NCBI GenBank assembly: GCA_965223545.1
Contig: OZ245006.1
Coordinates: forward strand, 5,344,001-5,408,000
Direction of reading: 5' to 3'
Length of the DNA: 64,000 nt
From: Planctomycetota bacterium
GTDB lineage: Bacteria; Planctomycetota; UBA1135; UBA2386
Part shown: piece by piece, positions 1-64,000 of the stretch
Layout: every line of letters begins with the position of its first letter
Position numbering within the stretch: the first letter of the stretch is position 1
Notes under the pieces: generated by a model
Databases searched by the model: none
The model's input: the letters and a program-made list of their open reading frames with translations, nothing else
Told to the model about the DNA's origin: nothing
Program-made: the position numbers and the translations under genes

Positions 1-396
1 CACGCCGTCTCCGGCACGGCGCAGATTCTGCCGAGCTCATGTGGCGCCAGCGGCCGTTCACCAACGCTCTATGCGACTCCGCCAATCCTCGGCAAGACGC
101 TCTCGCTCACCGGACACGACACGGTTGCGAACGGCGCGGGAGCCGTCCTCATCTCCGCGCCGGGTCCCACCATCACGCTGGCCGGTGGCTGTTCGACGCG
201 GCTGCATCCCCTGACCATGGCGGTCGTGGCGACGCCGTCGACGGACATCGCCGGACGCTGGTCGGCGAGCTTGGCGATCCCCAACTTGGCTGTGCTCCAG
301 AGCGTCCCGGTCCTCGTGCAGGCCGTGTTTGGGCCCAGCACGGCCCCGCCCCGCGCCGATCTCACGCCCCCCGTCCTGCTCATCCTGGGCCGCTGA
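1..396 (+). CDS. C-terminal end of an ELWxxDGT-repeat protein paralog (5' truncated by window edge)
   Basis: Frame +1 reads HAVSGTAQILPSSCGASGRSPTLYATPPILG...PRADLTPPVLLILGR* (TGA 394-396), colinear with the C-termini of 878-3949 and 4159-7249. Confidence 0.9.
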   Translation, partial: HAVSGTAQILPSSCGASGRSPTLYATPPILGKTLSLTGHDTVANGAGAVLISAPGPTITLAGGCSTRLHPLTMAVVATPSTDIAGRWSASLAIPNLAVLQSVPVLVQAVFGPSTAPPRADLTPPVLLILGR

Positions 397-506
397 CCGA
401 AGCTCGTCGATGGCGACGGGTTCGCTGCTGGTCGCGCTACAGATCGTCCTCGAAGCGCTATAATGGCGCCGTTCCGCACGACGCGGAACGGAACGAGGAG
501 TTGCCC

Positions 507-881
507 ATGCCCACAGACCTCCCGATCGTTCCCGATCGTTGGCTCCCACGCGCGGTTCTCGCGCTCGGATTCTGGTCGTCCGCGCTCACCGCGCAAGTTC
601 CCCCCAAGCTCCTGCTCGACCTCTATCGCACGCTCGGCACGCCTGGGAGCACGGTCCTCGCCGCAGACTTGGTGCCCGGCATGAACAGCTCGTCGCCGAG
701 GGCATTGATTGCGGCCGGCTCGCAATTGTTCTTCCTTGTCGATCACCCACAGTACGGAGTCGAGCTGTGGGCGACGGATGGGCAGTCCACTCCGACGATG
801 CTCCCGCTGTCGCCCACGTTCCGAGTTTGTCGCCAACAGTCGCGCGCCATGCCGAGCGACGCATTGACTCGTTGCCCGTGA
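507..881 (+). pseudogene. Internally deleted, truncated ELWxxDGT paralog remnant
   Basis: ATG 507, signal peptide ...SALTAQ, then VPPKLLLDL joins directly to YRTLG (about 36 codons present in the paralogs are missing). One ELWATDG repeat follows and homology ends near 803. Confidence 0.75.
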
Positions 882-3800
882 ATGCCTCGTCTGCGCCTCG
901 CCGCGTCCTGGTCCAAGCGCTTCTCGCGCTCGGTGTCGCTGAGTGCCCGCTCAGCGGGCAAGTCGCTCCCCGGCTCTTGCTCGACCTGAACCAATCTCCT
1001 GTCGGCGTTCCGGGGTCGTCGTCACCGGCTGACTTCGCGCAGCTGGGAAGCTGGGTCTTTTTCCGGGCGCACAACCCGCTCGTTGGCGACGAGCTGTACA
1101 GAACTCTCGGTGTGTCCGGAAGCTCGGTCTTGGCGGCAGACCTCGATCCTGGAGTGGGCAGTTCCTCACCGATCTCTCTGACAGTTTCCGGTGCACGGCT
1201 GTACCTCGCGGCGACTTCTCCGCAGAACGGCAACGAGCTCTGGAGTACGGATGGGCAATCGGCTCCGGCAGTCGTTTCCGATATCTACGTCGGCTCGGGC
1301 TCGAGCCAACCGGCGGATCTGATCTCTGCGGGCGGCGCGTTGTTCTTCTCCGCGGACGACGGTGTCAGCGGCAGAGAGCTGTGGAGATCGGACGGCACGG
1401 CACAGGGGACCTGGCTGGTGCGCGACATTGGCCGCGGTTCACTCGATTCGGATCCCAGCCCGCTCGGCGAGCTCGGCGGAAGGCTGCTCTTCTACGCGTT
1501 TTCGAGTGCGACCGGCAACGAGCTTTGGACTTCTGATGGCACCGCGAGGGGGACGTCGCTCGTCCGTGATATCAATCCCGGCACTGCCTCGTCGAACGGC
1601 GGCGATGCCGCCGCCCTGGGCAGCTTGCTTTTGTTCTCCGCCGACGATGGCTCCGCTGGTCGCGAGCTGTGGGGCTCTGACGGCACGACCGCCGGCACGT
1701 TCTTGGTGCGCGACATCCGTCCCGGAATAGGGTCTTCGTCGAGCCCTGCGGGTCTGACACGGGTCGGCAATCGCGTGTTCTTCAGTGCCTTTGATGGGGT
1801 GAGCGGGCGTGAGCTGTGGTCTACGGACGGTACCGCTGCGGGTACGAGCATGGTTGCCGACATCGCTCCTGGAACTTCCCATTCCAACCCCGCGTGGTTC
1901 GCTGCCCTGAACACGTCGGTGCTGTTCGCCGCGTGGGGAGCCTCTACTGGCAACGAGCTGTGGATCAGCGACGGAACTGCCGCTGGGACCCGGATGGTGG
2001 TCGATCTGAGACCGGGAACCGTCAGTTCGCGCCCGACGCGAATGACCACGGTGGGAAACCGCGTGTTCTTCCGAGCAGATAGTGGCGCCGGCCAGGGGGG
2101 AGAGTTGTGGGTGACCGACGGCACGGCTGCCGGCACGGTTTCTCTCGGTGATCTGCGCCCTGGCGCTACGTCGTCTTCGCCCGACAATCTTTTCGCGTAC
2201 GGTCAGCGTCTTCTGTTTTCCGCCAATGACGGCGTGAGCGGCACCGAGCTTTGGGGATCAGACGGCACCGCCGCGGGAACGAATCAGGTCGATGACCTTT
2301 CCACCGTCGGGACCGCGAGTGCGCGGATCTCCGACGCGGTCGCTTTGCACGGCCGAACCTACTTCAGCGCCGACGATGGTGTGGTCGGCTCCGAGCTGTG
2401 GGCGACGGATGGAACCGCAGCCGGAACGACGCTGGTGCGGGACATCGTTGTGGGCAGTGGTGGAGCGAGTCCCAGCTCCTTCACGCGCGTCGACGACGTG
2501 TTCTACTTCGCCTCGTCCGATCCGCTCCTCGGCCCAGAGCTCTGGGTCAGCGACGGGACCGGGGCCGGGACTCGGTTGGTCGCCGACCTGGTGCCGGGAT
2601 CCGGTGGGGCGCGGCCAACCGATCTCGTTGCTTTGCGCAGCCGTGTGCTGTTCAGCGGAACGACACCGGGAGCCGGCAGGGAGCTGTGGATCAGCGACGG
2701 CACTGCGGTCGGTACCCAGATGCTGGGCGATTTGAACCCGGGCCCGGGCGACAGTGTGCCCAGCGGGTTGGCGGCCATTGGCGGCTTGGTGTACTTCGTC
2801 GCGACCACGCCTACAGGGGGGGGCGAGCCTTGGGTCACCGACGGCACTCCGGCGGGCACGGTCCCCCTGCTCGACATCTTGGCTGGTTCGGGGAGTTCTG
2901 CGCCCGATGGGTTCACGCGGGCCGGGCGCTGGGTCGTGTTCGCCGCGCACGACCTTGTCGGCGGCCGAGAGCTCTGGCGGACCGACGGCACGGTGGCGGG
3001 TACGACCCGGGTCGTGGACCTGGTTGCCGGTTTCTTCTCCAGTTCACCGCAATCGATCGTCCGCGTCGGTGAACGCGCGTTCTTCACCGCAACGGTGCCG
3101 CTCGGAGATCGAGAGCTTTGGATCACGGACGGGACTGCGGCAGGAACCTCGCGGGTCGCCGACATTCGTCCTGGGCCCAGCGGCAGCAACCCGGCCAAGC
3201 TGGTGCGACTGGGCAGTCGCGTGGTGTTTGTCGCCGACGACGGTGTCTCCGGCGCCGAGCTGTGGGTTTCCGACGGCACTGCTGCTGGCACTCGCATGGT
3301 CTTGGATATCAACCCCGGCGTCGCGGGCTCTGGGATCGGAGGGTTGACTCCGATCGGCGAGCGGTGGGTCTACTTCACTGCGACGGATGCCAGCGGCGAG
3401 AGTGAGCTCTGGATTTCCGACGGCACGGCGGCCGGCACCACGACGTACGATCTCTCCACGTTGGGGTCCTCGCGTCCGCGTGGTTTTGTCCCAGCTGGTG
3501 ACTACGTCTTCTTCAGTGCACAAGACGCCGCCTTCGGCGACGAACCGTTCGTGCACGACGTCTCCGGCACCGCGCAGGTCCTGCCGAGCTCGTGTGCCGT
3601 CAATGGTCGCGCGCCGACGCTGTACGCGACGCCACCGATTCTAGGGTCCATCGTCGCGATCGCAGGGCATGACACCGTCGCAAGCGGGGGAGGAGTGCTC
3701 CTCCTCTCCGCGCCGAGCCGCGCCATCACGCTGGCGGGCGGTTGCTCCGTGCGGCTCGACCCCGCCACCATGGCCGTGGTGGCGATGCCGACCACCGACC

Positions 3801-3949
3801 CCGCCGGTCGCTGGTCGGCGATGCTGCCGATCCCCAACCTATCGATCCTGCAAACGGTGCCGGTGCTCTTGCAGGCCGCATTCGGGCCCAGCACGGCGCC
3901 GCCGGGCGCCGACCTGACCCCGCCCGTCCTCCTCACCCTGGGCCGCTAG
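878..3949 (+). CDS. Secreted ELWxxDGT-repeat (beta-propeller-like) protein with conserved C-terminal domain
   Basis: GTG 878 overlaps the upstream TGA; hydrophobic leader ending PLSGQ; 18 EL[WY]/EP[WF] repeat units counted by eye. Start codon inferred. Confidence 0.9.
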   Translation: MNASSAPRRVLVQALLALGVAECPLSGQVAPRLLLDLNQSPVGVPGSSSPADFAQLGSWVFFRAHNPLVGDELYRTLGVSGSSVLAADLDPGVGSSSPISLTVSGARLYLAATSPQNGNELWSTDGQSAPAVVSDIYVGSGSSQPADLISAGGALFFSADDGVSGRELWRSDGTAQGTWLVRDIGRGSLDSDPSPLGELGGRLLFYAFSSATGNELWTSDGTARGTSLVRDINPGTASSNGGDAAALGSLLLFSADDGSAGRELWGSDGTTAGTFLVRDIRPGIGSSSSPAGLTRVGNRVFFSAFDGVSGRELWSTDGTAAGTSMVADIAPGTSHSNPAWFAALNTSVLFAAWGASTGNELWISDGTAAGTRMVVDLRPGTVSSRPTRMTTVGNRVFFRADSGAGQGGELWVTDGTAAGTVSLGDLRPGATSSSPDNLFAYGQRLLFSANDGVSGTELWGSDGTAAGTNQVDDLSTVGTASARISDAVALHGRTYFSADDGVVGSELWATDGTAAGTTLVRDIVVGSGGASPSSFTRVDDVFYFASSDPLLGPELWVSDGTGAGTRLVADLVPGSGGARPTDLVALRSRVLFSGTTPGAGRELWISDGTAVGTQMLGDLNPGPGDSVPSGLAAIGGLVYFVATTPTGGGEPWVTDGTPAGTVPLLDILAGSGSSAPDGFTRAGRWVVFAAHDLVGGRELWRTDGTVAGTTRVVDLVAGFFSSSPQSIVRVGERAFFTATVPLGDRELWITDGTAAGTSRVADIRPGPSGSNPAKLVRLGSRVVFVADDGVSGAELWVSDGTAAGTRMVLDINPGVAGSGIGGLTPIGERWVYFTATDASGESELWISDGTAAGTTTYDLSTLGSSRPRGFVPAGDYVFFSAQDAAFGDEPFVHDVSGTAQVLPSSCAVNGRAPTLYATPPILGSIVAIAGHDTVASGGGVLLLSAPSRAITLAGGCSVRLDPATMAVVAMPTTDPAGRWSAMLPIPNLSILQTVPVLLQAAFGPSTAPPGADLTPPVLLTLGR

Positions 3950-4158
3950 CAGGCCGTTGAGAACGTGCTTCGTCTCGCAACCCGGTGATTCTCGATGCGG
4001 GTCGGTGCGCGAGAACGCAGGCGAACCAGTGGATTCGGCGAGGCTTTCGCGTGCCGAGCCGCGCGGGCAGCGCCGGGTTGTGGGGCGAATCACCTTTTCA
4101 ACCGCCTGCTGATCGAACCAAGCTGGTTTTTCTCGCAACGCGCGCCGCGGAGCGGCAC

Positions 4159-7100
4159 ATGACGGTGAGTATGCTCGCGATCCTCTCGTTACGGCACACC
4201 GTGTTCTCGGCGCGGCTCCTTATCGGATTCGGCGTGGTCGGCGGCACGCTCGCCGCGCAGGTCCCCCCCCCGGCTCCTCCTCGACGTCAACCCGACCCCG
4301 CTCGAAGTCTGGAGATCGTCTACACCCTCTCCGTACGTTTCGGCGGGCAGCTGGGCCTACTTCGCGGCGAACAACTCGAAGGTGGGCACCGAGCTCTACC
4401 GCACGCTCGGGGTCCCCGGCAGCACGTTCCTGGTGGGTGACTTGGTTCCCGGTGCAGGCGGCTCGCATCCCAGGTCTCTGACGACGGTCGGTTCTCGGCT
4501 GTACTTCGCGGCGGATTCCGCTCAGCTCGGAACCGAGCTCTGGAGCACCGATGTCCCGACCGGTCCGGCGATGATCGCCGACATTCGTCCGGGCGCGGGG
4601 TCGAGCCTGCCGACCGACCTGTTCTCGGTGGGGAACGTGCTGTTCTTCGCCGCGGACGACGGCTCGACCGGGCGGGAGCTGTGGAGATCGGACGGCACCG
4701 CGTCAGGCACGGGGTTGGTGCGGGATATCGCGCGCGGAACTCTCGATGCGAATCCCGTTCCACTCGCGGAGCTGGGCGGGAGGTTGATGTTCTACGCGGA
4801 AGCGAGCGCGACCGGCAGCGAGCTCTGGGTCTCCGACGGCACCTCGGTGGGAACCTCGCTCGTCCGCGATATCAATCCTGGCCCGGAATCATCGAATGGC
4901 GGGGAAGCCGCTGCCTTCAATGGCGTGGTGCTGTTCGTCGCGGACGATGGCGTCGTCGGTGCCGAGTTGTGGGTTTCGGATGGGACCGCAGCCGGCACGT
5001 CCCTGGTGCGCGACATCGATCCGCGAACCGGCTCCTCATCGAGTCCCCAGGACCTCACCGTCGCCACCAACCGGGTTTTCTTCAGTGCCGATGATGGGGT
5101 CAACGGCCGCGAGCTGTGGTGTACGGATGGCACCCGCGCCGGCACGCGAATGGTCGCGGACGTGGCTCCGGGACCGTCATCCGCGACGCCCAAGTGGCTG
5201 GTGGCGATGGGATCGTCGGTTCTGTTCGCGGCTGCGAACCCTGGTAGCGGGACCGAGCTGTGGATCAGCGATGGTACCGCGGTGGGCACGCGGCAGATCA
5301 CCGACTTGAACCCTGGACCTCCTGACTCCAACCCGACCCGGATGACCGTCGTGGGCAACCGCGTGTTCTTTCGCGCGGACAATGGCGGGGGCCAGGGCGA
5401 GGAATTGTGGGTGACCGACGGCACCGCCACCGGGACCGTGTCGCTGGGCGACATCCACCCCGGCAACCAGACGTCGTCAGCAACGCGTCTGCACGCGCAC
5501 GGCAGGCTCCTGCTGTTTTCTGCGAACAACGGCCTGACAGGGAAGGAGCCTTGGGTGTCGGACGGCACGATCGCGGGAACGGAGCAGGTCGCGGACCTCA
5601 GTACGACGGGGTCGGCGCACTCCGGAGCGACCGGTGGCATCGCGATGCACGGGCGCAGCTACTTCACTGCCGACGATGGCCGCGTTGGAATGGAGCTCTG
5701 GGCCACCGACGGCAGCGCGGGTGGCACGGCGCTCGTGCGTGATATCAACTTGGGCGTCGGTGGGGCGCATCCTTCGGGCTTCACGCGCGTCGGCGACGCG
5801 TTCTACTTTGGTGCGACGGGTCTGCGCAGTGGCACGGAGCTCTGGGTCAGCGATGGGACCACGGCCGGGACCCAAATGGTTGTCGATTTGGTGCCCGGCA
5901 CCGGTGGGTCGAGCCCCACTGAGATCGTTGCAATGCGGGGGCGTGTTCTCTTCAGCGCCGAGACCGCGGCGACGGGTCGCGAGTTGTGGGGAAGCGATGG
6001 CACGGCAGGCGGAACGCAGTTGCTCAGCGACATCGACCCGGGGCCGGGCCACGGCGCGCCCGACGAGCTGGTGGCCATCGGGGATCGGGCGTACTTCTCC
6101 GCGACCACTCCCGCCGGGGGTAGGGAGCCATGGGTTACCGATGGCACGCAGGGCGGCACGACGCGACTGGTCGACGTCTTCGGCGGCTTAGGCAGCTCGG
6201 ACCCCGCTGGCTTTACGCGCGCCGGGCGATGGGTGGTCTTCGCCGCGCTCGACTGGCAGGGGGGGCGGGAGCTTTGGCGAACCGATGGTACTCCGAGCGG
6301 CACGGCACGCGTCGTCGACCTCGCGCCCGGCGTGTTCTCGAGTGGGCCTCGGTCGATGGTCCGCCTCGGGGACCGGGCGGTCTTCACCGCGGAGGCTCCC
6401 CTGGGTGATCGGGAGCTGTGGATCACCGACGGAACGGCGGCTGGAACTGCGCGGGTTGCCGACATTCGCCCAGGCCCGGCAGGAAGTGACCCCACGGCGC
6501 TGGTGCGGCTGGGGAGTCGCGTCGCGTTCGTCGCTGACGACGGGGTATCGGGCGCCGAGCTCTGGGTCTCCGACGGCACTTCTGCGGGGACGCGAATGGT
6601 CCTGGATCTGAATCCAGGCGGCGCGGGCGCGGGCATCGCGTCTCTGACGCCGATCGGTGAGCGATGGGTCTACTTCAGCGCGGACGACGGCAGCGGAGAT
6701 CGGGAGCTGTGGGTCTCGGATGGCAGCGCCACCGGGACGGCGAAGTTCGATCTTTCGGCGCTGGCGTCCTCGAACCCGCGTGGGTTCGTCCTCGCCGGCA
6801 ACCACGTGCTGTTCAGCGCCATCGATGCGATGGCCGGCCACGAACCGTTCGTGCATGCCGTCTCCGGCACGGTGCAGACACATGCCAGCTCGTGTGGTGC
6901 AAGCGGCCGGTCACCGACGCTCTATGCGACGCCGCCGATCCTCGGCACGACCTCCGCGCTGACCGGACACGACACCGTCGCGAACGGCGCCGGAGCCCTG
7001 CTGCTCTCCGCGCGGGGTCGTGCCATCACGCTGGCGGGTGGCTGCTCCACGCGCCTGGACCCCGCGACCATGGCTGTCGTGGCGACGGCGACGACGGACG

Positions 7101-7249
7101 CCACCGGTCGCTGGTCGGCAGTTCTGCCAATCCCCAACCTGGCGGTGCTGCACAGCGTCCCCGTCGTGGTGCAGGCCGCGTTCGGACCCAGCGCGGCCCC
7201 CCCGCGCGCCGACCTCACGCCGCCCGTCCTCCTCACCCTAGGCCGATAA
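4159..7249 (+). pseudogene. ELWxxDGT-repeat protein with a +1 frameshift in a C9 tract (4263-4271); phase-variable gene or sequencing error
   Basis: The signal peptide MTVSML...TLAAQ (ATG 4159) is in a different frame from the body (ORF 4382-7249). Removing one C gives QVPPRLLLDVNPTP...WAYFAANNSKVGTELYRTLG, matching the paralog QVAPRLLLDLNQSP...WVFFRAHNPLVGDELYRTLG. Confidence 0.85.
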
Positions 7250-7285
7250 ACTGAAGGTACGGAGCCAGGCTCCGTACCTTCAGTT
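7249..7285. repeat. Perfect 18-bp inverted repeat, REP-family variant; possible bidirectional terminator
   Basis: AACTGAAGGTACGGAGCC-A-GGCTCCGTACCTTCAGTT between convergent genes, overlapping both stop codons. Confidence 0.85.
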
Positions 7286-7966
7286 GCGTTGGATCTGGAC
7301 GAGGCGGATCTTGGTGTCGTTGCTGCATTCTTCGACGAGGCCGACGCCCGGGGCGTAGAGGATGATGTCGTCGTCCTCGGGGTCGTCCGGGTTCTCGTGC
7401 AGGCGTAGGCATCCGGAGAACGTGCCCGCCGGCGTGTTGGCCGTCACGTTGGTCGCCAGGATCACGAACTCTTCTGGCCCCGAGGCGCCCCAAGCGGCGA
7501 TGCGCGCGCCCGCGCGGGGAATGGCGGGCAGCACGGGCCATGGCAAGCCGCCGCCGATGCCCGCGATCCACCACTCGTTGCCCGTCGGTGTGCCGTTGCT
7601 TGCCAACTCGAGCGTCTCCTCCCCGTACTTCCACACCAAACCGCTCCGGTCCGGCGCGAACCACTCGACTGTGATCTCGCGCAGGGCGTTGTCGAGGAAG
7701 ATGCGCTGGACCAGGCCGACACAGGTCGTGCCCATGATCTCGCGGGGGTGGGGGTGGAGCTCCACCTCGTCGCGGCGGAACCGACCCGCATCGACGCCCT
7801 CGTACACCCGGGTCACGCCCAGCTCGAGTGGGAAGTAGGACGAGCTGGCCGTGGAGATCACTCCGCCGCTGCGGCTCGCGGCTTCTGGCTCAGAGGCGTG
7901 GTTGCAGCCGGTGGCGGCCAGCAGCGCGCCGAAAACGGCCAAGCGAGGGTTTTGTATCAGCATCAT
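7280..7966 (-). CDS. Conserved hypothetical lipoprotein
   Basis: AAGGAG RBS before ATG 7966; lipobox LAATGC; YFPL...EWFAPD..G.VWKYGE...YAPGVGLV pattern. Confidence 0.8.
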   Translation of the reverse strand: MMLIQNPRLAVFGALLAATGCNHASEPEAASRSGGVISTASSSYFPLELGVTRVYEGVDAGRFRRDEVELHPHPREIMGTTCVGLVQRIFLDNALREITVEWFAPDRSGLVWKYGEETLELASNGTPTGNEWWIAGIGGGLPWPVLPAIPRAGARIAAWGASGPEEFVILATNVTANTPAGTFSGCLRLHENPDDPEDDDIILYAPGVGLVEECSNDTKIRLVQIQRN

Positions 7967-9488
7967 GGTCTCCTTTGGAGCGCGTGGTGTGGTCCTCGAA
8001 CCGGGCGGCGGAAGAAGCGGGCGACGTGGGGCCGGTGAGGCGCACGACGAAGACGTCGTCCGCGCGTGACGTGAACTCGAGCTGCAACTGCAGGAGCCTG
8101 CACAGGGCTGCAACCAAAGCCAAGCCCAACCCGGCGTGCTCGCCCGGCGAACGCGCGGGATCCGCGCGCCAAAACGGCTCGGTGACCCGGTCTAGGTCGG
8201 CGCCGATGGCTTGCTCGCTGTGGTTGGTGATCTCCAGCCGAAAGCGACGCCCGCCGGCCGATTGGACGTGCGTGGCGGTGACGTGGACCACCGTTCCGGG
8301 GCGAGAGTGGCTGACCGCGTTGTGCAGCAGATTGGTGAGCACCAACTCGAGCTTGCCGCGATCGATGTAGAGCTGAAGATCCGCTGGCAGCTCTGCCGCG
8401 AACCTCAGCTCACGCCGCGTCGCCGCCTCCTCGAAACGCGACCAGACTGTGTGGATCATCGAAGGAAGCGCGACCGCATCGGCCTTGGTGTGCTCGACGC
8501 CGGCTTCGCAGCGAGCCAACAACATCAAGTCGCGGATGCAGCTCTCCATGCGGCTGGCGACCGCGCCGACGTCGCCGAAGTAGCCGACGACGGCGTCGCG
8601 GTCGTCTGGCCAGCGCCGCCCGACGGCGGCAAGGGACCGCAGCTCGGCGATCGGCGTGCGCAGCTCGTGGGCGACATTGCCCGAGAAGCGTCGTTCACGC
8701 TGAAACGCCGCCTCCAGCCGCTGCAACAGCTCATTGAGGCGCTCGGCCACCGGCGCGAGCTCGCGTGGCGCGGTGGTCGGGTCGAATCGGTGTGCCAGGT
8801 CGTGCGCGTCGATGTTCTCGACCTCGCGCGCGATCGACACCAGCGGCTTCAGGCCGCGGATCAGCGCCCAAGTCACGAAGGCGAAGCTGGCCAGCAACGT
8901 CAAAGCGACCATTCCCGCAATCGCGGCGCGTGTCGTGGTGAGCAGCGCGGCAAGCGATTCGCGGCCGCGCGCCAGCACCAGGACCAGCGCCCGCTCGGGG
9001 GCCGACGCCCCACTGGCTTCCACCGAGTCCTCGTCATCGCCGGGGTCGGGCGTCGAGTTCGGAAAGTACGCGAGCTGCGCCACTCGCCCGGCGCGACCGT
9101 CCGGCAGGACCGCGTCGACCCAGTGCATCGCGTCCAAGTCGCTCGGCCGGACCGGTAGGTCGACGTCCGCCGGGAGGCTGTTCGAACGCAGCAGCATCGA
9201 GCCGTCGTCGAGCCAGAACTGGAAGTACTCGCGCGGCGGTCCGCTGCCGTTGTCCTCGTCGAACTCCGGCATCGACCCCGGCACGTAGTCGAACTCGATC
9301 TGGCCGTTCTCTTGCTCGGTCAGCGAGGCGAGGGCGCGCAGCTTGGCACCCAGCGTCGCGTCGAACTCCGCGGCGAGATGGCGGCGCATCGCGCCGTCGA
9401 GGACGACACCACAGGCGCCCAGCAAGAGACCGATGCCGACGGTCAGGGAGACCTGCAGGCGACGGCGGATCGAGGCGGACGGCGTCAC
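7890..9488 (-). CDS. Membrane sensor histidine kinase (HAMP-HisKA-HATPase; CusS/QseC-like)
   Basis: Two TM segments, H-box FSGNVAHELRTP, N-box NLLHNA, FWRAD and GLGLAL motifs; start overlaps the regulator stop. Confidence 0.95.
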   Translation of the reverse strand: MTPSASIRRRLQVSLTVGIGLLLGACGVVLDGAMRRHLAAEFDATLGAKLRALASLTEQENGQIEFDYVPGSMPEFDEDNGSGPPREYFQFWLDDGSMLLRSNSLPADVDLPVRPSDLDAMHWVDAVLPDGRAGRVAQLAYFPNSTPDPGDDEDSVEASGASAPERALVLVLARGRESLAALLTTTRAAIAGMVALTLLASFAFVTWALIRGLKPLVSIAREVENIDAHDLAHRFDPTTAPRELAPVAERLNELLQRLEAAFQRERRFSGNVAHELRTPIAELRSLAAVGRRWPDDRDAVVGYFGDVGAVASRMESCIRDLMLLARCEAGVEHTKADAVALPSMIHTVWSRFEEAATRRELRFAAELPADLQLYIDRGKLELVLTNLLHNAVSHSRPGTVVHVTATHVQSAGGRRFRLEITNHSEQAIGADLDRVTEPFWRADPARSPGEHAGLGLALVAALCRLLQLQLEFTSRADDVFVVRLTGPTSPASSAARFEDHTTRSKGDHDADTKPSLGRFRRAAGRHRLQPRL

Positions 9489-10150
9489 GACACGGAGTAC
9501 CCCAGTCCGCGGTGCGTTCGGATCAGGTCGCGCGTGCCCGAGCCGTCCAGCTTCTTGCGCACCTGATGCACGAAGACCTCGACTGCGTTCTCCGTGCCAT
9601 GTCCCGCGCCTCCGTAGAGATGGTCGAGAAGCTCGGTCTTGGCCACGATGCGGCCGCGCCGCACCACCAAGTACTCCAGCACGGAGAACTCGTTGCGCGT
9701 CAACGCGATCTCCCGATCACCGTGATGCAGTGTGCGCCGTGCCGTGTCCATCGCCAGCGCCCCCACCCGCTGCACGGGGTTCTTGGTCGCGTACTTGCGG
9801 CGCACCAGTGCGCGCAGCCGAGCCACCAGCTCGCCGAAATCGAAGGGCTTGGTCAAGTAATCGTCGGCGCCGTGCTCGAGCCCCTCGATGCGTTCCTCCA
9901 CGCGCTCCTTCGCCGAGAGGATCAGCACGTGCTGTTGGATGCAGTGTCGGCGCAAAGCACGCAGGACACTCAACCCGTCGCGCTTGGGCAGCATCAGGTC
10001 GAGGACGATGGCGTCGTAGCACCCGTGCCGCGCGTACTCCAGGCCCTCCTCGCCGTCACCGACGACGTCCACTGCGAATCCCGATCGCTGCAGGCCGTGG
10101 GCAAGCGAGCGGCGCAGGCGTTCCGAGTCCTCGATGACCAGGATCTTCAT
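9485..10150 (-). CDS. OmpR/PhoB-family DNA-binding response regulator
   Basis: MKILVIED, LDLMLP, GADDYLTKPF, C-terminal winged helix ending IRTHRGLGY. Confidence 0.97.
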   Translation of the reverse strand: MKILVIEDSERLRRSLAHGLQRSGFAVDVVGDGEEGLEYARHGCYDAIVLDLMLPKRDGLSVLRALRRHCIQQHVLILSAKERVEERIEGLEHGADDYLTKPFDFGELVARLRALVRRKYATKNPVQRVGALAMDTARRTLHHGDREIALTRNEFSVLEYLVVRRGRIVAKTELLDHLYGGAGHGTENAVEVFVHQVRKKLDGSGTRDLIRTHRGLGYSVS

Positions 10151-10173
10151 CGATCGAAGGGTCCCACCCCAAT

Positions 10174-10189
10174 CTTAGGGAATCCTGAG
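10174..10189. promoter_or_regulatory. Candidate OmpR-family direct-repeat box (CTTAG-N6-CTGAG)
   Basis: 11-bp-spaced imperfect direct repeat resembling PmrA/QseB-type boxes, in the divergent intergenic region next to the regulator gene. Confidence 0.4.
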
Positions 10190-10258
10190 GAAGTCAGTTC
10201 GCCCGAGTAGGCCCTGACCCTCAGGGACGCCAAAGGAGCGTGCTCCAGGATGGCGCGA

Positions 10259-10275
10259 GTTCTGACAGTCAGAAC
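10259..10275. promoter_or_regulatory. Perfect palindrome GTTCTGAC-A-GTCAGAAC; possible operator or hairpin
   Basis: 8-bp arms with a 1-nt spacer, about 30 nt upstream of ATG 10305. Confidence 0.35.
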
Positions 10276-10304
10276 CCCGTGAACCCCAAACCAAGGAGCA
10301 AACG

Positions 10305-11045
10305 ATGATCGACATCAAGCGACTCTCCCCCTTCTTCCTGACTCCCCTGGCGCTGTCTTGGGCGTTCCCCGCGCCGGAGACGCGTGGCACCGAGGTCCCC
10401 CTGGCGGACGCGGCCGTGTTCATCGAGTTCAACTCGACCGACGGCGACTTCGGCATCCAGTTCTTCTGGGACGGTGACCCGTGGGATCGGATGACGGTCG
10501 TCGATCCCAGCGGGAAGAACGCGCTCAAGGTCAAGATCAACCATGGCCTCCAACGGCAGGGGCTGACCGAGGGGTTCTTCGAGAGCGCGGAGCCACCCAC
10601 CTCGGTGCTGTCGATGGCGCAGTTCCTGCAGCGATTCCCCGAGGGGGACTACGACTTCGCCGGCGCCACACTTACCGGCGAGCGGCTCGTCGGCGAGGCG
10701 GAGTTCACGCACGTCATGCCGGCGCCTCCCGCCAACCTGAGTCCCGGCGAGGGTGCCGCAGTGTCAGCGACGGCGCCGTTGGTGCTGTCGTTCGATGCGG
10801 TGATCGCCGACCTGAACGGTGCGCCGCTACAGCCGGAGTACTACGAGGTCATCCTGCAGAACGAGGACTCCGGCCGCACCATGACGGTCGAACTCGACGG
10901 CGACGTTGCCAGCCCGATGGTGATCGTGCCTCCGGGCTTCGTCAGCGCAGGCACGGAGTACAAGTTCGAGGTGATCGTGGAGGAGGAGAGCGGCAATCGG
11001 ACCATCTCCGAGGTCGCGTTCACAACCGCTGCGAGCTCACCGTGA
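10305..11045 (+). CDS. Conserved hypothetical secreted protein
   Basis: AAGGAG RBS, N-terminal signal, acidic EFNSTDGDFGIQFFWDGDPW...FFESAEP motif, beta-rich C-terminus. Confidence 0.8.
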   Translation: MIDIKRLSPFFLTPLALSWAFPAPETRGTEVPLADAAVFIEFNSTDGDFGIQFFWDGDPWDRMTVVDPSGKNALKVKINHGLQRQGLTEGFFESAEPPTSVLSMAQFLQRFPEGDYDFAGATLTGERLVGEAEFTHVMPAPPANLSPGEGAAVSATAPLVLSFDAVIADLNGAPLQPEYYEVILQNEDSGRTMTVELDGDVASPMVIVPPGFVSAGTEYKFEVIVEEESGNRTISEVAFTTAASSP

Positions 11046-11566
11046 CCGGAGGTGCCCGAGCCGTGGTCGCACTCGCGGTCGCAATGCTCGTCGTCGGGGG
11101 TCTGCAAGTCAGTGCTGGGGGCAGCGAAGACGTGCCTACCGCTGTCGCTGGGGCGGGTCTCGCGCGGGGCGCGCCGACCGGATGGACCCCATCGGGGAGC
11201 GTGCCGTCACCTGCGCCACGGCAGATCGTGACGCGTCGCTCGCAAAGGGCGGTAGTCGTGGATCTGCCGGCTGCCCTTGGACGGGTGGTGCACGTGCGCG
11301 GCGTCGCCCGCCGCGGGGGCCTTCCCGCGACCCTGACCGAGATCTGCTTAGTGCCCGCGGGGGACGGTGGCGATGGGCTCCAGCGGAGTGCCGACTGGGA
11401 CCTGACCGACGCGCAGGGGCAGTACGACGTGAGGCTGCGACCTGGAGACTACATCCTGTGTGCCGAAGGGTCGGTCGACCGGCGACTGGTGTCGATCGAC
11501 GTGCCCCTCGTGGGCTCAGCGGATGGTGTCAGCCAGGACATCGATCTCAGCGCGGGCCGGCAGTGA
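11042..11566 (+). CDS. Membrane-anchored protein with a carboxypeptidase-regulatory-like beta-sandwich
   Basis: GTG overlaps the upstream stop (GTGA); hydrophobic N-terminus; TDAQGQYDVRLRPGDY motif. Confidence 0.6.
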   Translation: MTGGARAVVALAVAMLVVGGLQVSAGGSEDVPTAVAGAGLARGAPTGWTPSGSVPSPAPRQIVTRRSQRAVVVDLPAALGRVVHVRGVARRGGLPATLTEICLVPAGDGGDGLQRSADWDLTDAQGQYDVRLRPGDYILCAEGSVDRRLVSIDVPLVGSADGVSQDIDLSAGRQ

Positions 11567-12394
11567 AAGCTCGACGAGCACCGGATGGTGGTCCGAAGGA
11601 AACCGGCCCTCGATGCGACCGTTGTCGATGATGGCCGAGTGCAGCGCGAACCCTTCGGTGCACAGGATGTGGTCGATGCGCTTGCTTCCCTGTGAGTCGA
11701 AGCCGTTGAAGGTGCCCTCGCCCGATCGGTCGGGGTGCACCTCGCCATAGCAGTCGCGGAAGCCGGCGGCCTCGAGCGCGCGCAGCGGCGGCGCGGTTTC
11801 TGTTGCGTTGAAGTCGCCGAGCAGGATCAACGGCAGGGCGCGCTGTTCCGTCCACCGCTGCAGCAGGCGCGCGCTCTCGAGCCGCGCCCGCTCACCGCGG
11901 TGGTCGAAATGAACGTTGGCGACGACCAGGCGTGCACCGGAGCGGCGGTCGCGCACGCGTGCCCACGTACAGATGCGGGTCAGCGCAGCGTCCCAGCCCA
12001 CTGCCCCCGGGACCTCCCGGTCCGGCGCCAGCCAAAACGTGCCGTGTTCTTCGACCTTGAGGCGGTCCTTGCGCACGAACAGAGTGCACGCCTCGCCACC
12101 ACCGTCGGCATCCCGGCCGCGGCCGTGCGCGACGAACTCCGGCAGCGCAGCCTGCAGCTCACTGGCTTGGAACGGCAGGACCTCTTGTGTGCCGAGGATG
12201 TCCGGCGCGTGCCCGCGAATGCTCGCGATCACTCGCGCCCCACGCATCTGCCAGTGATCCTCCCCGTCGGCGGCAGTGCCGTAGCGGATGTTGAACGTCA
12301 TCACCCGCAGCCGCTCGCCCTCCTGCGCACACCCCGCCAACGCCAACAGAACGTACGGAGTCAGGCTCGATTTTCTCGCTACCGCGTTCCTCAT
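11516..12394 (-). CDS. Endonuclease/exonuclease/phosphatase (EEP) family lipoprotein
   Basis: RVMTFNIRY, GTQE, NVHFDH, LLGDFNA, RIDHI and PSDHHPV motifs; lipobox LAGC. Confidence 0.92.
   Translation of the reverse strand: MRNAVARKSSLTPYVLLALAGCAQEGERLRVMTFNIRYGTAADGEDHWQMRGARVIASIRGHAPDILGTQEVLPFQASELQAALPEFVAHGRGRDADGGGEACTLFVRKDRLKVEEHGTFWLAPDREVPGAVGWDAALTRICTWARVRDRRSGARLVVANVHFDHRGERARLESARLLQRWTEQRALPLILLGDFNATETAPPLRALEAAGFRDCYGEVHPDRSGEGTFNGFDSQGSKRIDHILCTEGFALHSAIIDNGRIEGRFPSDHHPVLVELSLPARAEIDVLADTIR
12353..12380 (+). repeat. REP-like repeat copy inside the 5' end of the EEP gene
   Basis: GTACGGAGTCAGGCTCGATTTTCTCGCT, identical to 49973-50000. Confidence 0.9.
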
Positions 12395-12417
12395 GCTGCA
12401 TCCAACCCCGGCGCTGC

Positions 12418-14397
12418 TTAGCGCACCCGCAGTGACCAAGTGTTCGACGTTCCCGCGACCCCGCCAGGTGCGCGAGTGTCGAGAACGACGCTTGCGGTGT
12501 GCAGAGCGATTCCGCGCAGGGCAGCAAGCGGTGGCACGGTCAACGCGGGCGAGGCGTTGCCGCCGCCGTCGAGGACCGCCACATAGCCCGACAGGATCGG
12601 AGACGTCGCCCCGAGAGTCGCCGCCAGCAAGGCGTCGGCATCGAGCCTCAGCAAATGCGGTCCCCATAGCAAGGGGCCGAGCCCGAGCGATGTCCCGGTG
12701 ATCGCGAGCTTGCCGGCATAGGCGCGTGCGTGGAGCGCGAAGCCGACCGGTGCACCCGGCGCCGGCGCGTCGCCGCCCTCGAGCCGCACGGCGCGGCGCA
12801 GCTCGAGCACGCTCAGGTAGCCGAACCCGGGGTTGCTGGTCCCGCTGCTCACCTCCAACGCCAACACTCCGCGAGCGTCGGGTTGAACGTCGGTGAAGGT
12901 CAACACCAGGTTGAGGTTGTGGGCGGCGTCGAGAGTCTGGGCGGCGAGAGTGCGCACCCCGCGGACGCCGTAGGTTCCCACTCGGGGGTAGGTCGTCGAC
13001 TCGCGCGTGCCGTGCACGATCAGGTCGTAGCGAGCGCTCGGGTCGAGACCGCGCAGCTCGAGCGTACCGCGAGGGTCATCATAGCCGGCGCCGCGCCCGA
13101 CCAAGAATCCGTCGCGCTGCGCGCGCACGTCGTAGAGCGATCCACTGATGTTGACCGCGCCGATGAACCCTCCGTTGGCGCCCCCTCCCGTCGCGCCGGC
13201 GAACGCGTCGACGACCGCCACCTCGATCCCCGTCGGTCGGTTCTCGGTGTCGCGCGCATCCCGCACGCGGCCCGCGGCCGGATCGGCAATCGTGTTGTAG
13301 TGCCGCCCGGCAACCGGCCGCTGCTCGGGACCGACGAGTGGACCGGCCAGGTCGGAGAAGTCGACCAGGACCGCGGATGGCGGAAGCTGTGGGGGTTGGG
13401 CGACCGGCGGCGCAGCCAGCACCTGGTCTGCCCAAGCTGTCAGCTGCGTGCTCTCCGCGCCGGTCACGCCGATCGCCGCGGCGACCGGCTGCAGAACGCC
13501 GCTCGCCGCCAAGCGCTGGGTATCGGCGTCGCCGTAGAGCGTGCCGTAGATGGTCAACGCCGTGAGCAAGTCGCCGCGGCTGCTGGCGTGATAGTGATCG
13601 GCGGCGTAGAGATTGCCGAAGCCACGCCCCCAGTCGGCCGCCTGCCACGCGTCCCCGACCGGCGCGATCAGGGCGCCGGCCGACGGTGCCCGCCGCTCGA
13701 TGAGTCGCTGGGCCTCGTCGTAGCTGCTCCGCACTTCCTCGGCCATCGCGGCCGGACCCGCGAACAGAGGGCCAAGCGTCCAGTTGGCGACCCCGATGGC
13801 GATGTTGTGGCCCGCCGTGTGCGGCGAAGACACGTCGTAGAACCAGTGGTCGGGTTGCCGCGCCCACGCTTGGTAGAGCACCGGCACGACGCCGGGATGT
13901 TTGGATGTGTGGTTGGTCGCGCCGTCGCGCACCTCGTCGAACAACCGCCACGAGTTCTCTTGGTGCAGCCGCGGATTCCCGGTGTATGGGTGCTGCGTCG
14001 AACGCGTGCTGAAGCCCTGCAGGACGACGTAGTCCCAGCTCTCGCCCTCCAGCGCGGGCTCGTCGATGTGCCCCAGCGAAGCCGCGTTCGCCGACAGGTG
14101 GTGGTCGAGGCCGCGATTGAGGTGATAGACGTTCTTGACGAACGGTGCCGGGTGACCTGCGGCGATGGCGATCTGACGCACCAGCTCCGGAACGCCGCGC
14201 GCGCCGCCCCAAGCCGGCGAGTGCACCGCCGGGTTGGACGAGCTGATGGTGTAGCTGTTGCCGAAGAAGAGGACGTTGATGCCCGCGGTGGACGCCGCGG
14301 ATTGCGGCGAGACGAAGGCACCTGGGTTGACGACCTGAGCGGTCACATCGAGCGTTGGCCAGACGGCAGCCGCCAGCCAGAGGGCATGCACGCGCAC
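12418..14397 (-). CDS. Secreted SGNH-like (DUF4886-type) hydrolase with beta-rich module and conserved C-terminal domain
   Basis: Signal ending VTAQ; VLFFGNSYT, WDYVVLQ, APVGDAW and DHYH (DxxH) motifs. Confidence 0.8.
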   Translation of the reverse strand: MRVHALWLAAAVWPTLDVTAQVVNPGAFVSPQSAASTAGINVLFFGNSYTISSSNPAVHSPAWGGARGVPELVRQIAIAAGHPAPFVKNVYHLNRGLDHHLSANAASLGHIDEPALEGESWDYVVLQGFSTRSTQHPYTGNPRLHQENSWRLFDEVRDGATNHTSKHPGVVPVLYQAWARQPDHWFYDVSSPHTAGHNIAIGVANWTLGPLFAGPAAMAEEVRSSYDEAQRLIERRAPSAGALIAPVGDAWQAADWGRGFGNLYAADHYHASSRGDLLTALTIYGTLYGDADTQRLAASGVLQPVAAAIGVTGAESTQLTAWADQVLAAPPVAQPPQLPPSAVLVDFSDLAGPLVGPEQRPVAGRHYNTIADPAAGRVRDARDTENRPTGIEVAVVDAFAGATGGGANGGFIGAVNISGSLYDVRAQRDGFLVGRGAGYDDPRGTLELRGLDPSARYDLIVHGTRESTTYPRVGTYGVRGVRTLAAQTLDAAHNLNLVLTFTDVQPDARGVLALEVSSGTSNPGFGYLSVLELRRAVRLEGGDAPAPGAPVGFALHARAYAGKLAITGTSLGLGPLLWGPHLLRLDADALLAATLGATSPILSGYVAVLDGGGNASPALTVPPLAALRGIALHTASVVLDTRAPGGVAGTSNTWSLRVR

Positions 14398-14451
14398 GGG
14401 ACCTCCTCGAGGGTGGAGTGAGCTGCCGCCAACTTACACCCTGCGCGGCTG

Positions 14452-16149
14452 CTACGGGGGCGTCAGCTCCATCAGGTCCCAGTCCGGCGTGTAGACCTCG
14501 TTCAGCTCCTCACGCAGTGCCGAAAGCACGAGCCGGCCGAACTCGCGGCGCAGCGGCCGGAGGAACTCGGCGCCGGTGCCGTCGTCGATCGCGGTCTGGA
14601 ACTCGGACGGAGCCTCGGGCAGCAGCTCGCGCCAGCGTGTGTGGAACGCCTTGCGCTCCGCCGCGTTGTACGTCCGCTGCGGCTTGACCGGCTGCTGTGC
14701 GAAGCCGAAGTGATCCTCTTTGACCGGGTTGTGCTCCGGCTTGTAGGAGCAGACCTTGTAGCCCCCCTCCGGCGGTTTCACCTTGCGATAGCAGTGCGCG
14801 AACATCTCGTTGGCCGCGGCGGACATCAGCGCGAACCGCAGCCAGAACGTGTAGCCACCGGGTGGCACGAAGTCGTGCTCCGGATCGGCGAGCAGCAGCG
14901 CCAGCTCGGTGAAGCAAAACGCGTTGACCCCGTTCGGCCCGCCGTAGCAGTGGAACGCCGTCGCCTGGCCCGAGCCGAACATGCCGAACCAGTCGCGCAG
15001 CTTTCCCCGCGCGGACGTGGTCGAGCCGGTGAGTAGCCAGGTATGCATTCCGCGTCCGATCTGGCGCACGGCGTCGTCGACTCCCAGCCCGACGAGGTCC
15101 AGCGGCTTCGTGTCCTCGAGCGCGTTGACGGCGGGGCCGTCGCGTCCCTTGTCCTTGGCGTCTTTCCAGCCATCGTCGTAGGCGATTGCGCGTCGCCAAT
15201 ACTGGCGGCTGACGACCACCGCGACGTTGCGAAACGCGGGCCGATCACTGGCCGGCACCAGCTCTTCGAGCGAGTTTTCGTCGACCGTGAGGAGCAGACG
15301 GTGTGCACGCCGGTGCCGCTCACCCTTGCCGGACCGGCTCGCCCACCGGTCGCGCAACGCCACGATGTCCTTGGCGGTGATCTTGCCAAAGTGGCGAATG
15401 AGGGCACCTCTGTCCCGCCACTGAAACCAGTACGGCATGCGGACGTAATGGGGATCGTCCGCGTCGAACTCCCGGCTGTCTGGAGAACGCAGAAGGAAGC
15501 TCCGCGATGCCACGTGCGGTGGGTCGCCGGTGAAGTCAACCTCCAACTGGACGATCGCTGGCAGCGGATCAGTGGGGCGCAGGATGACCACATTGCTCTG
15601 GTTGATTCCAGAAGAGATGGGTATCCCGTCCAGTGATCGCACGTCGATTATCGAAGTCCGCGTTGGGCTGAACGCGATCGCGATCCCCTCGATCTCCGCT
15701 TCCTGGGGGAACCCCTCCGTCTTGGCGGTGCTGATCGCGTAGACGCAAGTGGTCGCGCAGCGAATCGAGATCCAACACTCGCAGTCCTCGTCGCCGCTCG
15801 CCGGCCACGAATAGCCGTCACCGTCTCGCCAGTGGCCCACCTCCCCGGTCGAGTCGACCGACTTCGATTGCGTCAGCGTGAACGACAAGTCTCCGACAAC
15901 CAGAACCTTGTCGGCTGGCGACCACGTGACGTCCGAACTGTCCAGCAGGGCCACCGCCGACGCGACGAGGTCGCCAAAACGGTCGGGTAGTTGGTCGCGG
16001 TTGCGCTGGTCGCAATACTCCGCGATCGTCGCTTCCGGTAGACCGCCGATGACTTCGTTGATCTTCTCGATCAAGTCCTCCAGCAGCGGCCGATCCGCGC
16101 ACGTGGCGGAATCACAAGTGTCGGTCACGATTTCGGCGATGAGGGTCAT
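14452..16149 (-). CDS. Hypothetical protein, no recognisable domain
   Basis: 565-codon ORF with GGAG RBS before ATG 16149; fills the gap between codirectional genes. Confidence 0.75.
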   Translation of the reverse strand: MTLIAEIVTDTCDSATCADRPLLEDLIEKINEVIGGLPEATIAEYCDQRNRDQLPDRFGDLVASAVALLDSSDVTWSPADKVLVVGDLSFTLTQSKSVDSTGEVGHWRDGDGYSWPASGDEDCECWISIRCATTCVYAISTAKTEGFPQEAEIEGIAIAFSPTRTSIIDVRSLDGIPISSGINQSNVVILRPTDPLPAIVQLEVDFTGDPPHVASRSFLLRSPDSREFDADDPHYVRMPYWFQWRDRGALIRHFGKITAKDIVALRDRWASRSGKGERHRRAHRLLLTVDENSLEELVPASDRPAFRNVAVVVSRQYWRRAIAYDDGWKDAKDKGRDGPAVNALEDTKPLDLVGLGVDDAVRQIGRGMHTWLLTGSTTSARGKLRDWFGMFGSGQATAFHCYGGPNGVNAFCFTELALLLADPEHDFVPPGGYTFWLRFALMSAAANEMFAHCYRKVKPPEGGYKVCSYKPEHNPVKEDHFGFAQQPVKPQRTYNAAERKAFHTRWRELLPEAPSEFQTAIDDGTGAEFLRPLRREFGRLVLSALREELNEVYTPDWDLMELTPP

Positions 16150-16173
16150 GGTTTCACTCTCCGTAGCGAACAA

Positions 16174-18657
16174 CTATTCAAAGCTCGAGCGCGCGCACCG
16201 GAACCCGACGCCCGTCGGTCGGAACGCCGGTCCGATGCGCATGCTCTGCAAGTGGCTGAGATTCTCTTCTCGATCTCGAACGGTCCAGTCGCCGCCCGCC
16301 ACCAGGCGCGCGGCGAGGCTGCGCACCTCGCCGCTGTCGGGCTTGCCGCTGGGGGTCTCGGTCCACTCGGCGACGTTTCCCAGCATGTGGTGCAGCCGCG
16401 CCGGGCCGCTGGTCATCAGCTCGGGATGGCTGCGGACCGGCAGCGTGTGGGCGAGGTAGTCATCCACCGCTTCGCCGAGGGTCTCGGGCATGGGATCGCG
16501 GTAGCCCGGCGGCACCCACGGAAACGTGCGCCGCTCGTTGCCGTTGCGGGCCACCCAGCACCACTCGCCAATCGTCGGGAGGCGCGCACCGCGCCATTCT
16601 GCGTAGGCCCGCGCCTGCTCCCAGCTGATGCCGGCGACGGGCAGCTGATCTCCGGCGCTGCCGGCACTGATCCGCGACCAGTACTCGGGCTGCTCCCCGT
16701 CCGGGTTCTCGGCGAGATACGCCCGATAGTCGGCATTGCTCACCTCGGCTTCGTCGATGAAGAAGTCGGCGACGGCGTAGTCGGTGACCGGCACGTCGGT
16801 CAGCGAACGTGTCGGGTCGAGGTCGAAGCGGCCGCCCGCGACGCGCACCATGCCGTCGAGCAGCCGGGCCGCGTCGGGCAACGGCTGGCGGATCGCGTGC
16901 CGCGTGAGCGGCAGTAGGTTGCGCGTGAACTCGTGGTGCACTCCGCCAGTGGTCGTCACCACGATGCGCGCGTAGCCGGGGGCCACCGGAGTGTCGCCGA
17001 GCGGCAGCGCGCCCACCGCTCGCGCAGGCCCGGGCTCGTTGGTGACGGGATCGATGTAGCGGATCGAAACCTGACCGCCGACGGCGGCGCCGGCATCGGT
17101 CAACGCGACCGTCACCCTGGGGTCGAGGTCTTCGAGGACGATGTCGCGGTCCGCATCGGACAGGATCGAGGCGGTCCGCACTCGCAGCCGCATGGCTTCG
17201 ACCACTGCGCCGAGATCGAGGTCTTGGCGCAGCTCGCTGTTGCCGAGCCGCTGTGCGCCGGCCAGGGTTTGGCGGATGCGCTCGTCGGCCCCCGTCGCGT
17301 ATGCCTCGATCTTGTCTCGCACTTGAACCGCGAGTGCGCGGTGTCGGCGCGGCAGGTCCCGTTGTGCGGCGCGCAGGGCCCGCACCAGGGTGACTGTGTC
17401 GAACGTGTCGAGCTCCTCCGCGGCCGCGACCCGCTGCAACAGGTCGACCGTGCGCCGCACATCCTCTGCCGCCGCCGCCCGTTCCTTGAAGAAGACCGTG
17501 GCGAGCATGGTCAGGACGACCAGGGCAGCGGTGGTCACCGCGACGCGATGTCTGGCCACCCACGCGGCAGCGCGCTGGCGCCAGCTCGGCAAGCGCGCGA
17601 GCACGGCCTCGTGGCGCAGAAAGCGCGAAAGGTCGGCGGCAAACTCGCCGGCGGTGGCGTAGCGATCGGCGGGTCGCGCGCTCATCGCCTTGCGGCAAAC
17701 CGCGGCCAGGTCGCGCGGAACGGCCCCGTTGCGCGTGCGCAAATCCGGTGGGTTGCCCTCGCGGATCTTGCTCAGCACGTCGACCGACGTCGCGCCGTCG
17801 TACGGCCGGGTCGCGGTCAACATCTCGTAGAGCACGACTCCCGCGGAGTAGAGGTCGGTGCGGTGGTCGACCGGATGCTGGACCAGCCGCGCCTGTTCCG
17901 GGCTCATGTACGGCAGCGAGCCCATGAGCTCGCCGGTCCGCGTCATCGTGCCCATGCTCGAGTCCCGGGCGATGCCAAAGTCCACCAGGAGGGCGCGGCC
18001 GTTGGGCTGGACCAGGATGTTGCTCGGCTTGACGTCTCGATGCACGACGCCGTGCTCGTGCGCATGGCCGAGGGCCTCGACGACCTCGGCCAGGATGCGT
18101 GCCGCGGCGGTCACGTGCCCCGGCGTCCCGGGGCGCGGGACGACGTCGTCGTGCGCATGCATGCCGCGCATCCGCCGCGCCAGGTCGCGGCCGGCGATGA
18201 GGTCCATGGCGAACCAGTGCGTCGAGCCCTCCACCCCCTCGGCCAACACACGCACGATTCCCGGATGTGACAGGCGTGCCACTGCCCGGGCTTCGCGGTG
18301 GAAGCGCTCGAGCACTGTCGCCGGCGTCAGCACGCTCTCGGTCATCAGCTTGACCGCGACTTCGCGGTCGAGCGACAGCTGGCGCGCCCGGAAAACGATG
18401 CCCATTCCGCCGCGCCCGATCTCGTCGCCGAGGAGGAAGTCGCCGAGTCGCATGCCGGGGGCGATCGGCTCTTGGCTCACCGGTTGCAGGAAGCTGCTGC
18501 CGGCGCGCGCATCGGATGCGAGGAGCTGTTCGACTTCTCGCTGCAGCTCGTGATCGTCGCCGCAGGCCTCGCGCAACGCGGCCAGCCGTTCCGCCGGCGA
18601 CAGCCCCACGACGCGGTTGAAGACCGCACGTACTCGTTGCCAGTCGGGACGGGTCAC
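16174..18657 (-). CDS. Hanks-type Ser/Thr protein kinase with TM segment and C-terminal FGE-sulfatase-like domain
   Basis: IGRGGMG, VAVK, HRDVKPSN, DFGIA, YMSPEQ motifs; C-terminal EVSNADY, RLPTIGEW, MLGNVAEW, GFRCAR. Start GTG 18657 inferred from the DWQRVRAVF leader. Confidence 0.95.
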   Translation of the reverse strand: MTRPDWQRVRAVFNRVVGLSPAERLAALREACGDDHELQREVEQLLASDARAGSSFLQPVSQEPIAPGMRLGDFLLGDEIGRGGMGIVFRARQLSLDREVAVKLMTESVLTPATVLERFHREARAVARLSHPGIVRVLAEGVEGSTHWFAMDLIAGRDLARRMRGMHAHDDVVPRPGTPGHVTAAARILAEVVEALGHAHEHGVVHRDVKPSNILVQPNGRALLVDFGIARDSSMGTMTRTGELMGSLPYMSPEQARLVQHPVDHRTDLYSAGVVLYEMLTATRPYDGATSVDVLSKIREGNPPDLRTRNGAVPRDLAAVCRKAMSARPADRYATAGEFAADLSRFLRHEAVLARLPSWRQRAAAWVARHRVAVTTAALVVLTMLATVFFKERAAAAEDVRRTVDLLQRVAAAEELDTFDTVTLVRALRAAQRDLPRRHRALAVQVRDKIEAYATGADERIRQTLAGAQRLGNSELRQDLDLGAVVEAMRLRVRTASILSDADRDIVLEDLDPRVTVALTDAGAAVGGQVSIRYIDPVTNEPGPARAVGALPLGDTPVAPGYARIVVTTTGGVHHEFTRNLLPLTRHAIRQPLPDAARLLDGMVRVAGGRFDLDPTRSLTDVPVTDYAVADFFIDEAEVSNADYRAYLAENPDGEQPEYWSRISAGSAGDQLPVAGISWEQARAYAEWRGARLPTIGEWCWVARNGNERRTFPWVPPGYRDPMPETLGEAVDDYLAHTLPVRSHPELMTSGPARLHHMLGNVAEWTETPSGKPDSGEVRSLAARLVAGGDWTVRDREENLSHLQSMRIGPAFRPTGVGFRCARSSFE

Positions 18658-18813
18658 TTTGCGCGGCGTTGGATCTTGGCGGATGCACGGCGGCGTGCCA
18701 AACGCCGCTCTTGGCAGTGAACCCCCGAGCGGCGACGAGGCCGCAATGATTTTGCACGATGTTGTCGCGGTCCAACGGCACCTGCGTTGCACCGCAAAGG
18801 GAAGCCGCGCGGG

Positions 18814-20793
18814 TCAGCGGTCGCTGGTGTCGGTGCGGCGCAGCCAGACTGCCATCGAGCCGTCGTCACGGTTGCTCCACGCGAAGTACGGCACCAACTG
18901 GAGTTCGTGGGGCCTGCGCCCGTCCGCGGTGTCCTCGGCGGCGACGAGGCGGACGCGGGGCAAACCTCGCAGTGGTCCGTCGTCGATCTGGAAGATCTCG
19001 GCGTCTCTCGCGGCGGCGATCGGGTCGACCGAGAAGCGCTGCACCGCACCCCCGCCGTTGTCGACGGCCTCGGCGCAGAGCAGCAGTGGCCCGCGAGTGA
19101 ACGCGACGCGGCCGCGGTTGGCCTCGACCTCGGGAATGCTCTGATGGGCCACCACCGGCATCGGCAGCTGCAGCTCGATGTGATCACCGGCGCGCCACTC
19201 CCTGCGCAGGAACACGAAGCCGTTTTGCGGCGCGATGTCGACCGCCTCGCCGTTGACCGCGAGATGCGGCGGGGGCGCGCTGACGAGTGGCTCGTACAAG
19301 CGGCTCGGCAGGAAGCTCCGCCGTGCCCAGTGAGGGATGCGCACGGCGAGCTCGAACGCGACCGGCGTCTCTGGCGAGACGCGCAAGCTGATGCGGCCGT
19401 CGAACGGATAGGCCGTTTCCTGCGCCAGCTGCACCGCGGTGTCGCCGATGCGCAGCGTCGCGCGGTTGGCTGCATAGAGCAGGCAGTAGACCGTCGTGCC
19501 CCCGCGCGCGTAGCAGGATCCGGGTACTTGCGGCAACAGTCGGGCCAGATTGGAGGGACAGCACGCCGTGCCGAACCAGGCCGCGCGCATCGGGTGGCCG
19601 GCGTCGGCCTCGAGCGGATTGGGGTAGAAGAAGCTGGCGCCGTCGAGGCCGAGCCCGGCCAGGCAGTGGTTGAGCAGCGCGACCTCGGCGACGTCGACGT
19701 AGCGTGTCTCGGCGGTGGCGGTGAACATGCGCATGTTGAACAGCACGTTGCCGACGGCCGCGCAGGTCTCGAGATAGGCGCCCGCGTTCGGCAACACGCA
19801 GGGCGGACCGAAGCCTTCGATCCCGCCGACGGCGCCGAGACCACCGGAGATGTGCATCTTGCCGTCGACGAGATCGCGCCAAATCGCGTCGAGGGCGCGG
19901 GCGTAGTCGGTGCGGCCGGTGCACGCGACGACCTCCGCCATCGCGGCGTACATGTAGGTGGCGCGGACCGCGTGGCCAACGGCTTGCGTCTGCTGGACCA
20001 CCGGCAGGTGCTGCTGCGCATAGGTGGCGGCGTTGACGCCCTCGCCGTCCGGCCGAAACGTCACTCCGCGGATGTCGAGGAAGCGTTGGGCCAGCTGCAG
20101 GTAGCGCGGTTCGCCGGTGTGGTGATAGAGCTTCAAGAGCCCCAGCTCGATCTGCTGATGACCGGGCGCCTGCTGCACGGGAGCCCCGCCGTTGTAGGCG
20201 GGGTCGCCGTCGAAGAACACGCGCTCGACGTGCCGTGCGTTCTTCTCGGCGACGCGCAGCAGCCGATCGTCGCCGGTGGTGCGGGCGATGGCGACGGCGG
20301 CCTCGTACAGGTGGCCGACGTTGTAGAGCTCGTGGCTGTGCAGCACGTACGAGTACGGCCGCTCGCCCATCTCGCCGGCGCGGATCGAGCCGGTGATGTG
20401 CGGCACGTACAGGTAGCCGTCGTCCTGTTGGGCACGGGCGATCCAATCGATCGCCCGATCCATGCGGGCGCGGAGCTCGGGGTCGGGGCGGATGCGCAAC
20501 AGCAGGGCGCCGGCCTCGAGGACCTTGTACAGGTCGGAGGTGTTGTAGCGGTGTGGCTCGGGCAGCGGCCCGCCGCCGTTCTCGCGGAACTCGGCGCAGA
20601 GGCGCAATCGTTCGCGCGCTGCCCGCGTGTTCTCGAACGCATGTGGCAGCGTGCGCGCGGCGAGCTGCTCGGTCCGCGGCTGCCAGATGGGATCGGCCAA
20701 CTGCACGCTGTCGTACGGCAGGAGCTCGATCCGCGCCGGCGGCTGTGGACCGGCGCCCTGCAGCAGGCACGAGACGATCAGTGTCGCGATCAT
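18814..20793 (-). CDS. GH127 beta-L-arabinofuranosidase-like glycoside hydrolase
   Basis: SDLYKVLE, HELYNVGH, GHAVRA, ETCA and ACCP (Zn/Cys catalytic motifs of GH127). Confidence 0.93.
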   Translation of the reverse strand: MIATLIVSCLLQGAGPQPPARIELLPYDSVQLADPIWQPRTEQLAARTLPHAFENTRAARERLRLCAEFRENGGGPLPEPHRYNTSDLYKVLEAGALLLRIRPDPELRARMDRAIDWIARAQQDDGYLYVPHITGSIRAGEMGERPYSYVLHSHELYNVGHLYEAAVAIARTTGDDRLLRVAEKNARHVERVFFDGDPAYNGGAPVQQAPGHQQIELGLLKLYHHTGEPRYLQLAQRFLDIRGVTFRPDGEGVNAATYAQQHLPVVQQTQAVGHAVRATYMYAAMAEVVACTGRTDYARALDAIWRDLVDGKMHISGGLGAVGGIEGFGPPCVLPNAGAYLETCAAVGNVLFNMRMFTATAETRYVDVAEVALLNHCLAGLGLDGASFFYPNPLEADAGHPMRAAWFGTACCPSNLARLLPQVPGSCYARGGTTVYCLLYAANRATLRIGDTAVQLAQETAYPFDGRISLRVSPETPVAFELAVRIPHWARRSFLPSRLYEPLVSAPPPHLAVNGEAVDIAPQNGFVFLRREWRAGDHIELQLPMPVVAHQSIPEVEANRGRVAFTRGPLLLCAEAVDNGGGAVQRFSVDPIAAARDAEIFQIDDGPLRGLPRVRLVAAEDTADGRRPHELQLVPYFAWSNRDDGSMAVWLRRTDTSDR

Positions 20794-20848
20794 GGCGAGG
20801 CGGCAGCGGGAATCGATGCGGGTGAACGGCAGCCATTATGCTGCCGGA

Positions 20849-23137
20849 ATGCGAATGTCGCGCCGCAGTACGGCTCTCCGCGGACTTGGCGGTCTGCTCT
20901 GCGCGGCCGCCGCCGGTTGCGGCGCCGAGGGCGAGGCACCGCGTCCCGCGGGGGCCGGCGTGGCGGCGATCGGGCCGGGTGGCGGTCTGGATCTCTTGCT
21001 CGACGCGGAGTCGTGGACCTGGCGCCGCCGCGCTCTACACGTGGCCGACGAGGCGACGGTCGCGGCGCAGCAGCGGCGAGCCGTGCGGGTCTTCGACGAG
21101 GAGCTGCCGGTAGGCGGGTGGGTGCAGCTGACCCCGGCGTTGCTGGAACGTACGGGCCAGTCCGTCGAGGACGGCGCCGCGCTTTGGATCGCCGGCACGA
21201 GGAAGAAGATCGATTCGAGGCACGGGTTTGCCGCCGCCGCCGTCCGCGATCCCGGCCGTACACTGCGCCGTCGGGAGGACGCGGGTGCGCGTTGGCGCGC
21301 CGGTGAGTACGCCGTGTCGGCCTCGGGCGTGGGCGTGGCGCTGCCGGTCGGTGAGGTGCCGGGTACCGGCTTGCGCGTCGACTACCCGATCGCTCCCGTG
21401 GACCTGGCGGCGACGGTCGTCGATCTGCGCCGGCTACAGAGCGGCAGCCCGGAGGTTTGCGCGGTGACGATCGGTTCCGATCAGCGCCCGGCGCTGGTGC
21501 TGGCGACGCGCGCGATCGCCGAGCGCTCGCTGCGCCTGCCGGAGGGCGCGGTCCTCGAACTCGCGCTGTGCGTTCCGTCTCGGTTGGCGTCGAGCGACGG
21601 CTGGTTGCATCGGGATCCGGAGCCGCCCAACGGCCTGGGTCTGCGAGTTTGGTTCTCCACGGGCGATGGTCCGCGCCAGCTGTGTGCCGAGCACGAGATG
21701 GCGGCCGGCGCGGTCGATCGCTACGTCGACGTGCGGGTCGATCTCGGTGCGCGCGGTGGTCAGACCGGTGCTCTTGCCTTCGAGGTGTACGCACTCGATG
21801 CCGGTGCCGGGGTCCCGTCGCGCGGCGACCTGCTGTTCGTCGCCGGTGCTCGGGTGGCGAGTGCGACGGCAGCGGTGGGTGGCAGCGCGCTCGTCCTGCT
21901 CTTGGACACGCTGCGCGCGGATGCGCTCGGCTGCTATGGGCAGGAGCTCGCGATCAGCCCGTGGCTCGACGCGTTCGCGGCCAGCGGAGTGCGCTTCGCG
22001 CAGGCGCGCAGCTCGAGCTCGTGGACCCTGCCCGCGCACGCCTCGCTGTTCACCGCCATGCACCCGAGCGAGCACGGAGTGTGCGTGGCGACGGATCGGC
22101 TGGAGCGCGGCTTCACCACCTTGGCGGAGGTGCTGCGCGCCGCGGGGTGGCGCACCGCGGCGTTTACCGACGGTGGCTACGTGGCGCCGAGCTTCGGTTT
22201 GGGGCAGGGCTTTCAGCGGTTCGATTCGGGCGGCGGTGGGGTGCAGGGCGTGTTGGCCGAAGCCCGCGCTTGGATCGATGCGGGGACCGGGCCGTACTTC
22301 GCGTTCGTGCAGACCTACGAGGTGCACGATCCATACGACCCCCCCGAGGACCTGCGGCGGCGGTGGGTGGAGCCGTACGACGGCCCGTTGCCGGAGCGCG
22401 TGCACTTCCTCGACTTGGTGCGGCTCTTGGAGAGCGGCGAGGCGTCCGCCGCCGATGCGCGCTACGCGCACCAGCTGTACTTGGCCGAGGTGGCGTACAC
22501 CGACGGGGTCGTGGGGTCCCATCTGGATGCTCTGCGCGCGGCGCCGGGCGCCGATGACTTGCTGTTGGTGGTGGCCTCCGATCACGGTGAGGAGTTTCTC
22601 GAGCACGGTGGATTCGGGCATCGCGAGACCCTGTACGAAGAGCAGTTGTGGATCCCGCTCTTGCTACACCATCCGCAGCACTTCGCGTCCGGCGCCGTGG
22701 TCTCGGAACCCGTGCTTCTGCTGGATGTCGCGCCGACCGTGCTCGAAGTGCTGGGGGTGGCGGCGCCGGTCGAATGGAGTGGCATCTCGCTGACCCGGCC
22801 AGCGACGCCCCGCGCCCTGTTCTGGACGCTGGAGCACTCGATCCGGCCCGAGCTCACACCGTGTCAGAGCGTGATCTGGGGCACGCAGAAGTGGATCACG
22901 GCACCGGACGGGTTCCACCAGCCCTGGCGCGCGACCGCAGGCGGCGACGAGTTGTACGACCTCGACACCGATCCCGGCGAGCGCAGCGACCGCTGGCGCG
23001 CTGAGCACACCGACGACTGGCGCTCGCGGCTCGAAGCCATGCTGGCGCGATTCCCGGATCGGCGCACCGGGGAGGGTGGTGGAGAGGCGACGCCGAGTCC
23101 CGCCGAGGTCGAGCGGTTGAAGGGGCTGGGCTACTGA
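20849..23137 (+). CDS. Sulfatase-like alkaline phosphatase superfamily protein (lipoprotein-like leader)
   Basis: LLDTLRAD, SWTLPAHASLFT, HDPY, SDHGEEF, ELYDL..DPGE and LKGLGY terminus. Confidence 0.88.
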   Translation: MRMSRRSTALRGLGGLLCAAAAGCGAEGEAPRPAGAGVAAIGPGGGLDLLLDAESWTWRRRALHVADEATVAAQQRRAVRVFDEELPVGGWVQLTPALLERTGQSVEDGAALWIAGTRKKIDSRHGFAAAAVRDPGRTLRRREDAGARWRAGEYAVSASGVGVALPVGEVPGTGLRVDYPIAPVDLAATVVDLRRLQSGSPEVCAVTIGSDQRPALVLATRAIAERSLRLPEGAVLELALCVPSRLASSDGWLHRDPEPPNGLGLRVWFSTGDGPRQLCAEHEMAAGAVDRYVDVRVDLGARGGQTGALAFEVYALDAGAGVPSRGDLLFVAGARVASATAAVGGSALVLLLDTLRADALGCYGQELAISPWLDAFAASGVRFAQARSSSSWTLPAHASLFTAMHPSEHGVCVATDRLERGFTTLAEVLRAAGWRTAAFTDGGYVAPSFGLGQGFQRFDSGGGGVQGVLAEARAWIDAGTGPYFAFVQTYEVHDPYDPPEDLRRRWVEPYDGPLPERVHFLDLVRLLESGEASAADARYAHQLYLAEVAYTDGVVGSHLDALRAAPGADDLLLVVASDHGEEFLEHGGFGHRETLYEEQLWIPLLLHHPQHFASGAVVSEPVLLLDVAPTVLEVLGVAAPVEWSGISLTRPATPRALFWTLEHSIRPELTPCQSVIWGTQKWITAPDGFHQPWRATAGGDELYDLDTDPGERSDRWRAEHTDDWRSRLEAMLARFPDRRTGEGGGEATPSPAEVERLKGLGY

Positions 23138-23149
23138 TGCCGGCCAGCG

Positions 23150-24682
23150 TCAACGCCGCGCACTCAGGCTGTCGCGCACGCCTTCGACCGGACTGCCGTC
23201 GGCTGCGGTGAGCCGCGCTTTGAAGTGCGCGAAGTAGCCGGTGTTCTCCACCTTCAGCAACAGCAGGTTGGCGCCCGCGCGCAGCGACAACGGCACCCGC
23301 GTGTGGTCGTCGCCGCTGTAGTCGTGGTGGTGGGAACCGCCGCAAGGACGGCCGTCGAGGTAGGCGGCGAAGCCGTCGTCGCTGCCGACCCAGATTGCCG
23401 CGTCGGTGGCCGCGTCGGCATGCAAGTAGACCGCCGCATAGAACGCGCACCACGTGCCGCCGCCAGTCGTCAGCAGCAGGTCGACGTCGTCGCTGTCGGT
23501 GTCGTGCACGCGCCAGCGCTTGCCGCCGGCGCGTTGTCCGTCGCGCGGGCGGAGGCCGCGCAGGCTGAAGTGCGGGGTCTCCAGCATGTCGTCCTCGCCC
23601 GGTTTCGAGAGGTACGGCCCGGCGACGAGCCAGCGCCGCAAGAACGGCGCGGTCGGGTCCGGGACCGACCGTTTCGCCTGGGGCGCGGCCACCGCGTCTG
23701 CCGCGGCCGGACGCGTCCGGTCGCGCGGCGCGCTGAACACCGCGCGGCGCAAGAACAACACGGCGAAGGCGGTCTCCGCCAGCGCACCCCAGCTGCCGTT
23801 GGCTTGCTGCCGTTCGAGGAGGGCCTCGGCGCCCTCGCGGTACCAGTCGCGATCGCCGATGCGCGGCAGGCCGTACAGCTGCGCGTAGCGCATCATCCCC
23901 CACATGTAATAGTAGAAGTAGCCGCTGTGGTGGCCTTTGCCGTGCGGGTTGTGTGCGACGGTGAAGCGGTCGGTGCACCACTGCATGGCGGCGTCCGTCG
24001 CACGGCGCAGGGTAGCCGTCGGCCTGCCGCCGCGCGCGTCGGCAGCCAAGTGCAGTGCGATCAGCGCGGCGTGCGTCATCGATCCGGTCGACAGCACGTC
24101 GGGCAGGTTGCGATAGCGGAACGAGCCGTCCTCGTGCTGCAGCCGCAGCACTCCTTCGATCACCTCGCTCCACGTTGCACGCGGCACGCGTGCTCCGTGG
24201 CGTTGGCCGATGTGCAGCCCGAGCACTGCGAACTGCGTGTTGGAGAGGTCGGCCGGCGCGGCCGGGTAGCCCCACAGGCCGCTGCCGGCATCGAACCAGT
24301 CCAGCAGGCGCGCGGTCAGCGCTCGGATGGTGTCGCTGTGCTGCGGTCCGAGCGAGTCGAGGAACAGCAGTAGGCAGCCGGTTTCGTAGGTGCTGCGGAC
24401 GGCGAAATCGCGGCTGTGCAGGAACTCGAGTGCTTTCCGCACCGGAGCATCCTCGATCCGGTAGCCGGCGTGCACCAACGCGTAGCCGCAGAGCGCGGTG
24501 CGGCCGAGGGGGTGGCTGGCGTCGTCCCGCTGCCATGAGCCGTCGTCGGCCTGCTGCTCGATCAGCCACGCGCTGCTGCGCGCCAGCGCGTCATTCGCGC
24601 GCCGGGCCAGCGACGGAACTTCGCCGGCGCCCGCGGCTTGCGGGACCAGCAGGCAAAGCAGTCCGAAGCCCAACGCCGGCAT
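23150..24682 (-). CDS. Secreted prenyltransferase/squalene-oxidase-repeat (alpha/alpha toroid) protein with C-terminal beta-sandwich
   Basis: QQADDGSW, DLSNTQFAVLGL, QHEDGSFRY, QQANGSW repeats; C-terminal GSDDG...GANLLLLKV. Confidence 0.8.
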   Translation of the reverse strand: MPALGFGLLCLLVPQAAGAGEVPSLARRANDALARSSAWLIEQQADDGSWQRDDASHPLGRTALCGYALVHAGYRIEDAPVRKALEFLHSRDFAVRSTYETGCLLLFLDSLGPQHSDTIRALTARLLDWFDAGSGLWGYPAAPADLSNTQFAVLGLHIGQRHGARVPRATWSEVIEGVLRLQHEDGSFRYRNLPDVLSTGSMTHAALIALHLAADARGGRPTATLRRATDAAMQWCTDRFTVAHNPHGKGHHSGYFYYYMWGMMRYAQLYGLPRIGDRDWYREGAEALLERQQANGSWGALAETAFAVLFLRRAVFSAPRDRTRPAAADAVAAPQAKRSVPDPTAPFLRRWLVAGPYLSKPGEDDMLETPHFSLRGLRPRDGQRAGGKRWRVHDTDSDDVDLLLTTGGGTWCAFYAAVYLHADAATDAAIWVGSDDGFAAYLDGRPCGGSHHHDYSGDDHTRVPLSLRAGANLLLLKVENTGYFAHFKARLTAADGSPVEGVRDSLSARR

Positions 24683-24685
24683 GCG

Positions 24686-25696
24686 TCAGCGGCGATCGCC
24701 GTCGCCGCGCAGGCGGAACGCGGCGCGCAGCGGAAGGGGATGTCCATCGAAAGCCATGTGTTGCGGCGGCACGCCCATCCATTGCAAGACGGTCGGTGTC
24801 ACGTCGTAGAGGGTCGCCGCTTCGGTTGTCCAGACTTCGCCGCGAGCGTCGCCGCCGATCCAGAACGGCACCGTGTAGACCTGCGGGTCTGAGTTGTCAC
24901 CGTGCGAGGTCTGTCCGTCGGGGCCGCCATGGTCGGCGGTGACCAGTACCAACCAATCCTCCTCGTCGCGCGATGTTCGGGCGGCGACCGCGTCGAGGAT
25001 CGCGCCCACCAGCGCATCCGTGTTCTCGATCGCCGTCCGGTACTCGGCGGCGTCGTAGCCGTGCGCGTGGCCCGCCGCGTCGACTTGGCTCAGGTGAACG
25101 AACAACACGTCGGGGTTGGCGCCAGCGAAAGCGCCGGTGCCCGTCAAGGCGTCGACGACCGCTGCGGTGGTGCGGTCGTCGCGTGCCGCTGCCGGTGCCG
25201 AGCCGCCCGGACAGAAGTGGTGGTCGATGGCGCTTGCGCTCGCCTGCAGCACGGTGCCGGGGCCGATGCCAATGCCGGGCCAGGTGTGGAACACCGCGGT
25301 CTCCACGCCGGCGCCGCGCATCCGCAGGTGGCCGAACAACGAGCGCACGCTGCCGAGCGCCGCCGTGTCGTCGGCGATGGCGTGGCGGGCGTCGCCGTTT
25401 GCCTCGAGACCGGTGCGCGCCGGGCTCACGCCGGTCAGCAGCACGCCCCAGTTGGTGGCGCTGTCGCCGTTCCACGCGCGCTCGGCGGTCCACGCATTGG
25501 TGCCGGTGCGGGGGATGGCGCCGTTGGCGGTGATCGTGTCGAGCGCCGGAGTGGCGGCTTGGCCGGCTTGGTCGGCCCGCAGGCCGTCGATACCGATGAT
25601 CAGCGCTTTGCGCGCGCGCTGTGGCGTCGACGGCGGCGTCGCACAGGCGGCGAAGACGACGGGGAGGAGGGAGCAGACGGCGGCTCGGATTCGCAT
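24686..25696 (-). CDS. Alkaline phosphatase family protein (type I phosphodiesterase/NPP-like), lipoprotein
   Basis: IIGIDGLRAD, VDAAGH, VTADHGG, DVTPT; lipobox FAAC. Confidence 0.88.
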   Translation of the reverse strand: MRIRAAVCSLLPVVFAACATPPSTPQRARKALIIGIDGLRADQAGQAATPALDTITANGAIPRTGTNAWTAERAWNGDSATNWGVLLTGVSPARTGLEANGDARHAIADDTAALGSVRSLFGHLRMRGAGVETAVFHTWPGIGIGPGTVLQASASAIDHHFCPGGSAPAAARDDRTTAAVVDALTGTGAFAGANPDVLFVHLSQVDAAGHAHGYDAAEYRTAIENTDALVGAILDAVAARTSRDEEDWLVLVTADHGGPDGQTSHGDNSDPQVYTVPFWIGGDARGEVWTTEAATLYDVTPTVLQWMGVPPQHMAFDGHPLPLRAAFRLRGDGDRR

Positions 25697-25710
25697 GGCG
25701 GTCGGCCAAG

Positions 25711-26601
25711 CTACGCGTCCGGGGCCGCTGGCGCGACCCGTCGCGCCAGCGCGATCATGCCGGAGTCGAGCGATGGCAGCCACCGGCTCAGCGCGACCGT
25801 CAACGGCTTGCGGTTTGGCTTCAGCGAGCCGCGCAGCAGCAGCACCTCGAAGCCGTGACGGATCAGCGTGTGCCGCAATACGGTCGGCGTGAAGTAGAAG
25901 ATGTGGTGCTTGGTGTGGTAGTGGTTGCCTCGGCGCCGCGCGCGCAGGCCTGCGCGCGCGACCGTGGTCTTCAGCCGGTTGGCGACGGAACCGATGTTGG
26001 GCACTCCGACGAACAAGAGGCCGTCCGGCCGCAGCAGCCGGTGCGCCGCCTGCAAGTAGCTCCCCGGGTCGGTCAGGTGCTCCAAGACCTGGTCCATGAA
26101 CACCGCGTCGAACCAGCCGTCCGGCCGATCGAGCTGCTCGAGATCCCCGTCGTGCACCGGCACACCGAATCTGGCCTCCACCTCGGCCGTGGTGGCCGGG
26201 TCGATGTCGTACCCCTCCGGCGTCCAGCCCAGTTCTTGCGCCACGTCGAGCTCGAGCCCATCGCCGCAGCCAATCGACAGCAGGCGTCCGGGCGCGATGT
26301 GCTCCGCCAGCAGGGACAGCGATCGGCGCTTTGCCTCGCGGCGGACCGCCGGTTGGCGAAAGTGCGAGCCACCCTCGCGGTCCTGATCGTCGACGGAGAT
26401 GTAGCTGGAATAGAAGCGGTGCAGGTGGGCTTGGCTGTACTGCGGGTTCATCAGCAGCACGCGGCAATCGGCGCACCGACCGATCCGGCGACCGTGGTGG
26501 TCGTGGTCGTAGGGCTGCAGGCGGCCGTCGCACAAGGGGCAGTCGGCCAGCGGAGGATCGAAGTCGTCGCGCGGCGCCGGCCGAGGGGCCGCCGCGCTCA
26601 T
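25711..26601 (-). CDS. Class I SAM-dependent methyltransferase with N-terminal Zn-ribbon
   Basis: CPLC...CADC, LSIGCGDG, QVLEHLTDP, VGVPN. Confidence 0.9.
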   Translation of the reverse strand: MSAAAPRPAPRDDFDPPLADCPLCDGRLQPYDHDHHGRRIGRCADCRVLLMNPQYSQAHLHRFYSSYISVDDQDREGGSHFRQPAVRREAKRRSLSLLAEHIAPGRLLSIGCGDGLELDVAQELGWTPEGYDIDPATTAEVEARFGVPVHDGDLEQLDRPDGWFDAVFMDQVLEHLTDPGSYLQAAHRLLRPDGLLFVGVPNIGSVANRLKTTVARAGLRARRRGNHYHTKHHIFYFTPTVLRHTLIRHGFEVLLLRGSLKPNRKPLTVALSRWLPSLDSGMIALARRVAPAAPDA

Positions 26602-27320
26602 CCGTGGTCCTCGCGCTGGTCGAGGACGTGGCGGGTGAAGTAGTGGTGCTCGAAGTCCTGGCGCGGAATGATCGCGTCGCCGCGGCCGCCGGGCGTCAGG
26701 TCCAGCAGGTTCCACATCGGCCAGAAGGAGTCGACGTGCCGCGGGTGGCCGTTGTCCATCGGCCGGCGGAGCAGCTCGGATCCCCAAGTGTGGAACACGC
26801 CGTCTTCGGTCTTGGCGAAGACATTCATGATCGATGCCATCGCCGGGTCCTCGACTTCCGGGTGGCCGACGTAGTCGAGGATGTAGCTGCTGTCTCCCGC
26901 CGAGAACAACGGGATGGTCCAGCCACGGCGCTTTGCCCAAGCGGCCAGCTGCTCGGCGCCGGCGGCAGAGACCACCGCGATTGCCGAGTTTTGCTCGACG
27001 GCGTACCAGGCGACGTTCATCGCGTCGACGATCGAGGTGCACGATGGGCACGGCGCGTCCCACTTGGCGCCGAACATCATCGTGTACAGCAGCAACGTCT
27101 CGTGCTTGCCGAACAGGGTCGCGAACGGGACCTCGCGCACTGTCCCGCCATCGGACTGCTGGAACACGTAGTCATCGCCGAGCCGCCCGCCGAGCGGCAG
27201 CGCGCGGCGCTGTTCCGCCACGGCCTCGCCCTGCGCGCGGAGAGCCACCTCGCTGTCGAGCAGCGCGTCGCGTTGCGCGCGGTACTCGTCGGATTCGTTG
27301 GGGAAGCGGAACGCGGACAT
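26598..27320 (-). CDS. DUF899 family thioredoxin-like protein
   Basis: RRALP, CPSCTS, WNLLDLTPGGR motifs. Confidence 0.92.
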   Translation of the reverse strand: MSAFRFPNESDEYRAQRDALLDSEVALRAQGEAVAEQRRALPLGGRLGDDYVFQQSDGGTVREVPFATLFGKHETLLLYTMMFGAKWDAPCPSCTSIVDAMNVAWYAVEQNSAIAVVSAAGAEQLAAWAKRRGWTIPLFSAGDSSYILDYVGHPEVEDPAMASIMNVFAKTEDGVFHTWGSELLRRPMDNGHPRHVDSFWPMWNLLDLTPGGRGDAIIPRQDFEHHYFTRHVLDQREDHG

Positions 27321-27370
27321 GTCATGCTCCTCGATTCACGGGGGTCGAGACGCGGCGATGCGCGCGGCGA

Positions 27371-28630
27371 TTACTGCGCGATCCGCCGCAGCTCGTCGAG
27401 CAACCGCTCGACTTCGTCGAGAGTGTTGTAGTGCAGCAGTCCGGCGCGGACGACGCCCTGTTCGCGTCCGAGCACTTCGGCGAGGCGCATGGCGTAGCTG
27501 TGACCGGGCCAGACGAACACGCCGCGGTCGGCGAGTCGCTGGGCGACCTCCGGCGGGGAGACGTCTCTTGTGGTGACGCCGACCGTCGGCGTGCGCGCAC
27601 CGGCTTCGGCGGGATCGGCGAGGCCCCAGACCCGCCAGCCCGGCATCTCCTGCAAGCCGCTCAGCAGCCGCTCGCCGAGTGACCGCTCGTGCGCGGCAAT
27701 GGCCGCAAAGGCGGCCTCGAGCGCGGCACGGCGCGCGAGGTCTTCGCCGCTGACTTCGCGGCCGAGATCGGCGATGTATTCGATCGCCGCCGCCGTTCCG
27801 GCGATCGCCTCGTGGCTCTGGGTGCCGGTCATCCAGCGGTGCGGCGTGGCATCCGAGGCGGGGCGCACCTTGTGCACCGGGAGCGTCGCCATCCGCTGGC
27901 TGCGCCCCCACAGCACGCCGAGGTGGGGGCCGAAGAACTTGTACGGCGAGCACGCGACGTAGTCGCAGCCCCAGCCTTCGACGTCGATGGCGCGGTGCGG
28001 AGCGTAGTGCACGGCGTCGACGAAGACCTCGGCTCCGGCTGCCTTGGCCCGTTCGGTGAGGGTGGCGACCGGGTTGATCGTGCCGACGAGATTGCTCGCC
28101 GCGCCGAGGGCCACCAACCGGGGGTGCCCCTTCAGCGCGCGTTCGAACGAACCCTCGTCGAGGGTGCAGCGCTCGGCGTCGATGCCGACTTCGATCACCT
28201 CGGCGCCAGCGCTCGCCGCCGCCCGCGTCCAGGGCGTGATGTTGGCGTCGTGGTCCAGGCTGGTCACCACGATGCGGTCGCCCGCCTGCCACTCGCGCGC
28301 CAGTGATCGCGCCAGCGCGAACGTCAGCGTGGTCATGTTGGGGCCGAAGACGACGCCGTCGCGGTCGGTCGTGCCGAGGAAATCCGCACACGCCGTGCGC
28401 GTCGCGTCGAGCATGGCGTCGGTCTCGCGCGCGGTGGCGAATGCGCCGCCGGTGTTGGCGTTGGAGTGCAGCAGGTAGTCGCGGACCGCGTCGGCGACGA
28501 CACGCGGCACCTGACTGCCACCCGGGCCGTCACAGAACAGGGCGGGGCGGCCGTCGACGCGGCGGGCCAGTCCGGGAAAGCGGGCCCGGATCGAATCGAG
28601 AGGCAGGGAGCGGTGATGCACGGTGGTCAC
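27371..28630 (-). CDS. Cysteine desulfurase-like class V aminotransferase
   Basis: DGPGGSQVP, LDHDANI.PW, VDAVHYAPH, CSPYKFFGPH (PLP Lys), GLLHYNT. Confidence 0.93.
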   Translation of the reverse strand: MTTVHHRSLPLDSIRARFPGLARRVDGRPALFCDGPGGSQVPRVVADAVRDYLLHSNANTGGAFATARETDAMLDATRTACADFLGTTDRDGVVFGPNMTTLTFALARSLAREWQAGDRIVVTSLDHDANITPWTRAAASAGAEVIEVGIDAERCTLDEGSFERALKGHPRLVALGAASNLVGTINPVATLTERAKAAGAEVFVDAVHYAPHRAIDVEGWGCDYVACSPYKFFGPHLGVLWGRSQRMATLPVHKVRPASDATPHRWMTGTQSHEAIAGTAAAIEYIADLGREVSGEDLARRAALEAAFAAIAAHERSLGERLLSGLQEMPGWRVWGLADPAEAGARTPTVGVTTRDVSPPEVAQRLADRGVFVWPGHSYAMRLAEVLGREQGVVRAGLLHYNTLDEVERLLDELRRIAQ

Positions 28631-28646
28631 GCGCGCGGATCATAGC

Positions 28647-29804
28647 TCAGCGACGCTCGCCGTCGCCTTCGTCGTCCGGCGTAAAGCCGCGGTGGCGCAG
28701 GTAGCAGAGGGCGCTCTCGTCGCCCGCACAGGCGTACAGCAGCCGGGTGTCGTGCACGACGGCGAACATCCAGACGCCAGGCACGTCGATCTCCAACAGC
28801 TCCACCGGTCGGCCGTCCGCCAGTCGGCCGCGCGCGACCGTCTGGTCGACCGTGCCGCCGAGGAGGGCACAGGCCTCCTCCAGGGGCATGCCGATGCGCA
28901 GTCCGCGGCCCAGCCGGCGGTGGTCGATGGGCTCGGTCTCGGCGCCGCGCCGTGCCTCGATGAGGCGCGCGGTGACGCGGCGCTGTGGAGCGTCGGGGTG
29001 CCAGGCCTCGATGCTGAGCACGCCCGCCGCCAGCAGCAGGGGTGCGCGCTTGAAGGTGAACAGCACGCGCCCGTCGAGGGCCGGCTCGCCGTTGGCGTCG
29101 ATCGCCACCGCTTGCCAAACCGCGGGCACTTGGCCGAGCGGGGTGTCTTGCTGGAAGACCGTCCGCTCTTCGCGGGGGGGCCACTGCACGGCGACCTCGA
29201 CCCGGCCGAGCCGCCGGATGACCGAGCCGATGCTGGGCTTGCGGATCACGTCCAGGAGTCGGTCGAACACGCACTCCGCGCGCAGCAGTGAAGCGACCAC
29301 TTCGTTGACGCCCAGCAGGAGTGTGTCGTCGACCTTGGCCTGGTGCAGGTTGGCGGTGGTGACCTGTGAGAAGACGCTGTGCTCTCGCCGACCGTCGGGA
29401 CGCGACACTTCGACGCGCACCGTGGCTTCGCCGAAGTGGTGCAAGACCTGTCGCGGGGCCCATTGGTAGCGCCACGTCGCACGGTCGCAGATCACCCAGC
29501 CGTGGATGGGGTGGGGGTCGACCGCGGACTGGCGGGGTTCGGGCAGGGCCTCGATCGACAGCGCGAACTCGTAGCGTTCGCTCTCGCCATGGGCGTCGAC
29601 GACGATCTCGTAGACCACCCGGTCGCCGACTCGCCAGCACGCTGCCGCGTCCAGGGGCTCGGCCGGCCGCGCCGTGCTCCACGCGCTCGCCGGCGCGTCG
29701 GGCAGGGCGTGCCAGTCGTCGCGGCGCTCGACGCTGCCGCAGGCGACCGCGAGCACCGAGGCGGCAACGATCGCTCTCGAGTGGGAGGGCGCAATCCGCT
29801 CCAT
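28647..29804 (-). CDS. Hypothetical lipoprotein
   Basis: ATG 29804, lipobox LAVAC; fills the gap with plausible composition. Confidence 0.65.
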   Translation of the reverse strand: MERIAPSHSRAIVAASVLAVACGSVERRDDWHALPDAPASAWSTARPAEPLDAAACWRVGDRVVYEIVVDAHGESERYEFALSIEALPEPRQSAVDPHPIHGWVICDRATWRYQWAPRQVLHHFGEATVRVEVSRPDGRREHSVFSQVTTANLHQAKVDDTLLLGVNEVVASLLRAECVFDRLLDVIRKPSIGSVIRRLGRVEVAVQWPPREERTVFQQDTPLGQVPAVWQAVAIDANGEPALDGRVLFTFKRAPLLLAAGVLSIEAWHPDAPQRRVTARLIEARRGAETEPIDHRRLGRGLRIGMPLEEACALLGGTVDQTVARGRLADGRPVELLEIDVPGVWMFAVVHDTRLLYACAGDESALCYLRHRGFTPDDEGDGERR

Positions 29805-29916
29805 CGCGCCGAATGCTACGGGGTCGCGGGCGGGCGCCAAGCGCGGCCAATGCTCAACTGCTACAACAGGGGCGTTGTCTGCCGCTGTCCCGAATCCGGC
29901 TGCCGTCGGCCGTCGT

Positions 29917-31425
29917 GTGCGATGGCGCACCGCGCTGGTGTCCGTGACGGTCGGCCTGGCCGCGCTCGAGCTGTTGCTGCAGGCCGAGCACTGGCTGCGG
30001 TGGCGAAACACCGGCCAGCGACCGGTCGGCCCGCCGGCGGCCGACGCCCCCATCCTCTGCGTCGGGGGTGACGTCCCCTTCGGCCTGGGGTTGCGCCGGG
30101 ATGCTTCGTTTCCCGCGCAACTGCAGAATGCGTTGCACGCTCGCGGTCGCCGGTGGCGCGTCGTCAACGGGGCCGACCCCGGGCGCAACTCCGAGGACGT
30201 TCTCCGTCGATTGGGCTGGCAGCTCGCCGAGCTGCGGCCCCGCGTCGTGATCGTCACCGTGGACGGCGCCGACCTCGAGCGGCCGGCCGCCGCGGTGGAT
30301 CGCCGAGAGCTGCCGGTCCGCGCCGGGGCGTGCCCCGTCGGTTGGCGTCTGCCGGCGGTGATCGGCAAGCTGTGGAAGAGCTCGTGGTCCGCGCCGACCG
30401 GCATGGATGCGACTTCCCCTCCCTTCGTCGGCACCTGGCACGCCGGTGGGCTCGAGGTGGAGCTGGCGGTGGACGGCAGTGGCAGGATCGGCCTGGACCC
30501 GATCGCGTGGCAGCAACATGGCCAGCGGCTGTTGTTGCACGGTGCCGCCGGTCGCTACGACCTGCAATGGCAGATGCGCAGCGGGCAGCTCGAGGTGAGT
30601 GGCGCGCCGCTGGGGGTGCTCCGTCTGCGGGCTGGGGCGGCATCGCAGTCTGCGTTGGCATCCGCCGTCGACGCGCTGCGGCGGCGGGACTTCGACGAGG
30701 CGCGCTGGTTGCTCGAGGTGGCGCGCCACGCGTCCGATGCGCCGCCGCAGGTGGATGCAATCTGGCGCTTGCTGGAATGGTGGGAGCGCGGCGTCGGCGG
30801 GGGCGATCCGCTGCGCGGTCAGCTCGTGTCCGCCGCTTCCTCCGATGCCGCTTCGGGGCTGTGGCAATTGTTGGTGGGTGGGCGCTGGACCGACGCCGAG
30901 CGCCGCCAGCTGGCCCGCGGTCTGGGCGATGGGGCGGTGGCGTCGGCCCTGCAGGCGTGGGCGGCGCCAGCGGGATCGCCGGACGCCGAACGCGCGGCGG
31001 TCGCCGCGATCGCGGCCGGCGGGCAGGGGTTGCCGCTGCCGCCGGACGCCTGGCCGCTCGCCGCCGCCGTTCTCGACGCGCACCTCACGGCCCTCGGTGT
31101 CGGCCCCTCCGGGCGCGCCACGGTGCGGACCGCCGCCGCCGCCGAGCGCGAGGCGCAGGGCGCCGCGCTCGCGGCGCTGCGCTCCAATCTGAGCTGCATG
31201 GTCGCGTTGGTGCGGGCCTGGGGAGCCGAGGTCCGCCTCGCGGTGGCCCCTGCAGCACCTTCCACCGTGCGAGCCGTGGTCGAAGAGGCCGCTGGCGCCG
31301 CTGGCGCGCTGGTGTTCGGACCGCCGCCCTCTGATCGTCTTTGGCGGTGCCCCGACGTCTGGCCCGAGCGCGTGCACCGTGAGGTCGCAGAGCACCTCGC
31401 CGCGCACTTGGAGGCCGTACGATGA
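29917..31425 (+). CDS. Membrane-anchored degenerate SGNH/GDSL-like protein
   Basis: TM LAALELLLQ, ILCVGGDVPFGLG (block I-like), VVNGADPGRNS (block II-like). Start uncertain. Confidence 0.6.
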   Translation: MRWRTALVSVTVGLAALELLLQAEHWLRWRNTGQRPVGPPAADAPILCVGGDVPFGLGLRRDASFPAQLQNALHARGRRWRVVNGADPGRNSEDVLRRLGWQLAELRPRVVIVTVDGADLERPAAAVDRRELPVRAGACPVGWRLPAVIGKLWKSSWSAPTGMDATSPPFVGTWHAGGLEVELAVDGSGRIGLDPIAWQQHGQRLLLHGAAGRYDLQWQMRSGQLEVSGAPLGVLRLRAGAASQSALASAVDALRRRDFDEARWLLEVARHASDAPPQVDAIWRLLEWWERGVGGGDPLRGQLVSAASSDAASGLWQLLVGGRWTDAERRQLARGLGDGAVASALQAWAAPAGSPDAERAAVAAIAAGGQGLPLPPDAWPLAAAVLDAHLTALGVGPSGRATVRTAAAAEREAQGAALAALRSNLSCMVALVRAWGAEVRLAVAPAAPSTVRAVVEEAAGAAGALVFGPPPSDRLWRCPDVWPERVHREVAEHLAAHLEAVR

Positions 31426-32501
31426 GACCTGCGCGCGCGCGCGTGTCGGGCGTCGTGTTCTTGGTGGTCATCGCACTCGGCCCGCTCGGCTATTGGCTGC
31501 TGCCGCCCGGACCGTTGCCGGTCGGAGCGGAATGGCCGGTCTTCGGCGCGGAGTCGGTCCGGCGCGGGGCGTGGGCCGGCGCCGTCGGCGACCAGCTCCG
31601 GCTGCGGTGGCCGCTGACCCGCTACTTCCGCGGTGCCCACAACGAGCTGCGCGCGCGGCTCGGCGTGTTCGACGCGGCAAATGTCGTCGAGGGCCGCGGG
31701 GGCTGGTGCTTTGCACGCGAGACCGTGGACGATCGCGTGGCGGCGTGGCGGCGCTGCTTGCCGGAGCTGCGCCGCTGGCTCGCGACGGTGCGCGCCCGGA
31801 GCGCCGCGGCCGGGGTGCGCGTCGCGGCCGCCCCGGCGCCCAACAAGGTGTGCGTCTACGGCGATCGGCTGCCCGGTGGGGCGCCCGCGTGGCCGCGCCG
31901 GCAGTACGCGGACCTGCTGGACGAGCTGCGCGCGGCGGGCCTCGAGGTGGTCGATCTGCTGGCGTGTCTCGATCAGCGCCGCGCCGAGCGGCCGGACCTC
32001 GCCTTGTTCGCCGTCGCCGATACGCATTGGAGCGGTGCCGCGTTGCTGGCGGTGTCGGCGGCGCTGCGGAACGCAGTGGGCGGTCCAATGGCGCGGGATG
32101 CAGCGCAGCCACTGGTCGCGCTGCCGACGGTGCGCGAAGTGCGCGAAGGCGATCTGGCTCGGCTGCTCGGTCTGTGGCCGGGGACCCCCGCGGCCCGCAC
32201 GCGGCTCGACGAGGACTACGTCCTCGCCGTGGGCCGGCGCTCCGACGCCGGTGCGATCGCCTTGCCGCCGGCGCAGCCGTCGGCGCGGGTCGCCGTCGTC
32301 GGCGACAGCTTCGCGGCGCGCCTGCCGGCCGTCCTGAGCGGTTGTCTGGGCAGCGCGGTCGACGGCAGCGCGGCGGTCGCGGCCTCCGGCCCGCGCGCCG
32401 GCCTGGACGCGACCCTGGCGCGCGCCGAGAACGGCGGCGCCGTGCGTGTCATCATCTGGGTGTGCACCCAGCGCGCGACGTGGGATCAGCGCTTTTGGTA
32501 G
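31422..32501 (+). CDS. AlgX/AlgJ-like SGNH O-acetyltransferase domain protein
   Basis: GRGGWCF, APNK, DTHW, GDLARL, VVGDSF motifs. Confidence 0.8.
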   Translation: MRPARARVSGVVFLVVIALGPLGYWLLPPGPLPVGAEWPVFGAESVRRGAWAGAVGDQLRLRWPLTRYFRGAHNELRARLGVFDAANVVEGRGGWCFARETVDDRVAAWRRCLPELRRWLATVRARSAAAGVRVAAAPAPNKVCVYGDRLPGGAPAWPRRQYADLLDELRAAGLEVVDLLACLDQRRAERPDLALFAVADTHWSGAALLAVSAALRNAVGGPMARDAAQPLVALPTVREVREGDLARLLGLWPGTPAARTRLDEDYVLAVGRRSDAGAIALPPAQPSARVAVVGDSFAARLPAVLSGCLGSAVDGSAAVAASGPRAGLDATLARAENGGAVRVIIWVCTQRATWDQRFW

Positions 32502-32570
32502 GAGTCCCCGCGGTTGGCGATGGTGGTTACCATGGAACGCGGAAAGCAGTGCCACCGGAAGGAGTCCGCC

Positions 32571-33881
32571 GTGTCCGCATCGCCGCGTTTCTCGATCGCC
32601 GTCGCCATCATCGCGGCCGCGCTGTCGGCACCGGCCGGCGCGCAGAGCTGCTACGCCGGTCCGCCGGTTTCCATCGGCAGCATCACGGTGGTCGCCCGGG
32701 GGCTGCCGGCGTCGACCCGCATGCCCAACAGCACGGTCGACGCGCTCACCGTGCACTGCCGCGACTTGCCGGACATCGGTGTGTTGCTGCAGGTCACGCC
32801 GCCGCCTGCGGGAGTCAGCGAGCGGGGTACCGTCGTGCTCGGTTCGGGAGCGCTCGGCACGACGTTCTACAGCGCCGAGACCAACGGCTTCCCGTTGGCC
32901 CTCGCGCTGCACCAGCTCGGGTTTCGCGTCGTCGACCGCGCCTGGGTGCCCGGTTGGTTCACCAGTGCTGCCGGCCTGCGCAAGCAGTCGTGCCGCTACG
33001 GTACCCTGCTGGATCACGTGTTTCGCACCTATCACGGCACCGGTGCGTTCTGTGCTCTGGGTAGCTCGGGCGGCTCGGCCGAGCTCGCCTACGCCTTGAC
33101 CACCTGGCGCGCGGGCGAGTACCTGGACGTTGGCGTCATGGTCGGCGGACCGCCGACCTCGCGGTTGGATCTGTCGTGCCAACGGCCACCCTCGGCGGCT
33201 TGGCTGGGACAGTGCGCGGCGGTGACGCCAGCGAACGTCCTGGAGTGCGCGCCGCAGTCGTGCGAGCTGATCACCGGCTTCGGTCTGTGCACCGCGTGTG
33301 CGGCGACTCCATCCGCAACCGAGCTGCGGGAGGACAGCGTGCTGCACTCGGCGGCGGTCTTGGACTACCCGAGAACGCGCGTCCACTTGGTCGAGGGTGC
33401 GGCCGACTGCTGGGGCACGGTGCCGTCGGCGATGCTGTTCTACAACGCCGTGCAGAGCGAGAAGGTGGTCGAGTTCGTGCCGAAGACCAACCACTTCGTT
33501 GCCGCGACCCAGCAGGGGCTCGACGCGATGCTGCGCGCCGTGGTCGGCGGCGCTGCGTCGCGCCCGGGGCCGGCAACCTTGGCCTATCGCGACTGGCCGC
33601 AGCTCGGCGGTGTCGCCCAGTTCGACCTCCACGGCCAGCCTGGCGACGGTTTCGCGGTGATCGTTGGCACGCAGACCGCACTCGCCTCGGTGCCGCCCTA
33701 CGGTTGGGTGTTCGTCGGCAATCCGCTGCTCCAGGGCTTCGGCGCGGTCGACGCATCGGGGCGCGGCTCGTTCTCGGTCGGCGTGCCGCCCTTGACCGCT
33801 CTACTGGGCCTGGAGATCTACCACCAGGCGATCATCGGCGGTGTGCTGACCAACTTGGTGCGCTTTCAGCTGCTGCCCTGA
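32571..33881 (+). CDS. Secreted Cys-rich alpha/beta-hydrolase-like protein with conserved C-terminal domain
   Basis: AAGGAG RBS before GTG 32571; signal ending AGAQ; GSSGG nucleophile elbow. Confidence 0.75.
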   Translation: MSASPRFSIAVAIIAAALSAPAGAQSCYAGPPVSIGSITVVARGLPASTRMPNSTVDALTVHCRDLPDIGVLLQVTPPPAGVSERGTVVLGSGALGTTFYSAETNGFPLALALHQLGFRVVDRAWVPGWFTSAAGLRKQSCRYGTLLDHVFRTYHGTGAFCALGSSGGSAELAYALTTWRAGEYLDVGVMVGGPPTSRLDLSCQRPPSAAWLGQCAAVTPANVLECAPQSCELITGFGLCTACAATPSATELREDSVLHSAAVLDYPRTRVHLVEGAADCWGTVPSAMLFYNAVQSEKVVEFVPKTNHFVAATQQGLDAMLRAVVGGAASRPGPATLAYRDWPQLGGVAQFDLHGQPGDGFAVIVGTQTALASVPPYGWVFVGNPLLQGFGAVDASGRGSFSVGVPPLTALLGLEIYHQAIIGGVLTNLVRFQLLP

Positions 33882-34621
33882 CAGCGCCGCCGGGAGAACG
33901 CCGGCAGTCCGTCGTCGAACACCAGCGCCGCGATCTCGCGCGCCGGCACCGCGGCGGGGAGCAGCGCGCCGTCCTCGTGCAGGGCGACGAACCGCGCGCG
34001 GCGCGGAAAGCTCTTCGCGTCACTGGCGCGCAGCTGCTCCTGCATCGCGGTTGCGACGACCCCCGGCGCAAAGCTCACCACCGCGATGTCGCGGTCGCCG
34101 AGATCGGCGACCTCGGCGCACTCCGCGCCCAGCACCGCACCCGCCATGTCGAGGCCGGCCTTGGTGGCGCAGTACAGCGACCACGCCGGGTAGGGGTTCT
34201 GTGCAGCACCGCTGGAGATGTCGATGATGCGCAGCCGGCAGCCGGGCTCGGTGAGCCGCAACATCAGTCCGTGCAGGTACAGCGGCACCGCGAGATTGAG
34301 CACCGCACCGCGCACGAGCGTGTCGAGCTCGGTCGCGGCGACCGGCGCCAGCCCGAGCAGCGCGGCGTTGTTGACCAGCGCGACGCGGTCCCTGCCGGCG
34401 AGGGACCCGCGCAGCGGTTCTGTTGCCAGAGTGCGGCGGACCGCTTCGACGTCGCTGAGGTCGCAGACCACGTGGGAATAGCGTTCATGCGCGGTGAGCG
34501 CTGCCGGCGCTTCGCCGCGGGCGACGCCGAGGACCTCGCAGCCACGGTCCAGCAGCGCCTCGGCCACCGCTTGGCCGATGCCCCGCGACGTGCCGGTGAT
34601 GAGGACGAACGGTGCTTTCAC
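33866..34621 (-). CDS. Short-chain dehydrogenase/reductase (benzil/sepiapterin reductase-like)
   Basis: ITGTSRGIG, LVNNAA, ISSGAA, YCATK, APGVVATAMQ. Confidence 0.93.
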   Translation of the reverse strand: MKAPFVLITGTSRGIGQAVAEALLDRGCEVLGVARGEAPAALTAHERYSHVVCDLSDVEAVRRTLATEPLRGSLAGRDRVALVNNAALLGLAPVAATELDTLVRGAVLNLAVPLYLHGLMLRLTEPGCRLRIIDISSGAAQNPYPAWSLYCATKAGLDMAGAVLGAECAEVADLGDRDIAVVSFAPGVVATAMQEQLRASDAKSFPRRARFVALHEDGALLPAAVPAREIAALVFDDGLPAFSRRRCQGSS

Positions 34622-34635
34622 GCGGCGCTGCTCGC

Positions 34636-35850
34636 TCAAAGGGTCCAGCTCGTCGCCGCGGTCACTTGCCGGAACAGCGTCGGCCAGGCCGGGTCGAGAG
34701 TGACCGCGGCGGCGTGCACGGTGACGCCTTGCAGTGCCGCGAGGTTGGGCAGATTGAGCACCGGTGTGCCCTTGCCCTGACCATCGAGGAGGCCGACGAA
34801 GCCGGCGAACGCCGGGGCACCGCTCAGGGACAGCTGGAACAGGGCGTCGGCCGCCAACGGCAGCGTGCGGCCCCGTGGGAGGGGGATCGCCGGGGCCTGC
34901 GCCAACGCCATGCCGGTCGCATACGCCAGTCCGGGCTCGTGAGGGCTGTCCACGGTGAACGGATACGGCGTGCCCAGGGTTGGCGACCCGGTGGTCAGCA
35001 GCGAGGCGCTGGGCAAGAACGCGACGCTGCGCGGCACGAGACTCGACCCCGGCGCCGCGGTGCGCAGCCAGGTGCCGTCCGGCTTCAGCCAGACGACCTT
35101 GTGGGTGAAGAAGCTCGCGCTGACCAGCTCGCCGCCGGCAGTCACTGCGATGCCCTGCGGTCCGCTCAGATCGGCGTGGCGGAGTTCGCGCAGCGGTGCG
35201 CCGGCCAGATCGAAGACGACGATGTTGTTCGAACCGCCGCCGGCGACGAACAGCTCGTTGTTCCACACCGCCAGCCCCATGGGGCTGGAAAGGCCGAAGC
35301 CGGTGGCGTCGAACCGCGCGGTGCCGGTGCTGTCGAAGTAGACCACCGTGCCGTTGCCCGCGCTCGCCGCGAAGAACGATCCATCCGGCAACAGCGCCAC
35401 GCAGTTGGTGAAGCGCAGCTTGGGATCGGCGAAGGTGCGGACCAGCGTGCCGTCGGGGCGGAACTCACCGACGTTGCTGGAGCTGAAGCCGGCGACCAGG
35501 AGGTTGCCATTGGTGCGGAGTGCGATTCCCGTGGGGCCGACGACCGGCCCGGTGGCGAACCGGCGCACCAGCTGGAGGCGGCGGTCCAGCTCGAGCACTT
35601 CACCGGAGTTCTGTGAGGCCACGTAGACCGTGCCAGTCGGCGACACGGCCAGGCCGCGCGGGTGCGCCAGGCCGGGGAGCGGCAGAGATGCCAGCTCGGT
35701 CCCTCCGAAGTCGAGGCGCAGGAGCCGGTCGTTGCCCGAGCTGGAGACCAGCAGGTCCCCGGTGGTGGCCGGCGGGAGCGTCTGTCCGGCCGCGGCGAGC
35801 GCGAGCAGCGCGGCAGCGGTTGCGGCGGTGATGGGCGCGGGATTCGGCAT
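34636..35850 (-). CDS. Secreted NHL-like beta-propeller protein with conserved C-terminal domain
   Basis: Signal ending AAGQ; HPRGLAV, GPTGIAL, SPMGLAV, GPQGIAV repeats. Confidence 0.85.
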   Translation of the reverse strand: MPNPAPITAATAAALLALAAAGQTLPPATTGDLLVSSSGNDRLLRLDFGGTELASLPLPGLAHPRGLAVSPTGTVYVASQNSGEVLELDRRLQLVRRFATGPVVGPTGIALRTNGNLLVAGFSSSNVGEFRPDGTLVRTFADPKLRFTNCVALLPDGSFFAASAGNGTVVYFDSTGTARFDATGFGLSSPMGLAVWNNELFVAGGGSNNIVVFDLAGAPLRELRHADLSGPQGIAVTAGGELVSASFFTHKVVWLKPDGTWLRTAAPGSSLVPRSVAFLPSASLLTTGSPTLGTPYPFTVDSPHEPGLAYATGMALAQAPAIPLPRGRTLPLAADALFQLSLSGAPAFAGFVGLLDGQGKGTPVLNLPNLAALQGVTVHAAAVTLDPAWPTLFRQVTAATSWTL

Positions 35851-35942
35851 CTCCCGAATCATAGCCGCACCCGCGCTGGAGCCGGTCGCAAGACGAACGA
35901 CGTCGCGGTCGGCCGCGGTTTTTGCGTATGTTCTGCGCGAGC

Positions 35943-36968
35943 ATGCGCAAGCCCGTCATCCTGATCACCGGCGCCAACGGCGAGATCGGCCACGGCCTGA
36001 TCGAGCACTGCCAGCAGCTGCCGGAGCACGAAGTCGTCGCCTTGGACCTGCGACCCCTGGATTCCGCCCTGGCCGCCGGCTGTGCCGCCACCATCGTCGG
36101 CGACATCCTGGACGAGGATCTGCTACAGCGGCTGGTCAGCGAGTACGAGATCCACCAGATCTTCCACCTCGCGGCGCTGCTCAGTACCCGTTCCGAGTAC
36201 ACCCCGGTGCAGGCGCACCGCGTCAACGTCAACGGCACCCTCAACCTGCTGCAGCTGGCGCACGAGCAGGCGCGCTGGCACGGCCACACGGTCAAGTTCC
36301 TGTTCCCGAGCTCGATCGCGGCCTACGGGCTGCCGAGTCGGGCCGCCAAGGACGACGCCGGTCGAGTGCGCGAAGACGAGTTCAACGTGCCGACCACGAT
36401 GTACGGCTGCAACAAGCTCTACTGCGAGCAGCTCGGGCGCTACTTCACGCAGCACTTTCGCCAGCTGGCCGCCGACCCGGCGCCCAGCGGGGTCGATTTC
36501 CGCGCGCTGCGGTTTCCGGGCTTGATCAGCGCGGCCACGGTGCCGTCGGGCGGAACCAGCGACTACGGGCCCGAGATGTTGCACGCGGGCGCCTCGGGCG
36601 AGGCCTACTCGTGCTTCGTCGACGCCGGCGCCTACTTGCCGTTCATGGCGATGCCGGACGCGATCCGATCCCTGTTGATGCTTGCGGCGGCGCCGGCTGA
36701 AGGGTTGAGCCAGCGGGTGTACAACGTCGGCGCGTTCTCCAAGTCGGCGGCGCAGATCCGCGATGTCGTCGTCGCGGCGTTTCCGGATGCGCGCATCGAC
36801 TTCGTCCGCGACGACGCGCGCGCCGACATCGTCGACAGCTGGCCGGCCGACGTCGACGACGGCGCCGCGCGGCGGGATTGGGGCTGGGTGCCGGATTACG
36901 ATTTCGAGCGCGCGTTCGAGGAGTATCTGATCCCCGAGGTCGGCCGGCGCTACGGGCGCGAGCGTTGA
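35943..36968 (+). CDS. NAD-dependent epimerase/dehydratase family, L-threonine 3-dehydrogenase-like
   Basis: ITGANGEIG, FHLAALLS, YGCNK, GGTSDY, IVDSWP. Confidence 0.9.
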   Translation: MRKPVILITGANGEIGHGLIEHCQQLPEHEVVALDLRPLDSALAAGCAATIVGDILDEDLLQRLVSEYEIHQIFHLAALLSTRSEYTPVQAHRVNVNGTLNLLQLAHEQARWHGHTVKFLFPSSIAAYGLPSRAAKDDAGRVREDEFNVPTTMYGCNKLYCEQLGRYFTQHFRQLAADPAPSGVDFRALRFPGLISAATVPSGGTSDYGPEMLHAGASGEAYSCFVDAGAYLPFMAMPDAIRSLLMLAAAPAEGLSQRVYNVGAFSKSAAQIRDVVVAAFPDARIDFVRDDARADIVDSWPADVDDGAARRDWGWVPDYDFERAFEEYLIPEVGRRYGRER

Positions 36969-38914
36969 CCGAGCCAAGGCTCGGCGCGCACTGGGATGGC
37001 GATGGCGTCGCCTTCGCGCTGTTCACGGCGCACGCCACCGCGGTTCGCCTGGCGTTGGTCGATGGAGATGGCCAGCAGGGCGAGCTCGTCGAGCTGGCGC
37101 GTGACGCTTCCGCGCCGGACGTCTGGGGTGCGCGCGTGCCGGGCGTGCGGCCGGGGCAGCGCTACTACTACTTCGTCGACGGACCCGCCAAGGACGGTGC
37201 CGGCCACTGCTTCGACGGCTCGCTGCCCCTGCTCGACCCGTACGCGCGCGCCATCGGCGGGCGCGTCGACGCGGCGACGCCCGCGCCCGCGGTCGTCGTC
37301 GATCCCGCGTTCGCCTGGCGTGACGACGCGCCGCCGCGAACGCCCTGGGATCGCACTCTGCTCTACGAGGCGCACGTCAAGGGGCTGACGGCGCGGCACC
37401 CCGAGGTGCCGCGCAAGCAGCGGGGCACCTATCTCGGCCTGGCACATCCGGCGGTGCTCGATCACTTGCTGTCGCTCGGGGTGACGGCGATCGAGCTGAT
37501 GCCGGTGCACCACCACATGACCGAACGGCACCTGACGCGGCGCGGTCGGACCAACTACTGGGGCTACTCGACCATCGGGTTCTTCGCGCCGGACGCGCGG
37601 TTCGCCAGTGGCGCCGACGGGCGACAGGTGACCGAGTTCAAGCAAATGGTGCGGGCGCTGCACCGCGCCGGACTGGAGGTCGTTCTCGACGTGGTCTACA
37701 ACCACACTGGAGAAGGCGGCATCGACGGACCGGTGCGCAGCTTCCGCGGCATCGACAACGCCTCGTACTACCGCGCCGATCGCAGTGGTCGCTACGAGGA
37801 CGTCACCGGCTGCGGCAACACTCTCGACCTTCGCCACGCGCGGGTGCGACAGCTCGTGCTCGACAGCATGCGCTATTGGGTCGAGGAGATGCATGTCGAC
37901 GGCTTCCGCTTCGACTTGGCGCCGGCGTTGGCTCGTGGCGACGACGGCTTCGACCCGAGCGCGCCGTTGTTCGAGGCGATGCGTGCCGATCCCGTGCTGG
38001 CAGAAGTCAAGTGGATCGCCGAGCCGTGGGATCTGGGCGAGGACGGCTACCGCCTGGGGCAGTTCCCGCGGGGTTGGGTGGAGTGGAACGGCCGCTTCCG
38101 CGACGACGTGCGCCGCTTCTGGCGCGGCGACTCCGGCGCCCGCCGTGATTGCGCTGCCAGACTGTCGGGTTCGCGCGACTTGTTTCCGATCGAGTCCCGG
38201 GGCGAGTTCGCGTCGGTGCACTACGTCGCCTGCCACGACGGGTTCACCTTGGCCGACGTCGTCGCCTACGCGGACAAACACAACGAGGCCAACGGCGAAG
38301 CCAACCGCGATGGCAGCGATCACAACTTCAGCAGCGGCCACGGGGCCGAGGGGGCGACCGACGACCCGGCCATCTTGGCGCGCCGCTCCGCGGTGCAGCA
38401 CAGCCTGCTGGCAGCCGTGGCGTGGACCCCGGGGGTGCCGATGCTGTGCGCCGGCGACGAGCTGGGGCGCACCCAGGGTGGCAACAACAACGCCTACTGC
38501 ATCGACGATGCCCGCACCTGGATCGACTGGCAGCTCGATGCTCGCCGCTCGGCGTTGCTGGCGTGGACGGTGGAGGTCTTGCGCGCCCGCCGCGCCGAGC
38601 CGCTGCTCCGGGGTGCGGGTGCGGTTTCCTTTTGGACTGCAGATGGGCAGCCGATGGACGAGTCCGTGTGGCAGGACGACGACGCCCGCTGGCTGCTCAT
38701 GGTCGCGGGCGGCGATGGCGCCGATGCGGTGGCGGTGATGTGCAACGCAGCGACCCGCGCAGTGCGTCTGGTGCTGCCGCCAGGACCACAGGAAAGCGGC
38801 CGCTGGCGGGTGCAGTGTGCGGCGCCGGCGATCGAGGTGGCACGCTTGGCCGCGGGGATGACGCTGGAGCTGGGCGCCCACGGTTGTGCGTTGTTGCGCT
38901 GGGAGTCGCCGTGA
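36965..38914 (+). CDS. glgX: Glycogen debranching enzyme GlgX
   Basis: YEAHVKG, NYWGY, LDVVYNHT, DGFRFDLA, AEPWD, HDGFTL, QGGNNNAYC. Confidence 0.96.
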   Translation: MTEPRLGAHWDGDGVAFALFTAHATAVRLALVDGDGQQGELVELARDASAPDVWGARVPGVRPGQRYYYFVDGPAKDGAGHCFDGSLPLLDPYARAIGGRVDAATPAPAVVVDPAFAWRDDAPPRTPWDRTLLYEAHVKGLTARHPEVPRKQRGTYLGLAHPAVLDHLLSLGVTAIELMPVHHHMTERHLTRRGRTNYWGYSTIGFFAPDARFASGADGRQVTEFKQMVRALHRAGLEVVLDVVYNHTGEGGIDGPVRSFRGIDNASYYRADRSGRYEDVTGCGNTLDLRHARVRQLVLDSMRYWVEEMHVDGFRFDLAPALARGDDGFDPSAPLFEAMRADPVLAEVKWIAEPWDLGEDGYRLGQFPRGWVEWNGRFRDDVRRFWRGDSGARRDCAARLSGSRDLFPIESRGEFASVHYVACHDGFTLADVVAYADKHNEANGEANRDGSDHNFSSGHGAEGATDDPAILARRSAVQHSLLAAVAWTPGVPMLCAGDELGRTQGGNNNAYCIDDARTWIDWQLDARRSALLAWTVEVLRARRAEPLLRGAGAVSFWTADGQPMDESVWQDDDARWLLMVAGGDGADAVAVMCNAATRAVRLVLPPGPQESGRWRVQCAAPAIEVARLAAGMTLELGAHGCALLRWESP

Positions 38915-41124
38915 GTCGCGCGGCTGCCGAGGCGGCGCTGCTGCAGCAGCTGGCGGCCGGCGCGTGCGCGCGCCCGCGCGCGCTGCTCGGCCCGCATCGC
39001 GAGGCGGCCGGCTGGCTGGTGCGCGGCTGGCATCCCGACGCGGTGGCTGCCGAGTTGCGTGCCGGCGACCGCGTCGTGCCGATGGCGGCTGAGAGTGACG
39101 GTCTGTTCACCGCGCGGCTCGCGGAGGCGGAGTTGCCGCCCTACTCGTTGCGCTTCGAGTTTGCCGACGGCAACGCATGGCAGCACCGCGATCCGTATCG
39201 ATTCGGACTCGCGTTGGACGCAGCGGATGTCGACGCGCTGGCCGCCGGCCGGCACGCGCGGCTGTGGAAGTTGCTGGGCGCGCGGCCGCAGCGCCGGGGC
39301 GGCGTCGACGGGACGCGCTTTCTGGTGTGGGCACCGCGCGCCGCGGCGGTCGCGCTGGTCGGCGACTTCTGCGCGTGGGATGGCCGACTGCTGCCGATGC
39401 AGAAGTTGGCTGCGGGCGTCTTCGGCCTGTTCGTCCCCGAAGTCGGTCCGGGCGCCCTGTACCAGTTCGAAGTGCGGAGTGCGAGCGGCGCGGCCTGGGC
39501 GAAGAGCGATCCGGTGGGGCGGGCGATGGAGCCACCGCCGCGCTGCGCATCGCGCGTCGTGCGGCCGCGCTTCGGCTTTGCCGATGGTGCGTGGATGAGC
39601 CAGCGCGCGCGCATTGATCCGCGCCGCGCGCCGCTGGCAATCTACGAGGTCCACCTGGGCTCGTGGCGGCGCGATGGCGATCGCCGGCTGTCGTATCGCG
39701 AGCTGGCGCCGTTGCTGGTCGAGCACGTGCGTGCGCTCGGCTTCACGCACTTGCAGCTGCTGCCGCTCGCCGAGCACGCCTACTACCCCTCTTGGGGCTA
39801 TCAGGTCACCGGCCACTACGCGGTCACCGGTCGCTACGGCACGCCGGACGACCTGCGCTGGTTTGTCGACTACTGCCACCGCCACGACGTCGGTGTGATT
39901 CTCGATTGGGTGCCGGCGCACTTTCCGAAGGACGAGTTTGGTCTGCGCTGCTTCGACGGCCAGCGGCTGTACGAGCGGCAGGGTGAGCACCCGAGCTGGG
40001 GTACGCTGCGCTTCGACTTCAGTCGGCCCGAGGTGCGCGCGTTTCTGATCAGCAATGCCCTCTATTGGTTGCGCGAGTTCCACTTCGACGGCTTGCGCGT
40101 CGATGCGGTGTCGTGGGTCGTCTATGCCGACTACCTCGAGCGGGAGCCGCCCTGGACGCGGGATCCGCATGGCATCGGGTTCCTGCAGGAGCTGCACCGG
40201 GCGGTCGAGCGGGAGGCGCCGGCGGCGATCACCATCGCCGAGGAAGCCACCGATTTCCCCGGCGTCACCGCGCCGGTCAAGGACGGCGGCCTCGGTTTCA
40301 CCTTCAAGTGGAACATGGGCTGGATGCACGACACGCTGCGTTACGTGCGCACGCCGTTCGACCAACGTGCCGCGCATCATGACTGGCTCACGTTCGCGTT
40401 CAGCTATCAGCAGAACGAGCACTACGTCGACGCGTTGTCGCACGACGAGGTCGTCCACCTCAAACGGCCGCTGTTGCTGAAGATGCCGGGCGAAGAGTGG
40501 CAGCAGCGCGCGGGCCTGCGCTTGCTGCTGGCGGCGCAGGTGCTGCGGCCGGGCAAGTCGCTGTGGTTCATGGGCACCGAGTTGGCGCCGGTGACCGAAT
40601 GGGATCACGACCGCGCGCTCGACTGGAGTCGCGGCGAGACCGCCGAGGGGCGCGCGCTGCACGCCTACGTCGGTGCGCTGCTGCGGCTCTACCGCCGCTC
40701 GCCGTGCCTGTGGCGGCGAGACGACGGTCCCGACGGCTTTGCCTGGATCGCGGGCGACGACCGTGAGAACGGCGTGCTGGCGTTCGTGCGCCGCGACGGC
40801 GACGCGCATTTGGTGGTGGTGCTCCACTGGGGAGACGAGCCGTGCGAGGGCTATTCGGTCGGCGTGCCCGCGGCGGGAACCTACCGGCAGGTGCTGTGCA
40901 GCGAGGCGACCCGCTTTGGCGGCGCCGTAGTCGATCGCGGCGGCACGCTGCGCACGGCGGCCGAGCCGTCGTCCGGTTGGCGCCAGTCGCTGCTCGTGGA
41001 CTTGCCTCCGCTCGCGGCGCTGGTGTTGGCGCCGGCGCGGATCGGCGCGGTGCAGTCACCGCCGGCGGGATCGGTGCCGGCTGCGGATTCGCACGCGGTC
41101 CGCGCCGGCGGTGGGCGCCGATGA
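38911..41124 (+). CDS. glgB: 1,4-alpha-glucan branching enzyme GlgB
   Basis: IYEVHLGSW, SWGYQ, LDWVPAHFP, DGLRVDAV, KWNMGWMHD, LSHDEVVH. Confidence 0.96.
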   Translation: MSRAAAEAALLQQLAAGACARPRALLGPHREAAGWLVRGWHPDAVAAELRAGDRVVPMAAESDGLFTARLAEAELPPYSLRFEFADGNAWQHRDPYRFGLALDAADVDALAAGRHARLWKLLGARPQRRGGVDGTRFLVWAPRAAAVALVGDFCAWDGRLLPMQKLAAGVFGLFVPEVGPGALYQFEVRSASGAAWAKSDPVGRAMEPPPRCASRVVRPRFGFADGAWMSQRARIDPRRAPLAIYEVHLGSWRRDGDRRLSYRELAPLLVEHVRALGFTHLQLLPLAEHAYYPSWGYQVTGHYAVTGRYGTPDDLRWFVDYCHRHDVGVILDWVPAHFPKDEFGLRCFDGQRLYERQGEHPSWGTLRFDFSRPEVRAFLISNALYWLREFHFDGLRVDAVSWVVYADYLEREPPWTRDPHGIGFLQELHRAVEREAPAAITIAEEATDFPGVTAPVKDGGLGFTFKWNMGWMHDTLRYVRTPFDQRAAHHDWLTFAFSYQQNEHYVDALSHDEVVHLKRPLLLKMPGEEWQQRAGLRLLLAAQVLRPGKSLWFMGTELAPVTEWDHDRALDWSRGETAEGRALHAYVGALLRLYRRSPCLWRRDDGPDGFAWIAGDDRENGVLAFVRRDGDAHLVVVLHWGDEPCEGYSVGVPAAGTYRQVLCSEATRFGGAVVDRGGTLRTAAEPSSGWRQSLLVDLPPLAALVLAPARIGAVQSPPAGSVPAADSHAVRAGGGRR

Positions 41125-43388
41125 CTTATCATGGCGGCAGCGCCATGCGGTGGACTCGTGCCTTGTCCTTGAGTGCGGTCGTGTTCTTTGCCGGCCGTGC
41201 GCAAGCCCAGGAGCCGGCGGCGATCGACCCGGCGGCGTTCGTCCGCCGGCACTGCGCCGAGTGCCACGGTGGCGGCGAGGACCTCGAGGCCGATCTGGAT
41301 CTGGTGGGCTGGATCGAACGCGTGGGCGCCGGCCGCGAGTGGTCGGCCATCGACGTCGAGCGTGCGGCCCGGGTCAGCGAACGTCTCGCCGCGGGTGACA
41401 TGCCGCCGGACGGTGCCCGACAGCCGTCGGCGGCCGACCGGGCGGCGTTCGCCGGTTGGCTACAGGGGGGCCGCGCGGCGCCGGCGGTGACCATCCGTCG
41501 GCTCTCGCGCGTCGAGTACCGCAACTGCGTGCGCGACGTGCTCGGGGTCGACAGCGATCGCATCGACGCGGTGCCGCCCGCGGATCTCGGCCACGGCTTC
41601 GACAACATCGGGGCGGCGACGGCGTTCTCGCCCCTGCACCTCGAGGCCTACCTGGCGGTCGCCGAAGCGGTCGCGCAGCGCGCGATCTCGGTCGAGGACC
41701 CCGCCGCGCCGCCGCACCTGCACTTCGAAGCCGAGGCGATGGAGTGCTCGCTCGGCGAGGACGCCGTGCTCGGCGATTGGCTGTCCCTGTTCAGTAACGG
41801 CACCGCGCGCGTCGAGATCGAGCTGCCGCGCGCCGGTCGCTACCGCGTGCGGTTGCGCGCGCGGGGCCAGCAGGCCGGGCCCGACCCGGTGCAGGCATCC
41901 GTATGGGCGCAGGCGGCGCGCGTCGCGCAGCTGGTGATCGAGGACGAGGCGCCGGCCGAGCACGATCTGGAGGTCGAGCTCGACGGCGGCCGCCAGACGC
42001 TAGCGGTGTCGTTCGACAACGACTACTACCGGCCGCAGGCGGTCGACCCGGCGCAGCGCGACCGAAATCTGATCTTGGACTGGCTCGAGCTGATCGGTCC
42101 GCTCGACCCGCCGCGGCTCAGCTCCGGGCACCGGTGGCTGAGCGCGCTCGCGGGGGACCGCGGCAGCAACGCCGAGCGGCTCGCGCCGGCCGTGGAGCAG
42201 CTGCTGCTGCGATGCTGGCGGCGGCCGCCCTCGGCCACCGAGTTGGTCCGCGTCGTCGAGCGCGCCGCCGCCGTCGCCGACGACGAAGGTCGTTTGGTGT
42301 TCGGCTTGCGCCACGCCGTGGTCCTCGCCCTGGCGTCGCCGCACTTCTTGTTTCGGCCGGAGCCGGCCTTCGATGGCCACGCGCTGGCGGCGCGGCTGTC
42401 GTTCTTCCTCTGGAGCAGCGGACCCGATGCCGCGTTGCTCGCGGCCGCTGCGGACGGCTCGCTGCGGCGGCGCGCAGTGCTGTCGGCGCAGGCGGCGCGG
42501 CTGCTCGAGGACCCACGCGCCTCGGCCTTGGCGGAGAACTTCGCCGTGCAATGGCTCGAGCTGCGGGCGTTGCAAAACGAGCCGGAGGTGGCCGAGGAGC
42601 GCGGTGGATCGGACCAGGGCTTGCGCGCGGCGATGCGGCGGGAGAGTGTCCTGTTGTTCGAGACGGTGCTGCGCGAGCGGCGCCCGGCGACCGAGCTCCT
42701 GACCGCCGACTACACCTTCGTCAACGAGGCCCTGGCCCAGCACTATCGCTTGCCCGGTGTCCGCGGCGCGCACTTTCGTCGCGTGCCGCTGACCGACGCA
42801 CGGCGGCGCGGCCTGTTGGCCCACGCGGGCATTCTCACGCTGACCTCCAACCCCGACCGGACCTCACCGGTCAAACGCGGCAAGTGGATCCTGAGCAATC
42901 TGCTCGCGCGGCCTCCGGCACCACCGCCGCCGGGCGCCGACAGCTTCGACGAAGCCGCCGTCGACGGACCCGCGACCATGCGCGCGATGCTCGAAGCGCA
43001 CCGGCGGGACGCCCGCTGCGCTGCCTGCCACGCTCGCATGGACGGTCTCGGCCTGGCGCTCGAGCACTTCGACCGACTCGGTCGCTGGCGCGATTCCGCC
43101 GCCGGCCAGCCGATCGACGCCGGCGCGCTGCTGCCGGGGGGCACGCGCGTGGACGGCGTCGCGGGCGTCGTGGATGCGCTGGTACAGGACGCCGCGGTGG
43201 TGCGCGGTTTGCTGATCAAGCTGTTCACCTTCGGCGTCGGCCGGCCGCCGACCGCGCTCGAGCGCGCCGGGCTGGAACACGCGGCAGCGGCGCTGCCCGC
43301 CGACGCGCCGATCGCGGCGCTGATCGACCTGGTGGTGACCCACGCGGCGTTTCGCGAGGCGCCGGATGAACCCGAGGAGGCGAGATGA
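41121..43388 (+). CDS. DUF1592/DUF1588-type PSD/PSCyt multidomain protein with heme motifs and a CBM-like insert
   Basis: CAECH, RRLSRVEY, GFDN, SPHFLFR, LSFFLWSS.PD, TSPVKRGKW, CAACH; insert FDND...DRNL. Confidence 0.92.
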   Translation: MTYHGGSAMRWTRALSLSAVVFFAGRAQAQEPAAIDPAAFVRRHCAECHGGGEDLEADLDLVGWIERVGAGREWSAIDVERAARVSERLAAGDMPPDGARQPSAADRAAFAGWLQGGRAAPAVTIRRLSRVEYRNCVRDVLGVDSDRIDAVPPADLGHGFDNIGAATAFSPLHLEAYLAVAEAVAQRAISVEDPAAPPHLHFEAEAMECSLGEDAVLGDWLSLFSNGTARVEIELPRAGRYRVRLRARGQQAGPDPVQASVWAQAARVAQLVIEDEAPAEHDLEVELDGGRQTLAVSFDNDYYRPQAVDPAQRDRNLILDWLELIGPLDPPRLSSGHRWLSALAGDRGSNAERLAPAVEQLLLRCWRRPPSATELVRVVERAAAVADDEGRLVFGLRHAVVLALASPHFLFRPEPAFDGHALAARLSFFLWSSGPDAALLAAAADGSLRRRAVLSAQAARLLEDPRASALAENFAVQWLELRALQNEPEVAEERGGSDQGLRAAMRRESVLLFETVLRERRPATELLTADYTFVNEALAQHYRLPGVRGAHFRRVPLTDARRRGLLAHAGILTLTSNPDRTSPVKRGKWILSNLLARPPAPPPPGADSFDEAAVDGPATMRAMLEAHRRDARCAACHARMDGLGLALEHFDRLGRWRDSAAGQPIDAGALLPGGTRVDGVAGVVDALVQDAAVVRGLLIKLFTFGVGRPPTALERAGLEHAAAALPADAPIAALIDLVVTHAAFREAPDEPEEAR

Positions 43389-44689
43389 CGCGGAGATCCC
43401 TGTCGCGGCGGACGTTCTTAGCCGGCAGCGGCGCCTGCCTCGCGTTGCCATGGCTCGAAGCGACCTCACCGGCCCGCGCGGCGGGCACACCGCGCGCGCT
43501 GTTCGTCTTTGCGCCCAACGGCGTGCACATGCCGGCGTGGACGCCCGCGGCGACCGGGATGGAGTTCGACCTGCCACCGACTTTGAAGCCGCTCGCGCCG
43601 GTGCGCACCACGGTGCGCGTCGTGTCTGGCCTGGAATTGGATCCCGCGCGCAGTCACGGCGATGGGCCGGGTGACCACGCCCGCGCGGCGGCCGCGTTCT
43701 TGACCTGTGCCCACCCGCGCAAGAACGGCCCCCTGCGCGTCGGCGTGTCGGTCGACCAGCTGCTGGCGCGCGCCTGGCGTGGGCACGCGCGCTTCGACAG
43801 CCTCGAGCTCGGCGTGCAGCGCGGCAGTGCGGCCGGCGTCTGTGACTCCGGCTACAGCTGTGCATACAGCAACCACATCGCGTGGCGCGCGCCCGGGTCG
43901 CCGCTGGCGGTGGAGAACGACCCGCGCCGCGTCTTCACGCGGTTGTTCGGTGCGGGGGACGCGACGCGAGAGGATCGAGTCGCGCGCCGGGCCCGGCGTC
44001 GCAGCGTGCTCGATGCGGTGCTCGCCGACGCCGATGCGCTGTCGCGGCGGCTCGGCGCTGCCGACCGCGCCAAGCTCGAGGACTACTTGACCGCGGTGCG
44101 GGAGGTCGAGCGGCGCATCGAGTGGGCCGAACAGCGCGACGCCGAGGTGGCCGAGGCGGCGGCCCGGCGCGAGCCGCCGGAGTGGATGGCGTCCCCGGTG
44201 GCGCGGGCGGACCGATTGGCGTTGCTCTACGAGCTGATCGCCATCGCGTGGCAGAGCGATGCCGCGCGCGTTTGCACGCTGATGCTGGGCACCGGTGGCA
44301 GCAACCTGAGCTATCCGGAGCTCGGCATCGACGCCGGCCATCACAGCCTGTCGCACCACCGCGGCAACGCCGACAACATGGCCAAGATCGAGCGGATCGA
44401 CCGCGCCCAGATCGAGCAGCTGGCGGCGTTCTTGGCGCGGCTCGACCAGCTCGGTCTACTCGAGGATGCGGTCGTCGTCTACGGGTCCGGCATCTCGGAT
44501 GGCAATCGCCACGATCACGCCGACTTGCCCATCCTGGTCGCCGGTGGCGGCGGCGGCCTCGGGTCGGCACAGCACCTCCGGGTGCCGCCGGCGACGCCGC
44601 TCGCCAACCTCTACCTCGAGCTGCTGCGGCGCTTCGGGGTCGAAGTGCCGCGCTTCGGTGACAGCACCGGCGGCTTGCCCGCGCTCTGA
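43385..44689 (+). CDS. DUF1552 domain protein (Tat-like signal)
   Basis: SRRTFL, LPWLEA, PNG, CDSGYSCAY, HHSLSHH, DGNRH. Confidence 0.93.
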   Translation: MTRRSLSRRTFLAGSGACLALPWLEATSPARAAGTPRALFVFAPNGVHMPAWTPAATGMEFDLPPTLKPLAPVRTTVRVVSGLELDPARSHGDGPGDHARAAAAFLTCAHPRKNGPLRVGVSVDQLLARAWRGHARFDSLELGVQRGSAAGVCDSGYSCAYSNHIAWRAPGSPLAVENDPRRVFTRLFGAGDATREDRVARRARRRSVLDAVLADADALSRRLGAADRAKLEDYLTAVREVERRIEWAEQRDAEVAEAAARREPPEWMASPVARADRLALLYELIAIAWQSDAARVCTLMLGTGGSNLSYPELGIDAGHHSLSHHRGNADNMAKIERIDRAQIEQLAAFLARLDQLGLLEDAVVVYGSGISDGNRHDHADLPILVAGGGGGLGSAQHLRVPPATPLANLYLELLRRFGVEVPRFGDSTGGLPAL

Positions 44690-44708
44690 ACGGCGGCCTT
44701 TTCGGTAA

Positions 44709-46991
44709 TCAGCGGATGTCGACGGTGAGGCCGCCGGTCATCTGGGCGCCGAACGGGTTCGAGCCGGGGCTGACGTACAGCCACTGCATGTAGATCGTGC
44801 CGCTGACGGTGGACGGGATCGTCAAGCGTTGGTTGTAGGACGACGTCGGCAAGACGACGTTCAGCGTGGTCATGGCCTGCGTCGGGTCGACCAGCAGCGG
44901 GCAGCCTGTCATCCCGATGAAGCTGAGGTCGAGGTTGGTCTGGGCGCCGCCGATGAGCAGGACACCGTTGACCCCGCTGGGCGCACCGGTGATGCGGGCG
45001 ATGAAGTTTCTCGTGCCCGCCCACGGGAGGTTCGCGTGGTTGTTGGTGGCGCTGCTGATCGAAGCATTGCCGCATCCGGTGCCATAGGGGGCCGGCAGGT
45101 TGATCGCCGGGTAGGCGAGCTTGGTCGCCGAGACGACCGCGGTCGAAGCGTAGGCGATCGAGTACTCGTGGTTGTCGTCGTCGTAGGTGATCGACGGGTG
45201 GGCCGCGCCCGAGGTCGGCGTAATGCTCGCCGACTCGGCGATCTTGCCGTCGACGCCGATCCGATCGACGTAGGAGACCAGCGGCTGCGCCAACGTCTCA
45301 CTGGTCACGCAGGCATAGTGGCTGCGGGTTTCCCGGTCGTGGGCGACTCCGCCGAGCAGCAGAGCGCGGCCCTGACGCAGGCGCTCGTGTGCCAGGGAGG
45401 TTGGCAATGACGACTGAACACCCCACTGGAGCACCTGCACCCACGCTTCGGAGCCGGTGTTGCCGATCTGGGGAAACAGGTTGGCACGCTGCAGGTAGGC
45501 GATGCTGTAGTTGTCGAGACTGCCGGCAATGCGAGGCGCAAAGCTGTGCATCGCGTTGGCGAGATTGCCGAGCGAGACGTAGGAGTTCGAGCTGCCGTTC
45601 TGGTCGACGCGCGTCGCGAACACGTCCCAATCGTCCTGCGGGATGATCGTGTCGAGGCTCTGGAAGACGCACACCCAGTCGTCGCCCGAGGACTCGCGCT
45701 GCTCGTTGATGTCGGGGCGGTCGGTGTCCTTCAGCACGCTGGTGCTACTCACCGAGTAGTGTCGGATTGCACGGCCGGCGCGAACGTCGACCACGGTGGC
45801 GCGGATCGACGAGTTGTTGGTGTCGGGTTGACCGCTGTCGGAGCGGTAGACGACCAGGGCTTCGTCGCCGGCGAACCGGTTCGAGCAGCCGCCCACCGCG
45901 ATGTGGTGCGCCCAGTCGGTCGAGCGCAGCGCGACGATGCTGGTGCTGACCGAGAAGTTGCCGGCGTCGTGCAAATGGGCCCTGAGGTAGCCGATGTTGC
46001 TGGAGGGCACCAGGCGGTTGAAACCGATGACCCACCGCTGCGGTGCGGCGACGTAGGCCACGTCCATGCTGTCCGTGCTCCAGGACGCGGTGATGTCGGT
46101 GAACACCGGCGCGGACGGCGAGAAGTCGTCGTCCATCAAGTAGGCGTAGCCGTCGTAGTCGGCGCTGGAGACCGCGCGGGTGAAGACGATCATCAGCTGG
46201 CCGGTCTCGGCATCGCGCCCGATTTCGGTGTCGGCGGGGGTTGCGCCACCGGCGGAGATCGAGCGAGCGCTGAGCAGCGGATCGACGGTCAGCGGGAACT
46301 GGGCGTCGCGCACGGCGTCCGCGGCGAGCCGCAGCTCGACCTCGCCGGCGACGATCGTCGTGGTCATCGCCGTCTGGCGGCCGGCCGCGTCGATCGCGAT
46401 CGCCGCGCCGTAGCGGACACGCTCGCGGCCCGTAGCGTCGCGCAGCGCGAGCGCGCCGGAGCGCGGGGTCGCGGAGTCGATGTCGAGCTCACTGATCAGC
46501 TGGCCACGCACGACGAGATCTCCTCGCACCGAGCTTCCTTCCACGGCGGGCCGCTGCGCGATGACGAAGGTCTGCTCGACACCGTCGCGCCGCACGTCGT
46601 AGGCCTCCGTGAAGCCGGGATAGCGGTACTCGTAGCGCCAATCCTGAGCGTGCCCGCGCATCGCCTTCGCGGCGTCCGACGTCATCAGCTGGTGCCCGCC
46701 GATCGAGACGCCGGTGGTCCGCCAGCGCACCGGCAGGTTGCGCGGCGCGTCGGCACCGAGCACCGGGTAGAACACCATCCCGTCGTGGAACGACACCTTG
46801 TAGTCGGGGCCGGCGGCCCAAGTCCCGTAATCGGCAACGGCCTCGTCGGCACCGGTGTGCACGGCCACCATCCAGCGCGCGGCATCGATCGCCTGGACTT
46901 GCTCCAGGGTCGGTGAAGGGTTCTGGGCAGCCGGCGGGGCGATCGAGACGCTGCCAAGCACCATGAGCGAGATCAGGCGGTTTCGTTCCAT
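44709..46991 (-). CDS. Large secreted protein with conserved C-terminal domain
   Basis: GAGGTG RBS before ATG 46991; signal ending PAAQ; YDVRRDGVEQTF...FPLTVDP module; YGTGC...QW C-terminal domain. Confidence 0.85.
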   Translation of the reverse strand: MERNRLISLMVLGSVSIAPPAAQNPSPTLEQVQAIDAARWMVAVHTGADEAVADYGTWAAGPDYKVSFHDGMVFYPVLGADAPRNLPVRWRTTGVSIGGHQLMTSDAAKAMRGHAQDWRYEYRYPGFTEAYDVRRDGVEQTFVIAQRPAVEGSSVRGDLVVRGQLISELDIDSATPRSGALALRDATGRERVRYGAAIAIDAAGRQTAMTTTIVAGEVELRLAADAVRDAQFPLTVDPLLSARSISAGGATPADTEIGRDAETGQLMIVFTRAVSSADYDGYAYLMDDDFSPSAPVFTDITASWSTDSMDVAYVAAPQRWVIGFNRLVPSSNIGYLRAHLHDAGNFSVSTSIVALRSTDWAHHIAVGGCSNRFAGDEALVVYRSDSGQPDTNNSSIRATVVDVRAGRAIRHYSVSSTSVLKDTDRPDINEQRESSGDDWVCVFQSLDTIIPQDDWDVFATRVDQNGSSNSYVSLGNLANAMHSFAPRIAGSLDNYSIAYLQRANLFPQIGNTGSEAWVQVLQWGVQSSLPTSLAHERLRQGRALLLGGVAHDRETRSHYACVTSETLAQPLVSYVDRIGVDGKIAESASITPTSGAAHPSITYDDDNHEYSIAYASTAVVSATKLAYPAINLPAPYGTGCGNASISSATNNHANLPWAGTRNFIARITGAPSGVNGVLLIGGAQTNLDLSFIGMTGCPLLVDPTQAMTTLNVVLPTSSYNQRLTIPSTVSGTIYMQWLYVSPGSNPFGAQMTGGLTVDIR

Positions 46992-47144
46992 CGTGGTCAC
47001 CTCGTGTTTCGGGTGACCTGATGCGTCAGGAGGGGGCGACGGCGGCCAACATTCGGGTTTCAGCAACTCGAGGGAGTACGTCGTGCCCTGAGCAGGCCGC
47101 GTCTTGCGGTCTCGACTCCGTCGGTGGACGCTTGGGGGTTCACC

Positions 47145-47639
47145 ATGGCCGATTCCGAACCCGTCCCTCCCGAGCGCGAAGACTCGGACCCACGAGACTC
47201 CGACCGCACGCGTCAATGGTGCGATGACATGCGGTGCCACGTCGCGGGCTACCTCGACGCGGAGCGGGTGCGCCACGGCCAGGTCGGCGACCGGCCGGTG
47301 TTTCAGGTCGCCCCCTACGTCTCGGTTTGGGAGGTCGAGAGCGCGGCCCGGCCGGGGAATGTCGGTGGCTGGGTGGTCTGCGGCGATCTGCCGACCGACT
47401 GCGTGTGCGCCGAAGAGGTGGCGCACCCGCGCGCGGCGTTGGCGGCGATCGCCGAGCGGTGGAGGCGCTACGCGGAGGCGGTGCGGCGGGGCGAGCCGCC
47501 GGAGGGGTTCGAGATCGCCGGCGTCGCCGACGATCCCGACAACCTGTTGCCGCAGCTGGAGAGCCGGGCGGAGACGTTGGCGCAGTGGGCGGAGGACGAC
47601 GGGGCCTGGAGCGACGAGGCTTCGGATCAGCAGAGCTGA
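47145..47639 (+). CDS. DUF4826 family protein
   Basis: APYVSVW, GWVVCGDLPTD, PRAALAAIA motifs. Confidence 0.8.
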   Translation: MADSEPVPPEREDSDPRDSDRTRQWCDDMRCHVAGYLDAERVRHGQVGDRPVFQVAPYVSVWEVESAARPGNVGGWVVCGDLPTDCVCAEEVAHPRAALAAIAERWRRYAEAVRRGEPPEGFEIAGVADDPDNLLPQLESRAETLAQWAEDDGAWSDEASDQQS

Positions 47640-47643
47640 CGCC

Positions 47644-48561
47644 TCAGGCTTCGGCCAGCGCCGCGCCGACGCGCAGCTTCATCGAGTGCAGCGTGTTGCG
47701 CATCAGCATGGCGATCGTCATGGGGCCGACACCGCCGGGCACCGGGGTGATCCAGCCGGCGATCTCCGCCGCTTTGTCGTAGTCGACATCGCCGCGCAGG
47801 ATGGCGACGGTCTTGCCGGTCTTCTCGCTGACGCGCTCGCCGACGCGGTTGACGCCGACGTCGATGACGCACGCCCCGGGCTTGATCCACTCCGGCTGCA
47901 CCAAGCCGGGCACGCCGGCGGCGACGATCAGGATGTCGGCGCGGCGGCAGTGGGCGGCGAGGTCGCGGGTGCGCGTGTGCACGACGGTGACCGTCGAATT
48001 GGCGCCCGCGCCCTTCTGCATCATCATCGTCGCGATGGGCTTGCCGACGATGTTCGAGCGGCCGACGACGACGACTTCGGCTCCGCTGGTCTCGATGCCC
48101 GCGCGTAGGATCATCTCGCGGATGCCGGCGGGCGTACACGGCGGGAAGCGTACGTCGTCGCCGATCAGTAGTCGGCCCGCGTTGACCGGGTGAAACCCGT
48201 CGACGTCCTTGTCGGGATCGATCGCCAACAGGACCTTGTTCTCGTCGATGTGGTCCGGGAGCGGCAGCTGCACCAAGATGCCGTCGATACTCGGGTCGTC
48301 GTTGTAGCGCTGGATCAGCGCCAGCAGCGCTGCTTCGTCGATGTCGGCCGGTTGGTTGTCCTGGACTTCGTGAAAGCCGATGCCGATCGCGGTCTGCACC
48401 TTGAGGCGCACATACGATTGGGATGCCGGGTTGTCGCCGACGAGAATCGTGACCAGGCCGGGCGGACGGCCGTGCTGGGCGGCGAGTTGGTCGACCTCGG
48501 TCTTGATCTCGTCGAGGATCGTCTGGCGCAGCGCCGTTCCGGAGATGATCTGTGCGGGCAT
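47644..48561 (-). CDS. folD: Methylenetetrahydrofolate dehydrogenase/cyclohydrolase
   Basis: YVRLK, GILVQLPLP, KDVDGFHP, PCTP, GRSNIVGKP, ITPVPGGVGPMT. Confidence 0.98.
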   Translation of the reverse strand: MPAQIISGTALRQTILDEIKTEVDQLAAQHGRPPGLVTILVGDNPASQSYVRLKVQTAIGIGFHEVQDNQPADIDEAALLALIQRYNDDPSIDGILVQLPLPDHIDENKVLLAIDPDKDVDGFHPVNAGRLLIGDDVRFPPCTPAGIREMILRAGIETSGAEVVVVGRSNIVGKPIATMMMQKGAGANSTVTVVHTRTRDLAAHCRRADILIVAAGVPGLVQPEWIKPGACVIDVGVNRVGERVSEKTGKTVAILRGDVDYDKAAEIAGWITPVPGGVGPMTIAMLMRNTLHSMKLRVGAALAEA

Positions 48562-48635
48562 GAGAAAAGCGTGGTCGGCGGAAGGACCAAACCCTAGCAG
48601 GTTGGCAAGCGGTGGCCAGCGTTCGTACGGTGTCG

Positions 48636-49967
48636 GTGTTGAACGCGGTTCGCCCATCCCCGTCGTCTTCGAGTCTCTGGGTGCTCGTCGTGCTCGGTGC
48701 CGGCTGGCGCGTCGGCGTCGCGGCGCGGACACCGGTGCCGGCGGAGGACGGCGCCAACTACCTCTGGATGGCCGAGCAGCTGGCGCGGGGCGCGCCGTGC
48801 GCGACCCTGGACGCGGTGTTTCCGCCGCTCAACAGCATGGTCTGTGCGGTCGGCGTCGCCCTGCTGCCGTGGCTGGAGCCGTTCCGCGCCGCGCAGCTGG
48901 TGTTGGCAGTGGTCGGCGCGCTGGCGGCCGTGCCGCTGGCCCGCTTGGTCGAGCGCGTCGCGCCCGGCGGTGGGTGGGCGGCGGCCTGGTTGATGGTCAC
49001 CGCGCCGCTGCCGATTCGCTGTGCCGCCGAGATCTACAGTGAGCCGGCCTACCTGCTGTGCGCGTCGATGGCGCTCCACGCGTGGGTGCGCGGCGCGTCG
49101 GGCGCCGCCGGCGCCTGGCTCGGGGCAGCGTCCTGGGCGCGGCCCGAGGCGTTGGTGTTGGCGGGAGCGTTGGCGCTCGCCGCGCCGCGGAAGGCTTGGC
49201 GGATGCTGTGGCCCGTCGCGGTCGCCGCCGCCGTGCTCTCCGCGGCGCGCGCGTTGTGTGGGCACGGGCCGGATCCGATGCCGAAAGCCGGGTTTGTCTG
49301 GGAGCGCACCATCGGGGTGGCGCCGGGGATCGGCGACATGGTCGCCGCGTTCGGCCGGCACGCGCTGCAGATGCCGTGGCTGTGGGTCGAGGCGTTCGCG
49401 ATCTCGGGCGTGCTGGCGGTGTTGGGGGTGTGGCGCGGCGCACTCGCGCACCGGCGCGCGTTCTTGGCAGCGGCCGTGCTGGGGTGTGCGCTGATCTGCG
49501 CGTTCTTGCCGCGCCGGCGCTTCCTCGTCACCTGGCTGCCGGTGGTCCTGCCACTCGCGGTCGCCGGCTTGGGCGCGCTGCCCGCGCGATGCCGCTCCTT
49601 CGTGCTGGCCGCGGCCGTGCTGCTCAACGTCGCGCTCTCGGTGCGCGTCATCGACGCCGACCGGGTCGCCGAGCGCCGCGTCGGCGCCTGGCTCGCGACC
49701 CAGTGTGCGCCCGGCGAGCGGATCACCGGCGACATGACCCGCGTGCTCTACTTCGCCGGCGAACGCCCGCTTCCCCCCAAGCCGTTCACCGCCGAACAGC
49801 TGGCCGACCGCGCCCACGCCGTCCGAGCCCGCTTCGTCGTCCTCGGCGCGCGCCGCCCGACGACCCCCGAAGCTCGGCGCCTCCTCGGCGACTACCGCCC
49901 GCTCCGCCTCCCCCCAGAGCTCGCCGAGCTCGCCCACCGCCGCGGCATCCTCACACTCCACCGCTAG
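48636..49967 (+). CDS. Polytopic membrane protein, GT-C fold glycosyltransferase-like
   Basis: Many TM segments; EDGANY, FPPL, SEP and RPEA motifs. Start uncertain (48612 or 48636). Confidence 0.7.
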   Translation: MLNAVRPSPSSSSLWVLVVLGAGWRVGVAARTPVPAEDGANYLWMAEQLARGAPCATLDAVFPPLNSMVCAVGVALLPWLEPFRAAQLVLAVVGALAAVPLARLVERVAPGGGWAAAWLMVTAPLPIRCAAEIYSEPAYLLCASMALHAWVRGASGAAGAWLGAASWARPEALVLAGALALAAPRKAWRMLWPVAVAAAVLSAARALCGHGPDPMPKAGFVWERTIGVAPGIGDMVAAFGRHALQMPWLWVEAFAISGVLAVLGVWRGALAHRRAFLAAAVLGCALICAFLPRRRFLVTWLPVVLPLAVAGLGALPARCRSFVLAAAVLLNVALSVRVIDADRVAERRVGAWLATQCAPGERITGDMTRVLYFAGERPLPPKPFTAEQLADRAHAVRARFVVLGARRPTTPEARRLLGDYRPLRLPPELAELAHRRGILTLHR

Positions 49968-49968
49968 C

Positions 49969-50050
49969 GAAAGTACGGAGTCAGGCTCGATTTTCTCGCT
50001 TCGCCGACGTGCCGGCGAAGCGAGAAAATCGAGCCTGACTCCGTACTTTC
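49969..50050. repeat. REPIN-like perfect 38-bp inverted repeat with 6-nt loop
   Basis: 49969-50006 is the exact reverse complement of 50013-50050 (loop ACGTGC); lies between convergent genes. Confidence 0.93.
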
Positions 50051-51137
50051 AGATGAGGAAGTGGCAGATGTCGCCGTCTTGCAGGACGTAGTCCTTGCCC
50101 TCGACGCGCAGCTTGCCGGCGGCCTTGATCGCCGCTTCGCTGCGGTGCTCCATCAGATCGTCGAACTGATAGACCTCGGCGCGGATGTAGCGTTTGACGA
50201 AGTCGGTGTGGATGACGCCGGCGCCGACCGGACCGGTGTCGCCCTTGCGGATGACCCAGGCGCGGACTTCCTTCTCGCCGGCGGTGAAGAAGGTCTGCAG
50301 GCCGAGGAGGTCGAAGCCCTTGTGGATCAGTTGGCCGAGCCCCGATTCGGTGAAGCCCAGCTCCTCCATGAACATCGCCCGTTCGTCGCCGTCCATGCGC
50401 ACCAGCTCGGCCTCGATGTCGCCGCACAGGGGCAGCACCTCGCTGCCCGAGCGCGCGGCGTATTCGCGCAATGCAGCGACGTGCGTGCCCTCACCGGCGA
50501 CATCGTCGTCACCGACGTTGGCGACGAACAGCATCGGCTTGACCGTCATCAAGAACAGCGGTTGCAGCGCCTTGAGCTCGAGTGCGCTCCAGGCGTGCGT
50601 GCGCAGGGGTTGATCGGTCTGCAGGTGGTCACGGGCCTTCTCGAACAGCTCTTTCTCCCGCTGGCAGTCCTTGTCGCCGGCGCGCGCCTTCTTCGCCACG
50701 CGCTCGATGTTGCGCTCGAGGGTGGCGAGGTCGGCTTGGCTCAGCTCGAGGTCTACGACCTCGGCGTCGATCGCCGGATCGAGATCGCCGGTGACGTGCT
50801 GCACGCCGCTTTTTTGGAAACAGCGGACGACGTGCAACAGCACGTCCGCCTCTTTGATCGCGCCGAGAAACGAGATGCCCATGCCTTCGCCCTGGCTCGA
50901 GCCCGACACCAGTCCGGGGATGTCGACCACGGTCATCTGCGCCGGCACGATTCGCTGCGTGGGGATGCACTCGGCGATCTTCGCCAGCCGCGGGTCCGGC
51001 ACGTCGACGGTGCCCTGCACCGGACCGGTGGTGCTGAACATGTAGTCCGAACGCTCCACCTCTTGTTGGGTGATGGCGCCGAAGATCGTGGTCTTGCCGA
51101 CGTTGGGCAGGCCGACGATGCCGCATGAAAGGCCCAT
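50049..51137 (-). CDS. ychF: Ribosome-binding ATPase YchF
   Basis: MGLSCGIVGLPNVGK, DIPGLV, TFFTAGEKEVRAW, GVIHTDF, EGKDYVLQDGD. Confidence 0.97.
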   Translation of the reverse strand: MGLSCGIVGLPNVGKTTIFGAITQQEVERSDYMFSTTGPVQGTVDVPDPRLAKIAECIPTQRIVPAQMTVVDIPGLVSGSSQGEGMGISFLGAIKEADVLLHVVRCFQKSGVQHVTGDLDPAIDAEVVDLELSQADLATLERNIERVAKKARAGDKDCQREKELFEKARDHLQTDQPLRTHAWSALELKALQPLFLMTVKPMLFVANVGDDDVAGEGTHVAALREYAARSGSEVLPLCGDIEAELVRMDGDERAMFMEELGFTESGLGQLIHKGFDLLGLQTFFTAGEKEVRAWVIRKGDTGPVGAGVIHTDFVKRYIRAEVYQFDDLMEHRSEAAIKAAGKLRVEGKDYVLQDGDICHFLI

Positions 51138-51148
51138 GGCGGCGCAGG

Positions 51149-52393
51149 CTACCGCCGGGTCGCGGCCCGCGACAGAGCTAGTGGCGGCCCTCCGCGGTCT
51201 CGCCACGCGCGCCACACGCTGAGCGCCCACAGCAGCACGGTGCCCGCGGTGACGAGGTAGAGGCTCTGCTGCAGCTCTTTGAGGTCGCGGCCGAGGACGT
51301 CTCCGCCGAGCAATAGCACGAGCGCGTAGCCACCGAGCACCCACAGCAGCCCCGGCCGGCCGTTTACGCCAGCGCAGAGCAAGGCGAAGAACGCGGGGAT
51401 CAGCGCGACGTGGTGGGCCTTCCACGAGATCGGCGACAGCAGCAGCGACAGCGCGCAGGTCGCCGCCGTCAGCCAGACCGCGTGGCGCGGCTTGCGCAGG
51501 GCGACCGACGCGGTGGCGACCAGGACTGCCGCGGCTAGTGCGCGCGCGACCCAGCTCACGACCTCGGCTGGCAGGCCGAGCCCCGGAACGAAGCCGGGCA
51601 CGAGCGCTGCGTGCGCGGCGGGCACGGTCCCGAGATAGCGCGCGACTGCGCAGCGCAGGCACTGGTTCATCCACGAGAACGCCGGAAACCCGTGCTCGGG
51701 CGCGGCGAAGACGTCGGTGGTCGCGGCGTAGGCCAGCGTGCCGGCCAGCCAGCGCTGCAGCGGCGCCGTGCTGCCGAGCAGCGCGGTCGCCAGCGCGGTC
51801 AGCGCCACCGCGCAGCCGAGCGCGCCGGCGGCGGCGCGCCGGTGGCCGAGCAACCACAACAGGGGGACGAAGAGCAGGCCCGTGGGTTTGGTCGCCAGCG
51901 ACAGCCCCAGTGCCGCCGCGGCGCCGGCGCTGCGGCCCTGATCGGCCCAGCGCAGCGCGGTCAGCCAGAGGGCCAAGTTGACGAGGTTGCCGCCGCCGCC
52001 ATGGGTGTCGCGCAGCACGTAACGCGCGCTCAGCACGGCCGTGCCCAACAACAGCCAGTGGAGGCGCGGGCGCAGCGGTGGTGCCAGCCGTTCGAGGGCG
52101 TCGCGCGCCCACAGGCCGATGGCCCACAGCGCGAGCACCTGCAGCATGCCCCACGCGACCCGCGCGCCCCGCTCGGGCAGCAGGGAGAACGGCGCGGTCA
52201 GCAGGCCGAAACCGGGCGGGTAGACCGGGTGCAGCGGTTTGGCTTCCAGATAGGGGGCGTAGAGCTCCTCGCCGTGCAGCACGCGCTGGCCGAACTCGAG
52301 GTGATCGGTGATGACCCCCCGGTCACGGATTCCGGTGCGCGCGACCAGTGCCACGGCCAGCGCGAGCCACAGCCAGAGCCAGGCGCGCCGCAT
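51149..52393 (-). CDS. GT87/DUF2029 family membrane glycosyltransferase
   Basis: VYPP, G..NL, ATKP, NQCL and LSPISWKAH motifs; polytopic. Confidence 0.85.
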   Translation of the reverse strand: MRRAWLWLWLALAVALVARTGIRDRGVITDHLEFGQRVLHGEELYAPYLEAKPLHPVYPPGFGLLTAPFSLLPERGARVAWGMLQVLALWAIGLWARDALERLAPPLRPRLHWLLLGTAVLSARYVLRDTHGGGGNLVNLALWLTALRWADQGRSAGAAAALGLSLATKPTGLLFVPLLWLLGHRRAAAGALGCAVALTALATALLGSTAPLQRWLAGTLAYAATTDVFAAPEHGFPAFSWMNQCLRCAVARYLGTVPAAHAALVPGFVPGLGLPAEVVSWVARALAAAVLVATASVALRKPRHAVWLTAATCALSLLLSPISWKAHHVALIPAFFALLCAGVNGRPGLLWVLGGYALVLLLGGDVLGRDLKELQQSLYLVTAGTVLLWALSVWRAWRDRGGPPLALSRAATRR

Positions 52394-52401
52394 GCGCCCG
52401 G

Positions 52402-52614
52402 CTACTCGTCGAACAGCTCGCGGTAGGCCGGTCGGGATTCGGCCGCGCTGCTGGGCTCCAAGCGGTAGGTCGTCGGGCCGCGCTTGGCGAGCTCGTGTCC
52501 GTCGGCGCCCTCACCGAAATCGATCACCAGCTCCTCCGGCACCTCGCCGTGGGGAGACAACAAGATGCAGGGCTGGTCCACACCCTCCAGGCGAACGACC
52601 CGGGCTCGAAGCAT
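52402..52614 (-). CDS. Small hypothetical protein (70 aa)
   Basis: ATG 52614; ends 8 nt before the GT87 start; non-shadow amino acid composition. Confidence 0.55.
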   Translation of the reverse strand: MLRARVVRLEGVDQPCILLSPHGEVPEELVIDFGEGADGHELAKRGPTTYRLEPSSAAESRPAYRELFDE

Positions 52615-52725
52615 GACCCCATTGTGCCCGGAGGGCGGGCAATCTTCGAGTGGGGAGCTCGGTCGGTCGGCGGCGGCCGACAAAGGGAGCTGGCGGTTGC
52701 TCCGGGTCCCGCGTAGAGAGCGGTG

Positions 52726-54255
52726 ATGAGATCGCGCCGCCCCCCGTTGCGTGTCGCTGCCGCCCTGGTCGGTTGTCTGTCTTTCGGCGCCGGTCTCGGC
52801 GCGCAGGCCGGGGCCGCCCGGCCCGCGGAACCCGTCGAGAAGCCGGCGGGTTCGGGCCAGTGGAGCCAGTTCCGCGGCCCCGGTGGGCAGGGGGTCGCGG
52901 TCGGCGACCGGCGGCCGCCGGTCGAGTTCGGTCGGGACCGCGGCATGCGCTTTCGCGTCGAGGTCAGCCCTGGCAACTCCTCACCGTGTGTGTGGGGCGA
53001 TCGGGTGTTCCTCACCGGCGCCCGCGACCGGCAGCTGGAGACGGTGTGCTTGGACGCCGCCACCGGCGCCGAGCGCTGGCGGCGCAGTGTCGAGGTCGAG
53101 GTGCTCGAGAAGGGCCACCGCATCAACAGCGCGGCGTCACCGACGCCGGCTGCCGACGGCGCGCGCGTCGTCGTCTACTTCGGTTCGTTCGGCCTGCTGT
53201 GCTACGACCACGATGGCGAGGAGGTCTGGCGCCGGCCGCTCCCGGCGGCGGCCAACACGTTCGGCACGGCGGCATCGCCGGTGATCGACGGCGAGCACGT
53301 GATCTTGGTCCGCGACACCAACGAGGCCTCGTGGGTCGAGGTGATGCGCGCGACCGACGGCGAGACCTTGTGGCGGGTCGACCGCAGTGGGTTCCCGTCG
53401 GCATGGTCGACGCCGGTGGTGTGGCGCCGCGGTGATGCTGTCGAGCTGTTGGTCTACGGAGCGTTTCGGCTGACTGCTTACGACTTGGCGACCGGCGACG
53501 AGCGCTGGTCGGTGCCCGGTCTGGCCGACGAGCCGTGCATCACGCCGGCGCTGGGCGAAGAACTGGTGTACGTCACGTCGTACAACATGCGCACCAACCC
53601 GGAAGTCGTCGGGTTGCCATCCTTCGAGACCCTGCTCGCCGAGTACGACGACGACGGCAATGGCACGCTGAGCCGCCGCGAGGTCGGACCCAACCGCAGC
53701 ATCCTGTCGCGCATGGACGCCGATGGTGAGGGCGATCACCCCTTGCGCGGCTTCTTCCGCTTCTTGGATCGCGATGCAGACGGCCAGCTGTCCGCGGCCG
53801 AGTGGCAGCGCATGTTCGATTGGCTCTCGACCTTCGAGCACCGCAACGCCGTGGTCGCGATCCGGCCGCCCGACGCCGCCGGTGGGGAGGTCGCGATCGC
53901 GTGGCAGTTCGGGCGCGGAATCCCCGAGTGCCCCTCGCCGCTCGTGCACGAGGGCAAGGTCTACCTGGTCAAGAACGGCGGCATGGTCAGCTGCCTCGAC
54001 GCGGCGACCGGCGCTCTGCACTACCAGGGCCGGCTCGGCGCAGGCGGACCGCGTTACTCCTCCCCGGTGGTCGGCGGCGGCCGCATCTACGCCGCCTCCG
54101 CGCGCGGCGTGATCACGGTGTTTGCCGCGGGCGACACCCTCGACGTCCTGGCACACAACGACCTCGGCGAGCGCATCATGGCCACCCCCGCCCTCGTCGA
54201 CGGCGTGATCTACGTACGCACCGAAGCCGCCCTCTACGCCTTCGCCGAGCCCTAG
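52726..54255 (+). CDS. PQQ-like (BamB-type) beta-propeller protein with EF-hand insertion
   Basis: WSQFRGP, SSP, LDAATG..RW repeats; DDDGNGTLS and DRDADGQLSAAE loops; ATPA...IYVRT end. Confidence 0.9.
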   Translation: MRSRRPPLRVAAALVGCLSFGAGLGAQAGAARPAEPVEKPAGSGQWSQFRGPGGQGVAVGDRRPPVEFGRDRGMRFRVEVSPGNSSPCVWGDRVFLTGARDRQLETVCLDAATGAERWRRSVEVEVLEKGHRINSAASPTPAADGARVVVYFGSFGLLCYDHDGEEVWRRPLPAAANTFGTAASPVIDGEHVILVRDTNEASWVEVMRATDGETLWRVDRSGFPSAWSTPVVWRRGDAVELLVYGAFRLTAYDLATGDERWSVPGLADEPCITPALGEELVYVTSYNMRTNPEVVGLPSFETLLAEYDDDGNGTLSRREVGPNRSILSRMDADGEGDHPLRGFFRFLDRDADGQLSAAEWQRMFDWLSTFEHRNAVVAIRPPDAAGGEVAIAWQFGRGIPECPSPLVHEGKVYLVKNGGMVSCLDAATGALHYQGRLGAGGPRYSSPVVGGGRIYAASARGVITVFAAGDTLDVLAHNDLGERIMATPALVDGVIYVRTEAALYAFAEP

Positions 54256-54260
54256 CGAGA

Positions 54261-54286
54261 GTACGGAGTCCGGCTCGATTTTCTCG
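54261..54286 (+). repeat. REP-like repeat, single copy
   Basis: GTACGGAGTCCGGCTCGATTTTCTCG (1 mismatch to consensus), 5 nt after a TAG stop, between convergent genes. Confidence 0.88.
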
Positions 54287-54301
54287 GTAGGTCCCGCGCC
54301 C

Positions 54302-56077
54302 CTACGGCGCGCTCACCGCCACCGGTCCGGCGACCCACGGCGCGGCACCGCTCTGGAAAGCGCCCAGGTCGACGACCGGTCCGGGCAAGATCCCGGCGAT
54401 CGGCAGGCCGGCACCCAGCGCGGGGCTGCCGACCAACGGCATGAAGTCGCCGGATGCGCCTGGCATTGCCGGTGGGTCGGCCAGCATCGGGTCGGCGAGG
54501 ATCGCGTTGGCGCCGATCTCGCCGCCCGGGTCGGTGGCCCAGAACAGGTTGTTGTCGACCGAGTTGGAGGCGTAGTAGTTGCCCTGCAGCGCATCCCAGA
54601 TCTCCAACCCCATCTCGGGGGTGTCGAGCACGATGTTGTTGCTGCAAGAGCTGTTGGTCATCGCCACGTCGAGCTGCATGGCCGCCGAAGCGCGGCGCGG
54701 CGCGTGGCATGCCTTGTAGACCACGTTGTTGAAGATGTGGATGTCATCGAGCTCATAGCCGGACAGACCCTCGACGCGCCATTCGTTCCACACCGCGATG
54801 CCCCGCTTGCGGGTCCAGCTGACGACGTTCTCGAATACGCGAATGCCGCTGCTGCGCCCCGATTCGAAGCGCGGTCCACCGAGGTCGCCGTTGGCGACGC
54901 GAATCCCGGTCGCGCCCTTGGCGTGCGCCGGGAATCCTCGCGGCATCGTGTTCTCCAGGTAGACCGCGGCGAGCTGGAGTCCGCCGCCATCTTGCGGGTC
55001 GTACCAGCCGATGTGCCGCACCAGATTGCGGAAGATGTCGGTGTCGTCGCCTTCGTTGCAGTAGATGCCCACGTGGCGGATGTTCTCCACCAAGTTGTGG
55101 TGGATGACGCCGTTGCGCGAACCGAACTTGAAGTCGATCCCCTGCATCATCGAGTTGGATACGTGGTTGCGAGCGATCTCGAAGCCGTCGACGCGCACCA
55201 GCGTGACGGTCTCGGTCGTGTTGCTGAAGCCTTGGTTGTTGGCGCGATCGACGTAGGCACCCAGGTTGGATTGGTTGATGCGCGAGTCGACCAACGAGAG
55301 GTTCTGGATGAACGGGTCGTTCGCGTCACCGTTGGCGAACATCACCGCCGAGTTGCTCACCCATTCGACGAGCATGTGTTCGAAGCTGACGTGTGATGAG
55401 CGCCACGCCAGAACGCCGACACCCGCGATGCCGGACACTTCGATGCCGGACACGGTGACGTAGTTGGAGTTGCTGACCGTGATGCCCCGCGTCAGGTAGT
55501 TGCCGCTGCCGGGCCCGAATCCCGGCGGTAGGTTGGCCTTGTCGAACGGGAAGCTGGCCGCGCCCGCGATGCCACCGTCGATCCGCGCCGGCAGAGGATT
55601 GCCGTTCGCATCGAAGTCGCATTGGATGACCGTCGGCATGTTGGGATCAGGGCTGCCGCCGACTGGATTGTTGATGTAGTTGAGCGACAGGGTCTCGTTG
55701 AAGACGCCGCGCAAGATCAGCTTGTCGCCCCCGCTGCGCGACAGCCGGGTGACCGCTTGCGCCAGGGTGCGCATCGGCGAAGTCGGCGAGGTTCCGTGGT
55801 TGCTGTCGTCGCCGTTCTGCGAGTCGACGTAGAACACGCGGCCGGGGGCGATGCGGGCGGTGAGGCCGGCAGTCGGACTGGTGCTCGGGGCGGTGGTGCT
55901 GCCGCTGCCGCTGGTCGGCGGAGGAGGAGCAGGAGCAGGGGCTTCGCGCGTGCGCGACGGGGTCGGGGCGGGCCCGTCCTGGGCTTGCACGTCGCTCCAC
56001 AAGAACGTGGAGGCAAGAGCGAGGCTGCTGAAGCGCGTCGCCAGGCTCGCGGCCCGGCGCAGTCGTCGATGAAGCAT
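54302..56077 (-). CDS. Secreted right-handed parallel beta-helix (pectin lyase-like) protein
   Basis: Signal ending VQAQ, Pro/Ser/Thr linker, FYVD..NGDD, Asn-rich repeats, DLGAFQ end. Confidence 0.85.
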   Translation of the reverse strand: MLHRRLRRAASLATRFSSLALASTFLWSDVQAQDGPAPTPSRTREAPAPAPPPPTSGSGSTTAPSTSPTAGLTARIAPGRVFYVDSQNGDDSNHGTSPTSPMRTLAQAVTRLSRSGGDKLILRGVFNETLSLNYINNPVGGSPDPNMPTVIQCDFDANGNPLPARIDGGIAGAASFPFDKANLPPGFGPGSGNYLTRGITVSNSNYVTVSGIEVSGIAGVGVLAWRSSHVSFEHMLVEWVSNSAVMFANGDANDPFIQNLSLVDSRINQSNLGAYVDRANNQGFSNTTETVTLVRVDGFEIARNHVSNSMMQGIDFKFGSRNGVIHHNLVENIRHVGIYCNEGDDTDIFRNLVRHIGWYDPQDGGGLQLAAVYLENTMPRGFPAHAKGATGIRVANGDLGGPRFESGRSSGIRVFENVVSWTRKRGIAVWNEWRVEGLSGYELDDIHIFNNVVYKACHAPRRASAAMQLDVAMTNSSCSNNIVLDTPEMGLEIWDALQGNYYASNSVDNNLFWATDPGGEIGANAILADPMLADPPAMPGASGDFMPLVGSPALGAGLPIAGILPGPVVDLGAFQSGAAPWVAGPVAVSAP

Positions 56078-56388
56078 GCGCGGTCTCCGGTGTTGTGCAC
56101 CCCGCGGCCGCGCACGCCGCGCCCGGCACCGCGCCGGCGTCGTGCATGAGACGGACTCGAAGGGGCTGCTGCGTTTCTCGACAGCGAGATCGGACGCGGC
56201 TGTCGGATTCCGAAGCAGTGGCGTGCGCGTTCGTGTCAAAACGGGACTCGCGGCGCCGTGACCAGCGGCGCAGAGTGCTCCAAATCGAGACGAGGCCGGC
56301 ATGGCGTGCTGCGTACGGAGACGATCGGAGTCGAAAGAGGGAGCGGCGGTGGGGTTCGCGGGGCACCTCTTGCCGCCGGGAGAAGTGG

Positions 56389-58227
56389 ATGAAAGGGCTC
56401 ATGGGCAAGCGCGGATTGCTGGTCTCCGCCTCCGCTCTGCTGACGTTGCTGGCATCGTGCGCCGCGGGCGGGGTCGAGAGCGAAGAGGGGGCCGGCGGCT
56501 CGGGCGGCACGACCTCCGGCGGCGGTGGCTCGACCGGCACCACGGGCGGCGGTGGTTCTACCGGCGGCTCGGGCGGTAGCGGCTCGGGCGGTAGCGGCTC
56601 CACCGGTGGAGGTTCTACGGGCGGCGGTTCTACCGGCGGCGGGGCGCCGCCGGCGCCCGTCGTGCAACAGCCTCAGCCGATCCCGGTGCCCGGCCGCACC
56701 TTCTACGTCGACGCGGCCACTGGCGACGACGCCGCCGAGGGGCTGACGCGGGCCTCGGCGCTGGCGACGCTGGCCGAGGCCGTGCGGCGCATGTCCAACG
56801 CGGGCGGCGACAAGATGGTGCTGATCGGCTCCTTTGCCGAGCCGCTGCAGATCAACGGCTTCAACAACGCGCCCGGCGGTGCCAATCCGGCGCTGCCGAC
56901 CGTGGTTCAGTGTGACTTCGACGTGGACGGCAACCCGCTGCCGGCCGTGATCGACGGTGGGATCGCCGGTGCCGCGAGCTTTCCGTTCGACCAGCAGGGG
57001 TTGCCGCCGGGGTTCGGCACCGGGCAGGGCGGCTACCTGGACCGCGGCGTGCGCATCTCCAGCTCCAACTATCTCACGATCTCCGGCATCAGCGTGCGCG
57101 GCATCGTCGGCGAGGGCGTCTTCACCTGGAAGACGTCGCACGTGCGCGTCGAGTTCGTCGACGTCGAGTGGTGCTCGAACAGCGGCATCAAGATCAGCAA
57201 CGGTGATCCGACCGGCACCCACGCGCAGGATGCGACGGTGGCGTACTGTCGAGTCAACCAGTGCAATCTGGGGCGCTTTACCAACCGCGCCACCTTGGCG
57301 GGGTTCAACTCCGCGACCGAGACCGTGACGATCGAGCGCATCGATGGGTTCGAGGTGTTCGGCTGCGAGCTGACGAACTCTCTGATGCAGGGCATCGACT
57401 TCAAGTTCGGTGCGCGCAACGGCCTGATCCACCACAACCTGGTCGAGAACACGCGCGCGACCGGCATCTACTGCAACGAAGGCGACGACACCGACATCTA
57501 CCGCAACGTGGTGCGCCGCGTCGGTTGGTATGACCCGCAGGACGGCACCGGCCTGCAGCTCTCCGCGACATGGATGCAGCAGAACGTGCCGGGCTTCTAC
57601 GGCGCGCTGGAGGCCGGCGCGGTCGGCATCGCCATCCGCAATGGCGACCTCGGCGGTCCTGCGCAGGAGAGCGGCCGTTCTTCGGGGATCCGGGTGTTCG
57701 AGAACGAGGTCAGCTGGACGCGCAAGTCCGGGATCTCGGTCTACAACGAGTGGCGCGCCGAGGGGCTTCCCGGCTGGGAGCTCGACGACCTGCACATCTT
57801 CAACAACGTGGTCTATCGCGCCAACCACAAGCTCGGCGTGTCGGCCGCGGGTCTGGTGCTCGACGTCGGCATGACCAACAGCACGGTCTACAACAACATC
57901 GTCGCCGCCGCCGGTGAGCTCGGCATCGAGGTGTGGCAGGCGTCCACCGGCAGTTTCTTCGCCACCAACGAGATCGCGAACAACCTGCTGTGGAACAACA
58001 AACCCGGTGGGGTCATCGGCACCAACCCGGTGCAGGCGGATCCCCTGTTCGTGGTGGTACCGGGTGCGCCGGGGGATCCCGCGGACTTCCAGGTCGATGC
58101 GGCGAGTCCGGCCCGCGGCGCGGGAATCGGCGTTGCGCCGATCGCCGGCGGCATTGCCACGCCCGACATCGGTGCGTACCAGTACGGTGTCTCGCGCTGG
58201 CTGGTGGGCAGCGTCTACAGCCCCTGA
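56389..58227 (+). CDS. Lipoprotein right-handed parallel beta-helix protein, paralog of 54302-56077
   Basis: Lipobox LLASC, Gly/Ser/Thr linker, shared blocks IDGGIAGAASFPFD, MQGIDFKFG, GIYCNEGDDTDI. Confidence 0.87.
   Translation: MKGLMGKRGLLVSASALLTLLASCAAGGVESEEGAGGSGGTTSGGGGSTGTTGGGGSTGGSGGSGSGGSGSTGGGSTGGGSTGGGAPPAPVVQQPQPIPVPGRTFYVDAATGDDAAEGLTRASALATLAEAVRRMSNAGGDKMVLIGSFAEPLQINGFNNAPGGANPALPTVVQCDFDVDGNPLPAVIDGGIAGAASFPFDQQGLPPGFGTGQGGYLDRGVRISSSNYLTISGISVRGIVGEGVFTWKTSHVRVEFVDVEWCSNSGIKISNGDPTGTHAQDATVAYCRVNQCNLGRFTNRATLAGFNSATETVTIERIDGFEVFGCELTNSLMQGIDFKFGARNGLIHHNLVENTRATGIYCNEGDDTDIYRNVVRRVGWYDPQDGTGLQLSATWMQQNVPGFYGALEAGAVGIAIRNGDLGGPAQESGRSSGIRVFENEVSWTRKSGISVYNEWRAEGLPGWELDDLHIFNNVVYRANHKLGVSAAGLVLDVGMTNSTVYNNIVAAAGELGIEVWQASTGSFFATNEIANNLLWNNKPGGVIGTNPVQADPLFVVVPGAPGDPADFQVDAASPARGAGIGVAPIAGGIATPDIGAYQYGVSRWLVGSVYSP
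56491..56643 (+). repeat. Low-complexity GGS/GGST coding tandem repeat
   Basis: Includes an exact 15-bp duplication GGCTCGGGCGGTAGC at 56566-56595. Confidence 0.8.
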
Positions 58228-58235
58228 TGCACTGA

Positions 58236-59576
58236 CTAGCCAGGCCGGCCGTCGCCGAGCGCGGCGAGCATCGCGTCCGTCGCCTCGGCGCTGGCCAGGG
58301 CTCCTTCCATCCAGCCCGGGTACTCCGACAGATCCGCGCCCGCAATGACGACGCGACCCTGCCGCAGCGGCTGCGTCGGCCGCCGCGCGCCGGGAGTGGC
58401 GGCGACGTACGCGGCGCCGCAGCGCGCATCATTGCCGAAGTCGTGGCCGAAGACGTCGGCCGCGCCGGCAAACGGCCGGGCGTCGCGCAGCGCGCCGGCG
58501 TCCACGCCGAAGCCCATCGCCGAGCGCACGCGCCGGCCATCGACGGTCTGGGGCATCGCCCAGGTGGCGTGATGTGGCGGGCCGGATCGATAGACCGTGG
58601 CATCGTCGCTCGCCGAGGTTTCGCAGTGCAGCTTGACCTCCTGCACGTCTGTCAGGCCGCTCAGCACCGCGGTCACCCGCGCTCGGTCGGTCGGCGCCCA
58701 GGTCAGACGCCGCAGGACCGGCACCGGTAGGCACAGCGCGCAGAGCCGCGCGTGGACGGCGGGGGCTCCCTGGATCTCGAGCTCGACCTGGTCGGGGGTC
58801 TGCCGGACAGCGTGCACGGTGGCGCCGAAGACCGGTGGAGTCCGCAGGCGGTCGGCGAGTCCCGCGCTGAGGCGATCACAGCCGCCCTCGACCCACTCGG
58901 CGTCGGCGGTTTCTCGCTCTCGTCGCACTGCTTCGTGCAGTGCTACGGCACTCATCTGCTCGACCGGGTGGTAGCAGAACGCGCGCAGCAGGCGCGCGCC
59001 GCGGTTCGACAAGCCGTGGTTGCGCAGCCAGTCGAGCGCGGTGCGCGGATCATCCGCCGCCGGAGCCTCCACATCGCCGCCGAGAAAGAGGTGGTGCAGA
59101 TAGAACGGTGCTGCGCTGCGTTCGCGGTCGGTGAGGCCGGCCAGTAGAGGCTCCGGCACGGGTGCGCCGGCGCCGATGCGATGGGTGTCGCCCGCGAACT
59201 CGCAGAGCACGGTGGACGCCGGCGTGCCGAGGGTCGCGATGCGGTGTGCGTTGAGCAGGGCGCGCACGCGCCGGTGCGCGGTCGGTACGCGCTCGGCGCC
59301 GGCCTCGGCGTGTAGGCCGGGCGTCAAGCCGTCGCGCAGCGTCCACACGCGGCCACCGACGCGGCCGCTGGCCTCGAGGAGCACCGCGCGCACGCCGCGC
59401 TGCTGCAGTGCGTGCGCCAACGCCATACCGGTCAGACCCGCACCGACGACGGCCACGTCGATCGGTTGTGGCGCCGGGCTGCACCGGCTCCACAGCAGCG
59501 GCGCCACTGCCGACAGCAGCAGCTGCCGGCGATCGATCCGGCCCGGAGCCGGCGAACGGCGGGTTGCATCGCGCAT
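58236..59576 (-). CDS. Flavin-containing amine oxidase family protein, Tat-like signal
   Basis: RRQLL, VVGAGLTG, EASGRVGGRV, EAGA, GWMEGAL. Confidence 0.9.
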   Translation of the reverse strand: MRDATRRSPAPGRIDRRQLLLSAVAPLLWSRCSPAPQPIDVAVVGAGLTGMALAHALQQRGVRAVLLEASGRVGGRVWTLRDGLTPGLHAEAGAERVPTAHRRVRALLNAHRIATLGTPASTVLCEFAGDTHRIGAGAPVPEPLLAGLTDRERSAAPFYLHHLFLGGDVEAPAADDPRTALDWLRNHGLSNRGARLLRAFCYHPVEQMSAVALHEAVRRERETADAEWVEGGCDRLSAGLADRLRTPPVFGATVHAVRQTPDQVELEIQGAPAVHARLCALCLPVPVLRRLTWAPTDRARVTAVLSGLTDVQEVKLHCETSASDDATVYRSGPPHHATWAMPQTVDGRRVRSAMGFGVDAGALRDARPFAGAADVFGHDFGNDARCGAAYVAATPGARRPTQPLRQGRVVIAGADLSEYPGWMEGALASAEATDAMLAALGDGRPG

Positions 59577-59660
59577 CTTGGCGGTCGGGTCCCGACGAGC
59601 ATAGAGCTCGGCCGCGCGAGAGTAACGCCGGGGGCTGCCGCCGGCGCGGTGCGCGGCCGC

Positions 59661-62225
59661 TCAGCGCCGCCGGACGCGCACGTCGCGAAACTGCACCACC
59701 GAGCCGTCGTGGTGTTGCTGAAACGCGATGTGTCCCGCGCCGTGCCGGCGCTCGGTGTCGGTCCAGTCGACCGTGCGGACGCCGTTGACCCACACTTCGA
59801 TCCGCGTGCCGGCTTCGGTATCGGAGCACCGCACGTGGAGCTCGAACCAAGTGTCGTCGAACGGGATCAACGGTGCCGTCACCGCGGCATGGTGGTAGAG
59901 ACTGCCGGTGCGCACCGGCTCGTTGGCCGCCGAGCGGTTGATCTGCGCTTCGTAGCCGATCGGCCACACCTCCCCGGGGGCGGCGCGGAAGAAGATCCCG
60001 GAGTTGCCGCGCGGGTTGATGCGGCACCGGGCGCGCAGCTCGAAATCGACGTAATCGCTGTCGGGCGAGAGCAGATGGCCGGTGCCGCCCTTGCCGGTGA
60101 GCACGCCGTCGCGCAGCCGCCACTGGCCGGCGCCGGTGCGCGGCCACGCATCGATGCCCTGCTCGCCCCACAACGGGCGCCAGCCGCCGTCGTCATCGGC
60201 GGCGGGCTCGGCCCGAACGCGCACGTTGCGCACCGCGGCACCGGTCGCAGCCTGGAACACGAGCGGGCCGTTCGCGGCGCCCGGGCTGCCGTCGATCGCG
60301 GCCAGCGCGACGTCGCGCCGGACGGTTTCCCCGTTGACCGCGAGGCTGCGCAGCACCGCACCGCTGCTCGTTCCCGTCGTCGGAGCGTCGTCGATGGCGT
60401 ACTCGAGCCGCAGCCGGTTCCACTCGCCCGCGCCCTGGCCCATACCGGCGTCCACGGGGACGGGGTAGCGGTCCGCCAGCAGCAGGGTCGCGGCGCCCTT
60501 GCGCGGTAGCATCAGGTCGAGCTCGAGCGTGGCGCTCCCCCACTCGAAGTGGGATCTCAGCGTGCCGCCCCGCGCGCTGCCGAGCACGCGGTCGCCGTTG
60601 CCGAGGGTCAGAACCCCCGCCTCGGGTGCCGGCGTCGGATGATCGGCAAGGGCGAATCCCTCGGCGGAGAAGCCGTCGAGCGCGCCGCCGTCGGTGAGGT
60701 GCACCCACCCCTCGGCGTCCTGCTCGCGCGTCTGCGGTGGGGGGACCGCGCGCGCGATCTGCTTGGTGGTCGCCGGCCCGTGCGGAAGCTGGTTGAGGGT
60801 GTAGTCCACCTGCTCGTGCAGCAGGGGCGTGCCATCGACCGCCCGCACCCCGCGCAGCACGAGGCGCGTCATGTAGCCGGCGCGCAGATCGTCGAAGCGC
60901 ACGGTGAGGACGGTGCGGTCCTCGCTCAATGCGACCGACACCGGCGTCAGCGCGCGCGTGTCGAGCTCGGACGAGCCGTACTTCCAGTAGTAAGCGTAGT
61001 CGTACTGGGAGGCTTCGATCTGCGCCGGCGCCGGCACCGCGCCCAGGGGCTGGGTGAACTCGATGTCGAAGCCGTCCTGCAGCAGGTGGACGCGCCGCAT
61101 CTCCAGCGGAACCACGCCGGTGAAGCGCACGCGGCCGATGCCATGGCTGGGCCCTTCACCACCCCAACCCCGGTTGGTCAGACCGACCATGAGGCTGCCA
61201 TCGGGGGCGAAGCAAAGCCGGTGTGCCGAACCCACGCCGCCGCGGAAGCGGAACACCGCTCCTTGGTACTCGCCGCGCACTCGCTCGAGCTGGCAACGCG
61301 CCAACAGACCGTTGGTCAGCTCGGCGGCGAAGAGCTGTCCGTCGAACGGGCCGAACGCGCCGCCGCTGCGGTCGGCCACGACGTTGCCGGTCGAGCGCGA
61401 GAGCTCGTAGGGAAACCAGACGGCGGCGGGGCGGCGCGGCTCGGGAGGTGGCTCGTACCATTCGGGCAGACGGTCGTCGTTGCGGTAGTGGGCCGACCAG
61501 CGCAGCGAGGCGGGGTGGCCGTAGAAGCCGCCCTTGACGACGTGGTACAGCGGGCACACCGGCGACCAGTCGCCCTGGTTGTCGGTGGCGAACAGGTCGC
61601 CTTCGGCGTTGACGCCGAGGCCGTCCGGACTGCGAAACCCACTGGCCCAAGGAGTCGTCGTGCCGTCGGGGCGGATCTGCAGGATCCAGCCGCGGTACTC
61701 GGCATTGGATTGTCCCACGTACCAGTACGGATCGAAGAACCCGACGTTGAGCGAGACGTAGAAGTTGCCGTCGCGGTCGCGCGGCAGGCCGTAGGCGAAC
61801 TCGTGGTAGTTGCCCGTGCAACCCCACTGGTCGGAGATCACTTCGATCCGGTCGCAGCGGTCGTCGCCGTCGGTGTCGAGCAGGCGCGACAGCTCGGTGC
61901 GTTGCACGACGTGGATGACGTCGTCGACCACCGCGAGGCCGAGTCCTTCCATCAGCCCCTCGGCGAACAGAGTGAACCGGGCCGCGCCGGGGTCGTCGTC
62001 GAGGGCGCCGTCGACCAGCCACACCTGGCCGCGCCGCGTGCTCACCACCAGCCGGCCGCCGCTGGTGAAGTCGATCCCGCCGACCTCCATCTCGACGCCG
62101 GCGGGCAGCGGCAGGTGCTCGACGCGGTAGTGATCTTGTTCGGCCGCGGGGCGCGACTCTTGTGCCGCGACCGCGATCGGTGCGATCCCGGTGAAGACGG
62201 CGGCCATCGGCAGGAATCGGCTCAT
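59661..62225 (-). CDS. PVC-type glucose/sorbosone-dehydrogenase-like beta-propeller with C-terminal DUF1080 domain(s)
   Basis: GNYHEFAYG, GFRSPDG, TDNQGDW, FYGHP, YTLN; C-terminal NSGIFFR, YEAQI, GHIAFQQH. Confidence 0.85.
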   Translation of the reverse strand: MSRFLPMAAVFTGIAPIAVAAQESRPAAEQDHYRVEHLPLPAGVEMEVGGIDFTSGGRLVVSTRRGQVWLVDGALDDDPGAARFTLFAEGLMEGLGLAVVDDVIHVVQRTELSRLLDTDGDDRCDRIEVISDQWGCTGNYHEFAYGLPRDRDGNFYVSLNVGFFDPYWYVGQSNAEYRGWILQIRPDGTTTPWASGFRSPDGLGVNAEGDLFATDNQGDWSPVCPLYHVVKGGFYGHPASLRWSAHYRNDDRLPEWYEPPPEPRRPAAVWFPYELSRSTGNVVADRSGGAFGPFDGQLFAAELTNGLLARCQLERVRGEYQGAVFRFRGGVGSAHRLCFAPDGSLMVGLTNRGWGGEGPSHGIGRVRFTGVVPLEMRRVHLLQDGFDIEFTQPLGAVPAPAQIEASQYDYAYYWKYGSSELDTRALTPVSVALSEDRTVLTVRFDDLRAGYMTRLVLRGVRAVDGTPLLHEQVDYTLNQLPHGPATTKQIARAVPPPQTREQDAEGWVHLTDGGALDGFSAEGFALADHPTPAPEAGVLTLGNGDRVLGSARGGTLRSHFEWGSATLELDLMLPRKGAATLLLADRYPVPVDAGMGQGAGEWNRLRLEYAIDDAPTTGTSSGAVLRSLAVNGETVRRDVALAAIDGSPGAANGPLVFQAATGAAVRNVRVRAEPAADDDGGWRPLWGEQGIDAWPRTGAGQWRLRDGVLTGKGGTGHLLSPDSDYVDFELRARCRINPRGNSGIFFRAAPGEVWPIGYEAQINRSAANEPVRTGSLYHHAAVTAPLIPFDDTWFELHVRCSDTEAGTRIEVWVNGVRTVDWTDTERRHGAGHIAFQQHHDGSVVQFRDVRVRRR

Positions 62226-63325
62226 GGTCGCACCTCTCCGGTGACGCGGTCGACGGAAGTCGGGTCGAAGCTGCGCGTGCGCAGGTAGGCGATGGTCAGC
62301 GTCGTGGCTCCTGCCGGCAGCGCTGCCCGGACGCCGGTGTCGTCGTTGGCCAAGATGCCGTTGGCCGTCGCGTGCAGAACCAACCAGACGTGCGGCAGTG
62401 GGTCGCCGTCGGCCGTGCCGATCCGCCACGCGGCGGTGCCGCCGTCGTCGACGTCGCGCAGCAGCAGGCGCGCGCCGTTGGGAAGCCGGCCGGCGTCGAA
62501 GGTGACCGGCCTGCGCAGATCCACGTGCAGCGTGCGCCGCAGGCCGACTCCGCCACTCAGCGAAACCAACGCCACGGACTCGGCGATGGTGCCGATTCGA
62601 CGGTGTGCGTGGTCGAGCAGGCGGTACTCGAGGTGCGCGGTCGCCCCGTCGACTTCGGTCGCGGCCAGCATCGCGCGCACCGGCGCGCCGTCGGCGCCGC
62701 CGAAGCTAGGCCCCGGGTCACCGCCGTCGACGGCGAAGAACGGCGCCCCCAGCAGCGCGAGCGGCGTCCCTCCGCGGCCGCGCCAGTCGGTGCGCTCGGC
62801 GAGCTCGCCGCGGCGCACTTCGAGCAACCGGAGGTCATCGGTGCGGAACACCGCGTTGAGTCCGCCCGGGATCCCGGCCAGCAGGCCACGGGCCAACGGC
62901 AGCTCGCCGGCGCGGCGCGCCGGCAGGTGGCCGCGCGCGATCACCGCGGCCTCCCGCACGGCGAGCCGTCGCTCGGCGGGCGATGCCTCGCTCGCCTTGG
63001 GCATCAAGCCGAGCACGTGTCGCGTGAGGCTGCGCAGCCGGGCGTCGGCGAGCGAGGCGCCGAAGGCGGGCATGTGCGGGGGAATGCCGCGCCGAATGGT
63101 CTGGTAGATCGCCTCCTCGGTGTTGCCGAACGAGAACTGGCCCGAGGTCAGATCGCGTGGCCGGGGGTCGGTCTTCGTCGGGCCGTCGCCCTTGCCGCCG
63201 TCGCCGTGGCAAGTGGCGCACAGCTGGCGGAACAACAGGGCGCCGACCGCGGCGTCATCCTGCGCCGTGGCTGGAACGGCGGAGAGCGGCAGCAGCAGGG
63301 CGACCGCGATGCGGGAGACGAGCAT
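62222..63325 (-). CDS. Secreted c-type cytochrome domain protein
   Basis: Signal ending ATAQ; CATCH, GKGDG, PRDLT, MPAF. Confidence 0.9.
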   Translation of the reverse strand: MLVSRIAVALLLPLSAVPATAQDDAAVGALLFRQLCATCHGDGGKGDGPTKTDPRPRDLTSGQFSFGNTEEAIYQTIRRGIPPHMPAFGASLADARLRSLTRHVLGLMPKASEASPAERRLAVREAAVIARGHLPARRAGELPLARGLLAGIPGGLNAVFRTDDLRLLEVRRGELAERTDWRGRGGTPLALLGAPFFAVDGGDPGPSFGGADGAPVRAMLAATEVDGATAHLEYRLLDHAHRRIGTIAESVALVSLSGGVGLRRTLHVDLRRPVTFDAGRLPNGARLLLRDVDDGGTAAWRIGTADGDPLPHVWLVLHATANGILANDDTGVRAALPAGATTLTIAYLRTRSFDPTSVDRVTGEVRP

Positions 63326-63393
63326 GGCGGCCGGCAGCGTATCCCGGCGAGCGGCGACGGCAAAACTCAGGCGTGCTGCTACGGTAGGCGGTG

Positions 63394-64000
63394 ATGGCCA
63401 AGCCACTGCTCGGTGTCGTCCACTTGGGTCCGTTGCCGTCGGCGCCGCGCGGCGGCGGTGGCACGGCCGCATTCGAGGCCGTGCTGGCGGCCGCGTTGCA
63501 CGACGCGCGCGCGCTGCGCGAGGGCGGAGTGGATGGCGTGATGGTGGAGAACTTCGGCGATGCACCGTTTCGCAAGGGCACTCGCGATGCGCCGGTGAGT
63601 CCCGATGTGCCCGCTGCGTTGGCGGTCGTGGCGCGCGCGGTGCGCGCCGAGACGTCTCTGCCGGTCGGCATCAACTGTCTGCGCAATGACGGCGTCGCCG
63701 CCCTCGGGGCGGCGGTGATCGCCGGCGCCGCGTGGGTGCGCGTCAACGTGCTGTCGGGGAGCTACGTCACCGACCAGGGGCGCATCGACGGCGAGGCCGA
63801 TCGGGTGCTGGGATTCCGGCGCACGGTCGGCACCGATGCTCTGTTGTTGGCCGATGTGTTCGTCAAGCACGCGGCCCCGCTCGCGCCGATCCCGGTCGAG
63901 GTGGCGGCGCGCGACGTGGCGGCGCGTTCGGGTGCCGACGGCCTGATCGTGTCGGGTCCGCGGACGGGGGCGCCGCCGACCGTCGAGTTTCTCGACACGG
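63394..64000 (+). CDS. BtpA/SgcQ family protein (3' truncated by window edge; absent from the ORF track)
   Basis: Manual translation: MAKPLLGVVHLGPLP...VENFGDAPF...GINCLRND...TDQG...ADVFVKH...ADGLIVSG.RTG. Confidence 0.92.
   Translation, partial: MAKPLLGVVHLGPLPSAPRGGGGTAAFEAVLAAALHDARALREGGVDGVMVENFGDAPFRKGTRDAPVSPDVPAALAVVARAVRAETSLPVGINCLRNDGVAALGAAVIAGAAWVRVNVLSGSYVTDQGRIDGEADRVLGFRRTVGTDALLLADVFVKHAAPLAPIPVEVAARDVAARSGADGLIVSGPRTGAPPTVEFLDT

Follow-up and report, generated by a model that had tools for sequence, protein, structure and literature searches.

Several short repeats stand within a few nucleotides of stop codons in the window, by which we mean the whole 64,000-nucleotide stretch of Planctomycetota DNA analysed here. 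Which enzyme spreads such repeats, and why do they lie where genes end? The initial annotation had read them as a GTAC-type REP family mobilised in trans by a RAYT-type transposase. We consider it probable that they are gene-less copies of the ends of Y1 genes, spread in trans by TIRYT enzymes acting on single-stranded DNA.

A genome-wide repeat family

The 26-mer that defines the repeat was found at every place first given for it, namely 12353 (+), 49973 (+), 50021-50046 (-) and, with one mismatch, 54261 (+), against 0 matches in 100 shuffles, and all four stop-codon contexts quoted with it are present in the sequence. The genome-wide count that had been suggested yields 29 exact copies and 118 with at most three mismatches, showing that the family extends over the genome. 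Overall it counts 222 intact copies, divided between two related subfamilies, and a further 23 copies split by an IS110 element (approximately 245 in total). Neither of the two outcomes named beforehand as damaging to the proposal, a lack of further copies or the terminal inverted repeat of an ordinary insertion sequence, was found. The 26-mer represents type A, the larger subfamily. A palindrome at 7257-7277 is present as described, but rather than a variant of the 26-mer it is a member of the sister subfamily B/P, with the core GGAGCCAGGCTCC and with a transposase and an IS110 parasite of its own.

The repeat unit reaches some 5-6 nt upstream of GTAC into a loose, family-specific motif. GTAC is found in 99-100% of the copies, and the GT[AG]G of canonical REPs is not matched. 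Of the 183 loci, 148 hold a single copy, 33 a pair and 2 a group of four, and the inverted doublets that had been noted in the window recur throughout the genome (27 adjacent inverted pairs). Contig C2 holds zero copies of the family, and the exact 17-mer hardly occurs outside this genome (0-6 copies in 40 relatives). A search of the whole window against Rfam returned no family reaching the gathering score.

Copies in the window

Genes were called with our own hexamer caller. The first copy (7249..7285, unstranded) is of type P, the symmetric form of the B family, with its core palindrome at 7257-7277 and a fold z of -10; it has 18-bp perfect arms including an 8-bp mirrored flank on each side and sits between two stop codons, the gene ending at 7280 being a lipoprotein-like ORF that the caller missed. 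The second copy (12353..12379, + strand), a type A singlet, is not placed between convergent genes. It lies inside a gene for an endonuclease/exonuclease/phosphatase lipoprotein (11516..12394, - strand; PF03372, lipobox-like N-terminus, ATG at 12394), likely within the signal-peptide codons and with its reverse strand read in frame.

A type A inverted doublet occupies 49969..50050 (unstranded; units 49973-49998 on the + and 50021-50046 on the - strand) and has 34-bp perfect arms, a 6-nt loop, a fold z of -16, a 4-bp mirrored outer flank and no direct target duplication. On its right, ychF (50049..51137, - strand) ends in a TGA 2 nt outside the doublet's GTAC; on its left, the convergent gene (48681..49967, + strand) ends in a TAG 5 nt outside the left GTAC. 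The YchF protein stops 2 residues before those of all 21 relatives read (23 loci were taken, of which 2 failed the motif search). The last copy, a type A singlet with its 5-nt upstream motif (54256..54287, + strand; unit 54261-54286, one mismatch), directly follows the TAG of a beta-propeller gene (52747-54255), and the convergent gene ends at 54302.

Transposase genes bracketed by the repeat

The initial annotation had advised a search for a Y1 gene flanked by inverted copies, and two such genes exist, both outside the window. Gene A (G000:C1:1729868 onward) is enclosed by two type A copies in inverted orientation, at 1729787 and at 1730915, and gene B (3914532-3915533) lies between inverted type B copies. 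Both genes are single-copy and encode HUH/Y1 proteins with a C-terminal helix-turn-helix (HTH), 45% identical to each other. Gene A lacks a stop ahead of its right-hand repeat, so that its frame runs on for 1,075 codons into antisense uvrC, while both type B ends of unit B are now split by IS110; present activity is therefore doubtful. Unit A is flanked by xerD and uvrC, which are convergent and less than 40 bp apart in 3 of 5 relatives (in the uvrC and xerD comparisons one of five loci each failed the motif search and was left unread). A third Y1 family with 12 copies was considered as the cognate enzyme and rejected, as only 1 of the 12 has a repeat copy within 900 bp.

In 43 sequences, residues H60, H62, Y119, N123 and S140 do not vary. 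The core has H60-F-H62, a His-to-Tyr spacing of 59 (within the 58-67 criterion) and a Ser motif after it. The predicted structure (pLDDT 88) finds its best fold match in E. coli TnpA-REP (4ER8) and has C-terminal helices at 267-311. The C-terminal tail weakly resembles DnaA domain IV (four chains at E 0.013-0.05), and its match to Sigma70_r4_2 (E 2e-4) is below the cut-off.

Class assignment and relatives

Judged by motifs and domain layout, the system is assigned to the TIRtron/TIRYT class (subclass 2.1, RAYT Group 1). TIRtrons are Y1 genes with flanking inverted repeats, the ends of which occur as dispersed families (PMC3733652, Di Nocera, De Gregorio, Rocco 2013). Shared with that account are the bracketed gene and the occurrence as singles, dimers and clusters, and the ends appear related to GGGGWSAS (PMC3733652). 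Published families are however "moderately abundant" (against approximately 245 copies here; PMC3733652), and the ends found here carry a form of the motif with a TAC tag, characteristic of this Planctomycetota clade. Compared with GGGGWSAS, which holds in most but not all published TIRs (PMC3733652), type A GGAGTCAG has one mismatch in 8 positions and type B GGAGCCAG has two. The accessible part of the TIRtron account mentions neither mirrored flanks, nor clipping of gene ends, nor targeting by IS110 (see below; PMC3733652).

Subclass 2.1.2 (PMC6006769, Quentin et al. 2018) corresponds to RAYT Group 1 (PMC5581495, Bertels et al. 2017). Common to it and the present genes are the THFH/YIDHNP motifs, the spacing of 59, the Ser after the core, a C-terminal DnaA-domain-IV-like HTH, low copy number and divergent paralogues; the HTH of subclass 2.1 is described as related to Bac_DnaA_C, HTH_23 or HTH_28 (PMC6006769). 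The present proteins are longer (~333 aa against a subclass 2.1.2 median of 238; PMC6006769). Group 1/subclass 2.1 is the largest RAYT-like group and is, in the accessible parts of two studies, described without REPs or REPINs (PMC6006769, 10.1101/2021.07.10.451892). The first of these, as far as accessible, gives no REP-like sequences beside subclass 2.1 genes, its supplement having two rows for one gene (PMC6006769), whereas in the present genome both genes are matched by a large dispersed family of their own. The literature searched yielded no biochemical study of Group 1/subclass 2.1 and no later TIRYT work.

Orthologous Planctomycetota genes are likewise bracketed by inverted repeats, starting RTAC-SGWGYC. 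These begin with ATAC or GTAC, such that only TAC is conserved, and they preserve sequence (TAC-SGWGYC) more than structure. More distant homologues are bracketed by GGGGTCAG, which fits the published motif GGGGWSAS and stands, in exact form, at the same place as GGAGTCAG and GGAGCCAG. Among 150 relatives of the class, at least 10 motif copies were found in 31 of the 58 genomes that carry the gene against 4 of the 92 that lack it, and at least 50 copies in 10 of 58 against 0 of 92; the significance of this survey is overstated, since the motif was designed from the orthologous ends and kin are not independent. Fewer than 10 copies occur in 27 of the 58 genomes with the gene, and in genome G055 the gene was found flanked by a repeat other than the abundant one.

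Folding and the comparison with REPs

One alternative, close to the reading first proposed, is a classical REP/REPIN with GTAC in place of GTAG, in which a tetramer guide and a hairpin would be recognised solely as folded single-stranded DNA and the HTH would have no role. Several features agree with it: almost every copy has GTAC at the base of its palindrome, the doublets are tail-to-tail, and IS110 hits the palindrome centre as it does in REPs. Such a foot is also not new (it occurs in three rows for subclass 2.4 REPs in the PMC6006769 supplement). Moreover, changing GTAG to GTAC in a Group 3 REP moved cleavage to GA and GT (PMC8266576), and a GA bias at -4/-3 agrees with a guide of this kind: position -4 is G in 82/82 B and 15/15 P copies, and 77% of B copies have A at -3.

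The hairpin is where the subfamilies part. B and P units fold (mean DNA z of -2.5 and -6.7, respectively), but the hairpin that had been proposed for the 26-mer is not a stable one in type A, where 90 singlets have a mean z of +0.15 (RNA) or -0.27 (DNA), the 26-mer folds no better than shuffles, and mismatches are tolerated in the stem (G-G in 93/125, T-T in 25/125). Nor does the enzyme follow the Group 2/3 RAYT assignment implied by the first reading: it has the subclass 2.1 features and the HTH, and scores 56.5 and 63.5 bits against the NF047646 profile (cut-off 80). Together with the conservation of sequence over structure in orthologous ends, these observations render a classical REP unlikely.

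Several likenesses to REPs/REPINs nonetheless stand (PMC3116915, PMC3333891, PMC8266576): the tetramer at the palindrome foot, tail-to-tail hairpin doublets, type A doublets closer to the consensus than singlets (clustered copies differ by 0.6 mismatches, singlets by 2.0), an intergenic bias and an IS110 parasite. Different are the tetramer itself (GT[AG]G in REPs) and the weak or absent type A hairpin. Singlets make up 148 of 183 loci, whereas 61% of SBW25 REPs are in doublets (PMC3116915, PMC3333891, PMC8266576, 10.1101/2021.07.10.451892). REPINs are described as limited to Groups 2 and 3, whereas the enzyme here belongs to Group 1 (10.1101/2021.07.10.451892).

Position at gene ends

The enrichment at convergent gene ends, for which a test had been suggested, is present: copies lie in 81 of 464 convergent gaps against 86 of 3200 other gaps (odds ratio 7.7). 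Of the 222 copies, 98 lie at a distance of -1 to 8 nt from a stop codon, against 79 of 28,133 other GTAC sites. At distance 2 all stops are TGA (31/31), while at distance 5 they are TAA or TAG in 16 of 17 cases (24% genome-wide). Among seven neighbour genes tested, the C-terminus is shorter than that of the orthologues in four, and the native stop is kept in three.

It might be argued that a host function, as terminator or stabiliser of mRNA 3' ends, selects copies at these places, rather than a preference or tolerance at insertion. The odds ratio and the very stable hairpins of doublets and P copies would suit such a role. Neutral tolerance, however, predicts the same enrichment, because convergent gaps hold no promoters. 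Tandem gaps show no orientation bias (GTAC toward the gene end in 41 cases, away in 40), a terminator scan of 45000-57000 found no terminator-like site at the window copies, type A singlets do not fold, and the C-terminus of some neighbours appears clipped. We therefore regard selection for a host function as quite unlikely.

Mirrored flanks of doublets

In the inverted doublets the inner arms are shared between loci, while 0-20 bp of the outer flank are mirrored in a locus-specific way. This mirror was seen in 23 of 26 doublets (the nested A-B-B-A locus C1:769809 was left out of the permutation test). It averages 5.6 bp in 14 type A doublets against 1.6 bp in cross-locus pairs, and 8.0 against 1.3 bp in 12 type B doublets. 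A second genome, G055, gives 13.2 against 7.9 bp for 10 doublets, its loci being 19 hand-picked among the matches listed, of 92 matches. In each of the three tests 0 of 50,000 permutations reach the observed mean. For singlets of the present genome no locus-specific mirror was found in A (p=0.93) or B (p=0.14), and that of type P is marginal (p=0.03, 10 loci); in G055, inverted flanks specific to the locus do surround singlets (10.2 against 7.0 at 9 loci, p=1e-4). A post hoc test for G at the mirror junctions was not significant (11/13, null 0.63, p=0.09). Direct duplication is absent from 26 of 27 doublets, and the remaining one has 2 bp at most.

We did not find the doublet mirror without direct duplication or the C-terminally shortened neighbours in print; our search, which covered few subscription papers, found no printed account of mirrored flanks. 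Together, mirrored flanks and copies on stop codons are likely a clue to the insertion route. Close strains supplied no empty site from which insertion points could be mapped. The sequencing runs listed numbered 13, with none of RNA among them; contigs from 7 runs, compared with two stretches, gave no credible joint removing a copy, as these contigs either had filled alleles as here or were unrelated. Paralogues used as empty sites inform on gene ends only and do not give exact junctions.

The mirror may also have been made after insertion, by a host polymerase that switches template at the long hairpin and lengthens the arms, leaving elements and enzymes unchanged; it would then tell nothing of the transposase. 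Near-perfect palindromes with short loops are good substrates for template switching, and the doublets are such palindromes, with loops mostly of 0-6 nt; the variable mirror length and the lack of a fixed junction sequence also agree. Against it, the mirror is nearly general and includes the doublets nearest the consensus, which suggests that it forms at or soon after their birth, and the G055 singlets have inverted flanks as well. We give this explanation a substantial chance, though less than even.

Under the preferred reading, trans-mobilised copies of Y1 gene ends, the Y1 core would nick and rejoin DNA via a phosphotyrosine and the C-terminal HTH would read the conserved end sequence. A tail-to-tail doublet would move as one unit, one junction being completed by fold-back copying of the flank and hence producing the mirror. 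Insertions would land at gene ends or shortly before them, and the survivors would be those that keep or supply an in-frame stop. In the weakest step, TAC would act as an IS608-type guide choosing GA/GT cut sites, which would make TGA stops preferred targets. That Group 1 (TIRYT) enzymes drive REPIN-sized populations class-wide in this manner, by a route not described so far, with a TAC guide at GA/GT, often in TGA, and a fold-back junction, is a tentative extension that we hold to be possible rather than probable. If true, insertion leaves the target duplicated in inverted instead of direct orientation and rewrites the C-termini of host proteins.

The mirror is a footprint for which any model of insertion has to account, and classical REPINs can be screened for it by purely computational means. 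As the class is already known, the value lies in a testable mechanism and not in a new system, and two enzymes, each with its own large family in one genome, provide a built-in control for specificity.

IS110 elements in the repeats

The 23 copies of IS110 (460 aa, DEDD/Transposase_20) sit at the B/P palindrome centre with a repeated CAG core. The repeats literally bracket a gene as terminal inverted repeats and 23 copies adjoin an IS110, such that the family might be taken for the ends of an ordinary DDE insertion sequence or MITE, or of IS110 itself. The bracketed genes are, however, single-copy HUH/Y1 genes, 45% identical, direct target duplications are absent apart from the single 2-bp case, and IS110 lies inside the palindrome with both halves outside it in 23/23 cases, all in B/P cores and none in A. 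This explanation is thus highly improbable. One pair of copies (C1:7651720/7653495), a candidate REPtron, was rejected as it encloses an IS110. IS621 is an IS110 element that targets REPs. ISPpu9 is described as another that likewise targets repeats, the target here being a TIR-type repeat.

A large family of terminal inverted repeats

The 26-mer flagged in the initial annotation belongs to a real and large family of terminal inverted repeats of the known TIRtron class (the transposase of which is termed TIRYT), and in the host genome this family works like a REP/REPIN population. The window covers positions 5344001-5408000 of the host contig C1. All five sites claimed for it are present, against no matches in shuffled sequence, and genome-wide (8.1 Mb, 70% GC) we counted 29 exact copies and 118 with at most 3 mismatches. 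A degenerate census yields 125 copies of type A (the subfamily of this 26-mer), 82 of the sister type B (core GGAGCCAGGCTCC and a tail unlike that of type A) and 15 of the symmetric type P, together 222 copies; under the priority rule of the census some symmetric copies are counted as B and not as P. Beyond these, 23 B/P copies are split by IS110. The palindrome at 7257-7277, initially taken for a short variant of the 26-mer, turns out to be of type P.

The geometry is common to all types: a loose upstream motif of 5-6 nt, GTAC, an odd-centred palindrome of 13 nt and a tail with an end that is approximately the complement of the upstream motif. Types B and P fold better than shuffles; singlets (lone copies) of type A fold no better than shuffles, and the type A stem retains mismatches. 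This weakens the earlier, simple reading as tetramer plus hairpin and fits an enzyme that recognises the sequence in part, which an HTH would make possible. Nested composites, with type A copies immediately flanking type B doublets (inverted pairs whose GTAC faces outward), are found at C1:769809-769933, 4840777 and 7651720, and type A also forms a 44-bp tandem array (C1:6605846-6606004). Several other, unrelated 18-mers are present 40-60 times each across the genome.

Position relative to genes

Using our own gene caller (5,856 genes), copies occupy 81 of 464 convergent gaps, 68 of 2,204 tandem gaps and 18 of 996 divergent gaps, so that the proposed enrichment at convergent gene ends is borne out (odds ratio 7.7 for convergent gaps). 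No orientation bias is seen in tandem gaps (41 against 40 copies). GTAC lies -1 to 8 nt from a stop codon in 98 copies, compared with 79 of 28,133 other GTAC sites. Two tandem paralogues (C1:3710979 and 3712028), whose DNA is 97% identical as far as the stops, have copies of different subfamilies, B in one case and A in the other, at exactly the same 5-nt offset; either one type was converted into the other or the site was used repeatedly.

Of the 222 copies, 203 are intergenic. The type A singlet at 12353 likely lies within a gene, in which an ATG at 12394 would start a lipoprotein-type signal peptide encoded partly by the reverse strand of the repeat. The distance from this peptide to the catalytic domain is about as in homologues. 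A basic stretch encoded by the type A reverse strand (window 12353-12394) might act as the n-region of a signal peptide; C1:5014160 holds a second candidate, which has an upstream ATG in frame as well as a hydrophobic stretch.

Cognate transposases

Searching the genome for Y1_Tnp yielded 14 matches, two of which are long proteins (A and B, 45% identical to each other). The Y1 gene flanked by inverted copies that had been postulated is indeed present outside the window, in two forms: gene A with type A ends and gene B with type B ends. Gene A sits between xerD and uvrC, and the first G of its flanking copies completes the TAG of both neighbours; xerD and uvrC are convergent and less than 40 bp apart in three of five relatives and tandem neighbours in a fourth. 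Its open frame (C1:1729868-1733095; 1,075 codons) meets no stop before the right inverted end and runs into antisense uvrC, and short-read contigs carry the same letters. Two orthologues (relative genomes G045 and G103) likewise have long open frames. In unit B (C1:3912820-3917193) IS110 interrupts each of the enclosing copies, forming a composite around an intact gene; all 23 IS110 copies are found in B/P cores and none in type A.

In both proteins a THFH motif and a YIDHNP motif are separated by 59 residues and a helical tail is present; both score under the NCBIfam RAYT cut-off. The protein B model (pLDDT 88) has E. coli TnpA-REP as best fold match, the family profile weakly matches DnaA domain IV, and full-length homologues are mostly Planctomycetota records. 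Such protein features are those given for TnpA-Y1 subclass 2.1.2 in PMC6006769, a subclass that the same paper equates with the TIRYTs of PMC3733652 and for which it reports finding no REPs. The other 12 Y1 matches, considered as cognate enzyme, were rejected: they form a multi-copy family of their own that is unconnected to the repeats, and its similar copies (C1:1355010 and 11 other places) have a DH[LF]H / YVLQNA signature.

Among 70 homologous transposase loci many have inverted repeats around the gene, while about a quarter give chance-level inverted-repeat scores only. Ends in the Planctomycetota clade begin with RTAC-SGWGYC and those of more distant homologues with GGGGTCAG. A 15-nt motif taken from these ends occurs at least 10 times in 31 of 58 genomes of the class that have the gene and in 4 of the 92 that lack it; a genome holds up to 259 copies, and reversed-pattern controls give 0-7. 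The contrast is large, even if the motif derives from the clade itself, the majority of the genomes are not complete and related genomes do not count as independent. The phenomenon thus extends over the class, each genome having its own specific sequence. In the relative G055 the orthologous gene (G055:C1:4711900-4713500) has full hairpin doublets on both sides, with a repeat that differs from the 92-copy motif family of that genome.

Doublets and mirrored flanks

The inverted doublets noted initially amount to 27 adjacent pairs in which GTAC faces outward. Most are near-perfect palindromes whose loop measures 0-6 nt, and they have no direct target duplication (longest 0 bp in 26 of the 27, 2 bp in one). 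As different loci share inner arms, it is likely that the doublet is mobilised as a unit. Its outer flanks mirror each other in a locus-specific manner over up to 20 bp, with means of 5.6 bp for type A (n=14; 1.6 in cross-locus pairs) and 8.0 bp for type B (n=12; 1.3 in cross-locus pairs) that no permutation reached. In some doublets (e.g. C1:6675428 and 7722994) the mirrored stretch spans both convergent stops. Within the window the mirror is 4 bp long at the ychF doublet (49969-50050) and 8 bp long at the 7257 copy. It is seen again in G055, both in 10 doublets and in 9 singlets, whereas singlets of the host genome show no such locus-specific mirror.

According to PMC3333891 and PMC8266576, E. 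coli and Group 3 enzymes cleave single-stranded DNA at dinucleotides at a variable distance, with a phosphotyrosine intermediate and strand transfer, and one enzyme was retargeted to GA and GT once its guide was changed to GTAC. By analogy, the two enzymes of the host genome might excise or copy a doublet, one end of which would be joined at GA/GT near a gene end, and the flank would be copied by fold-back to complete the other junction. This scheme is in line with the G that is invariant at -4 in types B and P, and with the conservation of TAC while the base before it is free; a direct test of the junctions was not significant. The main rival, in which host polymerase template switching makes the mirror at a later stage, would account for it about as well. 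Within the parts of the REP-related literature that our search covered we found no account of mirrored flanks, nor one of rewritten gene ends; PMC3733652 may hold related end sequences.

Stop codons and protein ends

Stops next to copies are partly not the host's own. At distance 2 all 31 are TGA (the stop of 76% of genes), at distance 0 TAA is used in 9 of 10, and at distance 5 TAA or TAG in 16 of 17. Among the 22 genes that directly abut a copy, 8 have CGA as last codon (3-4% genome-wide), and the upstream motif can take the form CGA-TA. The host YchF ends 2 residues earlier than that of all 21 relatives read, and UvrC (4/4), a dihydrolipoamide dehydrogenase (4/4) and a SEC-C-motif protein (2/2) are shorter as well, though these relatives are of other genera and the shortening may be lineage-specific. 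XerD (4/4), MetF (4/5) and glutamate dehydrogenase (2/2) end at the native position. Neighbour names were read from the sequence by ourselves, YchF alone being assigned by Pfam. The simplest reading is that insertions hit gene ends or fall just before them, and that they last where a stop is retained or provided. At the metF 3' end of another relative (G009) a related TAC-type repeat has the same post-stop offset as the type B copy in the host genome.

Follow-up and report, generated by a model that had tools for sequence, protein, structure and literature searches.

In-frame intragenic REPs, N-terminal ones included, are surveyed in section 15 of Di Nocera et al. 2013 (PMC3733652), and RPEs occur in Rickettsia genes, where the one in gmk was considered either neutral or mildly harmful (reviewed in PMC2229807). 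In Yersinia YPO1552, an RU-2/YPAL element makes up residues 1-30 of a 41-residue predicted signal (Delihas 2007, PMC2759123), and a repeat inside a predicted signal peptide is thus an already published phenomenon; the word 'lipoprotein' is absent from the main text of that paper. TIRtrons/TIRYTs combine a Y1 HUH transposase gene with flanking inverted repeats that are unrelated to GTAG REPs (Di Nocera et al. 2013, PMC3733652), and Table 1 of Quentin et al. 2018 (PMC6006769) equates TnpAY1 subclass 2.1 with Bertels group 1. The portions of the TIRtron/TIRYT literature that we drew on, from PMC3733652 and PMC6006769, hold no mention of coding TIR copies.

The case that we describe here comes from a window of 64,000 nt (the whole stretch of DNA that was analysed) and is of this known kind: a dispersed 28-nt repeat encodes part of the predicted signal peptide of an EEP lipoprotein. 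Like intragenic REPs and RPEs, which are often found near the N-terminus, it is a small mobile repeat in frame. Intragenic REPs, however, are GTAG/CGTC hairpins and RPEs span 100-200 bp, whereas here a non-palindromic singlet of 27-28 nt lies in what is predicted to be a cleaved lipoprotein signal; a 28-nt singlet has neither the length (100-200 bp) nor the long stem-loop and terminal inverted repeats of a Rickettsia RPE or MITE. Compared with RU-2 in YPO1552, the EEP repeat adds polar and basic residues to the SPII signal of a conserved enzyme family. A search of titles and abstract openings, with most subscription journals outside its scope, returned no report of a TIR-type repeat in a lipoprotein signal, and Additional file 3 of PMC3733652 may list signal-peptide cases. 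We put at about three in four the probability that a mobile repeat inserted here recently and in frame, and that it is tolerated and does not improve export.

An in-frame repeat in the gene of a predicted EEP lipoprotein

The gene (11516-12394, minus strand) is intact and encodes a predicted 292-aa lipoprotein of the EEP phosphatase/nuclease fold (PF03372, E 9e-21). Read on the minus strand from the ATG at 12394, its frame gives MRNAVARKSSLTPYVLLALAGC and the protein begins MRNAVARKSSLTPYVLLALAGCAQEGERLRVMTFNIRY; the gene as called in the database encodes this same protein of 292 aa. The invariant residues of the EEP family are kept, and the structure model shows a DNase I-like fold (mean pLDDT 89). 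The protein matches PDB 3g6s (E 3e-43, residues 29-278) and 4c1r (E 3e-37, residues 29-251), a subgroup labelled mannosyl-6-phosphatase, from which it differs in having a predicted lipoprotein signal. The labels of several of its homologues suggest that the host is probably a planctomycete. Upstream, a co-directional gene for a 659-aa protein with no Pfam match (12418-14397, minus strand) stops 23 nt before the EEP ATG, and no sigma-70 promoter match was found in 11300-14700. At the other end of the gene, the segment encoding the C-terminal tail (11516-11566), which has low model confidence, shares 51 nt with the last part of a called gene on the opposite, convergent side.

When 12321-12420 was compared with the intergenic doublet in 49900-50100, the longest exact match was 28 nt, from 12353 to 12380, and it was found on both strands of the doublet; the earlier note was right to report an exact 28-nt copy of an intergenic repeat inside the EEP gene. 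This copy, a singlet unit of what we call family A (12353-12380, plus strand), equals the genome-wide consensus with zero substitutions and has no second repeat arm nearby. It was also described as antisense within the first 14 codons, encoding (A)RKSSLTPY, and we find the same: repeat positions 1-27 coincide with codons 6-14 (12353-12379, minus strand), which encode ARKSSLTPY wholly from the repeat and in codon register. The in-frame repeat is real. The ACCGC that follows it (12381-12385, plus strand, inside codons 3-5) may belong to the element rather than to the host, and the same tail follows 5 of the 25 copies in which its first position is also A (p about 3e-5).

Two candidate traces of the insertion process were rejected. 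AC stands on either side of the EEP copy, as in a target-site duplication; this arrangement is seen in 6/129 copies, and no 5' dinucleotide is more frequent than AC (48/129). Inverted 5-mer flanks, as might remain from a second arm, occur in 3/95 singlets where 1.8 would be expected (P 0.29).

Elsewhere in the window, the same repeat forms the intergenic doublet (49969-50050, not assigned to a strand), a perfect 38-bp hairpin between convergent genes with units at 49973-50000 (plus) and 50019-50046 (minus), and an intergenic singlet 5 nt past a stop codon (54261-54288, plus strand) that differs from the EEP unit at 2 positions. The window also holds a short palindrome made of the ends of a sister repeat, family B, directly past a stop codon (7252-7282), paralogous genes in tandem at a distance of 3.3 kb that consist of repeats of 144-147 nt (1-7249), and a divergent pair of beta-helix protein genes, inverted paralogues whose arms are 79-84% complementary (54302-58227).

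Family A and its associated transposase

Scanning all 8.1 Mb of the genome (2 contigs) with position weights, at a threshold of at least 20 bits, we found 129 family A copies, 26 of them exact, 95 singlets and 34 clustered. As 2 Mb of shuffled sequence gave 0, the family is not a product of chance. The unit starts with GTAC, each column of which is kept in at least 125 of the 129 copies. The repeat had been called REP-like, and this holds in part: it is dispersed and forms REPIN-like doublets, with a doublet hairpin of -50.9 kcal/mol (z -16), but the single unit lacks both the GTAG tag (the 5' GT[AG]G at the hairpin foot of a canonical REP) and a hairpin, and it flanks a Y1 transposase gene. 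Folding of single units gave -1.0 and -1.4 kcal/mol (z 0.64 and 0.13) and no stem of 7-20 bp, and the sole dyad in the unit is an internal GAGTC-N-G(A/G)CTC. Doublets often have flanks that repeat one another in inverted orientation, over as many as 17 nt.

The Y1 HUH transposase gene, at C1:1729868 (PF01797, 37.6 bits against a cut-off of 23; motifs THFH and YIDHNP), is flanked by an inverted pair of 35 bp that is 94% identical and lies 49 nt before the start. Related transposases are present in 18 of 64 genomes of the same taxonomic family, and at 15 of these 18 loci we found the locus's own flanking inverted match of at least 17 bp, three of them starting with GTAC. With as many as 3 mismatches allowed, family A itself was found in 0 of 200 further genomes of the order, and a GTDB contig scan gave no exact match, in both cases among genomes in which repeats are often unassembled.

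The reading frame of the C1:1729868 transposase is open to codon 1075, running through its own right-hand repeat and then antisense to the neighbouring gene, while its relatives end after 330-386 aa; the excess length would reflect the loss of a stop codon or a fault in the assembly. A second Y1 transposase (C1:3913071-3916400, 333 aa) is 46% identical to the first, and its inverted ends are those of family B, of which a 30-nt seed finds 46 copies and a 25-nt seed 89. IS110-family sequence adjoins both ends of this second locus and appears to split the family B repeats.

In kind, the family A unit agrees with the inverted repeats of TIRtron-type Y1 transposases, and in this genome it is associated with one. 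Y1 transposases mobilise their repeats, and by analogy this one would bind, cut and move family A. We place the system probably in the TIRtron/TIRYT class, subclass 2.1 of Quentin et al. 2018 (PMC6006769); a 'group 2 RAYT' label for the transposase was rejected on Table 1 of that paper. As described for TIRtrons, a Y1 HUH gene lies between inverted repeats, the copies are dispersed as singlets, dimers and clusters, and the transposase has a long C-terminal tail, here with a weak HTH match (Sigma70_r4_2, two matches, both below the cut-off, E 0.034 and 2e-4). Compared by eye, the core GGAGTCAG matches 7 of the 8 positions of GGGGWSAS, a motif of some TIRtron members. Unlike the TIRtrons described there, family A has 129 copies with a GTAC outer end, and its transposase carries THFH and YIDHNP in place of the TIRYT-listed NH[YF]H and Y[IV]HLNP and is about 330 aa long against a TIRYT median of 238. 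The system also shares with REPIN-RAYT systems, as presented in PMC5581495, the inverted doublets with long hairpins, the singlets, the low-copy transposase and the IS110-family interruption. It differs from them in that the family A unit is itself no hairpin and in that the two Y1 transposases score 57 and 64 bits against NF047646, under its 80-bit cut-off.

Copies of family A keep close to gene borders. In 51/129 copies the GTAC end lies between -1 and +7 nt from a called stop, and in 53/129 the nearest called feature at that end is a start codon. By a simple gene caller only 6/129 copies are wholly intragenic, in a genome that is about 89% coding; the EEP copy is missing from these 6 because the caller chose TTG17 as the start of the EEP gene.

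Where translation starts

Translation very probably begins at the ATG at 12394, since the N-termini of homologues are hydrophobic, Met32 lies mid-strand and no other usable start precedes Cys22. From the upstream stop as far as Met32, the frame contains the start-type codons ATG1, CTG11, CTG16, TTG17, TTG19, CTG29, GTG31 and ATG32, and ATG1 is the sole ATG between that stop, 23 nt off, and Met32. Initiation at codon 16, 17 or 19, between the repeat and Cys22, would put no more than 6 residues ahead of the Cys, and the earlier view that no good alternative start lies between repeat and lipobox stands. A downstream start at MTFNIRY, which the earlier note had named as the outcome that would overturn its reading, is unlikely on the comparison of EEP N-termini proposed along with it: a hydrophobic N-terminus is present in 112/119 homologues and a lipobox in 55/119, and the structure model puts Met32 in the middle of beta-1 (strand 28-35). 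Among 118 homologues, one of the 119 having no anchor motif, only 1 falls short of 12 residues ahead of the position that aligns with Met32, and 38 have Leu, Thr, Val or Ala there instead of Met.

A Shine-Dalgarno-like GGGGT (12405-12409, minus strand) stands 10 nt before the ATG. Its duplex with the genome's own 16S tail (-6.1 kcal/mol) is at least as strong as that of 75% of 1304 called starts, and the start context ranks at the 47th percentile when set against called starts and at the 95th when set against non-starts; as the reference starts come from an in-house caller, these rankings are approximate. The mRNA structure over this start is average.

We consider it unlikely that the native 5' end was cut off, or that the repeat lies in a 5' UTR, in which case the ATG at 12394 would be a chance occurrence and a start at GTG31 or ATG32 would yield an unexported, truncated enzyme, or the gene would be a young pseudogene. 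A Shine-Dalgarno-like motif upstream of GTG31 would suit such a start with a duplex of -7.8 kcal/mol, against -6.1 for the ATG at 12394, although its spacing is about 14 nt. Codons 1-9 also score poorly as coding, mostly negative under the codon model, with codons 1-5 ranking in the bottom 7% among 133 lipoprotein-like genes from the same genome, and the in-house codon-model caller picked TTG17. The 53/129 copies whose GTAC end faces a start codon point the same way, as does the remark that N-terminal REPs are often misannotated UTR copies (PMC3733652). Yet the VLLALAGC segment between the repeat and codon 31 is intact and has a positive coding score, and a start at codon 31 or 32 would remove 3-4 residues of strand 28-35. 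Moreover, the 112/119 homologues with a hydrophobic N-terminus are predicted to be exported, the invariant family residues are kept, and an in-frame ATG within 5 codons on the same side, which 6/129 copies have when the EEP copy is included, occurs by chance in about 4% of the others (5/128).

Composition and probable history of the predicted signal peptide

Under a PROSITE-type lipoprotein rule, K or R stands in the first 7 residues, followed by an uncharged run and a lipobox Cys at 15-35. The predicted Sec/SPII signal peptide of the EEP protein (12329-12394, minus strand; residues 1-21, plus Cys22 at 12329-12331) agrees with this rule in having Arg2 and Arg7, 13 uncharged residues, the lipobox LAGC and Cys22, and residues 12-20 are helical in the structure model. 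From what is known of the Lgt/SPII pathway, Cys22 would be lipidated. The repeat-encoded SSLTPY contributes 6 of the 13 uncharged residues before Cys22. The repeat had further been said to supply basic residues of the n-region; it does supply Arg7 and Lys8, but Arg2 lies outside it, so other charge exists.

Mean hydropathy of the 10 residues before Cys22 is 1.52, a value below that of 52/55 homologous lipoproteins and in the lowest 16% of the 133 lipoprotein-like genes of the genome. If codons 6-14 are left out, the Cys becomes residue 13, preceded by ten uncharged residues with a mean hydropathy of 2.13. Such a signal would be ordinary, as 11 of the 55 lipobox homologues have their Cys at 13-14. 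If codons 4-14 are left out instead, with the ACCGC tail counted as element, the Cys falls at residue 11, earlier than in any of the 55, and with a host remainder that short, replacement of native codons would be favoured.

Protein searches found no close EEP orthologue, the best homologue standing at 51%. Among 40 relatives the best EEP match was 50%, and the repeat was absent from all 14 top loci scanned; JGI metagenomes likewise held no close orthologue, giving 5 loci at 44% at most. Across 4 of 10 listed runs of other studies there was no empty site or repeat-bridging joint, only identical short records, and a flank search within the genome gave one tandem paralogue pair, none of it empty. 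The second paralogue site, considered as an empty site, was rejected as it holds a family B repeat. At C1:3710950-3712030, two tandem paralogues have a repeat in the identical place, 5 nt past the stop codon, one of family B and the other of family A. We infer the pre-insertion state because no orthologue above 51% and no empty site was found; as against replacement of native codons, the addition of nine codons to a 13-residue native signal would be the simplest history.

In the model that we favour, the Y1/HUH transposase of this genome would spread a 28-nt non-autonomous unit, the one that flanks the transposase gene as an inverted pair. Most family A copies lie at gene borders, and one recent copy has entered the EEP gene a few codons in, leaving the reading frame open. 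With initiation at the ATG at 12394, the Arg-Lys of the repeat would close the n-region and SSLTPY would extend the uncharged stretch to 13 residues before Cys22, so that the insertion would have remodelled the signal peptide. The Sec/SPII rule would still apply, leading to export, lipidation and cleavage, and the repeat-coded residues would be discarded. The insertion would then persist because a cleaved signal peptide tolerates repeat-coded residues, and not through better export.

The earlier note had gone further and called the repeat domesticated. That it replaced or rescued a defective native signal, with selection keeping Arg-Lys and SSLTPY for export, seems to us highly unlikely. Without SSLTPY, only 7 uncharged host residues would follow Lys8 in the present allele, and were the ACCGC tail part of the element, the Cys11 remainder would make the repeat structurally required. 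Against this, the copy is without substitution, Arg2 already provides charge, Pro13 and Tyr14 remain within the helix, hydropathy ranks close to the lowest among the homologues, and the absence of the family from 200 other genomes of the order leaves no cross-species retention to cite. Domestication would be marked by retention across lineages and by adaptive divergence from mobile copies, and the EEP copy shows none of the latter. With 0 changes from the consensus, a lowered h-region hydropathy, Arg2 outside the repeat and a best homologue at 51%, the description as domesticated is not borne out; the repeat belongs to the signal through where it lies, and its sequence shows no mark of selection.

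An assembly artefact, in which a mis-join at the repeat set it beside the EEP gene, is extremely unlikely: multi-copy repeats can cause mis-joins, and no record in 4 of the 10 listed runs bridged both sides of the EEP copy, but the contig is 8.07 Mb long and the repeat merely 28 nt, four runs of one study (possibly the source data) hold 99-100% of the sampled words of 11400-13000, a 151-nt record from another study equals 12256-12382 with 0 differences and spans the lipobox-to-repeat junction, and the frame is open through an ATG.

Other coding copies in the genome occupy linkers or termini. A BioF-BioD-BioA-like triple fusion, named from its Pfam domains (C1:1339437-1342580, 1047 aa), carries a family B repeat in frame in its first linker, which has 64 residues against 51-57 in the 7 of 11 relatives with a measurable linker, a net gain of 7-13 residues. 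Relatives of this protein share the first fusion, and their frames close about 200-230 residues later. At C1:1688091, the residues SERIEPDSVL come from a family A copy and lie in the linker immediately ahead of a Ser/Thr kinase domain; alignment with a paralogue shows no net gain in length there. On insertion versus replacement, the BioF-BioD and kinase linkers thus point both ways. There are also two possible N-terminal coding copies in the ARKSS frame, one at C1:3715513 in a 416-aa protein (gene at C1:3715418; one weak match in 64 genomes, no Pfam match) and one at C1:5014160 in a sulfatase with an alternative GTG start 4 codons past the repeat.

It is possible, though doubtful, that native signal codons were replaced and export of the EEP protein now depends on the repeat, and that TIRtron repeats are a routine source of protein segments in this lineage. 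If so, the new segments would be the signal peptide described here, the kinase linker, the BioF-BioD linker and the read-through tail of the transposase, and the genome would be a natural test bed for a 27-nt non-palindromic repeat that inserts with deletion of host DNA. If, as we favour, the EEP copy is a recent and tolerated in-frame insertion, it would be a clean example of a cleaved signal peptide serving as a safe landing place for mobile DNA, and it would extend coding insertions to the little-studied TIRtron repeats, with no new function implied.
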